Assembly: GCA_011364925.1 (NCBI GenBank)
Contig: RDOA01000005.1
Location: 32,001 to 96,000, forward strand
DNA: 64,000 nucleotides
Direction of reading: 5' to 3'
Source: Promethearchaeota archaeon
Lineage (GTDB): Archaea > Asgardarchaeota > Lokiarchaeia > Sigyniarchaeales > SOKP01
Position 1 is the first letter of the stretch. The number at the start of each line of letters is the position of its first letter. Below are positions 1 through 64,000 of this stretch, one piece after another. Below the pieces are notes generated by a model. It did not search any database. It was not told where the DNA came from and saw only the letters and a program-made list of their open reading frames with translations. The translations under genes were made by a program, and so were the position numbers.

Positions 1-688
1 CTTGACCGCCCCCTATGATTATGGGGTTCACTCTCACTCCTTTTTTCATATAAAGCGCGCCGACACCTCGAGGACCATAAATATCATTAGAGGATAAAGT
101 GATTAAATCAATCGGAATCTTTTGCACATCAATTGGAATTACACTTGCACTAGCTACTGCGTCAGTGTGGAAGAGAATTCCTTTCTCTTGAGCCAATTTA
201 CTTATTTCAGCAATGGGTTGAAGTGAGCCAACTTCATTGCTCGCAGTAGCAATCGAAATTAGTATTGTGTCGTCTGAAATAAGTTTCTCAAGCTTTTCTA
301 ATTGGATTATTCCAAACCTATCCACAGCAACTCGACTAACTCGGAATCCTTCTTTTTCAAGATATTTAGCAATGTTCAAAATCGAGATATGCTCAATCTC
401 GGAAATAATAATGTGATTGCCCTTTTTCTTTTGTCTCATTGCCGCTCCGATTATTCCCAAATTGTTAGATTCTGTCGCTCCAGAAGTAAATATAATATCG
501 GAGCGATCAGGTGCATTCACAAAATTCGCAACCATTTCTCGTGACTTCTCTAAAATATCAGTCGCAATATCTCCATCGCAATGTAACGAAGCAGGATTCG
601 CAAATTTTTCGTTAAAATACGGCATCATCTCAGCTATAACTCTATCATCAACTGGTTTTGCCGCTTGATTGTCCAGATAAACGCTCAT
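1..688 (-). CDS. iscS: Cysteine desulfurase family protein (IscS/NifS-like), 3' end runs off the window; absent from ORF track
   Basis: Manual translation: MSVYLDNQAAKPVD...FANPASLH...IIFTSGATESNN...SEIEHISI...FHTDAV...LSSNDIYGPRGVGALY...IIGGGQ. ATG at 688. Confidence 0.9.
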   Translation of the reverse strand, partial: MSVYLDNQAAKPVDDRVIAEMMPYFNEKFANPASLHCDGDIATDILEKSREMVANFVNAPDRSDIIFTSGATESNNLGIIGAAMRQKKKGNHIIISEIEHISILNIAKYLEKEGFRVSRVAVDRFGIIQLEKLEKLISDDTILISIATASNEVGSLQPIAEISKLAQEKGILFHTDAVASASVIPIDVQKIPIDLITLSSNDIYGPRGVGALYMKKGVRVNPIIIGGGQ

Positions 689-718
689 AGTATAAACCTC
701 AATATCTTAAGTATCGTG

Positions 719-970
719 TTATTTCTTTTTCTTAAAGTAAAATATCAGATCGTCTCCATCTTTTAAAAATTCAACTAACTCTGTTCCCGTTCTCTTTGCC
801 CACCTTGTTAAATCTTCTTCTGCAGCTGGATCGTCAGCCAACACTTTAAAACATTGACCGACATCTAAAGTTTCTGAAAAATTTCTGACTTCAAAAAGCG
901 GTTCTGGACAAAATAATCCTCTAGTGTCCAATTCTTCATCGTATTCGATTTCCTTTTTTTCTCCAGACAT
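719..970 (-). CDS. tusA: Sulfurtransferase TusA/SirA family
   Basis: LDTRGLFCPEP motif and ADDPAAEEDL; directly upstream of iscS. Confidence 0.9.
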   Translation of the reverse strand: MSGEKKEIEYDEELDTRGLFCPEPLFEVRNFSETLDVGQCFKVLADDPAAEEDLTRWAKRTGTELVEFLKDGDDLIFYFKKKK

Positions 971-1228
971 CTTAACAACCTTCTCTTACTTTTATATCTT
1001 ATATAAAGATTTTTTGTATTTAGAATTAATTTAATTTCTAATTCTCCTATGAGATATACTTGCCTTAACAAATTAAACATTCTTATTATAAATTAAACAA
1101 CTTTTCCGATAATAAAACTAAGAAAATAAAATCTCATTTAAAACGATGTTATAAATTATAAATCTGTTATTATACTACAATAGGGTTAAGAAGATAAAAG
1201 GATAAAAATAAATTTTTAAGTAAACCAA

Positions 1229-1864
1229 TCAATTTCCAGCTAAATCTTTTATGTGTTTTACACCATCAACCGCATCATCAGCAAAATCGTCGGCTCCAAG
1301 CTTTTTTGCTAGTTCCATATTCAACGGAGCGCCTCCAACTATTAATTTTACTGAACTTCTTAATCCTGCAGCTATTAAAGCCTCATGAACAGCTTTAATT
1401 TGTTCGACAGTCATAGTTAGTAAAGAACTTAATGCTATAATGGTTGCACCAGTTTCTTTTACTTTTTCAACTATAGTATTTTCATCAACATCCATTCCAA
1501 GGTCGACGAGTTCAAATCCACTACTTAATAACAGGGATCCAAGTATGTTCTTACCGATATCGTGATTGTCTCCCTTTACGGTTGCGAGAATAATCTTAGT
1601 TTTATCCACTGATTTGTCAGCAGCAGCTAACGCGGGTTGGAGCACTTTAAAAGCTTCCTTCATTGTTTCCCCAGCAAGCACAAGTTCGGTTAAATAGTAT
1701 TCTTTTTCTTCGTATCGGCGTCCGACTTCATCCATTCCTTTTGTTAAAGCGTTCAGGACATCAAAAGGGTCTTTTCCGTCATCTTCTAAAGCTTCTTTTA
1801 CGGCAGCTTCAATATCATCTACTTCTAATTCGATAATAAGTTCCGTTAATTTCTCAAAATCCAT
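1229..1864 (-). CDS. Methyltransferase corrinoid protein (B12-binding, MtaC/MttC-like)
   Basis: Cap domain followed by GDNHDIGKN (DxHxxG), LSSLLT and IVGGAP. Confidence 0.9.
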   Translation of the reverse strand: MDFEKLTELIIELEVDDIEAAVKEALEDDGKDPFDVLNALTKGMDEVGRRYEEKEYYLTELVLAGETMKEAFKVLQPALAAADKSVDKTKIILATVKGDNHDIGKNILGSLLLSSGFELVDLGMDVDENTIVEKVKETGATIIALSSLLTMTVEQIKAVHEALIAAGLRSSVKLIVGGAPLNMELAKKLGADDFADDAVDGVKHIKDLAGN

Positions 1865-1965
1865 TTCTGACTCTCTTTACTCGATGTATAACCATTTAAT
1901 AATAAAATATCCAACTTAAGATAAATATTTTCTAAATTAATTTAGACAAGTAAGTATAATCATCT

Positions 1966-2100
1966 AAAAAAAAGAGAACGAGAGAAGCCGGAAATTTTAC
2001 CTCATAAAGAGGATTTAACATTTGGGATAAAATTTAGTTCCGTACGTTACCATTTAAATTAGGAAATTAGGGGATATTTTTATTTACGACTTCCTCTCTA
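1966..2100 (-). ncRNA. Candidate ~130-nt sRNA or leader with a terminal stem
   Basis: AAAAGTTTATATA promoter-like motif (2135-2123, minus), end-to-end pairing of 2082-2098 with 1980-1995, T8 run at 1973-1966. Confidence 0.35.
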
Positions 2101-2254
2101 TTAATGAATTATAACATGGCAATATATAAACTTTTGTCTAATTCCTCGAATAAACCTAATATTGCCTATATAATCCGATTTAACCCATAAGAATTTAAAT
2201 AACTAAAAATTATAGAAAGAAGAATTCGAAAAAGAATGTAATAAATGATTAAAA

Positions 2255-3013
2255 ATGGAAAGAGAATTTCTCGAAGAACCCCAAGAAATAGAAGAGATTG
2301 ACTTTTTAGAGGAAATTAAAGCAAACAACCTTATAATTTTAGCGAACGCTTTAACAAAAGATTATGAAATTGGAGATTTCATCGTACGAGCCGTTGATAA
2401 TGTCTCTTTGAGAGTAAAGGAATCTGATTTTGTAATAATAAAGGGTCCGTCTGGTGCTGGCAAAACAACCCTGCTAAATCTAATAGGAGGGCTCGATTCT
2501 CCTAAAAGTGGAGTAGTTTATTCAAATATGGTCAGAATCACTAATTTACAAGAAGAATCTCTTGCAACATTTAGGCTAATTAATGTAGGCTTCATTTTTC
2601 AGAATTACAATCTCATCAGTACTCTAACAGCTGAAGAAAACATAATGTTCCCTATGAAGCTAGCTGGCTTGAGTTTAAAAGAGCAAAGAGAACGAGCAGT
2701 AGATCTTTTAAAAAAGGTGGGTTTAGGGGAGAGAAGAGAACACCTTCCGTTTCAACTTTCAGCAGGAGAGCAGCAAAGAGTAGCAATAGCAAGAGCTTTA
2801 GCAAACAATCCTGAAATAATTTTAGCAGACGAACCTACGGCTAATATAGATAAAGAAACGAGTGTATTTATACGCGATCTCTTTAAAGACATAAAGCAAG
2901 ATAAAAAAACAATTATTATAGCCACTCACGATGATTTTTTGATAGAACTTGCTAATCGGATTATATCATTTGAAGATGGGAAGATAATCAAAGAGGAGAT
3001 AGTCGAAATTTAA
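2255..3013 (+). CDS. ABC transporter ATP-binding protein (LolD/MacB-like)
   Basis: GPSGAGKT, LSAGEQQRVAIARAL, ILADEPT, ATHD. Confidence 0.95.
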   Translation: MEREFLEEPQEIEEIDFLEEIKANNLIILANALTKDYEIGDFIVRAVDNVSLRVKESDFVIIKGPSGAGKTTLLNLIGGLDSPKSGVVYSNMVRITNLQEESLATFRLINVGFIFQNYNLISTLTAEENIMFPMKLAGLSLKEQRERAVDLLKKVGLGERREHLPFQLSAGEQQRVAIARALANNPEIILADEPTANIDKETSVFIRDLFKDIKQDKKTIIIATHDDFLIELANRIISFEDGKIIKEEIVEI

Positions 3014-3027
3014 GTCGAACATTAAAA

Positions 3028-4959
3028 TTGTTAGGAGGGATGAACATTTCGCTTGACTTTGCACTAAAAGATTTCTATAGGAAACGTGAAACGACTTTTT
3101 CTTACACATTAATGATTATATTAGTTATAGCGTTGACAGTATTCTTGATCAATTTTACTTCGGCAATGGGATTCAATGATTTTATAACGTACAGTTATCA
3201 GAATGCTTATTATTTTTCTGGGGGTATTAGTATCGTTTATACTGACTTCACTACGCTTGTTATAAGTTTGATGTTGGTTATGGCTTTTGTGGTAGTGATA
3301 ATCGTAGCTAGCACGTTAATTTATTCGAAAAAACGAGATATAGCAATAATGAAAGCTTTAGGTTCTCTTCCCAGGAAATTATATAGCTTTTATTTAACAG
3401 AGGCATACATTACATTCATTATAGGTTTTGTAATAGGAGGAATATTAGGATTTATTTGCTATGGTATTGTTTCTCTCATAGTTCCAATTATCGGAATTTA
3501 TATTTCATTTCAAGTTGATTTTTTTTATACGCCAATTTTATTTTTTTCTTGTCTTGTAGGAATATATATTGTTCCAGGAGTAATTTTACGGAAATTGGGA
3601 ACCCAAAACACAATTACGTTGTTCTCGAGAGATATTTCACACAATTATAATGCTTCGAAAAAACTATCGTTGATACCAAGATGGATAAGTTCAATCGGAT
3701 ATCATTTTAAGATCTCTGTTATTAATACGATGAGAAGAACAGGGGAATTCAAACGTTATTTGATTGTGTTTTGTATAATATCGCTAATAATTTTCACATT
3801 AGGGATAGGGAGCAGTGTTATCCAAAATTCATCTCAACAATGGATAAAAAAGTCTCAAGGAATAGATATTATCGCTATAGGTCATCAAGACGTAATTCAG
3901 CAGTATACTTTAATGTACTCTATGTTTTCAAATCCAGAAATTATTATTACTGGTAACGATATTGACTTTCTGAGTTCAAATTACATGTTCAATTTTAGTG
4001 AAGTTGCAGACCTCTTGAATATCTCTGAAATTGAGAAGGTAGATCAGCGTTTGATAAGCTTCTTTAATGTTACTGAATTGGATGGATACCACCTTCTTGA
4101 GAATGGTAGGTACATCCTTACAGGACAGTCGCGTAAGGCGTCTATTCCAATCATTGGTATAAATGTTAACGATATAGTGCAGGATTTCGAGATAGAAGGA
4201 AATTATTTTGAGGAGTCTGATCCAATATATATGATAATTGGGGATGGATTAGGTTACAATTTTTTCGATTTCCCTTTAGATCAGAGCATGAGAGTTGAAG
4301 AATTAGGTGCTGGTCACTCATTTCATATTTCGGGGGTGGCGATTGATAGTTTTTATAGTGGGTTCGCAGGGTATATAGATTTACAAGTTATGCAAGGAGA
4401 GTTAAATTTTACTTCGGACGAGATAAATCTACTATTGTTAAAAATCGAGTCTGGCGAATATAATAACATCAAGGGAACAATAGAATCTATTATTAGCAAT
4501 AATCTCGGATTAAACTACAGTGTTATTAGTTTAAGTCAGACTTTCGAGAGTAATTACGCGTTTTTGAATAGCTTAACATTCTATCCTTCTCTTATCATTA
4601 TAATGATGGCTATTATATCAATTCTTTCGTTATATAATTACCAAAAAGGGAGTATATTAGAAAAAGCCAAAGACTTTTTGATTATGAGGGCTATAGGATC
4701 GAAATATAAGTCAATTAAGAGGATTTTATTCCTAGAAGCTCTTTACATACTTATTCCTTCAATTCTCTTAAGCTTGGGTATTGGAATGATCTTGAATTCT
4801 ACAATATTATTGTATCGAGCCTATTTACCTCACATATCAATTCCTTTTATTCTTGGTGGAATCCTCTTTGCTGCTTTTTTAGTTTTTAATTATTTGAGTC
4901 TGTTCCCCATTTTAAGGCGAATAAAGAAGTTTACTATCAAGGACTTTGAAATGTATTAA
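3028..4959 (+). CDS. FtsX/MacB-type ABC permease (probable start ATG 3040)
   Basis: Two permease repeats (KKRDIAIMKALG, KDFLIMRAIG), many TM segments, follows the ATPase; AGGAGG precedes ATG 3040. Confidence 0.85.
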   Translation: MLGGMNISLDFALKDFYRKRETTFSYTLMIILVIALTVFLINFTSAMGFNDFITYSYQNAYYFSGGISIVYTDFTTLVISLMLVMAFVVVIIVASTLIYSKKRDIAIMKALGSLPRKLYSFYLTEAYITFIIGFVIGGILGFICYGIVSLIVPIIGIYISFQVDFFYTPILFFSCLVGIYIVPGVILRKLGTQNTITLFSRDISHNYNASKKLSLIPRWISSIGYHFKISVINTMRRTGEFKRYLIVFCIISLIIFTLGIGSSVIQNSSQQWIKKSQGIDIIAIGHQDVIQQYTLMYSMFSNPEIIITGNDIDFLSSNYMFNFSEVADLLNISEIEKVDQRLISFFNVTELDGYHLLENGRYILTGQSRKASIPIIGINVNDIVQDFEIEGNYFEESDPIYMIIGDGLGYNFFDFPLDQSMRVEELGAGHSFHISGVAIDSFYSGFAGYIDLQVMQGELNFTSDEINLLLLKIESGEYNNIKGTIESIISNNLGLNYSVISLSQTFESNYAFLNSLTFYPSLIIIMMAIISILSLYNYQKGSILEKAKDFLIMRAIGSKYKSIKRILFLEALYILIPSILLSLGIGMILNSTILLYRAYLPHISIPFILGGILFAAFLVFNYLSLFPILRRIKKFTIKDFEMY

Positions 4960-5051
4960 TTATACTTTCGGAAAGAAAAATATTAAAAAACTGACTTTAT
5001 ATACATAATATAAAATTAATATTCCGATTTAAATGGAAAGGTGCGCGAAAA

Positions 5052-6383
5052 TTGACAGTAGAAGAGAAAGATAACTTGGAAAGAAGGACCCGCGAATTAG
5101 AAGATGAATTAAGAAAAAAGGAGAATCAACTTAATACTTACCTTGATAAGATTGAAGGCCTTGAAGTAGAAATTATGAAATACGAGGAAATGTTTGATGA
5201 GAAGGCTCCAAAATCAAAGATGAAGAAAGCAAAAGAAGAAAAATTAAATCTGGAATTGGAAGCAAAAGATCGAGAAATCCGGGAATTAAAAGATCGAATG
5301 GGCTTTTTAAGGAAGGAAAAAATAGAATTACAAAAAAAATTGGATCAAGAAAACAAAAAAACTAGCACCTCTTCTGTGATTAGCGTCGAAGAGTTAAGAG
5401 AAAAGGAGAAAGCACCGTTGAATCTCCTACTTCATGAATTGCAAGATAAAATCAATAAGCAAGATTCGATAATTAGAAGATTAAAGAGTAAAGATATTGG
5501 TAATGATGAGTTTAAAGAAAAATTGACAGAAAAAGACAAGCAAATTGAAATACTCAATAATCAACTTTCCGATTTAAAAGAAAGCTTAGAAAAGAAGCCT
5601 TCTCAAACGGAAGAAAAACCAAAACAGAACAAGGAAGCAATTTCGAAAGGGCTTCTTGAAGAGTTACAGAATTCGCTTAACAAAGTTAAAAGGCAGAACG
5701 AAGAATTAAAGAATAAATTAAGTAAATACGAGAAAAAGGATAAAAAGAAAAAAGATTCAAAGGAAGATAAAGCTACTCAAGAATTAAAAGAAAAAATATC
5801 TCAATTGACTGGAGAATTGGAATATAAAAATAAAGAAATTGAAAGACTGAACACTACTGCGATACATTTGGAAAGCTTATCCGGACCAGATTCGTTAAAA
5901 CAAGTCGTCGAAGAACTAACAAACAAGTTAAATAAATCCAAAACGCAAGTTAACACCCTTAAACAACAATTAAAAGCAGTAGAAAACATTCCTACCGATA
6001 CTCTACCTCAAGGAGATGTCGATAGCAAATTAAAGTATCAACGAGAAATGGCAAGCTTCTTACAACAACAGCTAGATGAAGCAAAACACGCCCTTAAAAC
6101 TAAAGAAGAAGAAATTGCTACTATTAAAAGTGAAGCGATAAGAATAAAAAGAAAGTATGAGGAATTAGATAACCAACTTAAAATGAAAGAAAAAAGAACT
6201 AATGAATTAAAAGCTGACTTGGATTCACTCAAGATGCAAACTCAAAATCAAACTCAAGAAGGAAGGGCAATCAGTCCTGAGTTTAATTTAAGACTAAAAG
6301 AACTTGAAAGTTTGGTTGATGATTTGAGTAAACAAAATATTCAACAGAGGTTAGAAATTTCTCAATTAAGAAAAGGAAAATAA
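5052..6383 (+). CDS. Long coiled-coil protein
   Basis: 443 aa, K/E/L/Q-rich heptads throughout, no TM segment or catalytic motif. Confidence 0.8.
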   Translation: MTVEEKDNLERRTRELEDELRKKENQLNTYLDKIEGLEVEIMKYEEMFDEKAPKSKMKKAKEEKLNLELEAKDREIRELKDRMGFLRKEKIELQKKLDQENKKTSTSSVISVEELREKEKAPLNLLLHELQDKINKQDSIIRRLKSKDIGNDEFKEKLTEKDKQIEILNNQLSDLKESLEKKPSQTEEKPKQNKEAISKGLLEELQNSLNKVKRQNEELKNKLSKYEKKDKKKKDSKEDKATQELKEKISQLTGELEYKNKEIERLNTTAIHLESLSGPDSLKQVVEELTNKLNKSKTQVNTLKQQLKAVENIPTDTLPQGDVDSKLKYQREMASFLQQQLDEAKHALKTKEEEIATIKSEAIRIKRKYEELDNQLKMKEKRTNELKADLDSLKMQTQNQTQEGRAISPEFNLRLKELESLVDDLSKQNIQQRLEISQLRKGK

Positions 6384-6403
6384 TAGAATCCAAATGAAAC
6401 TTT

Positions 6404-7384
6404 ATGGAATTAATCATTTTAGGTTCTTCGGCAGCTATTCCTGTTCGCGAGCGAAACCTACCGTCAACCGCACTTAAATATAAGAATGAACTCATCTTGT
6501 TCGACTGCGGCGAGGATCTGCAAAGAAAATTTGTTGAAGCCGGACTAAAATTCAATAAACCTTTAAAAATATTAATTTCACATTTCCATGGAGACCATAT
6601 AATAGGGCTTCCTGGTCTATTATTTAGGTTTGGCTTAAACCATAGAACTGCCCCTATAACGATTTTTGGACCGAGAAACCTTTACTTATATTTGTATTTA
6701 CATAGAAAAATACTAGGTCTTAAAACGGATTACCCATTAGAGATTATAGAGATAGATAATGAAAGGAATAAATTACTTTTTTACGAAAATATCGACTCTG
6801 AATTCCCAAACAAAGAATTTGACTTAAGCGGGAACGTTATCTATGAAAATAATAAATATACTCTTAATTATGCTAAGGTTCATCATTCTGTTTTGACATT
6901 TGCTTATTCCTTCGTCGAGAAACCACGTCATGGCAAATTTAACCCTGAAAGAGCAACTGAACTTGGAATTCCTCAAAGTAATTTATGGAAGAAATTACAA
7001 GAAGGAGAAACTATTGAATTTGGAGGAAAATTAATCGATCCCTTCAAAGAAGGAATTGTAGGTCCAAAAAGGCCCGGGAGAAAAATAACCTACTCTGGAG
7101 ATACAATCCCTTGCGATAGTCTAATAGAATTGGGAAAAAATTCTGATATTTTAATACATGAAGCAACTTTCTCAAAAGAACTTGCTGATGTCGCTGAAGA
7201 AAAAATGCATTCCACTTCTGTAGATGCTGCAAATGATGCGATAAAAATGGGAGCAAAGCAATTAATTTTAACTCATATATCATCAAGATACCAAGAGGAT
7301 GCCGTAAAATTGTTAGAAGATGCAAAAGAAATATTTTCTAACACATTATTAGCTATAGACTTGATGAGAATATCGTTGGATTAA
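6404..7384 (+). CDS. rnz: Ribonuclease Z
   Basis: LFDCGE, SHFHGDH, flexible arm, YSGDT, HEATF, HST, LTHISSRY. Confidence 0.95.
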   Translation: MELIILGSSAAIPVRERNLPSTALKYKNELILFDCGEDLQRKFVEAGLKFNKPLKILISHFHGDHIIGLPGLLFRFGLNHRTAPITIFGPRNLYLYLYLHRKILGLKTDYPLEIIEIDNERNKLLFYENIDSEFPNKEFDLSGNVIYENNKYTLNYAKVHHSVLTFAYSFVEKPRHGKFNPERATELGIPQSNLWKKLQEGETIEFGGKLIDPFKEGIVGPKRPGRKITYSGDTIPCDSLIELGKNSDILIHEATFSKELADVAEEKMHSTSVDAANDAIKMGAKQLILTHISSRYQEDAVKLLEDAKEIFSNTLLAIDLMRISLD

Positions 7385-7412
7385 AAAGCTTTAGAAAAAT
7401 AAGAAGAAATAG

Positions 7413-7622
7413 TTATATACCCCCAGCAATGTGCGGAAGTATCGTAATGTCGTCTTCAGGAGAAATCTCGGTGTCCTCATTAGCTTTCTTCCCATTTATA
7501 AGAATTCCAAAATATTTCCCTTCTAGATTTAACTCTCGGAGTAAATCTCTAACTAGCATCTTTCTCTCGGGAATAATTGTTTCGATAATACCTGTTTCTA
7601 AAATATCTGCTGTTTGCTTCAA
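7413..7622 (-). CDS. MoaD/ThiS/SAMP-type ubiquitin-like protein ending GG-I
   Basis: ILINGK...DDITILPHIAGGI; GAGGT upstream of TTG start. Confidence 0.85.
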   Translation of the reverse strand: MKQTADILETGIIETIIPERKMLVRDLLRELNLEGKYFGILINGKKANEDTEISPEDDITILPHIAGGI

Positions 7623-7958
7623 TTTGTTTTACCTCATTTAGTAAATTTTACTATTATAAATAAACCCTTTTTAGTATTTAAAATTAATTTAAGAAATCTA
7701 TAAATGTTGATTATTAATACTAAAGATTTTTATCCAGCTCATTTTAGCTCGTTTTTGTAATTCTGGTGAAATCATAGATTTTTATCACTCTATTATTGAA
7801 AATATATGCTTATTTTTTCTTAAATCCAACATTTTTTTATGTGTTTTTTAATTTTAATGCATAAATTTAAGCAAATTTAATTGGGTTGATCTTAGATTCT
7901 TCATGAGGATTCGTTCAGTGATAATATTGATGACCTCGAGGTTATAAGAGAGGCATTA

Positions 7959-9542
7959 ATGCAAATTGAAACAATCAAAAATGAGAAGGAAAAGAACAAT
8001 CTTATTCAAATAACAATTAACGATTCTATCTCGACAGCTTTTGAAATTGCTGATTCTGGAGAATTTTATGAAGCTGGTGAATTTCTATTTTCAATAACGG
8101 AATTGTTAGAAGAGCTCGTCTCTGTTCAATCTAATAAGTTATATAAATTAATAGTAAAGTATTGGAGCAATGCAATTACTGATCTTAAGATTCAAGGAAA
8201 ATTGCACGAGGTTGCAGAAATTTTCTTAAGAATTGCGGATCTTTATGAGAAAATAAACGACGCTAAGTCGTATAGAAAGAATATTATAGGAAGCATCGAA
8301 TACTTAAAGCAAGAAAGCAAAATTTTAAAAGACTTTAATGAAACGAGAAAATTAGCGCAAAATTACGAGAACATAGCTGGGTTATATCTAAAAATCGATA
8401 ATCTAAAAAACGCAATTAAATATTATTTAAGTGTTGTCAATATTGCTAAAGAGCATGAATATTTTGATTTACTATCTTATTCATATAAACAAATCTCGTC
8501 ATGTTATCAAGATTTAGACGAGATTGAAAAATCTAATGGCATTATTTACGACGGGATAGAGTTTTTCTCGATACTTTTACAAACATTTGAAGAGAAAAAT
8601 GATAATCTCGCGATTTCTCAAATTGCACAAGTTTTAAAGTCTCTTTATCAGATCATCGATGACGAAGAGCAATTTGTTAATTACTCTAAAAAAGAAGCTG
8701 GAGCATATATCAATTTAGCGGAAAGATTAGAGAAAAGCAAAGAAAATTACTATAAAATAGCGAGATATTATCGAGGGGCAGCATTATGTTACCAAGAAAT
8801 AAACAATAATTTAATCGAATCAGCTTCTTGTTTTGTATTAGCTGGAAATTACTCTGAAGGAATTGAGGATTTTAACGAAGCAGCAAACAACTTCTTTAAT
8901 GCCGCAGGGACTTTTAAAGAATTAACCAATTTAGAGATGGCATATAAGCATTATGTGAAAGCAGGAGACAATTATTGGAAAGTTGAGAATGTGAACGATT
9001 CCACAGAATGCTATCTGAACGCTTACGACATTGCAGTAGAAGGAAACTTAGAATACAATCGATTTGGTATTTTCAACCAAATAATAAGAGGGTTGAACAT
9101 TATCGCAAAAGAAGGATTAAAGAATAAAGAATTCTATACCGCAGCAACGCTCATAATGGAAAGCATTAAATTTTATCAACAGCTCGATACTGCAAAAGAC
9201 TTTCTAGTTAACGAAATGCTTAAGAATGTGTATCGGTATTACTACCGGGCGGCGAACTTAAAGAAGATTGGCTATTCCCACATCGTTCAATCATATGTAA
9301 TGGCAGCTATCTCTTCTATTCTTAATGGCAAAACTAAAAAAGCACTCGAAATTCTCTCTGAGATAGAATTAGAAGGAAATACAGTAAATAAATATAAAGA
9401 ATTAGTTAAATTAATTATTAAGTGGGTCTCTGAGGGAAAAACAGTAGACTTTGAAAATTTTCCTTACGAACTACAACGAATAATTCAACACTCAGAGGAA
9501 ATAACATATCTTTTAAAATTCTTTAAGGGATACAAACCCTAA
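7959..9542 (+). CDS. TPR/alpha-SNAP-like helical repeat protein
   Basis: Repeated A..Y..AA..Y helices; C-terminal pattern resembles alpha-SNAP. Confidence 0.7.
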   Translation: MQIETIKNEKEKNNLIQITINDSISTAFEIADSGEFYEAGEFLFSITELLEELVSVQSNKLYKLIVKYWSNAITDLKIQGKLHEVAEIFLRIADLYEKINDAKSYRKNIIGSIEYLKQESKILKDFNETRKLAQNYENIAGLYLKIDNLKNAIKYYLSVVNIAKEHEYFDLLSYSYKQISSCYQDLDEIEKSNGIIYDGIEFFSILLQTFEEKNDNLAISQIAQVLKSLYQIIDDEEQFVNYSKKEAGAYINLAERLEKSKENYYKIARYYRGAALCYQEINNNLIESASCFVLAGNYSEGIEDFNEAANNFFNAAGTFKELTNLEMAYKHYVKAGDNYWKVENVNDSTECYLNAYDIAVEGNLEYNRFGIFNQIIRGLNIIAKEGLKNKEFYTAATLIMESIKFYQQLDTAKDFLVNEMLKNVYRYYYRAANLKKIGYSHIVQSYVMAAISSILNGKTKKALEILSEIELEGNTVNKYKELVKLIIKWVSEGKTVDFENFPYELQRIIQHSEEITYLLKFFKGYKP

Positions 9543-9685
9543 AACTTCGAGCTTTTATTCACTATACTTCTGGAAACCATATAAATAAATAGGTCATACT
9601 TTATCATATTTGTATCAAATCGATAATTTATTTATAAGAATTTCATCTTTAAAATTAAATTATCTCTGAATTAAGGGTTTTAAAT

Positions 9686-10819
9686 ATGAGAAAACAAATC
9701 AAAGCTATATTAATTATTATCCCGATATTAATTGCTATTGGTGTTACGCTAACTTTTGTCTTACCATTGTTTAAACAACCTCCTACTGGTAGTAAGGGCG
9801 TTGTACGTGTATATGTAAATTCTACGATTGCACAAAGTATTTCAACTGAAATCGATCAGTATGAGCAAGATATCATGAATCAAGGTTATACCGTTCAGGT
9901 TATTAATTGGTCTAATAGTGACGTAAATGTTCTTAGAAGCGATCTAATTAATGCAAGTATTAGGCCTGAAGGATTAGAAGGTGCAGTAATAGTTGGTGAT
10001 CTTCCTGCTGCATATTTACAATATTGGGACAATCCTTGGAGCAAATGGAGGAAATATCCTTGTGATTTGTTCTTAACTGACTTAGATGGTCAATGGGTTG
10101 ATAACGATCCTACAGATGAATTATTTGATGCACATAACAATGGAACAGGTGATATCTATCCAGAAATTTGGTTAGGTCGGATATGTCCTGAATCATTGAA
10201 CAATTTGAATCATCTTACAGCCTATAGAAACTATTTCACACGAAACCACGCTTATAGAACGGGACAGCTAACAAGACCTCATTCTCAGTTAGTATATATC
10301 GACGACGACTGGTCAGCGTGGACAAGTGAATGGCTTGGTGATATGACAGCTTACACAAACATAACCTGTATTAGCACTAATGCTGTCACTACGGCTACCG
10401 ACTATAAATCACGTTTAACACACACATACGAATTTGTGCATGTTTTTGTACATTCTTGGCCATATGAGCATATGTTTGGTCCTGGAGGATATGGAACAGA
10501 AGGGAAGGTAAACTGTTCGGATATTTTGTCAATTAACACTAAATCGTTGTTTTACAATTTATATGCTTGTTCAGCTGCAAATTTTAGTAATACAAACAAT
10601 ATGGGAAACCAATATCTTTTTTCAAATAACACTCTTGCTGTTGTCGGTTCAACAAAGGAAGGCGGTATGACTATGAACAGTTATTTCTATACACCTCTCA
10701 GTCAAGGTAAAATATTCGGAGAAGCATTGAAATTATGGTGGTGGAATCCACTTCACGGTCCTAGCGATCCAATTTCAGTAGGGATGGTTCTTCTCGGAGA
10801 TCCCCTCTTAACAATTTAG
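9686..10819 (+). CDS. Peptidase C25 (gingipain-like), N-terminally anchored or secreted
   Basis: Signal anchor, AVIVGD, PEIWLGRI, VHS and YACS candidate dyad, LLGDP. Confidence 0.75.
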   Translation: MRKQIKAILIIIPILIAIGVTLTFVLPLFKQPPTGSKGVVRVYVNSTIAQSISTEIDQYEQDIMNQGYTVQVINWSNSDVNVLRSDLINASIRPEGLEGAVIVGDLPAAYLQYWDNPWSKWRKYPCDLFLTDLDGQWVDNDPTDELFDAHNNGTGDIYPEIWLGRICPESLNNLNHLTAYRNYFTRNHAYRTGQLTRPHSQLVYIDDDWSAWTSEWLGDMTAYTNITCISTNAVTTATDYKSRLTHTYEFVHVFVHSWPYEHMFGPGGYGTEGKVNCSDILSINTKSLFYNLYACSAANFSNTNNMGNQYLFSNNTLAVVGSTKEGGMTMNSYFYTPLSQGKIFGEALKLWWWNPLHGPSDPISVGMVLLGDPLLTI

Positions 10820-10901
10820 AAATAATAATCTTTATTTTTTTTAGAATTTCTATTTTTATATTACTCATGATACTCGAACAATTCCAGAAAGTTTGTAAAA
10901 A

Positions 10902-11558
10902 ATGAACCATACTCAGAAGATCCTTTTAAGTTTTGATTTAGACAACACTTTAATTAACAATCGAGAAGGAATCGTTAATTCATTTAATTACGCTCTTAAT
11001 AAATATAATCTCCAAACTCTTGATAGAGACGAAATCGAAGCCATGATTGGAATTCCTCTTGCTGAAATGTTTGAGCGAGTAACAATTGAAAATTCTGATA
11101 AACTCATAACAGCATTTCGAGAGTATTACAGCAAAACTGGGATTTATCAAGCTAGTTTATTACCCGGTGTTAAAGAAAAACTTACTGAGCTTATTCAAAA
11201 TTCATTTACTTTAGGAGTGATTACTTCTAAGAAGCAAGAATTGGCCATTAAAATAACAAAAATTTTGGGGATCTTTGAACAATTCATCTATATATTAGGC
11301 GAAAGTGATAGCATCAAAAGTAAATTAGATCCAAGGTTGAAAACACACTTGCTACAAAAATACCACGAATATAGCATTGTAATAATTGGAGATCATCCAA
11401 AAGATAAAGCTCTCGCTGAAAATATTAACGCGCCTTTCGTAGGAGTTTTAACAGGTAATCATTCAGCTAAAGTACTAATTAGTGGAATTAAAATAAAAAC
11501 TTTAGTTATAGAAAGTGTCAAAGATCTTGAGCCAGAAATGATTTATAATCTAATGTAA
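10902..11558 (+). CDS. HAD-family hydrolase (phosphoglycolate phosphatase-like)
   Basis: FDLDNTL, ITSK, IGDHPKD. Confidence 0.9.
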   Translation: MNHTQKILLSFDLDNTLINNREGIVNSFNYALNKYNLQTLDRDEIEAMIGIPLAEMFERVTIENSDKLITAFREYYSKTGIYQASLLPGVKEKLTELIQNSFTLGVITSKKQELAIKITKILGIFEQFIYILGESDSIKSKLDPRLKTHLLQKYHEYSIVIIGDHPKDKALAENINAPFVGVLTGNHSAKVLISGIKIKTLVIESVKDLEPEMIYNLM

Positions 11559-11603
11559 GGGAGATCGAGTAAATTATATAAAAAAAGTAAATATTGAAAT
11601 AAG

Positions 11604-13058
11604 CTATTCCTTCATTTCTTTGTAGATTTTCATAAATTCCTCAGGTTTCCATTGTTCTTTCATGTACTTTCCAATTCCAGAACTATCCCGAGGTCCTACT
11701 ACAACGTAGGCATCAGCTTCGTCTTCTAAAGCCCCACTCAACCGTGCGGCCATTCCAGGAATTATAAGAATGCGATGTTTCACCTTATCAAATACTCCGA
11801 ACTCTTTAACTGCTTCTGCGATGGCACCCGCACTAAACTGGCCACCAGCTACCGCTGATTCAATTCCAATACCTTCTGAATCCACAACAAGAAGATATGC
11901 GTTAACATTCGCGCCTTTAATATCTATTTCTACGGGAATTTTGGTTAAACGGTAATTTGATGTCACAAAAATCGGAGACATATCGTTTGGCTCTCCAATT
12001 TCGTATATGCCAGCATCAACCGATGGATAAATACGTGGATCGCTAAATATGCTCTGTCTTAGCGTCATAATAGCTAATAAAGCCCAGATTTCTTCTTTTG
12101 TCTTTCCGCTGTGAAGAACAAGAAGACTCGTATCAATTGATTCCATAATCGCTGCCATTATGATTTCTTGATATTGATGTTCCCAGAGTTCTTTACCATC
12201 GTTTGTATCCACTTGGCTCCAATAAGCTGCTGGAACTCCCATGACGGGAAAACCTGCATTTGTGTCTTCTTTATCAATCGCAGCAACTCTCAACTGCATT
12301 ATGTTATCGTAAGTCAAGGCTAAATTTCCTGGACCAAAAACAGTCATAGCATCCAATACGATATCCTTTACTCCAAGTTTCTGTAGGGAAGCACTTAAAG
12401 ACATCAACTCATCTAGATTGTTCGAAACTGCTACCAATGGTAAATTGTTCTGAATCGCAAATTTGCCAACTTGTTCCCAAGAGGCCTTTGTAGCTGCGTA
12501 AAGTAAAGGTCTCAGCTGCTTAATCCCTTCAGCACCAGCGAGTAAAATTTCTGGATTCATACACGCAAGCATTATTGGTAGAGGTGATACTTCACTAAGC
12601 CTTTTTGCAGCAAGTTTAAATTGTTCAGCGTCTCCTGAAACGCATCTTAACGCAATTCCGTTTACTCTTAAAACATCCCCCATTCTCTCTACAACTAAAT
12701 CCGACAAGTATTTAGCTGTTGTTTCTAGATCTGGATCATCGTCGGCAATTTCTATGAATATCGCAGTTTCATTATAATACGTAAGTTGGTGACGATTAAG
12801 AACTTCCTCACCACCAACTATACATTTTCGATCACCGACTCCAACTATTATCGCCTTTTGTGGAGGAGCAACAAGAGCGATTAGTTTATCGCGTTTAGTT
12901 GCTTGTTTAGGATCTTGCATCAGGTGAGTACAATCTTGAACTGTGACTTTCCGTTCAAGTAAATCTGTAGAAAATGCCATGCACGTGTCTCGCCCACAGT
13001 CTTGGCAATTACTTTTGTCTAAAAGAGCATAAATTTCTAATGGACTAGGTCTACCCAT
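11604..13058 (-). CDS. cdhE: Acetyl-CoA decarbonylase/synthase gamma subunit (corrinoid Fe-S protein large subunit)
   Basis: NCQDCGRDTCMAF...C 4Fe-4S motif, VGGEEVLNRH, TSNY, LIIPGMAA, VGPRDSS. Confidence 0.9.
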   Translation of the reverse strand: MGRPSPLEIYALLDKSNCQDCGRDTCMAFSTDLLERKVTVQDCTHLMQDPKQATKRDKLIALVAPPQKAIIVGVGDRKCIVGGEEVLNRHQLTYYNETAIFIEIADDDPDLETTAKYLSDLVVERMGDVLRVNGIALRCVSGDAEQFKLAAKRLSEVSPLPIMLACMNPEILLAGAEGIKQLRPLLYAATKASWEQVGKFAIQNNLPLVAVSNNLDELMSLSASLQKLGVKDIVLDAMTVFGPGNLALTYDNIMQLRVAAIDKEDTNAGFPVMGVPAAYWSQVDTNDGKELWEHQYQEIIMAAIMESIDTSLLVLHSGKTKEEIWALLAIMTLRQSIFSDPRIYPSVDAGIYEIGEPNDMSPIFVTSNYRLTKIPVEIDIKGANVNAYLLVVDSEGIGIESAVAGGQFSAGAIAEAVKEFGVFDKVKHRILIIPGMAARLSGALEDEADAYVVVGPRDSSGIGKYMKEQWKPEEFMKIYKEMKE

Positions 13059-13240
13059 TTTGATTTCTCCAAACTTCTAGTTTATCTCTTTTTAAAACAT
13101 TATTTTTTATTTTTTATAATAGTTAGAGTAGTCTGGATTAACATTAAAAAGTTTTTAAAAATAAGTTAAGAGTTGGAAAGGTATTTTTAGATTTTATGAA
13201 TAAATGAGAGAACTTATGAGAAGTTTGATTTTATAGAAAG

Positions 13241-13327
13241 AAAAAAAAAATTTGCGAAACAATACAATGTTGAGCTCAAATCTTCTCTAAGTCCTCTCTC
13301 TCAAGATAAGGGGAGATTGATGAGACA
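13241..13327. ncRNA. Candidate small hairpin RNA between the NYN gene and cdhE
   Basis: CTCA/TGAG and AATCTTC/GGAGATT stems (13275-13324) followed by ACA; TATA-like motif at 13355-13348 and T10 run on minus. Confidence 0.3.
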
Positions 13328-13366
13328 ATAGTTACTTATTAAAAATGTATTTAAACTTCGAAGTTT

Positions 13367-13867
13367 TTAATATTTAATATCCTCCAATATGCCATCAATA
13401 AAGTGAACATTCCTTCTACCTGCTTCTTTTATTAATCTATGGGAGATCGAATTATAAAACCCCCAAATTTCGACTTCTTTTTCCATAGCTTTTAATTTTA
13501 TTATGGCATCTATAAAATCAGAATCCCCGCTGACTAAAATTGCTTTATCGAATGAATCTTCGCATGCAAGCTCAACAATATCTCGATATATAAATATGTC
13601 AATTCCCTTTTGAGATTTCTTACCATTAGGCGACTCTTTTATGTTTTTTGCTTGAATTACAAATCCTTGCGTTTCTAGATATTTAATAAATGCGTACTTT
13701 TTAGGTAATAGCTGCTCAGGAATACCCATATACACAAATGTGCCTAATAAGTAATTATCATTACGTAAAACTTCCCTGAATGCTACATAGTTAATTCTTA
13801 TTTTTAACCGGACTAAATTGTGAAATAGATTAGCGTGATCTATGAATATAATCGATCTTTTTAACAT
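13367..13867 (-). CDS. NYN domain protein (LabA/DUF88, PIN-like)
   Basis: FIDHANL, QKGIDI, LVSGDSDF. Confidence 0.9.
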   Translation of the reverse strand: MLKRSIIFIDHANLFHNLVRLKIRINYVAFREVLRNDNYLLGTFVYMGIPEQLLPKKYAFIKYLETQGFVIQAKNIKESPNGKKSQKGIDIFIYRDIVELACEDSFDKAILVSGDSDFIDAIIKLKAMEKEVEIWGFYNSISHRLIKEAGRRNVHFIDGILEDIKY

Positions 13868-13998
13868 AATATTAAGTGAGATTATCTTATTATATCGAAT
13901 TGCATTATTGATAAGATATACTGTTATACCTTAAAACTCAGTAAAGAATAAGAGTTCTTATATAAAAACTCCAAACTTTTTAACTCCATTTAAAATAG

Positions 13999-15393
13999 TT
14001 AATAGTTTTGAACTTTCACTTTGGTTCTTAAAAAAGCCAATGGAATTAATGAGATAATTGCAAGAAAACCAACGGTTATAATCAGGATTTCCATTTGAAT
14101 GAAAGCTGATAAGTAAGTCCCTAAAGGTAAAAAAATTACACAACTCAACGCGTAGGATATTTTTAAGCACTGGAATTTGAAAGTTTTGTACTTCCCTTTA
14201 TTAGAAATAGCCATCATTAAAGACATGTAATTTAACATCATAACCCCGGCTATAACTTGAATAAATCCCTGAATTATCATTAAGCATAGAAAATTTGAAA
14301 ATGCCATCATGAAAGTCAAAACAATGTATAAACCAACTGTAAGGGAAATGATCCGTTTTTTATTAGATAATTTTAACTTCTCTACTACTTCTTCTTGATT
14401 AAATTCCCTAATGTTTAATTGATGACGGTTTTCTGATATGATTCTCTCAATTTTCTTGTTTTTTCGATTTGAAATTCGCTGTCCTACAATCCAACCGCCA
14501 ATGTTAAGCAAAATTAATCCAATATAAAATAATGAGTATATGTTAAAACCATCTTCGCCGAATCTAGTCAAAATCCATGAAGAAAAAGGAAATTGATACA
14601 ACTTATCGCTCCAAATTAGTAAGTAAGATAAAAAAAGGAGGATAAAATTTAATATGCTAGTTCCTCTTGAACTTTTAGCCACACTCTCCGACCTTTCTAA
14701 GCTTATCTCTATTTTTTTATCGCTTTCTTTTATCAGAAGAACCGAGAAAACAATTGGAAGAGAACACAAGAATCCAAGAAAGAAGAAAGTGTTCCATTGA
14801 TCTACATTAAAGATATTAGAAACAGTAAATAGAAAAACAACTGAAGGTATAAACGAACCGATGTTAGAAGAAATATTAATTGCTGCTAAATTACCATCCT
14901 TCACACTTTCATTAATAGAAAGGTCAATTATCAATTTTGAGACAATTACTTTGATAAACTCTTGAGCTAGAAGGTTTAAAGCTAAGAAAAGACCAAAAAG
15001 ACCGATATTGCTTCCGTTAAATACAGAACATAAGAAACTCACCAAGAATAAAGCGCTTGAAGCTATTAGGATAACTCTCTTATTCTTAGAGTATCTGTCG
15101 AATACGAAGCCTAAAAACGGACTTAAAAACATAACGAGGTAAATAAACACCTGAATAAAAGCTAACTGACCTCTATCAGTCAACAATATGTTAAGTAGAA
15201 AGGTAGGGATGTATACTACTAAATAAATCCTTATCACATTTATTGCAAAATAGAGCATAAAAAATCCAATATAGTTGATTCTTTTATCGTTTCTTTTATG
15301 AATACTTCTAAAAGGTTTAAAATTCCATTTATACTCAAGTTCTGCACTTTCAATTGATTTATTCATTGTTGTTCTAATTCTATTAATAACCAT
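13999..15393 (-). CDS. MFS transporter
   Basis: About 12 TM segments; GFVFDRYSKNK and GQRIS loop motifs. Confidence 0.8.
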   Translation of the reverse strand: MVINRIRTTMNKSIESAELEYKWNFKPFRSIHKRNDKRINYIGFFMLYFAINVIRIYLVVYIPTFLLNILLTDRGQLAFIQVFIYLVMFLSPFLGFVFDRYSKNKRVILIASSALFLVSFLCSVFNGSNIGLFGLFLALNLLAQEFIKVIVSKLIIDLSINESVKDGNLAAINISSNIGSFIPSVVFLFTVSNIFNVDQWNTFFFLGFLCSLPIVFSVLLIKESDKKIEISLERSESVAKSSRGTSILNFILLFLSYLLIWSDKLYQFPFSSWILTRFGEDGFNIYSLFYIGLILLNIGGWIVGQRISNRKNKKIERIISENRHQLNIREFNQEEVVEKLKLSNKKRIISLTVGLYIVLTFMMAFSNFLCLMIIQGFIQVIAGVMMLNYMSLMMAISNKGKYKTFKFQCLKISYALSCVIFLPLGTYLSAFIQMEILIITVGFLAIISLIPLAFLRTKVKVQNY

Positions 15394-15548
15394 AATTCTC
15401 CATCAACATTGTGAGTTTAATTACTTAATTTAAATCGAACTTCAAGCTTATAAACTGCACAAAAAAGTGGATCTCAATATGTAATAAGTTAAATTAAGAC
15501 TAGATTGGAATGAAAACTCCTACTTTTCATACAAAAAAAGAGAAAAAT

Positions 15549-15599
15549 ATGGTTTTCCCGCTTTGAGTTATATGAAAACTCATAACGCGGGAAAAGCAT
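15549..15599. terminator. Strong GC-rich hairpin followed by T-runs on minus
   Basis: ATGGTTTTCCCGC...GCGGGAAAAGCAT outer stem with inner TGAGTT/AACTCA. Confidence 0.5.
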
Positions 15600-15629
15600 T
15601 TAAGGACAAATTCCGCTATTCCCAGGCAT
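15600..15629 (-). CDS. Candidate 9-aa micro-ORF MPGNSGICP
   Basis: GAGGT 7 nt before ATG; TAA abuts the hairpin. Confidence 0.3.
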   Translation of the reverse strand: MPGNSGICP

Positions 15630-15913
15630 TTACATAACCTCAACAAATTGTTAACTGGAGTAAACATAAATCAAATTAAATCGCTCTTAGAATTATTAGC
15701 GATTTTATAAAACTGTTCCATGTCAACTTTATTTTATGAACTTTATATATAAACATAAAGAAAATACAATGCGATATAATAGCAAATAATTGTAGTTTAA
15801 ATAGTTTAACAAAAAGGAAGCTATTTTTAAATTTGAAAATCAGCGACATGACAAAATATAAATAAATAGATACACCAAATAAATTTATAATCCTAAATTT
15901 CCAAAGATATTAG

Positions 15914-18900
15914 ATGAGAAAGCTTAGTATTGATTTTTTACTTAGTACTCCAGTAGAAAAGTTAGTAGAAAACATAGATTCTTTCTTTAAAAAACTTCTT
16001 CAAGAACTTGAATCTTATCTTAATTTAGAACCAATCAATTATAAAATTGAGATATCCATTAAGCAAGAAGAAGTAGTTGAAAATAAATTCCAATCAGATG
16101 TTTTCTCTATTGGAGTAGATAGGTTTATTGAAAATAATGTGCTTAAATTGCATTTTTATATAAGTTTCCTTAAATTTTTTCCCATTCTTCTGCTGAGGGA
16201 GGCATATAAATGCTTTATTCCATTCGAAGCCTCTCGGATGAAAATTATTGAAATCTTTATCAATCAAAAAGTACTTATCGATCTCGAGACTTTAAACTCA
16301 ATAGAAAAATGGAACTCATTCATTCTAAATAAACTTGTTGATTATGAATTCATATCCCATGAATATAATCGCCTAGATAATTTTTTAAAACAGGAAAGCT
16401 CGGAAAAAGTTGACAGTCCATTTATTTATTTTTTTAAATATATAAGGAGAAACATCTCGATTATTAGTGAGGAGGATCCTAATTTCTACGATGCTTTTTT
16501 TAAAGAATATATGATGGTCTCATCAAAATCTTTATTTAATGATGAAATTGTTGAAACTATTAGAGTTCTTAATAAAATTTTCAACGAAGTTCAGTATTAC
16601 ACAGCGTTATTAGATTATCAACAATATTTTAGAGAATATAAAGATAAAGGATTCATTCAAACTGATTTAAGTTTAAATAAATTTACAGAAAATATGCAAT
16701 GGATAAAGCAATTTAGTACATTATCTCCAAGTTATAGAATAAATTGGCCTGCATTGAATATTTCTTCAATTAATTGTTATTTGAAATTCAATCCTATTCT
16801 AAATAAATCGAAAATAAATCAAATTTTCGAGGAACTCCCCTTCTTTGTTCTTCTTCGGGAATCTAGATACAGTTTTGCTTATGAAATGGATGGTTTTTTT
16901 GTCATTCCTAACCAATATGATACTGATTTAAAAAATTTCTTAAAAAGTCTCGAAGAAAATGGGTATGTCCTCAAAATTGAATTTACTCACTCAAAAAAAC
17001 ATGAAACCTTTGTTAATCTGAATTATTTTAGAGAATATCATAATAGAAAGACCATAGTTAATAAAGAACATAAAGTGTATGAAGATAAGTATGAATTGAG
17101 AAATTTTTTCGATTATGCAAACCAAGGACACAAATCAAAATTAACAATGCTCGATTGGTTAATTATTGATAGAATTCGATACTATTCGCAAACTGGATTT
17201 AATTTTGAAAGAAGAGCCGGTACTCTTAAACTTTTAAAGTCAGATCTTATGAATGAGGTCATTAGTCAAAGGAAATTTATTACTAACTTAAAATCTAATT
17301 TGCTTGTTATTCATTCCTCATCAGAACTTAGAAATAATTTTTTAGAATTTATTTCCAAAAATGAATCATTCGGATTTTTCTATATAAAAAAGGCTCTCTC
17401 TAAATATATCATTATATTTAATTTAATTAAGGAAATTCTTAGCAATAATTCTTCTATTCATAATGTTCAGGAGTTTTTTGAACATATCAAAAAACATGGT
17501 GTATCTTATTCAATTGAAAATAATCTAAGTTTTAATGACAAGCTGATTAAAAAGACAATTCTCACGCATTTCCTCCCATTATATTTTAAATCAAAGGAGG
17601 AATTTGATAAAGAAATAAAGAAATTTGGTTATTTTTTGAAAATCATTAATTCTTTCTATGATTTGAAGATCTTTAACTTACAATCCATTAGAATGATTGT
17701 CCAAAATGAATCTTTAATAAATACAATCTTTAAATCAAAAGAAAAAAAATTGAACAAGTCATATGAAAGTTATGAATTATCGGATATAACTTATCAATTG
17801 GTTGAAGAAAAGCTTGATAACTTTTTAAAAGATGTTCCCCCCGTTATTAAACCTGATTTAACTATTACAATCCCCTCAATAATGACCCCCTTTTTTGTTA
17901 TATTACTAAGAAATAATGTGGACACAGTTGAAAAACTAAAAAAAGTATCTTATATTGCTCAAAGAATGGAAATCATATCCAATGATCAATTGTATGTAGG
18001 TTTACTTATCCCTCACATAAATAGCGAGGAAAAACACACACTTATTTCAATACTCAGTAATCTTTTTGAAAATAATCTACTAAATGTTAAAAGATATATT
18101 TGGAGTGGTCATCAAAGAGCTTTCTCTAGAAAAGATTTTTATGATCTAGAACAAAAGGAGTTCTTTTATACTCATGACCTCTTTAGACAATATTTTTTGA
18201 ATGTCAAAGCGCTTCTTGGAGAAGTCCAAAAACCTATCTCAGAAGCAAAATCAATACACCATAATATTTTTTGGTCAAATAGAAATGATTTAAATTACCT
18301 CATTAAATTGATTGACAACCGCATAAGAATTGAAAATATCGATTTTAGATCAACTGAATTACGATTTCTTCTTGATTTTCATAATAATTTAGATAAAATA
18401 TTACAAAATCTTGATGAGTATAAAATTGCTCAACAACAATATTTTTTCAAAAATTATATTAACTCAATTGATTTCGTGCCTTCATTTCAGCATTTTGGCA
18501 TAAGTCAATATTTCTTATATTTTTATCCAACCCACATAAACCAAGTTGATTTTAAACTCTTATTAAATAACTCTTTTCAGTTAATTAGTTATCCCGCTCA
18601 GATTGATAACTCTAATTCCTTCTTATGTCAATATCTCTTTCCATATCGTAATCCTGGTGTATCCTCATACCTGAATTGGTTAACTAAATCAAAAAAAATC
18701 ATTAGAGAGTATTGTTTGTTTTTCATTAAGAAGATTTTTCAGATATTGCATTTCAATTACAATTTAAATCCAGATGGCTGGGATCTTGACCCTAATCGGT
18801 TTAAGATGTATTTTCAAAATATCTTGTTTAATCCAGAGTATAATGTCCAAATTCCCTATTTGAAGGAATTTAATATTGGGGATTTAAACAGTTCGAAATA

Positions 18901-19528
18901 TCTTGGACCCAATTCCCCTGAATTTAAAGCGTTATCCCAAATTTATAATTGGAAACCAATAGATATAAAATCTTACATCACCAGACGCTATTTTAAAATA
19001 ATTAGCAGTTTTGCTAGTTTATTAAAAAAAGGATTAATCTCTCCATATATATCTTTAAAGAATTTAGATATTGTGGATGAAATTACTATTATTTTACCGG
19101 CTGTTAAAAAGGAATTAAATGAAATAATTCAAAACATTTTCAGCTTTTTTAACATCGGGTTCGTTTACGAAATGGAAGGGGAATATTATATTCATGGATT
19201 TGAGGATGTTATAAAATTCGAGAATGGAATTATGATTAAATTATTTTTTCCCGACTGTCAAATTGATGAGTTTGAGAAACTTTTTGACTTATTATTTGAA
19301 TACATGGAAATTGATTATTACTTAATTTTACATGATTTAGTTGAAGGGAAGGCTTTACTTAAGAACACTTTTCAGAGTTTGAAATTCTTAGATACATATA
19401 ATCCATTAACCAATCTTATCTGGAACGATAAGGATAAGCGGTGGAGAAACCATAAACTTTTTGACGAAAATTTTAAGCCTGTTTATCCTGATTTGTTCTA
19501 TGGAAAAAATACATACAAATTAACCTAA
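15914..19528 (+). CDS. Large hypothetical protein (1204 aa) with probable repeated Lrp/AsnC-like modules
   Basis: Three similar junctions: SPSYRINWPALNIS, IDFVPSFQHFGIS, ISPYISLKNLDIV. Confidence 0.7.
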   Translation: MRKLSIDFLLSTPVEKLVENIDSFFKKLLQELESYLNLEPINYKIEISIKQEEVVENKFQSDVFSIGVDRFIENNVLKLHFYISFLKFFPILLLREAYKCFIPFEASRMKIIEIFINQKVLIDLETLNSIEKWNSFILNKLVDYEFISHEYNRLDNFLKQESSEKVDSPFIYFFKYIRRNISIISEEDPNFYDAFFKEYMMVSSKSLFNDEIVETIRVLNKIFNEVQYYTALLDYQQYFREYKDKGFIQTDLSLNKFTENMQWIKQFSTLSPSYRINWPALNISSINCYLKFNPILNKSKINQIFEELPFFVLLRESRYSFAYEMDGFFVIPNQYDTDLKNFLKSLEENGYVLKIEFTHSKKHETFVNLNYFREYHNRKTIVNKEHKVYEDKYELRNFFDYANQGHKSKLTMLDWLIIDRIRYYSQTGFNFERRAGTLKLLKSDLMNEVISQRKFITNLKSNLLVIHSSSELRNNFLEFISKNESFGFFYIKKALSKYIIIFNLIKEILSNNSSIHNVQEFFEHIKKHGVSYSIENNLSFNDKLIKKTILTHFLPLYFKSKEEFDKEIKKFGYFLKIINSFYDLKIFNLQSIRMIVQNESLINTIFKSKEKKLNKSYESYELSDITYQLVEEKLDNFLKDVPPVIKPDLTITIPSIMTPFFVILLRNNVDTVEKLKKVSYIAQRMEIISNDQLYVGLLIPHINSEEKHTLISILSNLFENNLLNVKRYIWSGHQRAFSRKDFYDLEQKEFFYTHDLFRQYFLNVKALLGEVQKPISEAKSIHHNIFWSNRNDLNYLIKLIDNRIRIENIDFRSTELRFLLDFHNNLDKILQNLDEYKIAQQQYFFKNYINSIDFVPSFQHFGISQYFLYFYPTHINQVDFKLLLNNSFQLISYPAQIDNSNSFLCQYLFPYRNPGVSSYLNWLTKSKKIIREYCLFFIKKIFQILHFNYNLNPDGWDLDPNRFKMYFQNILFNPEYNVQIPYLKEFNIGDLNSSKYLGPNSPEFKALSQIYNWKPIDIKSYITRRYFKIISSFASLLKKGLISPYISLKNLDIVDEITIILPAVKKELNEIIQNIFSFFNIGFVYEMEGEYYIHGFEDVIKFENGIMIKLFFPDCQIDEFEKLFDLLFEYMEIDYYLILHDLVEGKALLKNTFQSLKFLDTYNPLTNLIWNDKDKRWRNHKLFDENFKPVYPDLFYGKNTYKLT

Positions 19529-19622
19529 TAAATGTAGTTCTAAAACCTAAGACAAAATTGTAAAGAAAATTGAAATCAAAATTTCAAAAATAATAAAATC
19601 ATTCTAATTTTATTCTTAATGA

Positions 19623-21077
19623 ATGGTGCCCAAAAATCTAAGTTTTGACGAGTTCGATACAATCTTCAATCCAAAGCACATAGCGTTTGTTGGTGCGAGT
19701 GAAAAATCTCCCTTTGGAGCCATGTTGTATTTATCAGCCTTCAAAACCTCAAAATGGGTTAACACTTTTTACCCCGTAAATCCAAAATACGATAAGGTAC
19801 TCGATTGGAAGTGTTATTCCTCAGTCCTCGATATCCCATATCCTGTAGACGCGGTATACATATCAGTAAAGACTCAAAATATTCCAACTGTGTTAAGAGA
19901 TTGCGTGAAAAAGAACATTCCTTGGGTTATTATTTTTTCTTCTGGATTTTCTGAAACAGGCGATTTGACAGGATTAGAGTTAGAAAGAGAATTAAAAAGT
20001 ATAATACAAAATTCTAATACGAGAATTATTGGTCCAAATTGCTTAGGACCATTTAACGCAGCCGATGGTATGGCTTTTTCATTCGCTGCTAAAATAAATA
20101 CTCCTGGACAAGTATCATTTATGTCCCAATCTGGTGGTCATATGAGCCAATTGTTAGATACGGGCTATAAGAGGGATATAAGATTTAGATATGGTATATC
20201 GTTTGGAAATCAAATTGATCTCAATTGTCGTGATTTTTTAAGACATTTTCATAACGATGGGAAGACAAAAATAATCGCTGCTTATCTAGAGTCGTTTGGT
20301 TCAACGACGGGGCGTGAATTCTTTTTAGAGTTAAAAACGACGACTCTTTCCAAGCCAGTTATTATTTGGAAGGGTGGATATACTGCCGATGGTGTCAAAG
20401 CTGCGTTTTCTCATACTGGAGCCATTGCAAGTGATTTACGGTTGTGGGAGTCTATGGCTAAACAGACGGGAGCGATGATTGTCAAAGATAATGAGGAATT
20501 TTGGAACACTATTAAATGTTTTGAGTTATTATTCCCAAATTACATTCTAAATGGAAGAAATGTAGGAATTGTAACTCCTGGAGGAGGATCGAGCGTAAAT
20601 ACTACAGATCTATTCAATTATCATAACTTAAAAATTCCCGAATTAACAAAGGATTCACAGGATAAAATCAGCGAGATTCTTCCTTATGAAAATGTGAATG
20701 TAAAGAATCCCGTGGATTTGGGTGCACTTGGATTTGTTGTCCCCGTATTTATTAGTTGTATAGAAATCACAGTAAATGATCCCAACATTGATGTTGTTGT
20801 TATTCCGTTATGGCCTCATCTTATTTATACTCATGTTTTTCAGCAGATGATAAATATTCAAAAATCAACAGATAAACCATTTATATTTTGTTTACCGAGT
20901 ATCGCAGACTCCTCAGAACTTGCTCAGCGTTTTTCATCAGTTAAAAAAATACTTCATGCAGAACGTTCACTTTATTTCTTTTCATTAAGAGACGCTGCGA
21001 AAAGTTTGTCTCGCTATTGTGATTATATTGAATTTTTAAGAGCACGCGGAGTTGAAATATCAGAAAAAGAGAAATGA
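19623..21077 (+). CDS. Acyl-CoA synthetase (NDP-forming), alpha-subunit type
   Basis: AFVGAS, IIGPNCLG, SQSGG, SFGNQIDL, AFSHTGA (phospho-His), KNPVDL. Confidence 0.9.
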   Translation: MVPKNLSFDEFDTIFNPKHIAFVGASEKSPFGAMLYLSAFKTSKWVNTFYPVNPKYDKVLDWKCYSSVLDIPYPVDAVYISVKTQNIPTVLRDCVKKNIPWVIIFSSGFSETGDLTGLELERELKSIIQNSNTRIIGPNCLGPFNAADGMAFSFAAKINTPGQVSFMSQSGGHMSQLLDTGYKRDIRFRYGISFGNQIDLNCRDFLRHFHNDGKTKIIAAYLESFGSTTGREFFLELKTTTLSKPVIIWKGGYTADGVKAAFSHTGAIASDLRLWESMAKQTGAMIVKDNEEFWNTIKCFELLFPNYILNGRNVGIVTPGGGSSVNTTDLFNYHNLKIPELTKDSQDKISEILPYENVNVKNPVDLGALGFVVPVFISCIEITVNDPNIDVVVIPLWPHLIYTHVFQQMINIQKSTDKPFIFCLPSIADSSELAQRFSSVKKILHAERSLYFFSLRDAAKSLSRYCDYIEFLRARGVEISEKEK

Positions 21078-21082
21078 TTTCT

Positions 21083-21364
21083 CTACATTTTCTTTATCAT
21101 TTCTTTTAAGTAGAGTTTCATAAAATATCGTTCAATAGTACAATAATCTAATTTCTGGTTATTCGTCAATTTTTTATTATTGGATAAGAAAAAATGAATG
21201 TTAATTATCTTACCATAAACTTTCGTGAGTTTATTATTAAAATCTAGATTCGTAAAGTTGCTAACAGTAAGTTTTTCAAAAATTGGCTCACTAGGTATGT
21301 CATAAATCACTGGTTTATCTAAAATATCCATAGGATAGTTAAACTCTGTTTTTCCCGAACTCAA
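21083..21364 (-). CDS. Small hypothetical protein
   Basis: 93-aa non-overlapping ORF, convergent with the previous gene. Confidence 0.55.
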   Translation of the reverse strand: MSSGKTEFNYPMDILDKPVIYDIPSEPIFEKLTVSNFTNLDFNNKLTKVYGKIINIHFFLSNNKKLTNNQKLDYCTIERYFMKLYLKEMIKKM

Positions 21365-21666
21365 TTCTTACACTTAGTTTCTATATTTATATCATTAAAC
21401 CCCTTTGTTCTTAGACCAGAAGCACTGATTCTAATTTTGTCGGTAATCTGCAATAAAGCCTACTAAATTGTCTATTATTAAGCGTACTTAGGGCTATAAT
21501 CTCAATTTTGCATATATTATTGTTTTTCTTATATTAAACGAAGAGTGAGCGCTATATTAAGGGGTTAATATCATTGAACTAAAATCTAAAATACAAGAGA
21601 AAGTAAATGTTAAAATAAATTCAATTGAATAATCAAAACTATGCTAAATTAATACGGAGATAAAAA

Positions 21667-22716
21667 TTGAAATTTATAACTGGACTTAAAGGATTTTTTA
21701 AAAGACCGTTGTATGTTTTTATCATAAGTGCGTTTACCCTTACTTGGATTCTTATTATAATAACTAAATACATCGCAAGTGTCTTAGTTAGCGTAATATT
21801 AGGATTATTCATTATTATCTTTGGAGGAAGTTTGTTATTTTTTTCATTGTTTTTGTTTTTCGTCTCCTTTTTTAAACAAATTAACAAAATGAAATGGTGG
21901 TTTTTTCTAATAGTCTATATAATTTCTCTAATTTTATCGTTATTCTCAAACCTCTTGTTTCGATCTATCTTTTCCCCTACCTCTGATCTATTTTTTATTA
22001 TTACTTTAACCGTTAATCAGTTTTTCACAGCGTTTTTCGCATTTAGACTCTGTATGAATTCTTCTACTAAGGTTGATGATTATCTCTATAAAAAAGAGAA
22101 ATCTCGAATTGTTACCAGGATTATTGAATTTTTACTTTTCGGCTTTTTAAACTGGTGGATTATTAGAATTACAGTTACTTTTTTCAGTTATACCCCAACT
22201 GTATTGTTAGTTACCGTAATACTAATGCTCTGGATAATGTTTTGGATTAATGTATGTTTATTAGGAGTTGCTATAATTAGACTAATAATAACTAAGGAGT
22301 TTACTGCCTATCTTACATTATTCTTTTTGCTTACTCTCTTCTATGCCTTGTACATTCTTGTTGATTATTTATATGGAGCTTTTTTCAGTACGGAATCTGG
22401 AGATCCGATTTATATTGTTAGTTCATTTATCATAGATTTTTTGTTATTCTTATATATCTTAGGTACGGTATATAGTAGGGTAGATTACATTAAATCCAAA
22501 ATAAAATTCCTAAACGTAGAAACAATAGCGTTATTTCTTATTATAATGAAAATCTATGTTCAAGTCTCTAAAATCGTTCCAAAAATTGTAACATTGGAGT
22601 GGCAGATCCTACAAGCTGGAGGGTTGTTTGTTATATTTGTGTTTTTCAACCTTCTTTTTGGAATTCACTCGGTCATAACCCATAAATATAAAAAGAAAAA
22701 TGAAAAAGAAAGTTAA
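21667..22716 (+). CDS. Polytopic membrane protein of unknown function
   Basis: About 10 hydrophobic segments. Confidence 0.75.
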   Translation: MKFITGLKGFFKRPLYVFIISAFTLTWILIIITKYIASVLVSVILGLFIIIFGGSLLFFSLFLFFVSFFKQINKMKWWFFLIVYIISLILSLFSNLLFRSIFSPTSDLFFIITLTVNQFFTAFFAFRLCMNSSTKVDDYLYKKEKSRIVTRIIEFLLFGFLNWWIIRITVTFFSYTPTVLLVTVILMLWIMFWINVCLLGVAIIRLIITKEFTAYLTLFFLLTLFYALYILVDYLYGAFFSTESGDPIYIVSSFIIDFLLFLYILGTVYSRVDYIKSKIKFLNVETIALFLIIMKIYVQVSKIVPKIVTLEWQILQAGGLFVIFVFFNLLFGIHSVITHKYKKKNEKES

Positions 22717-22720
22717 TTAT

Positions 22721-23242
22721 TTAGTACATTTCTGACTTCGAAAACAATAGCGCGAAACAACCGTAAAATATTCCGTTTACAACCCCGCTTATTAAGAATG
22801 CGATCAATGTCATAGTTGGGATGAGTACTGTTATACCATAAAAATTCAATAGTGTAACAGGATTTACGAACGCTAATACGCCTAAAGCTGCAGCACCAAT
22901 CAATGCAGCGAGCATCCAACCTCCAAAGCTACCTCCTTTACCGTCCCCCGTGCGTCCAGCTACTAATGCCGCAACAAATGGAGAAACTATAAATCCAATA
23001 TTTTGAATTAACGAAGCACCAAATAAACCGGAGGAAATATCAGTAAATATTGAAGTGATCACATTTCCCGGCATGTTAATAACAGGGCCGAAGAATATGA
23101 GTAATAAAATTAACGGATCGCTACTTATAGCGCTAAAAAGGAGGTTTAAATCACTACTTATAGTTTGCGCAATTATAACAAATAGGAAGTTTAAACCAAT
23201 AAAAGCCAGTAGACTGAAACCTAGCGCTTTACCTAGCCCGAT
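22721..23242 (-). CDS. Membrane protein, probable ATC start (MGLGKALGFSLLAFIGLNF...)
   Basis: Frame is open 56 codons upstream of ATG 23074 and bounded by TGA TGA; GAGGT upstream; the extension is a TM helix. Confidence 0.7.
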   Translation of the reverse strand: MGLGKALGFSLLAFIGLNFLFVIIAQTISSDLNLLFSAISSDPLILLLIFFGPVINMPGNVITSIFTDISSGLFGASLIQNIGFIVSPFVAALVAGRTGDGKGGSFGGWMLAALIGAAALGVLAFVNPVTLLNFYGITVLIPTMTLIAFLISGVVNGIFYGCFALLFSKSEMY

Positions 23243-23472
23243 TTTTCATCAACCTCTTTTTATAATCTATATTCAATTTAAATGTTTGATTCTATGTAAA
23301 AATTATTTAAATTTATTTATTTAAATTTAATTAAGTCCAATTTTTTATGTCGAATTTTATTAATTCTAGAAAATTAAGTTGAAAAAAGCCTTGAATTGGT
23401 GAAAATTACACAAATTTTTAGTAATTTCTTCTATATTTTAATAATTAGAATTTTTAATAATAATTTAAGGTT

Positions 23473-24510
23473 ATGAGAGAGAATCAAAATAAGTTCCATA
23501 TCGGGAAATTGAAACATCGTTTTCTCAAAGAAATGTTAGATAATTTTGTGTCATCTACACATTTAAAAAACAATCGAGTCGTTGTAGGCTCACAAATAGG
23601 AGAAGACGCTGCAGTGATCGATATGGGCGATAAGTATTTAGTTTCGAAAACAGATCCTATAACATTTGTAACAGATGAAATAGGATATTATGCGGTTCAC
23701 ATTAATGTTAACGATGTAGTATGCACAGGAGCAATACCAAGATGGTTTCAATCAACCATATTGTTACCTGCTGGACGAACTGATGCAGATTTAATTGAAT
23801 ATATATTTAAAAATATCCAAGATACATGTAGATCTTTAGGAATCACTGTAATTGGTGGACACACCGAAATTACAACAGGTCTTAATAGACCAATAATAAT
23901 TGGTTCCCTCCTCGGAGAAGTTGAGAAAGAGAAATTAGTGTTATCCTCTGGAGCAAAAGCAAATGATTCAATTATACTAACTAAGGGTATATTCATTGAA
24001 GGGACTTCGATAATAGCTCGTGAAAAAGAAACCATATTAAAACAAAAAGGTTTTTCTAATGATTTCATAGAAAAATGTAAAAATTTTCTGTATAATCCAG
24101 GTATTAGCGTTTTTAAAGAAGCAATCACATCTAACGATAATTTTCCTATAACATCTATGCACGATCCGACTGAAGGGGGTCTCTTTTGCGGACTTGCTGA
24201 GTTAGCAATAGCATCTGAATTAGGATTATCAATCAAAAAAGAACTCATCAATATCTTACCAGAACCGCTAGAACTAAGTAAAGTTTTTGAAATAGACCCA
24301 TATAGCACAATTTCTTCTGGATCTCTTTTAATTTCAATCAATGAGAAGTATAGCGAAGATTTAATTCATTTATTAAAAAAAAATGGGATTCTTGCTTCAA
24401 AAATCGGAAAATTTACATCAGCAAAAGAAGAATATTTTATCCTTGATGAAAATCGTAAGAAATTACCAATGAACTATACTGAAATTGACGAAATTACTAA
24501 AATTGTGTAA
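23473..24510 (+). CDS. AIR synthase-related protein (HypE/PurM superfamily)
   Basis: IGEDAAV, KTDPIT, NVNDV, IGGHTE, MHDPTEGG. Confidence 0.9.
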   Translation: MRENQNKFHIGKLKHRFLKEMLDNFVSSTHLKNNRVVVGSQIGEDAAVIDMGDKYLVSKTDPITFVTDEIGYYAVHINVNDVVCTGAIPRWFQSTILLPAGRTDADLIEYIFKNIQDTCRSLGITVIGGHTEITTGLNRPIIIGSLLGEVEKEKLVLSSGAKANDSIILTKGIFIEGTSIIAREKETILKQKGFSNDFIEKCKNFLYNPGISVFKEAITSNDNFPITSMHDPTEGGLFCGLAELAIASELGLSIKKELINILPEPLELSKVFEIDPYSTISSGSLLISINEKYSEDLIHLLKKNGILASKIGKFTSAKEEYFILDENRKKLPMNYTEIDEITKIV

Positions 24511-24687
24511 AAAAATTAGTTTGGTAACATAAATTTTACTTTTTTAAATAAAGAGATTGGTTATTATGCTAATACTAAGATTTTTATTATTGAATTTTCA
24601 AAACTAATATATACGGGTGTATTTTAAAAATTAATAATAAAGGGTTGTTTTATCAAAATATATATGATTAATATACTAAATTAAATT

Positions 24688-26616
24688 TTGATTATTGTGG
24701 TAAATAAGGAGCTACTTACTATACTGAAATCCATTGGAGAGAAAGCGAAAGGAGAAGCATTTACACTTAAGATGAATTCTCACGTTTTTTTTAACATTTT
24801 GGAATCTAATAACAATTCATTATTGGAATTTAAAGAAGAAATTAAAAAAGAATGGGAAAAGTTTAAAATTTTAAACCAGAATAGAATTATTAAGAAAACT
24901 TACTCTACATTTTTTTTCCAATATTTTCATAACTATTTCAAATATTACCTCCAAAATTTTTGTGGATTTGATACCAGCTCGTTAAAATTGATAATAAAAG
25001 AGAAAATATCTGACGACCAGTTATTTTTAGAGTATAGCTATACCCTATCTCCCGAAGAACAGGATTATTTTCGGGAATTCCGTGAGAATTTTGACGACGG
25101 TGCAGATGGAATAACTACTCCATTTGGTTATCTTTATCTCGTTGTAGCAATTTTGGGAGTAGTGTTAAGAAAGCTTCTGAAAGAAAAATTTTTTATAATT
25201 TTAGATGGAGCTGTATTAAAGAATGGTGAGAATAATAACACTTTAAAATTTCTAGTTGTTATAAAAAACAGTCACGATGAGCTCTTTGCTAACTATTATT
25301 ATATGTATTTAATATATTTTTTGAAATATTTTAAAGATATTCCAAAATCCTATTTTGATAAGCTTCTAAAAGGGAGAGAGAAAGTATATCAGATTGCGAT
25401 TGAAGAATATTCTTTTGCTAAAGATAAACTTGTTGATCTGTTGTATTACTTCTATAAAAAGTGTAATCTCCTTCAAAATTTCTCACCACTTCTAGATTTT
25501 TTAAATTTCGTGTGTAGCCGAGTCGAAGACTCTGTATTTCCTAAATTGGATATCATCAGAAAAGAGTTCTTACAAAACTTTGATTATTCTGAAGAAAAAA
25601 AAAATTCATTGCTTCGAATTTTTGATTTCATTGATAAGAAATCTACCCTATATAGTACATTTCAGGCGAACAACCTCCCAAGCCACAAAGCACAATTTAA
25701 CTTGTTTCTGTTGTATACAAAATACTTTTTTGGCGGTGGAAGCTTAGAGGCTTTGGAAGTTGGAGATTTTTTACTATTACCCGCGGATTTTAAAGAAGCG
25801 TTGAATGCAACCAATAATCAAATCGAAAATACAATTACTGCTACTACTATAAAAGACATTAGAGAATTTTTGGATAATTTTTCAATCGCATCGAATTTAG
25901 AGAATCCAAATCTAATTTTTAGAATTATTTTTGGGAAGGAAATTTCCCAGATTAATTACGACTTCTTTAAAGCTTTCTTACATAGTTTAAACACTAGCAT
26001 TCAGCGTTTAATAGATAAAGAAAATAAAATTTTAGAAGAAGACCCTAACAACGAGCCATTAACCTTTAAGTTAGTAGTTGATCATATTTGTAGGATGCTA
26101 TACACTTTAATAGATAAAATTTTTATAAGAAAACTTCCAGGACAAGCATCTAAAAACTTTATTGACCCTAGAAGCAGATATATTGGGAGAAATATAGCTT
26201 TGAGGGTATTGGAATTGTTCATTTTCAGCGACTTAAATGTCTCAGACGATGTGTGGCCTGATTACATAATAAGTATGAAAAAAGATGTTTTAACAAAAGA
26301 CTTAGAAAAATTCAATGTGAAAATTCCAGAAAATCTGTTCTATAACTACGAAGATATTGCAAGATTCGTCGTTACCTTTAATTTTCTCCCCAGTAATCAG
26401 CCTTTATTCGAAGAATGGGTAATCAATGGAATAATGATGCCGATAAACGAATTTATTTTAAAGATTCATAGTTTAATTAAAGATAAGGCTAAAGGTGTTG
26501 AAATTCACGAAATTCTCTATAATTACTTCATTAATAATATAGAAGGAATAAATAATCATCAAGAATTAGAATTTGTTTGTCAACAGCTCTCCGTTGTTTG
26601 GAACAATTCGAAGTAA
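24688..26616 (+). CDS. Hypothetical protein (642 aa, helical)
   Basis: Long ORF with no recognised motif. Confidence 0.75.
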   Translation: MIIVVNKELLTILKSIGEKAKGEAFTLKMNSHVFFNILESNNNSLLEFKEEIKKEWEKFKILNQNRIIKKTYSTFFFQYFHNYFKYYLQNFCGFDTSSLKLIIKEKISDDQLFLEYSYTLSPEEQDYFREFRENFDDGADGITTPFGYLYLVVAILGVVLRKLLKEKFFIILDGAVLKNGENNNTLKFLVVIKNSHDELFANYYYMYLIYFLKYFKDIPKSYFDKLLKGREKVYQIAIEEYSFAKDKLVDLLYYFYKKCNLLQNFSPLLDFLNFVCSRVEDSVFPKLDIIRKEFLQNFDYSEEKKNSLLRIFDFIDKKSTLYSTFQANNLPSHKAQFNLFLLYTKYFFGGGSLEALEVGDFLLLPADFKEALNATNNQIENTITATTIKDIREFLDNFSIASNLENPNLIFRIIFGKEISQINYDFFKAFLHSLNTSIQRLIDKENKILEEDPNNEPLTFKLVVDHICRMLYTLIDKIFIRKLPGQASKNFIDPRSRYIGRNIALRVLELFIFSDLNVSDDVWPDYIISMKKDVLTKDLEKFNVKIPENLFYNYEDIARFVVTFNFLPSNQPLFEEWVINGIMMPINEFILKIHSLIKDKAKGVEIHEILYNYFINNIEGINNHQELEFVCQQLSVVWNNSK

Positions 26617-26637
26617 ATCCAAAAAGTAAATATCAAT

Positions 26638-27141
26638 TCATGAGATTTCAAATATTTGGCAAAAATCTTCGAAATTATTCTCAACATCAAGTATTGGCGC
26701 CCTAATTTCTTTGATTTGATTAATGTTACTTGTTGTAATTAAACCAGAAATCATTTTAATATAATTATTGAATTGTTCATCTATTTGATTTAAATTTTCA
26801 ACACATAAGATTGTTGGGTAAGGTAAATTCCTAAAACTTTCAAAAAAAAGAATGTCTAATTTGAAAGGGCTCTTTTCTAACCATTTTATCAGATCTTCCA
26901 AATTAATTTCATCTTTAAGAAAAATTGCGCTCTCACCAGCTTTATTCTGTATAATTGAAAAAACTGCACCAGATTTAGAAAATCTATAAGAATCTTTTCC
27001 TTCTTCATCGATTTGGTGTTCGTGTATATATTTTATTACACCTACTTTTAAGTTCAGTTCAAATTTCAATTTACTTATAAGATTCTCAATAAGAATCGTC
27101 TTTCCTGAACCAGAATACCCAATCACATTAATTATTTTCAT
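26638..27141 (-). CDS. mobB: Molybdopterin-guanine dinucleotide biosynthesis protein B
   Basis: GYSGSGKT, VIKYIHEH, GKDSYRF. Confidence 0.9.
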   Translation of the reverse strand: MKIINVIGYSGSGKTILIENLISKLKFELNLKVGVIKYIHEHQIDEEGKDSYRFSKSGAVFSIIQNKAGESAIFLKDEINLEDLIKWLEKSPFKLDILFFESFRNLPYPTILCVENLNQIDEQFNNYIKMISGLITTSNINQIKEIRAPILDVENNFEDFCQIFEIS

Positions 27142-27263
27142 TTAAAACTGCCAAATCTTAACTTTTTTAAAAAATCCTAGAGATTTAATATAAGTATTAA
27201 TATCTAAAAAGTGTTAAAAGAATTAACTTTCCATTGAGACAAACGAAATAGTTCCGTCTAATC

Positions 27264-29264
27264 ATGACCACGAAAAATGAAATAATTGTATTCGACGCCA
27301 ATTTCTTTATTTGCATGAATTCCATTCGAGCAAAAAACATACTGGAAAATTTAAAATCAGCTGCTTCAGATCTAGGTTTTGTATATTACACAAGTACCGT
27401 TGTCTTTGATGAAATTAAAGCCTCGAGTACGTATCGAGACAAGTTTCAAAACATTATAAAAGTTGAAAAAATAGAAGAATTAGAGATTGACTCAATTAAA
27501 AACGACCTAAGCACTGAAGGTATTCGTTTTCCTGCTCAAGATCCTGATTTATCCTTATTATCATTATCTCAGAAATTACTCGATGATGACAACAATCGTA
27601 TGATCAATTTAGTTTCAGACGATTTTAAACTTGTAAAAAATGCTAATATATTCTTCCATGGAAAAATAAATATTTTGTCTCTTTCGAGTTTTTTATTAAA
27701 AATCCATAGAACAATCCCAAATAAACAATTACGAAGCTATTTTAAAAATTTATGGAAAAAAAGTTTGAACTACACCTTAGCATATATGATAGAACGCTCT
27801 AAAATCTATCCTGCTGAAGAAAAGATCACATGGTTAATTGAAAAAGCAATAAGTGTTACCCAAGACTCAATTATTACCCAAGATGCGCGCTATGGTGATA
27901 ATCAAAAGGATCATGTTAAATTTGAGATTGGAAAAAGTAAATACGAGAATGAAATTACTATTTGTGAAAAATATATTGGAAATCAAAAACTTGCGAATAG
28001 TGAAGAAAAATACCTTACGGGAATAATCAATTTCCTTGAAAATTTAAAAATATCTCGCGAGTATGTAATACAAGCTCGCAAGGCGATTGAAAAACAGGAA
28101 TCAAAAGATGCGGTAAAATATTTAAAAAAGGGAAATGGATTCTTAATTTCGCTTTTGCAAATTGCTTCAGGGCAGTTATCCAATCCCAAGGATTATGAGA
28201 TTGTCGAACAATTAATCTGTAGCGAAATTTCAAAGATGGAGTTCTTAAGAGCCTTCATCTTAATTTCGTTAGGAAGGGTTAATAATGCTATTGATTCGTT
28301 AGAACGAGCAGCGCTTTTTTCTACGATAATTCATAATCATCAAACTTGTTTAACTTTAAATTATGTAAAAGCCTTAATCCTTTTGTTTCATGGGTTATAC
28401 AACAACGCGATTATGGCATATAACTTTACGGAAGAGCTAGCAGACATCTATAACGATGAACGCCTTAAACTCAAATGTGCTATAGGAAAAAGTATAGCGC
28501 TTTATATTCAAGGTGAGGATAGCGAAACAGCAATGGCAATAATGGAGGAGATTTCATTAATGGACATGGAGAAAAACTTCTTAGACGCGGTTATCGTATT
28601 TGGCGAGCTCGGGGATTATTTCTTAGCCTTAGGTCACTCCCAATTAGCAGCAAATTTGTATAATGAGGCGCTAGAAATAAGTATTGACTACAATCTCAAG
28701 ATCAGGAGCGATATTCTCATAGAAAAATTAAAACGTTCATACATCGCAACAGTTCTGAATGGGTATTCCACAGAGGATATTATGGTTGATAAATTGGATG
28801 TCTTGCTTAATAGGGCTTACGCAGTAAAGGAAATTGAGAAATATAATGAACAGATTAAGAAAATATCTAGCTTTAACATTTTATTTTATACACCCTTTCC
28901 CTATATCACTGGTAAAAAAAAATTAGTCCCATATATAAAACTTCCTAAAGAGCTACAAGAGGATTATTTAGAAGTTGTTCATTTCGAAAAAATTGGTGAC
29001 AAAGATGGCTCTAAATATCTTTTCGTAGTTTCTCACTATGAACTTGGATTACTTGGAATTATTCTAAAGACTGATGAGAGGGTAACTGGTATAGCAGAAA
29101 ATTATACTTTGAAATTAAAACCTACATCAAAAGTTAAAATCTACAATCCATCCGCAAATTTAAAAGATACCTACTTGGTTAGAGCGATCGTAGAGGTTGT
29201 ATCAAAAGATGAATGCGAAATTGTATATTCACTACCTTCTTTCTTTAAGGCGTTAAATATATAA
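27264..29264 (+). CDS. PIN domain-TPR fusion protein
   Basis: VFDANF, VFDEI, DPDLSLL, LVSDDF, then TPR helices and a beta-rich C-terminus. Confidence 0.75.
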   Translation: MTTKNEIIVFDANFFICMNSIRAKNILENLKSAASDLGFVYYTSTVVFDEIKASSTYRDKFQNIIKVEKIEELEIDSIKNDLSTEGIRFPAQDPDLSLLSLSQKLLDDDNNRMINLVSDDFKLVKNANIFFHGKINILSLSSFLLKIHRTIPNKQLRSYFKNLWKKSLNYTLAYMIERSKIYPAEEKITWLIEKAISVTQDSIITQDARYGDNQKDHVKFEIGKSKYENEITICEKYIGNQKLANSEEKYLTGIINFLENLKISREYVIQARKAIEKQESKDAVKYLKKGNGFLISLLQIASGQLSNPKDYEIVEQLICSEISKMEFLRAFILISLGRVNNAIDSLERAALFSTIIHNHQTCLTLNYVKALILLFHGLYNNAIMAYNFTEELADIYNDERLKLKCAIGKSIALYIQGEDSETAMAIMEEISLMDMEKNFLDAVIVFGELGDYFLALGHSQLAANLYNEALEISIDYNLKIRSDILIEKLKRSYIATVLNGYSTEDIMVDKLDVLLNRAYAVKEIEKYNEQIKKISSFNILFYTPFPYITGKKKLVPYIKLPKELQEDYLEVVHFEKIGDKDGSKYLFVVSHYELGLLGIILKTDERVTGIAENYTLKLKPTSKVKIYNPSANLKDTYLVRAIVEVVSKDECEIVYSLPSFFKALNI

Positions 29265-29265
29265 C

Positions 29266-29538
29266 CTAATATTTTCTTAATTGTTTATCTCGTTGGCTAA
29301 CTTGATGACCGTGAATAGCACAACTTATGCAGTAATAATTCTTCTTACTGGGGGTCTGAATAATAGTCCCTTCTTTCTTGAGTTCTGTAAACATTCTCCC
29401 ATCGACTAATGAAACTCGTCTTGTGACAGCTTTTGCTTTACTACGAGGTACAAAACGCCCACACTTATAACATTGAACGCGATTATAATGACCCTTGCTT
29501 GAGCCACTTTTTCCGCCACTTCTTCTTTTTTTAGGAAT
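29266..29538 (-). CDS. rps26e: 30S ribosomal protein eS26, ATT start; absent from ORF track
   Basis: (M)PKKRRSGGKSGSSKGH...VQCYKCGRFVPRSKA...YCISCAIH...RKY*. Confidence 0.92.
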   Translation of the reverse strand: MPKKRRSGGKSGSSKGHYNRVQCYKCGRFVPRSKAKAVTRRVSLVDGRMFTELKKEGTIIQTPSKKNYYCISCAIHGHQVSQRDKQLRKY

Positions 29539-29662
29539 AAAAATCAGCTTTTTTTTCTGTTTTCTACATCTTAGAATAAGACAAACCTTAAAAAATTTAT
29601 TCTTTCACTGTGAAAATTAGCATAAACGTACTCATTTTTAGCTTTATTTCACGAAGAAATGG

Positions 29663-30358
29663 TTAACTTTCATTGATCGCTTCGATTTTACTTAAAGCTT
29701 TAAAAGAATATACTAACCTTTGAATCACTGTCAAAATGAGTAAGCCTGTGAATACTATTGTGAAAATAGGAAAAAACAAAGTGAAAGGCGCTCCATACAA
29801 AAGATTAGAAATGAAATAGATCCAATACTCAATAATAAAGGCTAACCAAAGAACAATCATTCTTTCAGCTCTTTCCATAAAACCTACGCCTTTCATGTCA
29901 ATACCCTCGTTTTCAGCTCTCGCGCGAACATACGAAATCATAATGATTAAAAACATAATCGCAAATCCAATTAGATAATTGAAATAACCCCCTATTATTA
30001 ACCCTAAAACTAGTAAAGCATCAGATAGTCGATCTAGATTCGAATCTAAAAAAGCTCCTGATTTTGAAATATTTTCTGTCCTGCGAGCAACTTCTCCATC
30101 AAAAACATCAAAGGCTCCTGCCCAGAACATTGTAAATGGGACAATCCACGCTATTTGAAAAGGAAAATGCAACCCTCCGTACGCGAGTAGAACAGCTACT
30201 ACTACAGAACAAAAAAATCCGCAATAAGACAAGAAATTTGGTGTAAATCCATGTTTAATTAGTATTTTGACTGGATAATCAACAAATTTATTTAACAGTC
30301 TTCGCTGGTTATTCCGTTTTGCGTTAGCTTGTTCAGATTTGCTCAAATTTTCAGCCAA
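29663..30358 (-). CDS. pgsA: CDP-alcohol phosphatidyltransferase (archaetidylinositol-phosphate synthase-like)
   Basis: TPNFLS, DVFDGEVAR...GAFLDSNLDR, SYVRARAE, GFMERAER. Confidence 0.9.
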   Translation of the reverse strand: MAENLSKSEQANAKRNNQRRLLNKFVDYPVKILIKHGFTPNFLSYCGFFCSVVVAVLLAYGGLHFPFQIAWIVPFTMFWAGAFDVFDGEVARRTENISKSGAFLDSNLDRLSDALLVLGLIIGGYFNYLIGFAIMFLIIMISYVRARAENEGIDMKGVGFMERAERMIVLWLAFIIEYWIYFISNLLYGAPFTLFFPIFTIVFTGLLILTVIQRLVYSFKALSKIEAINES

Positions 30359-30410
30359 TATTAGTTTTATCGATAATTAATTTTAAAAGTACTTTAAAAT
30401 AAAAAATTTT

Positions 30411-31007
30411 TCATACTAATAATTGCAGATTGATTTTGATTAAACGAATCGTGGAAGATGCTAAATATGAGCGATGTCCTAAGCTCAGATTTGTCAAATT
30501 CATCTTTTTCAATTCATTATCAATTAGAAAATCACCGCTTTGATCTCCAATGAGAAATAATAAATTATCTTTTGACTTCAATTTCCTAAACTCTTTTCTA
30601 TAATCATTACCAGATTCGTTTAACACATATATTTTATAATTTCGTTTAGTAAAATCCCTAATTGCATCAAAAATACTTTTCTCGGAGTATATTACTGATT
30701 CAAGTGTTTTAGGGTGGTTTTCTGTTTTGGTCTTATTCTTAATCAAGCCTACAAAAGAATCTGTCAGTAAAATTTCATTTTTCGGAAAAGTCTCATTATT
30801 TAGATAATTAGAATCAAAGATATATGTTCCATAATTATCAAGAAAAATCCAAATTTGAATATCTTTTTCAATTTCTTTTTCATTTAGAATAGCTGATAAG
30901 ACACATCTTGAAATAACATCAAGCCTTCCAGATGACCCCGGGATATCTTTGATATTATACTTACTGATGTTAACAGTTGCTGATTTTAAAAAATAGATAA
31001 TACTCAT
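30411..31007 (-). CDS. trmY: tRNA (pseudouridine54-N1)-methyltransferase
   Basis: PGSSGRLDVISRC, FLIGDQSG, LSLG SPOUT knot. Confidence 0.8.
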   Translation of the reverse strand: MSIIYFLKSATVNISKYNIKDIPGSSGRLDVISRCVLSAILNEKEIEKDIQIWIFLDNYGTYIFDSNYLNNETFPKNEILLTDSFVGLIKNKTKTENHPKTLESVIYSEKSIFDAIRDFTKRNYKIYVLNESGNDYRKEFRKLKSKDNLLFLIGDQSGDFLIDNELKKMNLTNLSLGHRSYLASSTIRLIKINLQLLV

Positions 31008-31114
31008 TAACTTAAAGCCGATCTAATCGAAATATCTGGTCTATTATGATTAGGAATACCACATTTGGATATATTATTTACTTTTTCGACCTAAAAACAC
31101 TTCTGAAATTCCTT

Positions 31115-31423
31115 TTACTTTACCTTTCTCTTTTTAAAGCGAGCAATTAAATAAAAAGCACTCATCATGATTGTTATCGAAAGTACAATTCCGAGAATTC
31201 CAGCAATATAATCATTATTAAGCCAAGATAAAATAGGAATCCAAGGTGAAAATAGATTATCGAGCCAATCTTCACCATGATAATCAATTAAGACTCTTTC
31301 TAAACCATCAGGAGCATTAGAAAGAAATCCAATCCTAAATCCTACTGATATTACTAACATTAATGAAGTGATAACGATTAATATAACAATTAATGGCCAT
31401 TTATTCCTTTTTAATATGCTTAT
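31115..31423 (-). CDS. PDGLE-domain protein (NikN/CbiN-like ECF component), probable ATA start
   Basis: APDGLE motif; frame extends upstream of ATG 31360 as SILKRNKWPLIVILIVITSL behind GGAGTGA. Confidence 0.8.
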   Translation of the reverse strand: MSILKRNKWPLIVILIVITSLMLVISVGFRIGFLSNAPDGLERVLIDYHGEDWLDNLFSPWIPILSWLNNDYIAGILGIVLSITIMMSAFYLIARFKKRKVK

Positions 31424-31425
31424 TA

Positions 31426-32097
31426 TTAGTTCACTCCCAATATTGATTCAGTTGTAATAAGATCAGGTTTGGCTTTATAAATATAGAATATAATTAACGC
31501 AGATATTATTCCTTCACCAATTCCAATTAAAAGATGCCAAAAAACCATAGCAGGTACAGCGATTGCTATTGGTACTTTACCACCAATCGCAATTTCAATG
31601 CCGCATATGAAGGAAGCTAATACAATTGCAATATAGGATCCTATCGCAGTTGCGATCGATACTTTTAATTCTTTTTTGAGGGATGTTTTATTTAAAGCTC
31701 TTACTAACAATGTAACCAAATAAAAACCTACGATTCCTCCGATTATTCCCATATTGAAAGCGTTCGCTCCTAGCGCAGTAATGCCACCATCTGCAAAAAG
31801 ACTTTGGATTACTAAAATTAGAAATAAAACTATGACTGATGCCCATGGACCAAGGATAACAGCTACTAGAGTGCCTCCTACCAAATGGCCGGATGTTCCT
31901 CCAGGTACAGGATAATTAACAAACTGAAAAGCAAAAATTATTGCAGCTAAAACTCCAATATATGGGATTAACTTTTCAGAATCCTCTTTTTCAAACATTT
32001 TACCCATTCTAAAATATCCAAGGATCATTACGGTAACGGTAATAACCCATAACACTATCGTAGTAACAGGATCAAGTAACCCGTCAGGTAGATGCAT
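31426..32097 (-). CDS. cbiM: Co/Ni ECF transporter substrate component
   Basis: MHLPDGLL N-terminus, GTSGHLVGG, ADGGITALGAN. Confidence 0.92.
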   Translation of the reverse strand: MHLPDGLLDPVTTIVLWVITVTVMILGYFRMGKMFEKEDSEKLIPYIGVLAAIIFAFQFVNYPVPGGTSGHLVGGTLVAVILGPWASVIVLFLILVIQSLFADGGITALGANAFNMGIIGGIVGFYLVTLLVRALNKTSLKKELKVSIATAIGSYIAIVLASFICGIEIAIGGKVPIAIAVPAMVFWHLLIGIGEGIISALIIFYIYKAKPDLITTESILGVN

Positions 32098-32137
32098 TTT
32101 TGATTTTTCTATTATTTATTATCGATTAATTTTTCAG

Positions 32138-32192
32138 TTATGAATAATATTTTATCATAATTTAGTATTATTTAAAAAAGATATGATAATTT
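32138..32192. promoter_or_regulatory. Inverted repeats in the divergent cbiM/cbiQ promoter, possible metal-regulator site
   Basis: TTATGA-N11-TCATAA, TTATCATA...TATGATAA and GTATTA-N16-TAATTT. Confidence 0.3.
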
Positions 32193-32226
32193 TATAATCT
32201 AGTATGAAATGACAAATTAGAATGAA

Positions 32227-33102
32227 TTGCGTTTTACACATCAATATACACTATTTTTTGAACGATCTAAAAGAGAACTAAGGAGATATAAAAAATTGGA
32301 CATAGAATTACCTTTCAAACACGAAACAGAGAAAAACTTTTTAAGTAAGATACATCCTTTAATTCGAGTCTTTCTTCCTTTTATATTAGTTATCCCGTTT
32401 ATTCTATTATATGATGTTTATTTAGTGATCGCTATAACTCTGCTTTCTTTTTTTTTAAATCTCGCATTTAACTTACATCCTTTTAAGATTTTATCAAAAA
32501 TAAAAGCACTAATTCCATTCATTCTTCTTATCACCATCTTCATTCCTTTTTATGTTGGAAACACGGTGTTATTCCAATTAAATATTGGAATCACATTAAA
32601 CATTTACCAAGAGGGATTAACCCTCGCGTTAACCTTATTTTTTCGTATTTTTGGGGCTGCGTTTATTTTTATGACATTTCTAACCTCACTAACATATTCT
32701 GAATTTATTGAAGCATTAACTAAACTCAGAGTAGTTCCTCCATTTTTTATTGGAAGTATAGTTATCATGCTTCATTATATTCCAATTTTAGCGATGTCTA
32801 ATAAAAAAGTATTAGATGCCCAAGATTTAAGAGGAAAAAACTTTACATCCTATTGGCAAAGAATAAAAGCTCATGCGTTTATTATGGGAAAAAATGTAGT
32901 GCACAATATGGAGAGGAGTGAAAAGTTATATGAAAGTTTAAAATTGAGGGGATTTTCTGGTAGGATTACCTTTTCTTCAAAAAAATTGAAATTAGTGGAC
33001 ATTCTTATGGTATTACTATTTTTAAGTATCATCTTCGCACTTATTTACTTTATACATATAAAGCAAATACAAATTGAGGTTTTTCAATTATTTATCTTAT
33101 AG
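32227..33102 (+). CDS. cbiQ: ECF transporter transmembrane component (start uncertain)
   Basis: KIHPLIR, AQDLRG, SLKLRGF. Confidence 0.88.
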   Translation: MRFTHQYTLFFERSKRELRRYKKLDIELPFKHETEKNFLSKIHPLIRVFLPFILVIPFILLYDVYLVIAITLLSFFLNLAFNLHPFKILSKIKALIPFILLITIFIPFYVGNTVLFQLNIGITLNIYQEGLTLALTLFFRIFGAAFIFMTFLTSLTYSEFIEALTKLRVVPPFFIGSIVIMLHYIPILAMSNKKVLDAQDLRGKNFTSYWQRIKAHAFIMGKNVVHNMERSEKLYESLKLRGFSGRITFSSKKLKLVDILMVLLFLSIIFALIYFIHIKQIQIEVFQLFIL

Positions 33103-33839
33103 AAGTGGAAAATTTGAGTTTTGAATATAATTCAGATTTTTCCATTGAAAATTTGTCATTCAAAATCGAGGAAAGTTCAATATACGCTCTGACAGGAAAC
33201 AATGGCTCTGGAAAAACAACTGTACTTCGGTTATTAGTTGGTTTATTAAAGCCTAAGGAAGGGAAAATTAAAATTTTTGACGAATTCTTAACAAGAAACA
33301 GAAATCAATTATGGAAATTACGTCAGCAAATTGGATTTCTATTTCAAAATCCCGATGATCAGTTATTTGCTCCAACAATAAGAGAAGATATAGGTTTTGG
33401 AGCAAGGAATCTAGGACTTGAAGAAAGCGAGATTAACGACAGAGTTGAATGGGCGCTAGATGCCGTTAATTTGACCCAATATGGTAATAGTTCGCCATAT
33501 TATTTATCTTGGGGTCAAAAAAAGCGAGCTGCTTTAGCAGGATTATTAGTTATGAGACCTAAATTATTAATATTAGATGAACCCTTTGCAAATCTTGATT
33601 TCAAATCTATATATAATCATTTGCAAATTTTTAACACTCTTAAAAAAGAGCAGAAAATGACAATTTTATTTACTACTCACAATCTTTTCTTTATAGAAAA
33701 TTGGGCAGATAAAATGCTTGTTTTAAATGACGGAAAGGTTATGTTCGAAGGTCTTCCAGAAGAGGGCTTAAAAAATCCCAAAGTCAAAGAAGTATTAGGT
33801 TCTTATACAGAACTTCTAACTCTTATTGATAAAAAATAA
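33087..33839 (+). CDS. cbiO: ECF transporter ATPase (ATT 33087 or GTG 33105 start)
   Basis: GNNGSGKT, FQNPDDQLF, LSWGQKKR, LDEPF. Confidence 0.92.
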   Translation: MIYLIEVENLSFEYNSDFSIENLSFKIEESSIYALTGNNGSGKTTVLRLLVGLLKPKEGKIKIFDEFLTRNRNQLWKLRQQIGFLFQNPDDQLFAPTIREDIGFGARNLGLEESEINDRVEWALDAVNLTQYGNSSPYYLSWGQKKRAALAGLLVMRPKLLILDEPFANLDFKSIYNHLQIFNTLKKEQKMTILFTTHNLFFIENWADKMLVLNDGKVMFEGLPEEGLKNPKVKEVLGSYTELLTLIDKK

Positions 33840-33896
33840 TGATGTGTTCTGACAAAATAGAATAAGTTTTTTTAACTTCATTTTATATTGTTACAT

Positions 33897-34201
33897 GGGA
33901 AAATGATGATGGAGCATTAGCATATTCGAGGACGCGTATGATTAACCGTGATTACGCGTGCAATGTTATGCAAACATCCTGAATTTATTAATCAACAATT
34001 TCCTGTAAAAATGGGCTCTTAATCTAGCAATGGTAATACCGTGCAATGAGATTTGAGTCAGTACCCAGGCAGGATACATGATTATGTCCCGAAAAGGCAT
34101 AGAAATTAACGCCTAGCACGAGAGAACTTATTTGATTAATGGTATACCCATTGAGTGATAAATTTGCGTTAGTGCACTAGGCAACAATATATGCTGATTT
34201 A
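33897..34201 (+). ncRNA. Candidate large structured C/D-box-like RNA (~300 nt)
   Basis: ATGATGA at 33903, CTGA at 33979 and 34194, four helical domains, GC above background, no ORF in track. Confidence 0.6.
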
Positions 34202-34225
34202 ACGAATAATAGATTAAGACACTAA

Positions 34226-34696
34226 TTATAATAGGCTTATTGTATCCGAATTAAAAAGTTCTTTTAATTCTTTATTCATTTCTCCCGTTTCTTCTTGGAG
34301 ATACCTGTCTAAAACAGTAGAAATCTTTTTAGAATATCTTTTCATTAAAGCCCTCACAAGCCCTATTTGGATGTTTTTATCTGTAGCAATACATAATACA
34401 CCCTTTCCAACCTTGAGGGAGAAGATCATACCTTTAAAATATTCTGTGATTTGCAAATGAATATTTCCATATCCAAGTATGTATCCTTGTTCTTCTCCAG
34501 CAGTAAAAACAGCGCCTCCAATCGCTCCAATCTTTTCTACAGAGAGGTCATCTTCGTTTTTCAAGATGAACTTTGATTCACTCATGATGGTTATTCCCGT
34601 ATCGTCTATAATTATAGCATATTTTAAGCCTGGAGTGCTATTAATAATTTCTTTTAAAAGATTTTTTAAAATACGCTCATCTTGGGAATAACTCAA
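34226..34696 (-). CDS. Roadblock/LC7 domain protein
   Basis: AIIIDDTGITI, KIGAIGGAVF, QIGLVR. Confidence 0.85.
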   Translation of the reverse strand: MSYSQDERILKNLLKEIINSTPGLKYAIIIDDTGITIMSESKFILKNEDDLSVEKIGAIGGAVFTAGEEQGYILGYGNIHLQITEYFKGMIFSLKVGKGVLCIATDKNIQIGLVRALMKRYSKKISTVLDRYLQEETGEMNKELKELFNSDTISLL

Positions 34697-34868
34697 TTAT
34701 TATCACCTGTTATTTTTCAACCTAATAGGGCTAATATTCAATGTATCTTATTATTTTAATAAGAAATTATTTAAAGTAAACTGGAGTTGCTTATTTACTT
34801 AATAATGAAATAAAATTATAGCTTTAAAAACTTAATTCTCCTAAATTAATTTTATGTTCCATAACAGA

Positions 34869-35243
34869 TTAAAATAATTCTTGCGCTCTAATTAGCGTTT
34901 TTAAGGGTTTTACTCCACTTTTATTATAATTTGACTTTTCTAATAGAATAAATAGTCTGATCCTCTTCGCTTTATCAATATCAAATTTCAATTGAACCAA
35001 GTTTGGATCATTAAGTAAGTCTTTATTTTCTTTGTTTTTAGTAACTGCCCATAGTGCTAATTTGTTTTCATGAATCCAAAGTCGTTTTGAGATGTCTGAC
35101 CCTATTGGAAATCCATTTTTGTCCGTTATCACCCCCGCAACAAAGTTTGGGAAGTAATTTTTGATTTGTTTTAAAAAATAATTGACCTCAATTTGATTAA
35201 TAAGCCTGTTATTCTCTCGTTTCATATAATCATACCTACACAA
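34869..35243 (-). CDS. Divergent roadblock-like protein
   Basis: VAGVITDKNGFPIGS motif. Confidence 0.6.
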   Translation of the reverse strand: MCRYDYMKRENNRLINQIEVNYFLKQIKNYFPNFVAGVITDKNGFPIGSDISKRLWIHENKLALWAVTKNKENKDLLNDPNLVQLKFDIDKAKRIRLFILLEKSNYNKSGVKPLKTLIRAQELF

Positions 35244-35380
35244 ATCAATTGATCTATAAAATTAATTTTAGTAAAAAGTCATTAATTAGTATGATATCGT
35301 GATATTATTCCCTTGTAAATAACGTACATTTAAGATCGAATAACCTTCCCTTGAAAAAGTAGGAGTTTGTATAGAGTTAA

Positions 35381-36337
35381 TTACTTTTTATTGATTCCAA
35401 GATCTAGATTCTCAATTAATTCTTGAAATCTATTTCGGACAGTAACCTCTGTCACTTGGGACACTTTAGCAATTATTCTTTGAGTTCTTCGCTCATCAGT
35501 CAAGATGCTTGCAGCGTAGATCGCCGCCGCACATACTCCAGTTGGTCCCCGACCTGAAGTTAATCCTCTTATTTCAGCCATTTTAATAACTTTTTTAGCC
35601 ATTTTATGGCATTGTGTAGAAAGTCCTAACTCAGATACAAACCGAGTTAGAAAATCCATAGGTTTGGTTGGATTTAGATTTAATTCTAACTCTTTAGAGA
35701 TAAATCTGTAGGACCTTCCAATTTCCTTTTTGTTAACTCGAGCAACATCAGCAATTTCATTTAAAGTGCGAGGTACTTTATACATTCTGCATGCTGCATA
35801 CAAACTTGCTGCTGCAACACCTTCAATACTCCGCCCCCTTATTAAATGCGCTTCAACAGCATCTCTATAAATTTTTGCAGAACATTCGCGAAGATTTTTT
35901 TGAAGATCGAGATTTGAAGCCATTCGATCTAATTCACTTAAAGCAAAGGTTAGATTTCTTTCTGTAGCGTCTGACACTCTAATTCTCGATTGCCATTTTC
36001 TTAAACGGTAAATTTGACCTCTAATTTTCGCCGAAATTTCTTTACCAAAAATATCCCTATTTTTCCAGTCAATCATTGTACTGAGTCCTTTGTCATGAAT
36101 CATATATGTCATAGGCGCTCCAGTTCTAGTTCGTTTCTTTTTTTGATCAGAGTCAAATGCACGCCATTCTGGACCCTGATCTATATGTTTTTCACTGTGA
36201 ACTAAACCACATTTTTCACAGACTAACAAACCTCTGTTTTCATCAAATAATATATTTTGACCACACTCACTACATATTTCATGACTACGGTCAGTATTCT
36301 CTTCTAAGAAAGCATTACTTTGATTCCAACTTGAAAT
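35381..36337 (-). CDS. tfb: Transcription initiation factor IIB, ATT start
   Basis: CSECG...CEKCG zinc ribbon, GPEWRAF, two cyclin repeats; TAA GCT ATT preceded by GAGGGAG. Confidence 0.95.
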
Positions 36338-36388
36338 AGCTTACTCCCTCTTAAAGATTGGTTCTTTAATAGAAAGGTTTCATTGATT

Positions 36389-36637
36389 CTAACGCATTTT
36401 TGCGTAAAGGTTACCACTTGGATTAAAGTTCATACTGGGAATAATTTTCATTGAGATGAATGGGAGAGTTATTGGTCCAAAGATTTCTTTAATAAAACCA
36501 ATTTCAACAAATTCTTCTGTGAAAACTGGTTTGTTGGAAATCTTTTCTAGGCTTTTATTCCATTTCTTTGCTCTAAATATATGATGTTTTTTAGACATTC
36601 CGAGATAATTTAGGTTCAGTTTTATATATTTTTGCAA
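36389..36637 (-). CDS. gar1: Gar1/Naf1 family H/ACA RNP protein
   Basis: IGFIKEIFGPITLPF; typical gar1-tfb linkage. Confidence 0.8.
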   Translation of the reverse strand: MQKYIKLNLNYLGMSKKHHIFRAKKWNKSLEKISNKPVFTEEFVEIGFIKEIFGPITLPFISMKIIPSMNFNPSGNLYAKMR

Positions 36638-36771
36638 GCAACGACCCTAACTATTGTTTAAATTATGAAATAATAAATCTATGGTAGATATTTAAATATA
36701 ACTTTTTTTAAAAAAGGAGGTTAAGGATGAAGTCTTTTTGTAAGATGTGCTCTATTAAACTTAGAATAAAT

Positions 36772-37875
36772 CTAAATAAAATACTTCTGTAACTGATATT
36801 TTAACAAGCAATTACAAGGAACTTCTGATTTAATTTTTATCAAACAGTTAACATCTTGAGTTAGAACAAATTCTTCTAGCGTTTTGCTCATTAAGGTGTT
36901 ACATTCTCTTTTTAGACAATTGTGAATACCTTTCTTAGTTCCTGCACCTGAAGGAGAAGAAATAATTCTTACTGATTTTAATACATCGTTATCTCTATAT
37001 GCCTTTATCAAACATTTAAACAACGAGTAAAACCACGGAGGTCGATATCTATTCTGATAAAAAAGATATTCAACAAGAGAGTTCTTCTGAATATTTAAAG
37101 GATTAATTGAAATAGTATTTACTTTCAACTTTGCTAACGCTAGGATAGACTCAACGCAGTCTTCTATCGCAGTCTGCTCATTTAGGAATGGTGGCTTGAA
37201 TAGCAAATATACTCTAACTCCGATATCGTGCTCGCTACAAAGTTGGAGCGCATTTAAGAAATCTTTAAAATTTAAACCTTTATTAATGTAATTGTTTCTT
37301 ATGTAATCATTTACGGTTTCTAAACCAATCGCAACTTCAGTGTATTTATTTGGTAAGACTTTTTTTATCTTTTTTAATTTTTCGACAGTTATATATTCGA
37401 CTCGGGATTCAACCACAATTTCGATAATTTTAGGTATCGTTGCTATTTTCTTGTAAATAAATTCTCGAACTTCTTCTGATATTTCGTTATCATCAAAAAA
37501 GCTTCCAGAATTAAAAATTTTGATAATAAAATCATCTTCATCTGTTATAATATCATTTAACTTCTCTTTGAAGGCATAATCTATTTGATTCATTATGTGA
37601 ATTTGGTCTATTTTTTCTATTGTAGAATCTTGGATGTATCCACACATAGAACAACCCCCAGAATCCCCTAAAGCCCAGCTACAGCCTTTGGTTCTTAAAA
37701 TTATAGTGAATTCCTTACCTTTTTTTTTTAATAATCTATCTTCTTTTATCCAGAAACTTACCGGCTTATCTAATTGTATCTGTGTAAAACTTTTTTTGCC
37801 TTTTATTGATTTAAATCTAAAATCTTTAATTTTTTCAATGAGTTGTAAATTTATATTAAATTTTTTCGTAGACAT
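36772..37875 (-). CDS. Archaeosine biosynthesis radical SAM protein RaSEA
   Basis: LRTKGCSW...GCSMCGY, FNSGSF, LLFKPPFL, YRPPW; overlaps arcS. Confidence 0.9.
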   Translation of the reverse strand: MSTKKFNINLQLIEKIKDFRFKSIKGKKSFTQIQLDKPVSFWIKEDRLLKKKGKEFTIILRTKGCSWALGDSGGCSMCGYIQDSTIEKIDQIHIMNQIDYAFKEKLNDIITDEDDFIIKIFNSGSFFDDNEISEEVREFIYKKIATIPKIIEIVVESRVEYITVEKLKKIKKVLPNKYTEVAIGLETVNDYIRNNYINKGLNFKDFLNALQLCSEHDIGVRVYLLFKPPFLNEQTAIEDCVESILALAKLKVNTISINPLNIQKNSLVEYLFYQNRYRPPWFYSLFKCLIKAYRDNDVLKSVRIISSPSGAGTKKGIHNCLKRECNTLMSKTLEEFVLTQDVNCLIKIKSEVPCNCLLKYQLQKYFI

Positions 37876-39943
37876 TTAGAATCTTACCTGTTTTAGAATT
37901 CTTAATATAATTTGAACCTACAATTAAACTGCCTAATCCAATCAAACTTTCTTCTTGTTTATTAAATATTAAAACAATATCCTTTGGTACGAGATTTTGA
38001 CTGAAATCAATAATTCCTGGGCGAAATAAAGTGTTTCCATTGATGTGTTCCCCGTCAAATACAATAATATTCTTCTTTTCTTCGAATGGTAATAACCTAT
38101 TTGCGCCGTCAAGACTTAATTCAATTTGACCCGATTTATTATTGAAATTACCTAGTTTCTTTCGATTTTTTTGATCTATTATTTCAATCTGATCATTATT
38201 TTTATTTTTCCATGTCTTTATCCCATTGAGAAATATATTGTTTCCCGATTTTGGACCAAATTGATAATCAATTATTTTAATAAACTTACGAGTCCAAGTT
38301 TTCAAGAAGTTTTTATTTTCAGGAATATTAAGTTCAAGTCCGGCGGACTCTTTTAAAGACTTTATTTTCTTCTCGAAAGACAGCAAAGAATCCTTATTTG
38401 TAAGATTTCCTTCAATATCACTAAAATAAAATTTATGGTTTAATTGCCTCTTAGCTTCGTCTACTATTTCTAAGTATCCTGAGTCCTTTAAGTGACACAA
38501 TACAGGAATTCTATCGTCATACTTCTTCAATAAGGAAATGAGCATATTTGAGGCAATCTCTATTTCTTCCTTATCCCATTCTCCTGTCACAGAGATATCA
38601 TAAGAATTAACTGGATAAATATTTTCTAGTTGTCTTGGGATTGCTCCCAGTGGCGAAGTTATAATAATTTCTTGAAAATCTGGAAAATCTGGAAATTTTC
38701 TTATTACACTTTGAAATTTCCTATGGGATTTCGATTCGGAGTAAGGCTTTTTTGCTGAACACGGTAAAAGTATAATTAATTTCGTCCATACTTCCGGTGT
38801 AAAGTTCTTTATAACGCGATCCCGGAATTCTTGGAAATCTGGTCTGCAATACGAAGAGAGCCCAAAACTTTTAATAACTTTACTTGTTTGAGTAATTGGG
38901 GTCTCAAATCTCAATACATTAAAATATTGCTTATCAAGTATTCTTAAAGTAGAGATAATATTTACATCATCAAAGGTAGATTTTTCAATAAAACCTCTAA
39001 AATCTTCAATCCTCATGTATAATTTAATTTTATGCATATATGTGTATGCTGAAATAATATTGTGAAGAGTTAATTGTTCCAACTTTTCAGATGAATATTT
39101 GTCAGTAAGATTGTATTTTAAACTTCGCTTACAAATAGCGCACGAACAAGGAAAATATTTTATTTTGTAAATTGGAAGTAAATATTCGATAGTATCGTAG
39201 AAATTTTCAGTTGATAAATACAATAAATAAGAACAATCTATAAGATCAATCCCAAGGTAGATTAAAATCGGATAATATTTCGGGATAATTCTGCCAGAAG
39301 CCATTAAAACTAGGTTATTATCGAGTTCTTTTTTGATTTTAAATATCACGCTTAATATTTGCCTAAAATTACTAAAGTTGTCAAAAAGATCTACTAAATT
39401 AAGTATTCTCACATTCTCATTATTCTTAATTAAAGGAATGTAAAGATCAAATAACTCATAATATTCATAGATCTTAATAGATAATCCAAAATCTAAACCA
39501 TTATATTTTTTTAGAATTTCATTAGATTCACTTATAAAATTATTAATTTCTTCTATAGCAAATTCCTTGTTAATTGCCGTTGTCGCAATATTGAATGGGA
39601 TAGAAGGTATAATGTTATCTTCTTGAAAGATATCAACATTAGAAGCTAATTTTTCCTTAAAAAACTCCATTGAACCATTATGTGTGTATATGAAACCAGT
39701 TTGTTTGAATTTGTCTCTTAAAAATTCTATCTTTAAATAAAAATCTTTTAAAATTAGGAATATTTCGTGATCTTCAAATTCCTCAAGAAAGTTAACATTA
39801 TTCATTAAACTTTTCTTCATCGGAACAATAATATTCGGCGTCGATATAAACTTTTTCGTCTCTTTTGAACATACTATTCTTCCGATTCTTGAGAACCCTA
39901 CGCTTTTTGTAAGTAATTCAAAAAAGTAATTCATGGTTTTCAA
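37856..39943 (-). CDS. arcS: Archaeosine synthase alpha subunit
   Basis: TGT-like N-half with CSCAIC, LLPCSAKKPYS, TSPLGAIPR, YDISVTGEW, C-terminal PUA. Confidence 0.88.
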   Translation of the reverse strand: MKTMNYFFELLTKSVGFSRIGRIVCSKETKKFISTPNIIVPMKKSLMNNVNFLEEFEDHEIFLILKDFYLKIEFLRDKFKQTGFIYTHNGSMEFFKEKLASNVDIFQEDNIIPSIPFNIATTAINKEFAIEEINNFISESNEILKKYNGLDFGLSIKIYEYYELFDLYIPLIKNNENVRILNLVDLFDNFSNFRQILSVIFKIKKELDNNLVLMASGRIIPKYYPILIYLGIDLIDCSYLLYLSTENFYDTIEYLLPIYKIKYFPCSCAICKRSLKYNLTDKYSSEKLEQLTLHNIISAYTYMHKIKLYMRIEDFRGFIEKSTFDDVNIISTLRILDKQYFNVLRFETPITQTSKVIKSFGLSSYCRPDFQEFRDRVIKNFTPEVWTKLIILLPCSAKKPYSESKSHRKFQSVIRKFPDFPDFQEIIITSPLGAIPRQLENIYPVNSYDISVTGEWDKEEIEIASNMLISLLKKYDDRIPVLCHLKDSGYLEIVDEAKRQLNHKFYFSDIEGNLTNKDSLLSFEKKIKSLKESAGLELNIPENKNFLKTWTRKFIKIIDYQFGPKSGNNIFLNGIKTWKNKNNDQIEIIDQKNRKKLGNFNNKSGQIELSLDGANRLLPFEEKKNIIVFDGEHINGNTLFRPGIIDFSQNLVPKDIVLIFNKQEESLIGLGSLIVGSNYIKNSKTGKILNVYEKI

Positions 39944-40039
39944 TTAAAGATATTATTCTTTTGTAAATAAATTAATTTATTTCACTATTTTTATGTGTTT
40001 TTCCTCTTAAAGAAAAACTATTTTCAGAATATAGATTAC

Positions 40040-40627
40040 TTATTCTTCGATTTTGTAAATTCCTCGCTTATACATTTCAAAAAGTATTTTAGCTTCGTGA
40101 ATTGCATCATCAACTGCTCGATGTTTTTCTGCATAATTAGTATTAGGAAAAATATTATCCCAAGCTTCTTGCATTTTGGGATTCTTGTACCCTCCTTTGG
40201 GATACATAATCTTACATGCTTCTTTTGCCACTGCCATAATGTCAGGGATATCTTTTTTTATAACAAAACCTCTCGATTCCATAAAGTCAAAATCGAAGGA
40301 TGTGTTGTAAGCAGTTAACGAATAAAAATTCAATATTTCTTGTATGTCTTCTTTCACATTACTAAGATTAGGAGCTTTCTGAATTTCCTCAAACTTTAGA
40401 TCGGAATTGTAAAATATCCATGCGTTTTTGTGATATTCTCCAAATTGTGATTCCTTTACTGGTGAATCGAATAAAATTTTAGTTTTCCCAGTTCTTAAGT
40501 CAAGTTCAACGATTGCTATCTCAATAATTAATCCGTTTTCTGGTTTTAAATCTGTCGTTTCAATATCAATTATAGCAATTTTATCTTGGGATATGCTTTT
40601 GGCAAAATCAGTGATATCTCGAAATAT
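40040..40627 (-). CDS. DEDDh 3'-5' exonuclease, probable ATA start
   Basis: IIDIETT (ExoI, upstream of track start), AYNTSFD, HRAVDDA; GAGGAG upstream. Confidence 0.85.
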   Translation of the reverse strand: MFRDITDFAKSISQDKIAIIDIETTDLKPENGLIIEIAIVELDLRTGKTKILFDSPVKESQFGEYHKNAWIFYNSDLKFEEIQKAPNLSNVKEDIQEILNFYSLTAYNTSFDFDFMESRGFVIKKDIPDIMAVAKEACKIMYPKGGYKNPKMQEAWDNIFPNTNYAEKHRAVDDAIHEAKILFEMYKRGIYKIEE

Positions 40628-40744
40628 ATCAAACTCCTCGAAGGGTTAATGTTTTCTCTAATTTAGTTTATATAATATTGATATTCATCTTAATAAGAAA
40701 AATCTAATTGAAATGAAATATAACTCAATAGAGAGTGACTTAAT

Positions 40745-41731
40745 TTATTGAATGATAAAATTTGTGTAGATCTTTAGTTCATCTAGAACAAAACTTGTAA
40801 AGGTGTCTTCTATTTCGTCGGATTGGTAAATTTTTCTTATGAATTCTGCGTAGTCTTCTACGTTTTTTACTCGAACTATAGCAAATAAACCGTGCTGTTC
40901 CCCTATTCTAAAAAGATCGGTTATAAAGTTATTTTTCACCAAATTCAGAGCTATTTCGTTATATTTTGACGGATCTTTAGGTTTGATTCTTACAAGATAT
41001 TTCCCTTTGAATCCAACTTTTTTAGGAGAGAAGTTGAGAGCGTAATTGAGAATTACGTTCTTCCCTTCAAGCTTCTTCATTCTGTTATGAATTGTAGATT
41101 GAGAGATTTCATTTTTATTTAGTTTGCTTAAAAATTCTTTATATTTATCATTAATTATATCCTTAATTTCGTAAGTCGAGATAGGTTTTAGATTTTGATT
41201 CTCTTGCATTATTTTTAAGATAACATAATCGATGTTATCAATTTCGAAATTTGGGTCAATTTCATTATCATTTAATTCAATACCATTAGTTTTAAACACT
41301 TTAATGGTTTCAATTATATGATACTTCTTAAAATATGATTGAGCCATTATTTTATCTATAATACTTAAAACTTGGTAATATTCCTCAGAGGAATGAAATA
41401 TAAGTAATGCGAATAGAGAATATTCCCCTAAAATTCCATCAAGAATTTGTAATTGGGAGATTTTTAACAACTTTTCTAAAAGTTCTGGTTCTTTGGGATT
41501 GGTTTTAATTTCCAATAATACGTATTTGAGGTTAATTGGACGGATGTTTGGATTAATATTAATCGTAAAATTGCTAATTATTTTTTCTTTATTCAGATCA
41601 TCAAATCGTTTTTTAATTGTCTGTCTAGTATAGCCTAAAACCTGTGAAAGCTTGGTTATTACGTATTTAGATTTACTATTGAAACTTTTTATAAGATTGA
41701 GATTTTTTATATCATCTTTGACTTCGGTCAT
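40745..41731 (-). CDS. Tandem Lrp/AsnC-family regulator
   Basis: Two HTH+RAM units; divergent from ahcY. Confidence 0.85.
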   Translation of the reverse strand: MTEVKDDIKNLNLIKSFNSKSKYVITKLSQVLGYTRQTIKKRFDDLNKEKIISNFTININPNIRPINLKYVLLEIKTNPKEPELLEKLLKISQLQILDGILGEYSLFALLIFHSSEEYYQVLSIIDKIMAQSYFKKYHIIETIKVFKTNGIELNDNEIDPNFEIDNIDYVILKIMQENQNLKPISTYEIKDIINDKYKEFLSKLNKNEISQSTIHNRMKKLEGKNVILNYALNFSPKKVGFKGKYLVRIKPKDPSKYNEIALNLVKNNFITDLFRIGEQHGLFAIVRVKNVEDYAEFIRKIYQSDEIEDTFTSFVLDELKIYTNFIIQ

Positions 41732-41862
41732 ACATGTATAATAATTAGAATGTTATTTAAATGTTAATATTCTTAGAAATAGTTCACCTTTTGACCAATG
41801 ATATATTTAAATTATTATTTAAGTTATATACTTCATCAACGAAAATAATTTTAAGATGATTT

Positions 41863-43134
41863 GTGATGGTTAATTATAAAGTTGCAGATGAAAGCCTAGC
41901 TGAAAAAGGTAAGGAAGCGTTATATATCGCTGAATCAAAAATGCCAGTTACCGCTAAAGTTATTCGAGAACGATTCGCAAAAGAAAAGCCATTAAAGGGT
42001 ATTACAATTGCAGGGTGTTTACACATCACTAAAGAAACTGCAAACCTTGCTCGTACATTAAAAGCTGGAGGTGCAGATGTGTATTTATGTGGTAGCAATC
42101 CTTTATCAACCCAAGATGATGTCGCTGCAGCGTTAGTTCAAGAAGACATTAATGTGTTTGCATGGCATGGAAATACAGACGAGGAATTTTATTGGTGTAT
42201 TCGCGAATGCTTGAAAGCAAATCCAAATGTTCTAATTGACGATGGAGCAGATATGATTGTGACTGCTCATAAAGAATTTCCTGAATTGATTCAAAATGGT
42301 ACTATTATCGCGTGTCAAGAAGAAACAACAACAGGCGTGAAAAGGTTTAAAGCGATGGATAAGCAAGGGGCTTTAAAAGTTCCATTATTTCCCGTTAATG
42401 ATGCCCGTTGCAAAAATCAATTTGATAACGAATTAGGAACGGGACAGGGAATTGTTGCAGCAATATATGGAATGCATGTATTATTCGCTGGAAAAAATGT
42501 TATTGTGGCAGGATTCGGTCATTGCAGTAGCGGGATGGCATTGAGAGCACGTGGTTTGGGTGCAAATGTAATCGTTACTGAGATTGATCCGATTAAAGCA
42601 CTCCAAGCTAAATTTGCTGGTTATCAAGTTATGCCTATTTCAGAGGCTTTACCCATTGCAGATATTATTTTAACTGCGACGGGATGCAAACATGTGATAT
42701 TACCTACAAAAGAAAATTTTGATGCTCTTAAAGATGGAGTCATTTTAGGTAATCTAGGACATTTTGACATTGAGATTCCAACTAAGGAAATCTATGAATA
42801 CGCTAAAGAAATCAAGCCAATTAGGCAAAATGTTGAAGAATTAATTTTTCCGGATGGCAAAAGGATTTATTTGCTTGCAAAAGGAAGATTGGCGAATTTA
42901 GTGCTCTCTGAGGGACATCCTGCTGAAGTAATGGATATGTCATTTAGTCTTCAATCTTTAATGTCAGAATATATTGTTAAAAATAAAGAAAAATTAAGAC
43001 CAGGAATGATTGATATTCCCAGTGAAATTGATGACGAGGTTGGTTTCTTAAAACTCCAGTCCTTAGGCGTTGAGATTGACAAGCTTACGGATGAACAATA
43101 CAAATATATCCATGGCTACGAAGAGGGTACATAA
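41863..43134 (+). CDS. ahcY: Adenosylhomocysteinase
   Basis: GCLHITKET, SNPLSTQD, EETTTG, GHFDIE, EGHPAEVMDMSF. Confidence 0.95.
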   Translation: MMVNYKVADESLAEKGKEALYIAESKMPVTAKVIRERFAKEKPLKGITIAGCLHITKETANLARTLKAGGADVYLCGSNPLSTQDDVAAALVQEDINVFAWHGNTDEEFYWCIRECLKANPNVLIDDGADMIVTAHKEFPELIQNGTIIACQEETTTGVKRFKAMDKQGALKVPLFPVNDARCKNQFDNELGTGQGIVAAIYGMHVLFAGKNVIVAGFGHCSSGMALRARGLGANVIVTEIDPIKALQAKFAGYQVMPISEALPIADIILTATGCKHVILPTKENFDALKDGVILGNLGHFDIEIPTKEIYEYAKEIKPIRQNVEELIFPDGKRIYLLAKGRLANLVLSEGHPAEVMDMSFSLQSLMSEYIVKNKEKLRPGMIDIPSEIDDEVGFLKLQSLGVEIDKLTDEQYKYIHGYEEGT

Positions 43135-43229
43135 ATTTGATAATTTAATTAGGTATTTTTTAATTTTTATTCTTTTTTAGTGTAATTTTTGAGTGATTCT
43201 TGAGTATATCTGTAAAAAGCACTATTTTA

Positions 43230-44072
43230 TCATTTAATTAAAGGGGGTCCTCGAGCGATCCTTTTTTTAAAATTATCTAATGAATAACGTCCGGGCCACA
43301 TTGATTCAACAAACCAAGTTATCCCAACATCAAGATAATTATTAATCCATTCATCTTCATCTTTTATACCTGTTGAGGTAATAGATTTAATAATATCATA
43401 AGAACCGAATGAACTTCTATATTGTTTTAAATAATTTACAATTTCTCTATAATCGTTTGGAGATAAATTTTCATCACCACTTATTTTGATTGGAAACACA
43501 CCATCATATTTGGCTGCCCTCTGAAATGGTTTCTTATTGGGCCAAATCCCACCAACCCAAATGGGAATTTTCTCTTGATAAGGTTTTGGAAAGAATTCTA
43601 CTTCTTTAATATTAAAATGCTTCCCTTTAAATGTAAAGCGTTTATTAGCCCATAACCCTTTTATTATTTGCAAAGATTCATCCAATTTTTCCCTCCTAAT
43701 TATTGGATCAGTATTTTCTCCAAAATTACTGAACTCTGAACCAGCTCCTAAACCAACACCCAAAATTATTCTTCCTTTTGATAAGCGATCAAGAGTAGAT
43801 ACTTCTTTTGCAATTATCCATGGTCTTCTTCTTGCCAAAGGAGTGACTGTTGTTCCTAATTTAACTCTTTTTGTTTTTGCAGCAATTGCTGATAAAATTA
43901 TCCATGGATCTAAAAATGGTTGCGTTTTATTTGAGGATAAATAGACATGATCCCATAAGAAGAACCCATCCCAGCCATTATTCTCACTTAAAATTGCTAA
44001 ATCAATATAATCTTGAGGATCATCAGTTATACCATAATTAGCAATATAAATTCCAAATTTATTTTTTGGCAT
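43230..44072 (-). CDS. LLM-class flavin/F420-dependent oxidoreductase
   Basis: FLWDH, DPWIILSAIA, LDRLSKGRIILGVG. Confidence 0.9.
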   Translation of the reverse strand: MPKNKFGIYIANYGITDDPQDYIDLAILSENNGWDGFFLWDHVYLSSNKTQPFLDPWIILSAIAAKTKRVKLGTTVTPLARRRPWIIAKEVSTLDRLSKGRIILGVGLGAGSEFSNFGENTDPIIRREKLDESLQIIKGLWANKRFTFKGKHFNIKEVEFFPKPYQEKIPIWVGGIWPNKKPFQRAAKYDGVFPIKISGDENLSPNDYREIVNYLKQYRSSFGSYDIIKSITSTGIKDEDEWINNYLDVGITWFVESMWPGRYSLDNFKKRIARGPPLIK

Positions 44073-44300
44073 TATTAGAAGCGTTATTTTTTTTACATTA
44101 CCTTACCTTATAATGAAAGATTCAAATAATAATAAAGTGGGTTAAAAATTTCTATTTTCCTTAATGAAGGTTGTCTAATATATTTTGTATACATGTTATC
44201 TTGTAATACGCTAAAACTTTAATCAATAGGAATTCAAATTGATGAATAATAACAATTACTTCTGAGAATTCGCAGTTAGGAAAATATCCACTTAATTTAA

Positions 44301-45239
44301 TTATCTTAATTTTGGGAGAATTTGCTCTCCAAATATTTTCAAGTTGTCAATAGATCCCATAAAAGTAAATACTTTTAAACCCCTATTGATCAACTCTTGC
44401 ATCGCCTCAATGTGAGCTTCTGGTGTTGATGGAGAACTTTCGACGAACTTTTTTAATTCTTTTAATGTTTTATTACCTCTCATTTTTAACCTCATAGCAC
44501 GTCTGGAAATATCTTCTTTTGTAGGATTAAGCCATAGTGTATATCCTGCAGCAATTCGAACCTCATTAGCGTCTCTCCCTAACTCTTTACATCTTTCAGA
44601 TATTAGAAGTCTCCGATCCTCTAAGGCATCTAATGAAGGATCAAAAACACAATGAATAATATCAGCATAACGCGAAGCAATTTTAATAGTTAAATTGCCA
44701 AAAACTCCCGTCATTATTGGTACTTCTTTCTGAACTGGAAGTGGACTATTTAAAGTATTTTCAACAGAAAAAACATTCCCTTTATAAGTAGTATACTCAT
44801 TACGCAACATTGAATGAACAATAGCTAATGTGTCTTCAAAACCTTGTATTCTTTCCTTAGCTGGAGGAAACCTCCCGTAAAATCCATTAAATTCAGCTTG
44901 ATGCCACCCTGCACCAAGACCCATTATTAATCTTCCATTACTTATAATATCAACACTCGTTGCTATTTTTGCTAGTAATGTTGGTGCTCTATAACCATAA
45001 CATGATACCAACGGTCCTAACCGGATCTTCTTAGTGACTGCTGCAAGACCCGCTAGTAAACTCCAACATTCCAGAGGATGATTTTCCTTACCCGAGGGAT
45101 TCATCATATTCATGAAATGATCAGTTGTTGTAAACAGATCAAGACCAATATCTTCAGCTGTTAAACAGATTTTTTTCATACTTTCGAAATTAAGACCCTC
45201 AGAAGGAACATGATAACCAAACCAAATATCATCATTCAT
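44301..45239 (-). CDS. LLM-class F420-dependent oxidoreductase
   Basis: TDHF, LECWSLLAGLA, VDIISNGRLIMGLGAGW. Confidence 0.9.
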   Translation of the reverse strand: MNDDIWFGYHVPSEGLNFESMKKICLTAEDIGLDLFTTTDHFMNMMNPSGKENHPLECWSLLAGLAAVTKKIRLGPLVSCYGYRAPTLLAKIATSVDIISNGRLIMGLGAGWHQAEFNGFYGRFPPAKERIQGFEDTLAIVHSMLRNEYTTYKGNVFSVENTLNSPLPVQKEVPIMTGVFGNLTIKIASRYADIIHCVFDPSLDALEDRRLLISERCKELGRDANEVRIAAGYTLWLNPTKEDISRRAMRLKMRGNKTLKELKKFVESSPSTPEAHIEAMQELINRGLKVFTFMGSIDNLKIFGEQILPKLR

Positions 45240-45285
45240 TTGATAACCCCATATTAAGTTGATACTTGTTTTTATTTTTAATTCA

Positions 45286-45315
45286 AGGTGTCCGTTCAGA
45301 TTATCTAGGACACCT
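45286..45315. promoter_or_regulatory. Perfect 8-bp inverted repeat upstream of LLM gene
   Basis: AGGTGTCC-N14-GGACACCT. Confidence 0.45.
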
Positions 45316-45560
45316 AGATTATTAATTAATAATAATTTTATTATTTGATTTCTAATTTAAATTAAATTCGCTAATTTATTATAAGTAAAAACATCATGCA
45401 ATAGTAAAAATATGAAAGAAAATATAGAACCTAAATTTCCTTTTCAATTTCCATTAATTTATAAAACTTTTTATACATACTAAAAACCATTTTTTTCTAC
45501 ATTTGTGTCCAACAAAGTAGGTAATAAGGTTTTTAAAATAGTGATAACAATATTGAATTT

Positions 45561-46394
45561 ATGAGTGAAAATCTCTTAAAAAAGCATGAGCTTACAATTT
45601 ATTATACACTAACATTTGTATTTATGGGTTTTGGGGCTTTGTTATCATTCATATTCAAAATCGAGATCTTTAGTGTAACTAATGTTGATATAATTTCTCT
45701 GATTTTATGGGTAGTTATGGCCTTTAGTCCCACTTACTCTGCCATTCTTCTTACAGGAATAAATCACGGTAAAGATGGTTTGAAAGAGCTATTATCTGGT
45801 TACTTCAAGTTTAGAGTATCATGGAAATGGTGGTTAGGTGCATTAGCTCTTGTACTTGTGCCATTTTTGACATGTGTCGTTATCGCATTAGTTAGTGGAG
45901 GATACACACTTCCTATAGAGTTTACGATCCCACTTTTAATTGTTAATATAGTTTATACCTTTTTTTCAGGACCTATCGCAGAAGAAGCTGGTTGGAGAGG
46001 CTTTGCTCTCCCCCGAATGCTTAAGAAACAAAATGCTACCACTGCTACACTCTTGCAAGGGGTGATTTGGATTTTTTGGCATGTACCTTTAATCTTTGTT
46101 CCTGGTTCCTCTCAGTCAACTTCATTTTGGCCAGTTTATGCTATTTTAATATTATTGGTTAATATTATTTTAAACTGGTTATATATAAACTCAAAAGGTA
46201 GCTTAGCAGTTACAATCCTAGCCCACTTCTCTTTCAATTTTAGTAGCGTACTCATACTTAGTTTGCTCTCTTTAGTTCCATATATGATCTTTAGTATTGT
46301 AGGTTCAATTCTTGGAGTGCTCTATCTCTTGCTTATTTACATTTTTTTTAGTTCAAAGACGTACAAACCTCGATCTAAACCAAATAGAGAATAA
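45561..46394 (+). CDS. CPBP (CAAX protease/Abi) intramembrane metalloprotease
   Basis: EEAGWRG, FWHVP, AHFSFN. Confidence 0.9.
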   Translation: MSENLLKKHELTIYYTLTFVFMGFGALLSFIFKIEIFSVTNVDIISLILWVVMAFSPTYSAILLTGINHGKDGLKELLSGYFKFRVSWKWWLGALALVLVPFLTCVVIALVSGGYTLPIEFTIPLLIVNIVYTFFSGPIAEEAGWRGFALPRMLKKQNATTATLLQGVIWIFWHVPLIFVPGSSQSTSFWPVYAILILLVNIILNWLYINSKGSLAVTILAHFSFNFSSVLILSLLSLVPYMIFSIVGSILGVLYLLLIYIFFSSKTYKPRSKPNRE

Positions 46395-46589
46395 TCCAAA
46401 CCTACTTTTCTTTTTGATTTTAAAAATTATTTTGATATTTATTTAACCCGTGTTTCCAAAATTCTTTTTTGATCTCTTTAAGCTCTTCCTGATTCGAGTG
46501 CATAATAATAAAGATTGTGATTTTAACGGGAATCATTGCTCAAATTAAATTAGCTTAGAAAATTTAAATCATAAAATTTTTAGTTATTT

Positions 46590-47093
46590 ATGAAAGTAAA
46601 TCTAGAAATAACATTAGAAGAATTATTAGAATTGATGAGGTATTCTTTTCTCAGGCTAGATGGAGCGTGGTTCATGGCGTCGGTAGAGAAAGTTGGTTTG
46701 GAGACCGCGACAGAATTAGATGTTAAAGCATGGGAGATGTTTTCTGAAAGGTTGGGGAAAAAAATTGCTGCAATAACAAATTTGAAAGGCGCTTTCTCTC
46801 AAACAGTACCAAAATTATTGAAGATCCAACATACACTTATGAATATGAACTCAGAAATAGAGGTTATTAATGAGAACAAAATGATCCACAGAGTTTTAGA
46901 TTGTGAAGTTTGGGAAATGGTTCAGAAAGTATGGCCTCAGGATGCAGTTCCTTGTCACAAGGTTACACTTGCGAGTATTAGAGGTTTGCTAAAGGGAGCT
47001 TTTCCAGAAAAAGAGTTTATCTTGAAATTTAATAAGAAAATTCCTTTAGGAGATCCTTATTGTGAAATTGAAATTTCCATTAAAAATTCATGA
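46590..47093 (+). CDS. V4R-like/DUF6125-type protein
   Basis: RLDGAWF N-terminus and C...C...GDPYCE. Confidence 0.65.
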   Translation: MKVNLEITLEELLELMRYSFLRLDGAWFMASVEKVGLETATELDVKAWEMFSERLGKKIAAITNLKGAFSQTVPKLLKIQHTLMNMNSEIEVINENKMIHRVLDCEVWEMVQKVWPQDAVPCHKVTLASIRGLLKGAFPEKEFILKFNKKIPLGDPYCEIEISIKNS

Positions 47094-47205
47094 TAACTTT
47101 ATCTCTTTATAGTTATATTTCCTACTATTTTCTCTTTTTAATTTGAACTTTTTTACCTAAAGTGCTTCTTCATGAATTTTTACATTTTCCTAAAAACATT
47201 TAATT

Positions 47206-48252
47206 TTAAATCACTGTTGGATTTAAAATCTCGTTCGCTGAGGTGCCCTTATAAATCTCTTTCGCTAAATTTCTTAACCCATCAAGTCCTATCGGTTCTT
47301 CTTTAAGTCGATCAGACTCCCAAATTTTTGTGTTTCTAAACTCGTTTTTAATTTCTTGGAGATATTTTTGCTGAACCGAAGAAATCTGACCACAAAAGTC
47401 ACATTTCTTAGCATGTTTCTTAGGAATTATCATATTTATATGGACAGCATCTAGGTTAATATATTTTTTAGTTAAATCTCTCGCTCTTTTAACTTCCTCA
47501 AAACTTGGTTTCTCAGCAATCGAAACCAATCTTAATGATCCTACATTATGAATTAGTTCAGTGATCCTTTCTCCTCGTTTTTCAAGTTCAACCATCATGT
47601 CAAAGATTTCTTTTCCCAACTCCTTTCTGTTTTCATAACCATCATCGAACGGCTTTAAAATTTGCCTAAACATGTTAGAGAAATTTTTCATAGCGTCTTT
47701 AATGGAATTATAAAAATTTAGCGAATATTTCAAAACTACTTTGACTTGATCTTCAGGAATTTCAAAAAGTGCGATCATATTTGCAGTTGGGGGAAAATCA
47801 GCTATAATGATATCAAATTGTATGTCCTGAGAATTTACATCCTCTGAGTCTAAGATTTTTTGGAAAAACATGGCATTTTTTAAAGCTAAGGGTATGGAAT
47901 CTGTTGTAAAAGTCGTATCAATAAATTCCTCAATTTGCGGGATTCTACCTATTAAAGGCATCTGCTTCGTCAATGTCTTCATTTTATTAACTAAATCTTG
48001 CGTATAAACTTCTGCATATTCATTCGCATCTGGTTCAATCGCCCATAAATTGCTCGTAATTGGAGTTATCGCGTTACCTATCTCTTTTGATAGTAGATCT
48101 GATAGATTATGTGCCATATCAAAAGACATTAAAAGAATCTTCTTTTCTGGTAGCAAATCGGATAAAATTACTGCTGTAGCAGTGCTTATAGAGCTTTTAC
48201 CAACTCCTCCTTTCCCACCTAACACTATTATCTTTTCGATCATACTGTACAC
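47206..48252 (-). CDS. ArsA/Get3-family ATPase (single domain)
   Basis: GGKGGVGKS, SFDMAHNLSD, ADFPPTAN, CDFC, EEPIG. Confidence 0.85.
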   Translation of the reverse strand: MYSMIEKIIVLGGKGGVGKSSISTATAVILSDLLPEKKILLMSFDMAHNLSDLLSKEIGNAITPITSNLWAIEPDANEYAEVYTQDLVNKMKTLTKQMPLIGRIPQIEEFIDTTFTTDSIPLALKNAMFFQKILDSEDVNSQDIQFDIIIADFPPTANMIALFEIPEDQVKVVLKYSLNFYNSIKDAMKNFSNMFRQILKPFDDGYENRKELGKEIFDMMVELEKRGERITELIHNVGSLRLVSIAEKPSFEEVKRARDLTKKYINLDAVHINMIIPKKHAKKCDFCGQISSVQQKYLQEIKNEFRNTKIWESDRLKEEPIGLDGLRNLAKEIYKGTSANEILNPTVI

Positions 48253-48341
48253 TGAAATATTTTAAGATCAGAAGCAAAATAGTAACAAATATTAATAATA
48301 TAAAATAAATTCAATAATTTTAATAATTCGACACTAATTTG

Positions 48342-48518
48342 CTATTTGTTTTCTGGAAAAAATATTAATCTTCCTGAAAGTGTAGGTTGTTCAGAATTCT
48401 TATCTTCTTCGAAATAAAAATAAAACCTTCCAATCTCGGTAATAACTCTACATTTGAATTTTCTTTTTGTAGAATTTGAAAGCCTTTTTAACAGTTTATT
48501 ATTCCAATAAAGGGACAT
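48342..48518 (-). CDS. Small hypothetical protein (58 aa); absent from ORF track
   Basis: MSLYWNNKLLKRLSNSTKRKFKCRVITEIGRFYFYFEEDKNSEQPTLSGRLIFFPENK*. Confidence 0.5.
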   Translation of the reverse strand: MSLYWNNKLLKRLSNSTKRKFKCRVITEIGRFYFYFEEDKNSEQPTLSGRLIFFPENK

Positions 48519-49048
48519 ATTTTATATGACTCTATTCTTCTTAAAAAAAATCCATTTTATGGAGATATTATCACACTAAGTGTTAAATCTAATTTAATAC
48601 TTCAAATTAGCAAAAAATATATTGAATAAAATATTTTAATCATATAATCATCATTTTTAGATAATTTTATCATATTTTCAAATTACAGAATAATATTAAC
48701 ACATTAAAGTTTTTAATCGAATAATTAAGATTTTCAAAAATTACTATTAATTAAATGAAATAATTAAATAAATCAATCAAAAAATAAAATCAAATATTTA
48801 ATGAAATCAATAAATCAAAATCATTAATTAGACTTATATAAATCTATAGAAGTAGATTCTTAATTCAAGCTTATAAAAGAACAAAAAACATCCTTTAAAA
48901 GATATAACCATCAGAAAAATCAATTAAAACTACTCTATTTAGTTCTAGTTCCTATTTAGTAGTTAGATTTTACTTCTCCTTATAAGTTTAGAATTAGTTT
49001 TGATTTGCTGATGAAATTAGGTAAGATGACAATAAAATAGAAAAGGAA

Positions 49049-50230
49049 GTGATTATGATTACATCAAATAATGTAGATTTTACTACAAAGTATATAATTG
49101 AGGTAAAATTTAAGATTAAAGGTGTTGTTGAGAAATCAGACATTGTGGGGGCCGTTTTTGGACAAACTGAAGGCCTCCTCTTGGATTTAGATTTAAGAGA
49201 TCTTCAGAAGTCTGGAAGAATCGGTCGGATTGAAGTTGATAACGAATCTAAGGAAGGAGTTTCCGAAGGAATCATTAAGATACCTTCGAGTTTAACACGT
49301 AAAGAGACGGCTCTATTAGCAGCAACAGTTGAAACTGTCACTCGTGTAGGTCCTTGTGAAGCTGAAATCCGTCTAATGGAAATAAGAGATGTACGAGAAA
49401 CGAAACGTAAACGAATAATAGAGAGGGCGGCTGTATTATTAAAAGAATGGGACCAAAAATCTCTAGATCATAGTGAAATTGAAGAGAAAATAGACGCAGG
49501 CATCAAACTCGGAGAAATTACTGCTTGGGGTCCAGAAAATTTACCTGCAGGTCCTGATGTCGAAACAAATCCAGATTTAATTATTGTTGAAGGCAGAGCT
49601 GATGTTCTGAATTTACTACGTATAGAAGTAAAAAATACAATTGCGGTTCAAGGTACGCAAGTACCCAAATCAGTTTTAAAATTAATAGAATCGAAGAATT
49701 CAACAACTGCTTTCTTAGATGGCGATAGAGGTGGCGACATTATTTTAAACGAGCTTTTACAACTAACCAAAATTGATTACATCGCGCGAGCTCCCGAAGG
49801 CTTAGAAGTAGAAGAACTTACGCGTAAACAAATGATAAAAGCTCTCCAAAGTAAAAAACCTTCAGAAAATAAAACTGAATCACGCTCAAAAGATAAAAAA
49901 GCATTAACTGGTAAGGATGCATTATTTCAAAAACTTATGAAAAAATTGAAGGTAAAAAATCACTCAATCATAAAAGAAAGTTTAGAACAAATAGAACCGG
50001 GACACAGTATTGGATTTAATAAGAGTTTAGAGAAATTATTTGATATACCAGCTGGAGAACTTTTTGAAAAGATTAAAGATTATCAATCGACACAATTTCT
50101 TGTGATTGATGGCATCTTAACGGGGCGTCTGATTTCACTTTTGGTGCCCATGAAAATAAAGTTTATTGCTTCTAAAAATAAGGAAGAAGATCTTAGAGTT
50201 CCCTCAGATATCATAACATTCTTCTTTTAA
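49049..50230 (+). CDS. dnaG: Archaeal DnaG-like primase/exosome-associated protein
   Basis: GAVFGQTEGLL, LQKSGRIGRI, IVEGRADV, FLDGDRGG (TOPRIM). Confidence 0.95.
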   Translation: MIMITSNNVDFTTKYIIEVKFKIKGVVEKSDIVGAVFGQTEGLLLDLDLRDLQKSGRIGRIEVDNESKEGVSEGIIKIPSSLTRKETALLAATVETVTRVGPCEAEIRLMEIRDVRETKRKRIIERAAVLLKEWDQKSLDHSEIEEKIDAGIKLGEITAWGPENLPAGPDVETNPDLIIVEGRADVLNLLRIEVKNTIAVQGTQVPKSVLKLIESKNSTTAFLDGDRGGDIILNELLQLTKIDYIARAPEGLEVEELTRKQMIKALQSKKPSENKTESRSKDKKALTGKDALFQKLMKKLKVKNHSIIKESLEQIEPGHSIGFNKSLEKLFDIPAGELFEKIKDYQSTQFLVIDGILTGRLISLLVPMKIKFIASKNKEEDLRVPSDIITFFF

Positions 50231-50268
50231 TTTGTATCTTTTTCTGAAGTCTAATTTTAAGATCTCAA

Positions 50269-50688
50269 TTATCTTTTTGTACATTTTACATTTATTGGTA
50301 ATCCTTCAGCTATAGAGTTCGAGACTATGCAATATTCCCTAAACTTTTCAATGCATTTGTTAATCTCTACTTCCGAATTAGCTTCTTTCGGAGTAAATTT
50401 CAGCTCAACATTGACAGTCGCTAATCTTAAAAGCATTTTAGGACCAGAATGAGATAACTTCCCTTCTACTTCTATTTTTAAATCTTCCAGCTCGATATTC
50501 TCCTTCTGAAGACAATAAATAAATGAGGTACCTAAGCACCCTCCTATCCCTATTAATAAATACTCAACCGCACTTGGACCGAGATCTGTTCCGTGAAACG
50601 AGATTGGTTCGTCTACATCAAATTCTATAAATTTCCTTACAGAAGCTTTAAAATGAAGGTCTTTACTATAGTCTAATAACACTTTCAT
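50269..50688 (-). CDS. OsmC family protein
   Basis: GPSAVEYLL..GGC and YCIVSNS. Confidence 0.88.
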   Translation of the reverse strand: MKVLLDYSKDLHFKASVRKFIEFDVDEPISFHGTDLGPSAVEYLLIGIGGCLGTSFIYCLQKENIELEDLKIEVEGKLSHSGPKMLLRLATVNVELKFTPKEANSEVEINKCIEKFREYCIVSNSIAEGLPINVKCTKR

Positions 50689-50748
50689 AACAATAAAACC
50701 TTAAAAACAACTTATTGTTTTAAAAGAAATAAAATTTGTTTAAAAACT

Positions 50749-51000
50749 CTACCCAATGTTTAAGACGAAATTAACTAGAGTCCAAATTAGCTGAATAACA
50801 TACGAGATAACGCCTAATATTAAAATTCCAACAGCACAAATCTTAAAAACAAGAAAATAATCTTTCCTACTCGGTCTATTTGCGATTTTAAATATTCTTC
50901 TAGTATTCTGAAAAAAGACTCCTATACGCTCGTAAAGGGATAGTTTCTTCCCCTTGTCGTATCTCTCGTATTTCTCATACTTTGGGTAACTATTAGACAC
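50749..51000 (-). CDS. secE: Protein translocase SecE/Sec61 gamma
   Basis: RRIFKIANRPSRKDY followed by a C-terminal TM. Confidence 0.85.
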   Translation of the reverse strand: MSNSYPKYEKYERYDKGKKLSLYERIGVFFQNTRRIFKIANRPSRKDYFLVFKICAVGILILGVISYVIQLIWTLVNFVLNIG

Positions 51001-51055
51001 AATTAAAGTAAAAATAAATATTTAAAAAATTTAACTGTTATTCCCAATTTCTTCT

Positions 51056-51970
51056 TTATTCTTCGGTAATATCAAGAATATTTGATAAGAAAATCTCGCT
51101 GTTAAACGGCTCTAGGTCGTCATACCCTTGTCCTATCCCCACAAAAAGAATAGGTTTTTTCGTTTCGTAAGAAATTGAAAGTGCGGCCCCCCCCTTTGCA
51201 TCAGCATCAAATTTAGTAAGGATATTTGCATCGATTCCAACATTATTATTAAATTCTTTGGCTTGATTTAGGGCGTCATTTCCAGCTAGACTATCCCCTA
51301 TGAACAAAGTCAAATCAGGTTCGATTACGCGAACTATTTTCTGCATCTCTCGCATCAAATTTTTATTACTCACTTGTCTTCCTGCAGTATCTACGAGTAC
51401 AACATTAACATTTTTTGATTTTGCGTGTTGTAACGCATCATAGGCTACGCTCGCAGGATCTGATTTATATTCGTGTTTGATTACCCTAATCCCTACTTTT
51501 TGCATATGATAAGAGAGTTGTTCGATAGCAGCTGCTCTAAAAGTATCCGAAGCTGCAGCTACGGAAGAAATACCGTTTTTTTTTAAGTAATGGGCTATTT
51601 TTGCAATTGTGGTGGTTTTTCCCGTTCCGTTAACTCCTAAAAAACAAATAACATATGGATTACCTTCTTGATTTTTCTTTTTAATTTCGTCCAGTAAATC
51701 AATTTGTTTTTCTGGAGTTAAAATTTCTCTGATTACACCTTTTAAGATTTCGAAAAGTAATTTTTTTTTTGACGTAAGCCTTCCTATTTGTTCACCCTTG
51801 AGAGAATCTCTAATTTTTTGACATAAAATATCTGCGGTTTCAGTAGCTACATCATTTCCAATCAGTAATAAATTTAGTTCACTTAAAGCACTTTCTAAGT
51901 TTTCTGATGTGAGTGTTTTTTTGACGAATGTAGAAAAAATACTGCTTATTTTTTTCATTAATATGACCAC
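51056..51970 (-). CDS. ftsY: SRP receptor GTPase
   Basis: GVNGTGKTTT, DTFRAAA, DTAGR, TKFD, DAKGG, GQGYDDL. Confidence 0.95.
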   Translation of the reverse strand: MVILMKKISSIFSTFVKKTLTSENLESALSELNLLLIGNDVATETADILCQKIRDSLKGEQIGRLTSKKKLLFEILKGVIREILTPEKQIDLLDEIKKKNQEGNPYVICFLGVNGTGKTTTIAKIAHYLKKNGISSVAAASDTFRAAAIEQLSYHMQKVGIRVIKHEYKSDPASVAYDALQHAKSKNVNVVLVDTAGRQVSNKNLMREMQKIVRVIEPDLTLFIGDSLAGNDALNQAKEFNNNVGIDANILTKFDADAKGGAALSISYETKKPILFVGIGQGYDDLEPFNSEIFLSNILDITEE

Positions 51971-52011
51971 TTGAATTAAAAATCAATGTATTCTTAAAAA
52001 AAGGATTCAAA

Positions 52012-52428
52012 CTATTGTTGAGACATTCTATTTTGTAGAATTTGATTCATACTCTGAAGGTTTAAATCTAAGTTGTATATTCTCTCTTGGAGAAATTTTA
52101 ACTGAGTATTATGCTGTTCGATAAGTTTTGTAACGAATTCAATTGCTTCCTCAACAGTTTTTTCGATAACCGTGTCGTTTTTAACATACACAAGGACTTT
52201 TTTAGTCTCTTTCAAAGTTGCCTTAATGTTGACTAAACCTCCAATCGGGATAAGAATTTCATCATTATCGTTAACCCCATCCTTAAGATTATCTAAGGTT
52301 AGTTTTGTCGTGTATAAATTCCCAAGAGACGCATTTATTATTTCAAATTGACCTTGAAATATATCTCGTTGTTCCTTAATATACCGATATTGACTTAATT
52401 GTACCTCTAAACTCTGATCATTTTCCAT
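52012..52428 (-). CDS. pfdA: Prefoldin alpha subunit
   Basis: EILIPIGG, VIEKTVEEA; operon position. Confidence 0.9.
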   Translation of the reverse strand: MENDQSLEVQLSQYRYIKEQRDIFQGQFEIINASLGNLYTTKLTLDNLKDGVNDNDEILIPIGGLVNIKATLKETKKVLVYVKNDTVIEKTVEEAIEFVTKLIEQHNTQLKFLQERIYNLDLNLQSMNQILQNRMSQQ

Positions 52429-52458
52429 ATAAAATCAATTAATGCTGTAATTGTATTT

Positions 52459-52686
52459 TTATTTAGACAATTCTCTTATTAAATAATCTTGACTCTCTTC
52501 CGGAGTTATTTCTTTTATTTCTTGGATATTTATCTGTCTTCTAAGAATCCCAATTGATGTGATTTGACTTAAAGCTTTTTCTAAAGCATCTTTTTCTTTT
52601 AAAGCTCGAACTTCTTTACGAAATAAATATCTTCTATGTTTTTTTTTATAGGTGCCAATAATCCTATAGATTTTAATTTCTGACAT
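52459..52686 (-). CDS. rpl18a: 50S ribosomal protein eL20 (L18a/LX)
   Basis: IYRIIG, FRKEVRA, ALEK; operon position. Confidence 0.88.
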   Translation of the reverse strand: MSEIKIYRIIGTYKKKHRRYLFRKEVRALKEKDALEKALSQITSIGILRRQINIQEIKEITPEESQDYLIRELSK

Positions 52687-52792
52687 GATTTAACCTTTCA
52701 AATCTATCAACGAAGTTAACCAAGATAATTATTTTAAAAATATTAAATTTTGCTTTTTGTTGAACAGTAATATAACGCTGATAATCTCAGCC

Positions 52793-53473
52793 CTATAACA
52801 TCAATACGTTAGTTAAACGCATCATCTCTGGACCAGTGCATTCATATCCAAATATACCACTCTGATCATTAACTATTGCACCTGAGGAGAGATACGGAAT
52901 TCCTCTGTTAACGGTGGATACATCGGTTTCTTTGACTTTTAGAATATCCGAAATAATATCTATTTCTTCGTCAGTGGTAAGAGGATGAACTAGACACCCG
53001 TTATTATTTGTCAACGATATAGAACCGGGAAGATAATTATTAACAAACTCGTAAATTACCGTCTCAACACATAAAGTATTTTCAATTTGGTCTTTATAAT
53101 CCTGTAAAAGAGTAGAAATTATAGCGCCTTTATCGTTACATAATATTAGATTTCCAAAAGCATTGTCTAGCGATTCAAGAATCCCAATTTGATAACCACT
53201 ATTTATTTCATTCGAATAATTCTTCAAACGTTGAATTTCTTCTTCCCTTGTAATGTAGGGAACAATTGTCCCATATTTATTACTTGCGGTATATACTCCA
53301 ATTAAATTTGAATTGTTAATTGAGATAGGATAAAAGGGAACTTCAAATACGCTTTTAATTTTTTCAATAACAGGTTTAAGTAGCGTAGCTGGATACAAAC
53401 CAAACAAATTATTAACTGCTAAGTACACTCCGACAGAATTTTTACCAAATATTTGGTACTTTAAAATTGTCAT
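52793..53473 (-). CDS. eif6: Translation initiation factor 6
   Basis: GNLILCNDKGA, LVHP, TVNRG, TGPEM. Confidence 0.93.
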   Translation of the reverse strand: MTILKYQIFGKNSVGVYLAVNNLFGLYPATLLKPVIEKIKSVFEVPFYPISINNSNLIGVYTASNKYGTIVPYITREEEIQRLKNYSNEINSGYQIGILESLDNAFGNLILCNDKGAIISTLLQDYKDQIENTLCVETVIYEFVNNYLPGSISLTNNNGCLVHPLTTDEEIDIISDILKVKETDVSTVNRGIPYLSSGAIVNDQSGIFGYECTGPEMMRLTNVLML

Positions 53474-53609
53474 TTAATGTATTGGATAGACTTCTAAACC
53501 ATAAATATTTTATTAAAACGAATAGGATAAGTCATTTTCACATTCAGAGAACTGTTTTATCATAATTTTGAGTTAATCTTTATTAATAAAGAATACTCAA
53601 TTATTATCT

Positions 53610-55859
53610 ATGATAAATTGGGTTATTGCCTTTTTCTATTTTCTAGAAGAACTTGGTTTATTAAGAATTGAGACCATGGTTACGATAAACCTTCCAATGT
53701 TGTTAATATTCAGGGGACTATACAGCATTACATATTATCTTAATTACAACAAGCGATTTGGCAGCGATCCTGAAAATAGATTGTCGTTATTTACTAAAAA
53801 GGAGACCAGTTACTTTTTTCTAAAACAAATAATAATAATTCTTTTTGGAACTATCCATTTGACTTTTACACTGTTTATTAGCTTTTATTCTTTAATGATG
53901 ACTGGAAGATACATTACTAGCTTTGCTGAAACGATTAAAAATCGGCTACTAAAGACTCTAGGAAAACTCATAACATTTTTCGCTCCACTCCTAGGGATAG
54001 TTTGGTACGCCCTTGTAGGATCAGATCTCTACTCCATTGCTGCTATTGGAGTAAGTACCATAGCTTTTTTACACTATGGCTCAAAAATTTCTCTCCTTTC
54101 TTTGAAAGAAATCTTGGAAAAATATAATAAAAGGCGAATCGAGAAAATCCCAAAAATTATTCAATATATACTATTAATCTTCTTAATTGCTTTCCCAACG
54201 ACTGTAATAATTGGAACTGGTTTGTATAAACCTCAGGAGAAACAAACATTTATGGTTCCGATGCGAGATGGAGTTCGATTAGCGACTGACATTTATTTTG
54301 CACCTGGATCTTTTGGAACACCTCGTCCGGTAATTCTAGTTCGAACACCCTATGGTAAATCTGGTTGGGCATATGATCTATATTCCTCACTTTACTTAAT
54401 TCAAGATTATCATTTAGTCATTCAAGATCTTAGAGGTACTCACGATTCTGAGGGTGGTGAAGATTATCTACTTTTCATAAATTCCTATAAGGACGGTGTT
54501 GACACAATTTACTGGATATTAAATCAGAGTTGGTCGAACGGCAAGATAGCTAGCGCAGGTGTTTCTGCTTTATGTATTAACCAGTACTATTACGCTGGAA
54601 TGGGTCCAAGTGGATTATTAGCTCAACAATTATGGTTTGGAACACCAGAATTGTTTGATCACGCAATCTTTCAAGGATCTTACCATAAGTCTTCAGTTGA
54701 AACTTGGATAAAATCGACCAGTCCATCCAATTGGCAATACCAAGTGGATACAATATTTTCAAAGACAATCCCTAAAAATGAAATTCTTTACAACTCAACA
54801 TCATTATCCTATCCTTTAGGACCTCGTTATTCCAAAGTTAATGTTTATGGAATTCATGTTGGTGGATGGTATGACCACTTTTTACAAGGCACGATAGATG
54901 GTTTTATTGGATACGACGATAATGGAACTTCTAGAGCTCAAGGACATCAAAAACTCGTAATGGGTCCTTGGACTCATGGGAGCGTGTATGGTGGGCAACA
55001 AGGAGAATTAATCTATCCCGAAAATTCTAACGGATTTAATTTATTGCTCGATTGGGACATGGAAGTATTTGACGCTGCTTTCTTTGGAACTCCAGCGGAT
55101 TGGACTGGTGGAAGGGTCGCCTATTATTTAATGGGCGATGTCGATGTCAATTCAAATAAATGGAACTACTGGAGATATGCTTACGATTGGCCTTTAGATT
55201 ATGTAGATGATAAATGGTATTTCACGTTTGATGGTGGATTAAGTAATAACTCTGCTGGTGCTGAAAATAAGAGTTTCTCCTTTCTGTTCGATCCTCGAAA
55301 CCCTGTTCCAAACTTGGGAGGACAAAACCAACCCTTCGATTTAGCGGGTCCCATGGATCAATCATCGATAGAAAGCCGATCTGATGTACTGATCTTCGAA
55401 ACCCCTGTATTGACTGAAGACATCGAAACAGTGGGAAGAATATGGGGTAATTTATTTGTTACTTCAAATTGTACTGATACAGACTTCACAATTAAGTTAA
55501 CTGATGTATATCCTGATGGGCGTTCAATGTTAATAACCGATGGTTCACTCACAGTTCGATACAGATATAACTACACATCAGAAGTTTTTATGTCAGGGAA
55601 TCAAACAGACATTTATGAACTTTTAATTGATTGTTGGTCAACTGCTTATGTTTTTGGTGCGGGGCATAGAATAAGAGTAGCTATTTCAAGCTCAAATTAT
55701 CCTCGCTATGCTATAAATCCTAACACGGGAGCACCATTAGCTCGCGAATATTTAGACGCTGATATTGCGAACAATACTCTCTTTGTAGGTCCAGGATATA
55801 ATTCTTGCATTATTCTACCAAGATTAGTAAATATGAGTAGTACTCATAAATTTTATTAA
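53610..55859 (+). CDS. CocE/NonD (X-Pro dipeptidyl-peptidase-like) hydrolase with N-terminal TM domain
   Basis: MRDGVRLATD, RTPY, QDLRG, GVSAL nucleophile, GGWYD, GPWTH. Confidence 0.88.
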   Translation: MINWVIAFFYFLEELGLLRIETMVTINLPMLLIFRGLYSITYYLNYNKRFGSDPENRLSLFTKKETSYFFLKQIIIILFGTIHLTFTLFISFYSLMMTGRYITSFAETIKNRLLKTLGKLITFFAPLLGIVWYALVGSDLYSIAAIGVSTIAFLHYGSKISLLSLKEILEKYNKRRIEKIPKIIQYILLIFLIAFPTTVIIGTGLYKPQEKQTFMVPMRDGVRLATDIYFAPGSFGTPRPVILVRTPYGKSGWAYDLYSSLYLIQDYHLVIQDLRGTHDSEGGEDYLLFINSYKDGVDTIYWILNQSWSNGKIASAGVSALCINQYYYAGMGPSGLLAQQLWFGTPELFDHAIFQGSYHKSSVETWIKSTSPSNWQYQVDTIFSKTIPKNEILYNSTSLSYPLGPRYSKVNVYGIHVGGWYDHFLQGTIDGFIGYDDNGTSRAQGHQKLVMGPWTHGSVYGGQQGELIYPENSNGFNLLLDWDMEVFDAAFFGTPADWTGGRVAYYLMGDVDVNSNKWNYWRYAYDWPLDYVDDKWYFTFDGGLSNNSAGAENKSFSFLFDPRNPVPNLGGQNQPFDLAGPMDQSSIESRSDVLIFETPVLTEDIETVGRIWGNLFVTSNCTDTDFTIKLTDVYPDGRSMLITDGSLTVRYRYNYTSEVFMSGNQTDIYELLIDCWSTAYVFGAGHRIRVAISSSNYPRYAINPNTGAPLAREYLDADIANNTLFVGPGYNSCIILPRLVNMSSTHKFY

Positions 55860-55869
55860 CATTTTTTTT

Positions 55870-56106
55870 CTATTTTAACATTTCGAGGAATTCATTTTCA
55901 GTTATGAAGGTTACGCCTAATTTACGCGCTTTAATAGAGTCCTTGGATTCATCTTTTTTATTATTAGTAACTAAATACCACAAGTCGGTAGATACATGTT
56001 CTCTAACGATTCCTCCTTTCTCAGTTACTCTTTTCTTCGCTTCTTCTTTTCCCATTGTTTTTAAATCTGACGGAAAGAAGAATTTTATTAAAGATAGATC
56101 TGCTAT
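55870..56106 (-). CDS. Stand-alone BRCT-domain protein, probable ATA start
   Basis: KGGIVREHVS...YLVTN...KARKLGVTFITENEFLEML; GGTGA TAA AAA ATA upstream. Confidence 0.8.
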   Translation of the reverse strand: MADLSLIKFFFPSDLKTMGKEEAKKRVTEKGGIVREHVSTDLWYLVTNNKKDESKDSIKARKLGVTFITENEFLEMLK

Positions 56107-56234
56107 TTTTTATCACCTTCTAACTGTGATAGGATCAACAACTATTTCTAATACGAAGAAAAAGATTTAACTTTTAAAACTAATGGACCAAAGGAAATTT
56201 ATAATTTTTAAAATGAGAAGAATTTACTAAGGTT

Positions 56235-56699
56235 TCATTCTGCTAAATAGCATACTACTAAACCATCGATATTCTTTGTTGCTCTTATTTTAATCTTTCT
56301 TGGTGGTTTTTGAATTCCACGGGCCCATATCGCTTCATTAACCTCTTGCGAAATAACTAATGACTCTGGTTTGAAATGGCGCTCCATGAATTCTTTTAGG
56401 TATCTAACTCCCTTTTTTGCCCATTTATTTCGTGGACCTCGTCTTGCTTTTGCGAGAGGAACAAGATATATACGCTCATCTATGATTTCTTCTTTAGGGG
56501 CTTCTTCCTCTTCTACTTCTTTAAATTCTTCGAGTTCTTCCTCAAAAATTTCGCTAACTTCTTCTTGTTCAGATATTTCATCTAAACTGAATTCTTCGAT
56601 TTCTTCAATTTTGTCTTCTTCTTCCTCAATATCCTCAGCCTCAACTAGCTCCTCTTCTAAATCATCCAAACTTATTTCTTTCGATTTCTTCTTTGCCAT
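56235..56699 (-). CDS. rpl31e: 50S ribosomal protein eL31 with acidic N-terminal extension
   Basis: ERIYLVPL, VNEAIWARGIQKPPRKI. Confidence 0.93.
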   Translation of the reverse strand: MAKKKSKEISLDDLEEELVEAEDIEEEEDKIEEIEEFSLDEISEQEEVSEIFEEELEEFKEVEEEEAPKEEIIDERIYLVPLAKARRGPRNKWAKKGVRYLKEFMERHFKPESLVISQEVNEAIWARGIQKPPRKIKIRATKNIDGLVVCYLAE

Positions 56700-56723
56700 T
56701 TTACATCAATTTAAATATATTAT

Positions 56724-56885
56724 TTAATCTCTCTTTAATCTTGTATTTCGCCATTCTCTTCTAGAATAAGGACTATCTCTTACTTTTCCACCTGTTTTCC
56801 TAATAATCCAATTAGGTAGTGAACGGCTTTGATTCATCTTTTTTGCCCTTCTTAACTTCGAGGGTAAATCTTTGTTACGCGCCAT
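56724..56885 (-). CDS. rpl39e: 50S ribosomal protein eL39; absent from ORF track
   Basis: MARNKDLPSKLRRAKKMNQSRSLPNWIIRKTGGKVR...RREWRNTRLKRD*. Confidence 0.93.
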   Translation of the reverse strand: MARNKDLPSKLRRAKKMNQSRSLPNWIIRKTGGKVRDSPYSRREWRNTRLKRD

Positions 56886-56900
56886 TATTTCACATCTATC

Positions 56901-57239
56901 TTATTTTTTAATATTAAATTCCTTTTTACTTCCGGCTGTTATTCTCTCTAGAATCTTTTTAAATTCTTTATCTGGTAATGGAGTAGCTCCGCGAAGTCTT
57001 CCTGATTGAAAGAGTTGTATTAGTTGAAGTTCGATTTGTTCTGCGAATTGAGGTTTTACTATTCTAATATTTTCTAATCTCTGACGTCCTTCTTGACTTA
57101 GTATCTTTCTCATAATTTGATACTTTTGTTTATTGTATTGCTGTTCTTGTTGTTCAGCTATTTGTTGTTGAAGTGCATGTTGTTGAAGCTGCTCTAGTTT
57201 TTTTCTTCTAATGTTTTCTAATTCTTCTTCATCACTCAA
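56901..57239 (-). CDS. PDCD5/TFAR19-like DNA-binding protein
   Basis: ELENIRRKKL, RQRLENIRIVKP, ELQLIQL. Confidence 0.9.
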   Translation of the reverse strand: MSDEEELENIRRKKLEQLQQHALQQQIAEQQEQQYNKQKYQIMRKILSQEGRQRLENIRIVKPQFAEQIELQLIQLFQSGRLRGATPLPDKEFKKILERITAGSKKEFNIKK

Positions 57240-57270
57240 ACTTGAAAACCTTAACTTATTTACTTTTGAA

Positions 57271-57732
57271 TTATTTTCTAAGAATACTATAAGCAGTTCT
57301 CTCTAACAGACTTGTTCCTTCTGGAGAAACAACCCTACCATCTCTTTCTTGCTTTACTATTAAATTTGCATCTTCCAGTTGTTGTAATGCCACTCGTATA
57401 ATTTTTCCACTTCCTCTAGCACTGTGATGGAGACCTGGCCCATTCTTGTTCTTTCCACCATAATATTTTCGAAGTTTATTAACTCCAATTGGACCAAATT
57501 TCTTTACTTTTCTTAATATTGATGCACACCTAACATACCAGAAATTTTCGTGATCGATCGGAGCTAATTCCTTAAAAAACGCAGTCTTCCAAAACTGACT
57601 TCCTTCAGGTGGCTTAATCTCGGGGAATTCTCGTAATTTTTCTGCAATTGTGTTGATCAGCTTCTCTGGTTCAACGATATATATGCTAATAATTATTACA
57701 CCAAGAATTTTAATATTGTATGATACATTCAA
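57271..57732 (-). CDS. rps19e: 30S ribosomal protein eS19 (true start possibly ATT 57690)
   Basis: KELAP, FWYVRCASILRK, YGG, GSGKIIRVALQQLE. Confidence 0.95.
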   Translation of the reverse strand: MNVSYNIKILGVIIISIYIVEPEKLINTIAEKLREFPEIKPPEGSQFWKTAFFKELAPIDHENFWYVRCASILRKVKKFGPIGVNKLRKYYGGKNKNGPGLHHSARGSGKIIRVALQQLEDANLIVKQERDGRVVSPEGTSLLERTAYSILRK

Positions 57733-57779
57733 AAAGAGTAATTAAATTAAAAATTTTTTGGTAATAGTAGTCTCCTACT

Positions 57780-58058
57780 ATGAGTTATCAAGATGAGTTT
57801 AAAAAAGTGCTGTTATCCTCACCACATGCTATTTGTGGACGCCATGGTCTCACAGATGAATTTTTAAATCATATCCAGCAACTACTTAAAAGATATAAAA
57901 CAATAAAGATAAAAGTCCTAAAATCAATCGCGACTAAATCAAATATTGCAAATTTTGCCGACCAAATTGCTAAAGCAACGAATTGCTTTGTTATAGATAT
58001 TCGGGGAAATATGATTATCTTTTCAGTATACGAAATGAAAAAAAAGAAAAAAAATTAA
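57780..58058 (+). CDS. YhbY/CRM RNA-binding protein
   Basis: GRHGLT, IKIKVLKS, DIRGN. Confidence 0.85.
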   Translation: MSYQDEFKKVLLSSPHAICGRHGLTDEFLNHIQQLLKRYKTIKIKVLKSIATKSNIANFADQIAKATNCFVIDIRGNMIIFSVYEMKKKKKN

Positions 58059-58073
58059 TGAGACTTTACCCTT

Positions 58074-58403
58074 ATGGCTAGAAATAAACGGAAGAACAAA
58101 GCTGTCGTTAAAAAAATAGCGGAGGTAAGAATGAATTATCTATTTCATAAAGCACACGATATATTCCCTAGTGATAAAGAATTAGCCAATAGATACACCT
58201 ATCTCGCAAGACGGTATGCTCAAAGAGCTAAAATACAAATTCCCAATAGATGGAAGAAGCGAATTTGTCATAAATGTAAAAATTTACTCTATCCCGGGAT
58301 AAATTGTAGAACAAGAATTCATTCAAGAGGAAAAGGGTCACATGTTTCGACTACTTGTCTCGACTGCAATCACACAACTCGTTACTTTATAAAATTGAAG
58401 TAA
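58074..58403 (+). CDS. rnp4: RNase P protein component 4 (Rpp21)
   Basis: IAEVRMNYL, LANRY, KRICHKC, TCLDC. Confidence 0.92.
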   Translation: MARNKRKNKAVVKKIAEVRMNYLFHKAHDIFPSDKELANRYTYLARRYAQRAKIQIPNRWKKRICHKCKNLLYPGINCRTRIHSRGKGSHVSTTCLDCNHTTRYFIKLK

Positions 58404-58440
58404 GATTTTTATTGAAATAAGAAAATTTCTATTAATAAAG

Positions 58441-59115
58441 ATGCCACTAACAATAATTTTAGCAGAATGTGGATTAGAATTGATTCCTGAAGAGATAAAA
58501 AGTAATTCTGCTATTAAAAAGAGTATCAAAGAGAATTCATATTCCTCAAAACTCCTCGATAACGCATTACATCACTCAGCAATGGGCAAACTAAAAGATG
58601 CGATGAAAAGAGGGAGACCCGATATTGCTCATATATGTCTTTTAAACGCTTTAGGTTCTCCGTTGAACAAATCAGGACATTTAGTCTTATATTTACATAC
58701 AGTAAATAATAAAATATATGAAATCAACGCAGATATTAAAATTGCGAGAAATTATAATAGATTCAAGGGTTTAATGGCGAAACTACTAATAGAAGATGAA
58801 ATAAGAGCAGAGAATGTTGTATTAATTTCAAGAATTAATAAAGATTTAAACGGATTGTTAACCTCTATAAGTAATGATGAGACTATATTGTTTTCTCGGA
58901 AAGGAGAACTTGTAAAGAATCATTTTGAATTATTTGAAAAAAGTTTGAGAAAAAACTATGTAGTTTTTTTAGGCTGTTTCCAAAAAGGCTCTTTTTCTAA
59001 GGAGATTTTAAGTTTAAGCAATAAGACTGTGTCAATTTCTAATTATGCTCTAGATGCGTGGGTCGCATTAAACAAAATTATCAGTTATTACGAGATTACT
59101 AACGATATTTTTTAA
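58441..59115 (+). CDS. nep1: 16S rRNA pseudouridine methyltransferase Nep1/Emg1
   Basis: AECGLELIP, RGRPDIAH, SPLNKSG, RNYNRFKGL. Confidence 0.9.
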   Translation: MPLTIILAECGLELIPEEIKSNSAIKKSIKENSYSSKLLDNALHHSAMGKLKDAMKRGRPDIAHICLLNALGSPLNKSGHLVLYLHTVNNKIYEINADIKIARNYNRFKGLMAKLLIEDEIRAENVVLISRINKDLNGLLTSISNDETILFSRKGELVKNHFELFEKSLRKNYVVFLGCFQKGSFSKEILSLSNKTVSISNYALDAWVALNKIISYYEITNDIF

Positions 59116-59199
59116 TTCTCGAGTACCAGAAAGTTTTTTTTAAATCGAAAATAATTACACAAGTAAGTTTTTTCTATAAAGATCTACAAATTTTACACT

Positions 59200-59270
59200 G
59201 CGCTCTTAGTATAGTGGTAGAATCTCGGGCTTCCAACCCGAGGACCCGGGTTCAAATCCCGGAGGGCGCA
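59200..59270 (+). tRNA. tRNA-Gly (TCC), no intron, CCA not encoded
   Basis: GCGCTCT/AGGGCGC acceptor, TCGGG-CTTCCAA-CCCGA anticodon arm, GGTTCAAATCC T arm; upstream TATA, downstream T-run. Confidence 0.97.
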
Positions 59271-59312
59271 CTTTTTAATTACTTCATTTTAATTCAACCA
59301 GATTACTTGAAA

Positions 59313-59870
59313 TCAATAATAAATCCGATTCGTGATAACTTTTCCCTTATTGGAAAACCTAATACCTTCCATTTCTAACAATGCTCGTTTCATTTCAATA
59401 CCGCCTTGAAATCCCCCGAGTTCTCCATTGGTTTTTATTGCCCTATGACAGGGTATTACAATAGGAAATGGATTTCTCGCTAAAGCGTTTCCAACTACTC
59501 TAGCACCATTCTGAATACCGATTTTGTTAGCGATTCGTTTATATGTGCTAATCCAACCTCTAGGAATACCATATTCAGCTAAAAGTACTTCTTTTTGAAC
59601 TTTGAAACACTGGTTAAAATCGACTATCTGCAGTTCAAATTCAATTTTTTCACCCTCTAAAAAGTGGACAATTTTATTCCCTAGCGAATTGATTATAGAT
59701 GAGGACCCCAACTTTATCGTTTTAAACTCTTCAAACGCTTTCTCTTCTGATTTGATTTTAGGGTCGCTTAAAAAAATGCGTTTAACTTTTAATTCAGGTC
59801 CATGCTCGTCCCAAATAATAGTAAATGTGCTAAAAGGAGAACTAAAGTTGGTAAAATAATACTCTACCAT
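59313..59870 (-). CDS. ogt: Methylated-DNA-protein-cysteine methyltransferase
   Basis: ARVVGNALARNPFPIVIPCHR. Confidence 0.93.
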   Translation of the reverse strand: MVEYYFTNFSSPFSTFTIIWDEHGPELKVKRIFLSDPKIKSEEKAFEEFKTIKLGSSSIINSLGNKIVHFLEGEKIEFELQIVDFNQCFKVQKEVLLAEYGIPRGWISTYKRIANKIGIQNGARVVGNALARNPFPIVIPCHRAIKTNGELGGFQGGIEMKRALLEMEGIRFSNKGKVITNRIYY

Positions 59871-59918
59871 GTCTATTACTATTCTCGATTTATTAAAAAT
59901 CTTCGTGAAACGCTGATT

Positions 59919-61091
59919 TCACGATGAATGGACTTTTTCTAAAAATTCCTTTGATGGCATTAAACCGAATGCAAACATGTTGACTACTTGCTCTCTGAAT
60001 TCTGAATCTATTTCGGATAACTTAAACATTTTATTTAAGTTACTCCCTCCGTGTTCGTAAAGGAAATTAATCATCGATAATTTTAATTTAAAATTTCTAA
60101 TAATACTTTTGATTTCCTTATTAGTTCTAAAATTTTTTAAACTAATGTTAGAATAATCTTCATTTCGCAAGGCATTAATAGCCGTTTCTGCTGCTATTTG
60201 ACCAGATATTACCGCACTTTGGATTCCTTCGCCACTAATTGGAGATACAAATCCTCCAGCGTCCCCAATAATCATTACATTTTCAGAAAATAAGCTTTTT
60301 TCAAGTACTCCTTCAGCGGGAAATGGATATACAGACGACCAGATAACTTTTTTATTTGATTTAGGAATCAATTTCGTTATATTTGTATTTTCAACAAAAT
60401 TTTTGTAATCTTGATGAATATTGTGTTTTAGATTATCTTTTCCAAATGTGAATATTCCTATGTTATATTTTTTGGGATTTAATGGAAATATCCACCCATA
60501 TCCCTGGAAGGGTGTAAAGAATACATATGCCCTTTTCAAATTCAAGTGATGATTACCCTCGATTATTGCACATTTACCTATAGCTAATTCTTTATTGATC
60601 CATTTTGTTCTAATTCCAGACTTTATAGCTAATTTAGAACTCATTCCATCAGCTATGACTATAATTTTTCCACGGTATTCCTTAGTACCAGTTTGTGATT
60701 TTGTTTTTACACCCATTTTTTGGGAATTCTTTACTACAAAATCATACGATACATTATTATCAAAAAGTTCTGCGCCAGCATCTAACGCTGCGTCTCTCAT
60801 GATATTGTCAAGTTCCAATCTATCAACGATTATAGAAAATTCATCAGATGAACCCTCAAATTCTAATCTATGATAATCCGCTGAATGCATAACGACCCCA
60901 GTAACTTTTTGACTACTGAGTTTTTTCAGTTGGGGGTATAAATCCACGACACTGGAATGAACAGCTCCGCCACATGGTTTTCGCCATCTTGTATTTTTTT
61001 CAATCAAGGCAACTCTGAAACCTGCTTCTGTTAGGATCTTAGCACAATGAGAACCTGAAGGTCCAGCACCGCTTATTACAACATCAAACAT
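59919..61091 (-). CDS. Geranylgeranyl reductase family flavoprotein
   Basis: GAGPSG, KPCGG, IADG, GYGWIFP, IGDAGGFVSPISGEGI. Confidence 0.9.
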   Translation of the reverse strand: MFDVVISGAGPSGSHCAKILTEAGFRVALIEKNTRWRKPCGGAVHSSVVDLYPQLKKLSSQKVTGVVMHSADYHRLEFEGSSDEFSIIVDRLELDNIMRDAALDAGAELFDNNVSYDFVVKNSQKMGVKTKSQTGTKEYRGKIIVIADGMSSKLAIKSGIRTKWINKELAIGKCAIIEGNHHLNLKRAYVFFTPFQGYGWIFPLNPKKYNIGIFTFGKDNLKHNIHQDYKNFVENTNITKLIPKSNKKVIWSSVYPFPAEGVLEKSLFSENVMIIGDAGGFVSPISGEGIQSAVISGQIAAETAINALRNEDYSNISLKNFRTNKEIKSIIRNFKLKLSMINFLYEHGGSNLNKMFKLSEIDSEFREQVVNMFAFGLMPSKEFLEKVHSS

Positions 61092-61415
61092 AATTATAAA
61101 ATCTTTTTTAAGAAATTGAGTGATATATAACTAATTTAATAGTTTATTAAAAAATTGCGAATTATTTAATAAAAATAGTGCTACAGAAGTTTAAGAGTAT
61201 TATAATTGGGCATTCATTTATAATTGCGAAATGTTATATTTTTAATTTGAAAAAACACAACGTTTTCTATATTTCATTTCCATTTTTTAATCACTTGCTC
61301 GTAATAATAATTACGGGCACATTTTCACATCTAATTCTGAATTCAAGCTACGCAAAATAACTAATCTTATATTTTTTCTAGCATTATTGAGCGTTACTGA
61401 TATTCTTGCAACACT

Positions 61416-62564
61416 ATGATGAAAAACATTAAAATTTCTTATAAAGAATTTAAGACGGCTTTAAACAAGTTAAAATATCCCGATTCTTGGTTTTGGTGCA
61501 GATATACTATAAATCCTTACTCTGGATGCGCTCATAAATGCTTATACTGCGATGCTCGAAGCCAACGATATTACTTAAGTCAAGACTTTGAAACAGAAGT
61601 GATCGTGAAAACAAATATCGATAAAGTCTTAGATCAAAAGATAAAAAGGTCTCGAACGCTTCTACCAGATGTAATAGGTCCCGGTGGAGTCTGTGACGCA
61701 TATCAACCAATCGAATTAGAAGTAGAAAATACTCTAAAAATTTTAAAAGTAATAGAAAAACACAAATATCCAGTGAATATTGCTACAAAATCGAATTTAA
61801 TCACTAGAGATTTAGAAATATTAAATAGAATCGCTACTGATACCTGGTGTACAGTCGGTTTTTCAATTACTACAATGGATGAGGAATTAGCTCAATTTTT
61901 GGAACCTCATTCATCATCTCCTAAGGAAAGACTTGAAGCGTTAAGTAAAATTAAACAAGGAGCACCTAAAATTCAAGTGGGGACTTATTTCATGCCAATT
62001 ATTCCATTTTTAGAAGATACCGACGAAAATTTAGAAGCTGTAATCAAAAAATCAAAAGAGAGTGGAGCTGATTTCGTTCTGTTTTCTCCCGGCTTAACTC
62101 TTCGGGACGCTCAAGCAGATTTCTTCCTTAAAAAAATAAAGGAAAGTAAATATGGCAATGTTGTTAAACCTTTGTTAAATTTATACAGTGGACAAATTGG
62201 ACCTCCTAAAAACTATGTTCATCGGATTTATAAGAAATTATTACCTTTATGTCAGAAATACGATATCGCAGTTCGAGAAAAGAGATGGATTCCAAAAGAT
62301 TATCGAAAATGGAACTATAAAATCTCCGAACTGCTATTGGTTAAAGAATATATGGATGTCTTAAAATATGGCAAATCGGACAAATCTTTCTACTGGGCGG
62401 GATTGACTCTAAACAATTTGGAAGAATCCATCCTTAATGTCTACAATCGAGGAGAACTCTCCAAATTAAGGAATTTTAATTCTAAAGTAAGAGAATTCGT
62501 TGAATCGTATTTGGAGCAAAATAAAGAATTGAATGAGAAAACAGGTATGGATAGATTTTTATGA
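61416..62564 (+). CDS. Radical SAM protein (SplB/Rv2578c-like)
   Basis: INPYSGCAHKCLYC, DAYQPIE, ATKS. Confidence 0.88.
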   Translation: MMKNIKISYKEFKTALNKLKYPDSWFWCRYTINPYSGCAHKCLYCDARSQRYYLSQDFETEVIVKTNIDKVLDQKIKRSRTLLPDVIGPGGVCDAYQPIELEVENTLKILKVIEKHKYPVNIATKSNLITRDLEILNRIATDTWCTVGFSITTMDEELAQFLEPHSSSPKERLEALSKIKQGAPKIQVGTYFMPIIPFLEDTDENLEAVIKKSKESGADFVLFSPGLTLRDAQADFFLKKIKESKYGNVVKPLLNLYSGQIGPPKNYVHRIYKKLLPLCQKYDIAVREKRWIPKDYRKWNYKISELLLVKEYMDVLKYGKSDKSFYWAGLTLNNLEESILNVYNRGELSKLRNFNSKVREFVESYLEQNKELNEKTGMDRFL

Positions 62565-63304
62565 TAGAATCGATAGTAAAGGAAATCTCCAATTTATTAA
62601 TAGAAAATACGCCAAAATTGTCTAATGATCAAAAAGAAAGAATGTATAAAATATTAAATCCAGATATTTCTGATTATAGGATATATGGAATTCGAATACC
62701 AGAAATAGATAGGATCGTTAGATCTGTTTATGAGACCTTTAACTGCAACTACGATGATGCTGTTGATGTGTTTAAGAAGCTTACAAGGACAAATAGTGAA
62801 GAGCAAAAGTTCGCTGGTTTTTTATTCTTAAATCGTTTTAAGAAAAACTTCAACATGGAAACAGTAGACATTATTAGAGAAGAATACTCTAAATATTGCC
62901 ACACATGGAGTCACATAGATTCGACTTGCGTGAGACTTTTAGGTCCCTTTTTGGGAAAGAAGGGAAACGAATCGTTAGCGATTAAAACTATAAATGAATG
63001 GGCAAATTCAAGCAACCTATGGATAAAAAGAGGTTCTATGGTCATTTTACTTAAAATCACAATGATGAGAAAAGATTTTGATGAGAATTATGTTTTTGAC
63101 CTGGTAGATAAGATGTTACAATATTCTGATGCGAATTATATCGAAAAAGGGATAGGCTGGTTGTTAAAAACATGCTCTAAGTATAAGCCTGATGTCATTA
63201 TAAACTATTTAACTAAGAATAAAAGTAAACTATCAAGGCTTATTCTACGCTACGCCAGCGAAAAATTGCCAAAAGAAACGCGACTTCAAATTCTTAAAAA
63301 ATAA
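62561..63304 (+). CDS. DNA alkylation repair protein (AlkD-like)
   Basis: YGIRIP, TWSHID, W..S.NLWIKR, KGIGWLLK. Confidence 0.88.
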   Translation: MIESIVKEISNLLIENTPKLSNDQKERMYKILNPDISDYRIYGIRIPEIDRIVRSVYETFNCNYDDAVDVFKKLTRTNSEEQKFAGFLFLNRFKKNFNMETVDIIREEYSKYCHTWSHIDSTCVRLLGPFLGKKGNESLAIKTINEWANSSNLWIKRGSMVILLKITMMRKDFDENYVFDLVDKMLQYSDANYIEKGIGWLLKTCSKYKPDVIINYLTKNKSKLSRLILRYASEKLPKETRLQILKK

Positions 63305-63307
63305 AAT

Positions 63308-63670
63308 TTAGTAATTAGGCTTATTTCTTCCGATGTCGCCAATGTACAGCTTGAAATAATTATTCTCCTTCCCAATTTCAAGAGTTGTTTCCATGTCAAA
63401 AGTAGCTCCGTACTTGATTACTGAATACTCATTTTGTCCCAATACATTTTCAATATCCTCAATGAGTGAAACTTGAGTGTCTTTAACTAGCAATTTTGGT
63501 CCTTGTTCTGGTTTACTGTTATTAACAATCTTTAAATAATACCTATTAGAGTTTTTCTTAATCTTAAATTCGCAATCAACCATTCCAAACTCATCATCGT
63601 AAAAAGCATCGGAAATTTGGTACCCGACTTGTTCTAAACCTTTAATTAATAAATTCATTAGTGTTTCCAT
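63308..63670 (-). CDS. Hypothetical protein with internal duplication
   Basis: Two similar alpha-beta halves of about 50 aa. Confidence 0.65.
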   Translation of the reverse strand: METLMNLLIKGLEQVGYQISDAFYDDEFGMVDCEFKIKKNSNRYYLKIVNNSKPEQGPKLLVKDTQVSLIEDIENVLGQNEYSVIKYGATFDMETTLEIGKENNYFKLYIGDIGRNKPNY

Positions 63671-63720
63671 AATTATATTGTGCGATTGTATTATTTAAAT
63701 CTAAATTAGGTTATCAAGAA

Positions 63721-64000
63721 TTAAAAGTCCATTGAGAATTTAATCGCGTTTGCAGGGCAGATCTCGATACAACGATTGCAATAATAACATTCTGTTTTTT
63801 TACTATCTGCAGCTGCCTCTTGCGTAGGACAAATTTTTTCACATAAGCCACATTCAGTACAATCTTCAGTTCGTTCGTATTTATATCTGCTTAACCGACT
63901 TGTTAGAGCAGCCAAAGCGCCAAATGGACATAAAAATCGACACCATGGTCGATACAGGAAAAGGCTTGCAACACTTATAATCACTAATCCGATAAAGGGA
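63721..64000 (-). CDS. 4Fe-4S binding membrane protein (NapH/MauN-like), C-terminal part
   Basis: RPWCRFLCPFG, CTECGLCEKICP, CYYCNRCIEICP. Confidence 0.88.
   Translation of the reverse strand, partial: PFIGLVIISVASLFLYRPWCRFLCPFGALAALTSRLSRYKYERTEDCTECGLCEKICPTQEAAADSKKTECYYCNRCIEICPANAIKFSMDF

Follow-up and report, generated by a model that had tools for sequence, protein, structure and literature searches.

AUH codons at the predicted starts of eight genes in the window

The window, the whole 64,000-nucleotide stretch of DNA analysed here (contig C70:32001-96000 of a 3.92-Mb, 33% GC Lokiarchaeia genome assembly), contains eight genes for which an earlier note had proposed translation initiation at ATT, ATA or ATC (ATH in DNA, AUH in mRNA). 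Shared coordinates place MAG Loki_b31 in the same GTDB genus and Loki_b32 in the same family. All eight codons and their SD-like motifs are present, seven on the minus strand and that of cbiO on the plus strand (Table 1). The SD consensus predicted from the 3' end of the genome's own 16S rRNA (contig C86) is AGGAGGTGA, and duplex energies indicate stronger SD pairing at the ATH codon than at the first canonical codon (ATG, GTG or TTG) in 8/8 genes. At tfb, pairing with the 16S tail amounts to approximately -6.9 kcal/mol before the ATT but to only -2.4 kcal/mol before the first canonical codon; the SD of rps26e is weak (-3.4).

Table 1. Window genes with predicted AUH starts, and the SD-like motif of tfb
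Feature	Coordinates	Strand	Predicted product and start	Remarks
tfb (TFIIB)	35381..36337	-	318 aa from ATT 36337	stop codon 2 codons before ATT
SD-like GAGGGAG of tfb	36344..36350	-		example of SD before AUH start
rps26e (eS26)	29266..29538	-	90 aa from ATT 29538	first ATG after 48 codons; Pfam 1-89
DEDDh exonuclease	40040..40627	-	195 aa from ATA 40627	PF00929 from residue 19
membrane protein	22721..23242	-	173 aa from ATC 23242	two stops immediately upstream
BRCT protein	55870..56106	-	78 aa from ATA 56106	PF00533 7-76
PDGLE-like membrane protein	31115..31423	-	102 aa from ATA 31423	cbi/ECF cluster
cbiO-type ECF ATPase	33090..33839	+	249 aa from ATT 33090	33087 also ATT
rps19e (eS19)	57271..57690	-	139 aa from ATT 57690	

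The argument that an upstream in-frame stop forbids a canonical start had been made for five of these genes. In fact seven of the eight have no ATG, GTG or TTG in the stretch that separates that stop from the ATH; the exception is rps19e, in which a TTG precedes the ATT by 14 codons. Downstream of the ATH, the first canonical codon lies at a distance of 36 codons in tfb, 48 in rps26e, 90 in the DEDDh exonuclease, 56 in the membrane protein, 17 in the BRCT protein, 21 in the PDGLE-like protein, 99 in rps19e and 5 in cbiO. Pfam domains agree with the proposal that N-terminal motifs precede the first canonical codon in tfb (Zn ribbon, residues 21-61), rps26e, the DEDDh exonuclease (19-182), BRCT and rps19e (3-138). 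A start at the first canonical codon of tfb (TTG 36229) would delete half of the Zn ribbon. The PDGLE match of the PDGLE-like protein falls under the Pfam cut-off. With GTG 33105 so close, cbiO need not start at ATT here, whereas in many relatives it must.

Tabulating the codons found at the conserved Met position of orthologs, as the earlier note had suggested, revealed columns that either swap among start-type codons or stay ATH. The fixed columns are those of tfb (ATH in 21/21 aligned same-genus orthologs: ATT 16, ATA 4, ATC 1; ATG in other families), cbiO (ATT in 22/25 family orthologs, ATG in none) and the DEDDh exonuclease (11 orthologs: ATA 8, ATC 1, ATT 1, TTG 1). For cbiO, conservation points to the second ATT, at 33090, rather than the one at 33087 that had been proposed. 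The labile columns comprise the membrane protein (20 orthologs: ATG 8, TTG 7, ATC 3, GTG 2), the BRCT protein (ATA, ATC and ATG in three orthologs) and rps26e, for which 29 same-genus genomes have ATT 18, ATG 8, TTG 2 and CTG 1 at the Met1 column, placing its ATT at the family Met as had been claimed. They also include the PDGLE-like protein, whose aligned position is ATG in most relatives and whose ATA start, left between 31423 and 31426, aligns best at 31423, and rps19e, which has ATG in 28/30 family orthologs and ATT only in this genome and its closest relative, both ATT copies carrying a newly gained SD absent from the ATG copies. Only start-type codons exchange in these columns and the preceding codon varies freely, often to a stop, the pattern to be expected of a start site. 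Within single ortholog columns, median SD energies of ATH and ATG alleles are -6.1/-1.8, -6.3/-3.0 and -5.4/-1.6 kcal/mol, with kin not independent.

Contigs from public sequencing runs match four ATH starts with zero differences: those of rps26e, tfb and the DEDDh exonuclease in run X1, possibly the source sample, and that of cbiO in run X2, from a separate study; none of the contigs spans the membrane-protein start. Assembly error is excluded by these identical contigs together with conservation over dozens of genomes. Standard annotation had been expected to truncate such genes, and public TFB entries vary: NCBI annotation sometimes calls the ATH start, 4/120 TFB homologs beginning at that column with the family N-terminus, while others begin at a GTG within the SD or downstream. 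A public 282-aa form identical to this gene is 36 residues short and lacks half of the zinc ribbon.

Frequency and strength of predicted AUH starts across the genome

To estimate start usage, an EM start model with the SD as its only seed, and with each of the 61 codons set at background, was applied to 3,040 ORFs. The resulting usage is ATG 70.8, TTG 11.0, ATT 4.9, GTG 4.2, ATA 3.2, ATC 1.1, ACG 0.4 and CTG 0.3%, so that ATT, ATA and ATC together open approximately 9% of the 3,040 genes. A simpler EM model returned 13.6% ATH (bootstrap 11-15%), with a misfit that includes a spurious GAA component. Run freely on subsets of 300 genes, EM overfits, with GAA and ACC appearing spuriously, and gives no usable ranking of genomes; it was kept for the whole genome only. 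By posterior, 215 ORFs have an ATH start at >0.5 (7%) and 100 at >0.8 (3.3%), the SD strength of such model-called genes partly reflecting selection bias. Among the latter, the 63 whose ATH is separated by 8 codons or more from any canonical codon constitute a high-confidence set, which includes genes that we take, by eye, to be rps28e, RadA-like, PheT-like, POP5-like and several small GTPases. Ser occupies position 2 in 25% of these 63 starts, versus 17% of ATG starts and 7% after internal Ile (p = 5e-6); this is the bias seen at true starts, and the start model makes no use of it.

A second approach, the SD-orphan test, took N-terminal SD 5-mers with no canonical codon after them and compared in-frame with out-of-frame slots for ATH. 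Genome-wide, ATH fills 95/372 in-frame slots (25.5%) versus 46/744 out-of-frame slots (6.2%; p = 1.3e-18), and ATT, ATA and ATC show the highest enrichment among 58 codons. The spacing of these ATH codons peaks at 5-7 nt, the same as for canonical starts; at internal SD-like sites, ATH accounts for only 10.4%. The excess after SD corresponds to 12-15% of strong-SD genes. The ATH share of genes has a floor of 3% and a best estimate of 7-13%, depending on the model, which matches the six to eight AUH-started genes among about 65 originally counted in the window. The genome-wide start tests yielded neither a TTH nor a GTH start class, GTA being borderline. Systematic AUH initiation is thus backed by ortholog columns, SD spacing, the unseeded start model and the residue-2 bias. 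Read from the DNA, the AUH codons, their conservation and exchange, their SD coupling and their frequency leave little doubt that initiation would really occur at these codons.

AUH codons are weak starts. Enrichment at starts over intergenic background is 45-fold for ATG, 8 for GTG and 5.4 for TTG, against 1.3 for ATT, 1.0 for ATA, 1.1 for ATC, 1.1 for ACG and 0.3 for CTG. The near-equal use of ATT, ATA and ATC relative to background is what mismatch tolerance would produce. A preference of about 40-fold for ATG persists, indicating weak starts and not a loss of fidelity. Moreover, 16 genes around the gene for initiation factor aIF1 are nearly all ATG over approximately 50 genomes; AT pressure would otherwise have removed most ATGs, and the ATN codons are therefore not equivalent. 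The proposed relaxation of third-position start selection consequently holds in that AUH use is systematic, but it is partial and not strictly confined to the third position, given that ACG has a per-occurrence rate similar to that of ATH and CTG occurs occasionally. In some genes (aIF1, tfb, cbiO) ATH appears to be kept on purpose, and in others it appears to be swapped freely.

aIF1, the initiation machinery and a proposed mechanism

The single aIF1 gene (contig C86) begins at ATT 10208, behind a far-spaced SD; a stop precedes the ATT by three codons, and the 40 codons that follow include no canonical one. Its start is ATT or ATC at 47/47 family loci (44 ATT, 3 ATC), with no ATG, GTG or TTG preceding the Zn knuckle and almost all neighbouring genes starting at ATG. 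Elsewhere in Asgard archaea, aIF1 starts at ATA in families f5, f7, f10 and f11 and in one genome of the sister family f2, and at ATG, GTG or TTG in many other families. The protein appears intact (E = 2e-23 to structure 4mo0), keeping the Zn knuckle, basic loop, GGT and ELQGDH motifs. A fidelity-mutant (Sui- or IF3-deficient) state was rejected, aIF1 being single and intact. The initiator tRNA has anticodon CAU, A1 and three G-C pairs, and CAU also in five relatives; no second initiator-like copy was found, the gene anticodon being CAT in the six genomes examined. ARAGORN missed most tRNAs here because of introns, and an exact anticodon-arm pattern likewise missed most family genomes. The fidelity-residue changes that the earlier note had suggested looking for were seen in neither aIF1 nor the initiator tRNA. 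The two aIF1A copies, aIF2-alpha and aIF2-beta have canonical starts, and aIF2-gamma carries a bulge-helix-bulge-shaped insert, a candidate intron, in the P-loop.

In Sulfolobus 30S complexes, mRNA with AUU is bound without aIF1 and not with aIF1 (PMC4705826), and the aIF1 of P. abyssi proofreads through competition with tRNA accommodation (PMC6237735). The account that we favour, and consider fairly probable, is that AUH codons act as weak starts through a strong SD and tolerance of a wobble mismatch, an infC-like feedback keeping aIF1 scarce. AUU, AUA and AUC, and rarely ACG and CUG, would form a fourth, weak start class, routine in this Lokiarchaeia family. A strong SD would pair with the 16S tail and bring the AUH codon, which follows it by 5-7 nt, into the P site, where an ordinary initiator tRNA (CAU) could pair at the first two bases, the third-position mismatch being tolerated often enough for protein to be made. 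AT-biased mutation would turn ATG into ATH repeatedly, and ATH would survive where the SD compensates. In aIF1, tfb, cbiO and the DEDDh exonuclease the weak start would be actively retained, presumably to keep expression low, and an intact aIF1 with its own gene at AUU behind a far-spaced SD could limit its own synthesis and so maintain a permissive fidelity set-point. We infer the mismatch route, and likewise the aIF1 loop as the cause; the sequence supports SD anchoring and the tolerated mismatch well, and the loop is drawn by analogy. It may be that the aIF1 loop does not set the AUH rate, since aIF1 is also ATA-started in other families. A bolder and decidedly tentative extension would have AUU, AUA and AUC routine for about a tenth of the proteome throughout the largest Lokiarchaeia family, all tuned by an AUU-gated aIF1 loop acting as a global translational rheostat and, in the lineage nearest to eukaryotes, as an archaeal precursor of the loop by which eIF1 sets stringency in eukaryotes.

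The same starts could be real and owe their use to a hidden change in the machinery, such as a modified (f5C-like) C34 of tRNAi, the 16S P site, the tails of uS9, uS13 or uS19, or diverged aIF2 or aIF1A. The aIF1, aIF2-alpha and aIF2-gamma of the family score below outgroup copies against Pfam models, and both the presence of two aIF1A genes and the aIF2-gamma insert would fit such a change. Yet the insert is missing from genome G134, which has as many ATH starts, the motifs seen in 4mo0 (basic loop, GGT, ELQGDH) are retained in aIF1, and a wobble modification cannot yield ACG and CTG starts. We regard this explanation as unlikely.

Spread among relatives, and known systems

Two same-family genomes (G017, G134) show a significant ATH excess of 13-18% in the SD-orphan test. 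In sister family f2, ATH is found at 10/99 strong-SD genes, with about 10% in G030, whose thermosome gene starts at ATT, and 3-9%, not significant alone, in G032 (Ca. Harpocratesius repetitus). ATH starts were not detected in the GC-rich f4 genome G033, and its forced-start cases were rejected as AUH starts, being frameshifts; the forced-start test against close relatives yields false positives from conserved 5' UTRs. In matched ortholog pairs, a non-canonical start is needed in 6/138 genes here versus 1/138 in G032, which has the same GC, and in 10/219 versus 3/219 in G030. Fixed-prior ATH calls number 54/1594 (3.4%) in family f1 and 12/924 (1.3%) in f2 and f4. The non-Asgard controls are plasmids only: 14 canonical and 0 ATH starts on a Methanocaldococcus plasmid, 88 canonical and 1 ATH (1/89, ~1%) on a Ligilactobacillus megaplasmid (32% GC) as AT-rich bacterial control, and, in comparison with the pooled control plasmids, 410 canonical and 84 ATH in this genome (p = 8e-7). 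The trait thus forms a gradient: it peaks in this family, extends to f2 and was undetected in the third family. The lineage-specific relaxation originally suggested is strongest in this family but confined neither to it nor to the genome.

This gradient bears on whether AUH starts at such frequency are simply an ordinary trait of many AT-rich, SD-led archaea, overlooked where annotation allows only ATG, GTG and TTG. The f2 starts and the ATA-started aIF1 of other Asgard families would fit that idea, but the matched pairs, the fixed-prior calls and the control plasmids run against it, as does the single AUG-to-AUU switch reported, in an annotation-dependent survey, among 61,358 starts in 36 groups (Belinky 2017, PMC5622118), and we think it improbable. 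Least credible, and very improbable, is that the true start is the first downstream ATG, GTG or TTG, or lies upstream and is reached by splicing, frameshift, readthrough or RNA editing, with ATH a coincidence or assembly error: Ile codons are common in 33% GC DNA, the genome appears to carry bulge-helix-bulge mRNA introns, and cbiO and rps19e have canonical alternatives, but conserved domains begin ahead of the first canonical codon, orthologs carry ATG at the same column, bulge-helix-bulge splicing rescues only 1/63 ATH genes versus 12/300 ATG controls and was rejected, A-to-I editing accounts for ATA alone, and public-run contigs and dozens of genomes preserve the codons. Internal Met aligns with ATA 17 and with ATT 34 times, showing no preference for ATA; recoding of AUA to Met was rejected, and AUA stays Ile under the standard code.

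Single AUH starts are known; neither genome-scale AUH use nor AUH starts in Asgard archaea were reported in the literature searched, in which coverage of subscription papers was limited. The 100-400 AUH genes estimated for this one genome far exceed the handful known per bacterium, in the face of an aIF1 reported to reject AUU. Two questions become testable: what makes archaea that possess aIF1 less stringent than eukaryotes, a long-standing problem, and whether archaea have a feedback loop of the eIF1/IF3 kind. Much work on eukaryote origins mines and expresses Asgard proteomes, and ordinary gene finders shorten AUH proteins; the genes affected include those for aIF1, eS26, eS28, RadA-like and PheT-like proteins and small GTPases.

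The alternative initiators of NCBI table 11 include ATT, ATC, ATA and CTG. In mitochondria, ATN codons initiate, AUA is internal Met read with a modified tRNA, and animal mitochondria lack SDs. As in mitochondria, any ATN can start a gene here; unlike in mitochondria, internal AUA is Ile, an SD is required and ATG is favoured about 40-fold. Archaeal start codons are given as AUG, GUG and UUG (Schmitt 2020, PMC7531240), near-cognate alternative initiation sites have been reported from Haloferax profiling (PMC7261190), and reviews call SDs rare in Lokiarchaea (PMC7531240, PMC12993045), a rarity that may be partly due to misplaced starts. Prokaryotic GUG and UUG weak starts are offset by stronger SDs, with ATG under purifying selection (Belinky 2017, PMC5622118). 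The ATH alleles show the same start-codon switching with SD compensation, but unlike in that survey the switching set includes AUU, AUA and AUC, at a combined rate similar to that of UUG.

In S. aureus, four AUH sites genome-wide (infC, cvfC1, ccpN, citZ) lie behind extended SDs and work at 10-30% efficiency (10.1101/2025.06.19.660503); the low GC, AUU or AUA behind strong SDs and conserved weak starts are shared, but 100-400 AUH genes replace the four sites of that bacterial IF3 system. Like SD-led AUH initiation at infC, pcnB and ccpN, seven of the eight window sites have no usable canonical start and a conserved N-terminus encoded from the AUH. Strong SDs complementary to the genome's own 16S tail, a spacing that peaks at 5-7 nt and alignment of the codon with the ATG of orthologs are shared as well. 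Bacterial infC (IF3) has an AUU or AUA start under translational autocontrol, IF3 repressing its own AUU start (Butler 1987, as cited in PMC4705826), and eIF1 autoregulates through a poor start context (Ivanov 2010, as cited in PMC4705826). As with infC and eIF1, the gene of the fidelity factor itself, here aIF1, has a conserved near-cognate start among ATG-started neighbours. Unlike infC, the factor is the archaeal aIF1, of SUI1 fold, for which feedback is suggested by analogy, and hundreds of further genes, some of them essential, also appear to start at AUH codons.

Start codons and Shine-Dalgarno context

Within the window (57648-57732 and 36337-36350) and in the orthologs at loci L005-L007, a GTG internal to the Shine-Dalgarno (SD) motif often lies in frame, three codons upstream of the ATH codon, leading gene callers to place the start on the SD itself. 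An ATT appears to be the start of a thermosome subunit gene in the sister-family genome G030. About nine genes of the source genome, G000, one of them GatB-like, show a strong SD followed by an apparent ACG or CTG start.

Features discussed in the text, with location by genome (G), contig (C) and locus (L)
Feature	Location	Strand	Remarks
aIF1/SUI1 gene	G000 C86:10208 (start)	+	ATT start; imperfect SD 9 nt upstream
aIF1A paralog	G000 C53:29122-29328 (L413)		intact
aIF1A paralog	G000 C101:16468-16674 (L417)		intact
Initiator tRNA gene	G000 C44:24869-25001	minus	T-arm intron
aIF2-gamma insert	G000 C53:19121-19149 (L430)	minus	29 nt; bulge-helix-bulge layout, in P-loop
Thermosome subunit gene	G030 C17, region L191-L210		apparent ATT start after strong SD
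Primase (DnaG-like) ORF	G017 C11, stretch L111-L130, offset 22784	minus	apparently split
Apparent ACG starts	G000 C50, C48, C24, C85
Apparent CTG starts	G000 C87, C35

Initiation factors and initiator tRNA

The ATT start of the G000 gene for the proofreading factor aIF1 is fixed throughout the family, and several other Asgard families have ATA. G000 encodes two aIF1A paralogs, whereas each of four other genomes checked has one. In five relatives (loci L440-L444) the initiator tRNA gene carries an intron in the anticodon loop, in some accompanied by a second in the T-arm; such introns account for genes missed by ARAGORN.

Inserts in protein-coding genes

Excision of the G000 aIF2-gamma insert at canonical cut sites restores the GHVDHGKTT motif. 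The same insert, 29-30 nt long, occurs in aIF2-gamma of genomes G050, G013 and G014, and is absent from G134 (same family as G000), G032 (sister family), G033 (a GC-rich genome of family f4) and G138. A short insert also appears to split the DnaG-like primase gene of G017, from the same family as G000, between VGAIFGQ and TEGLL, and is possibly another mRNA intron.
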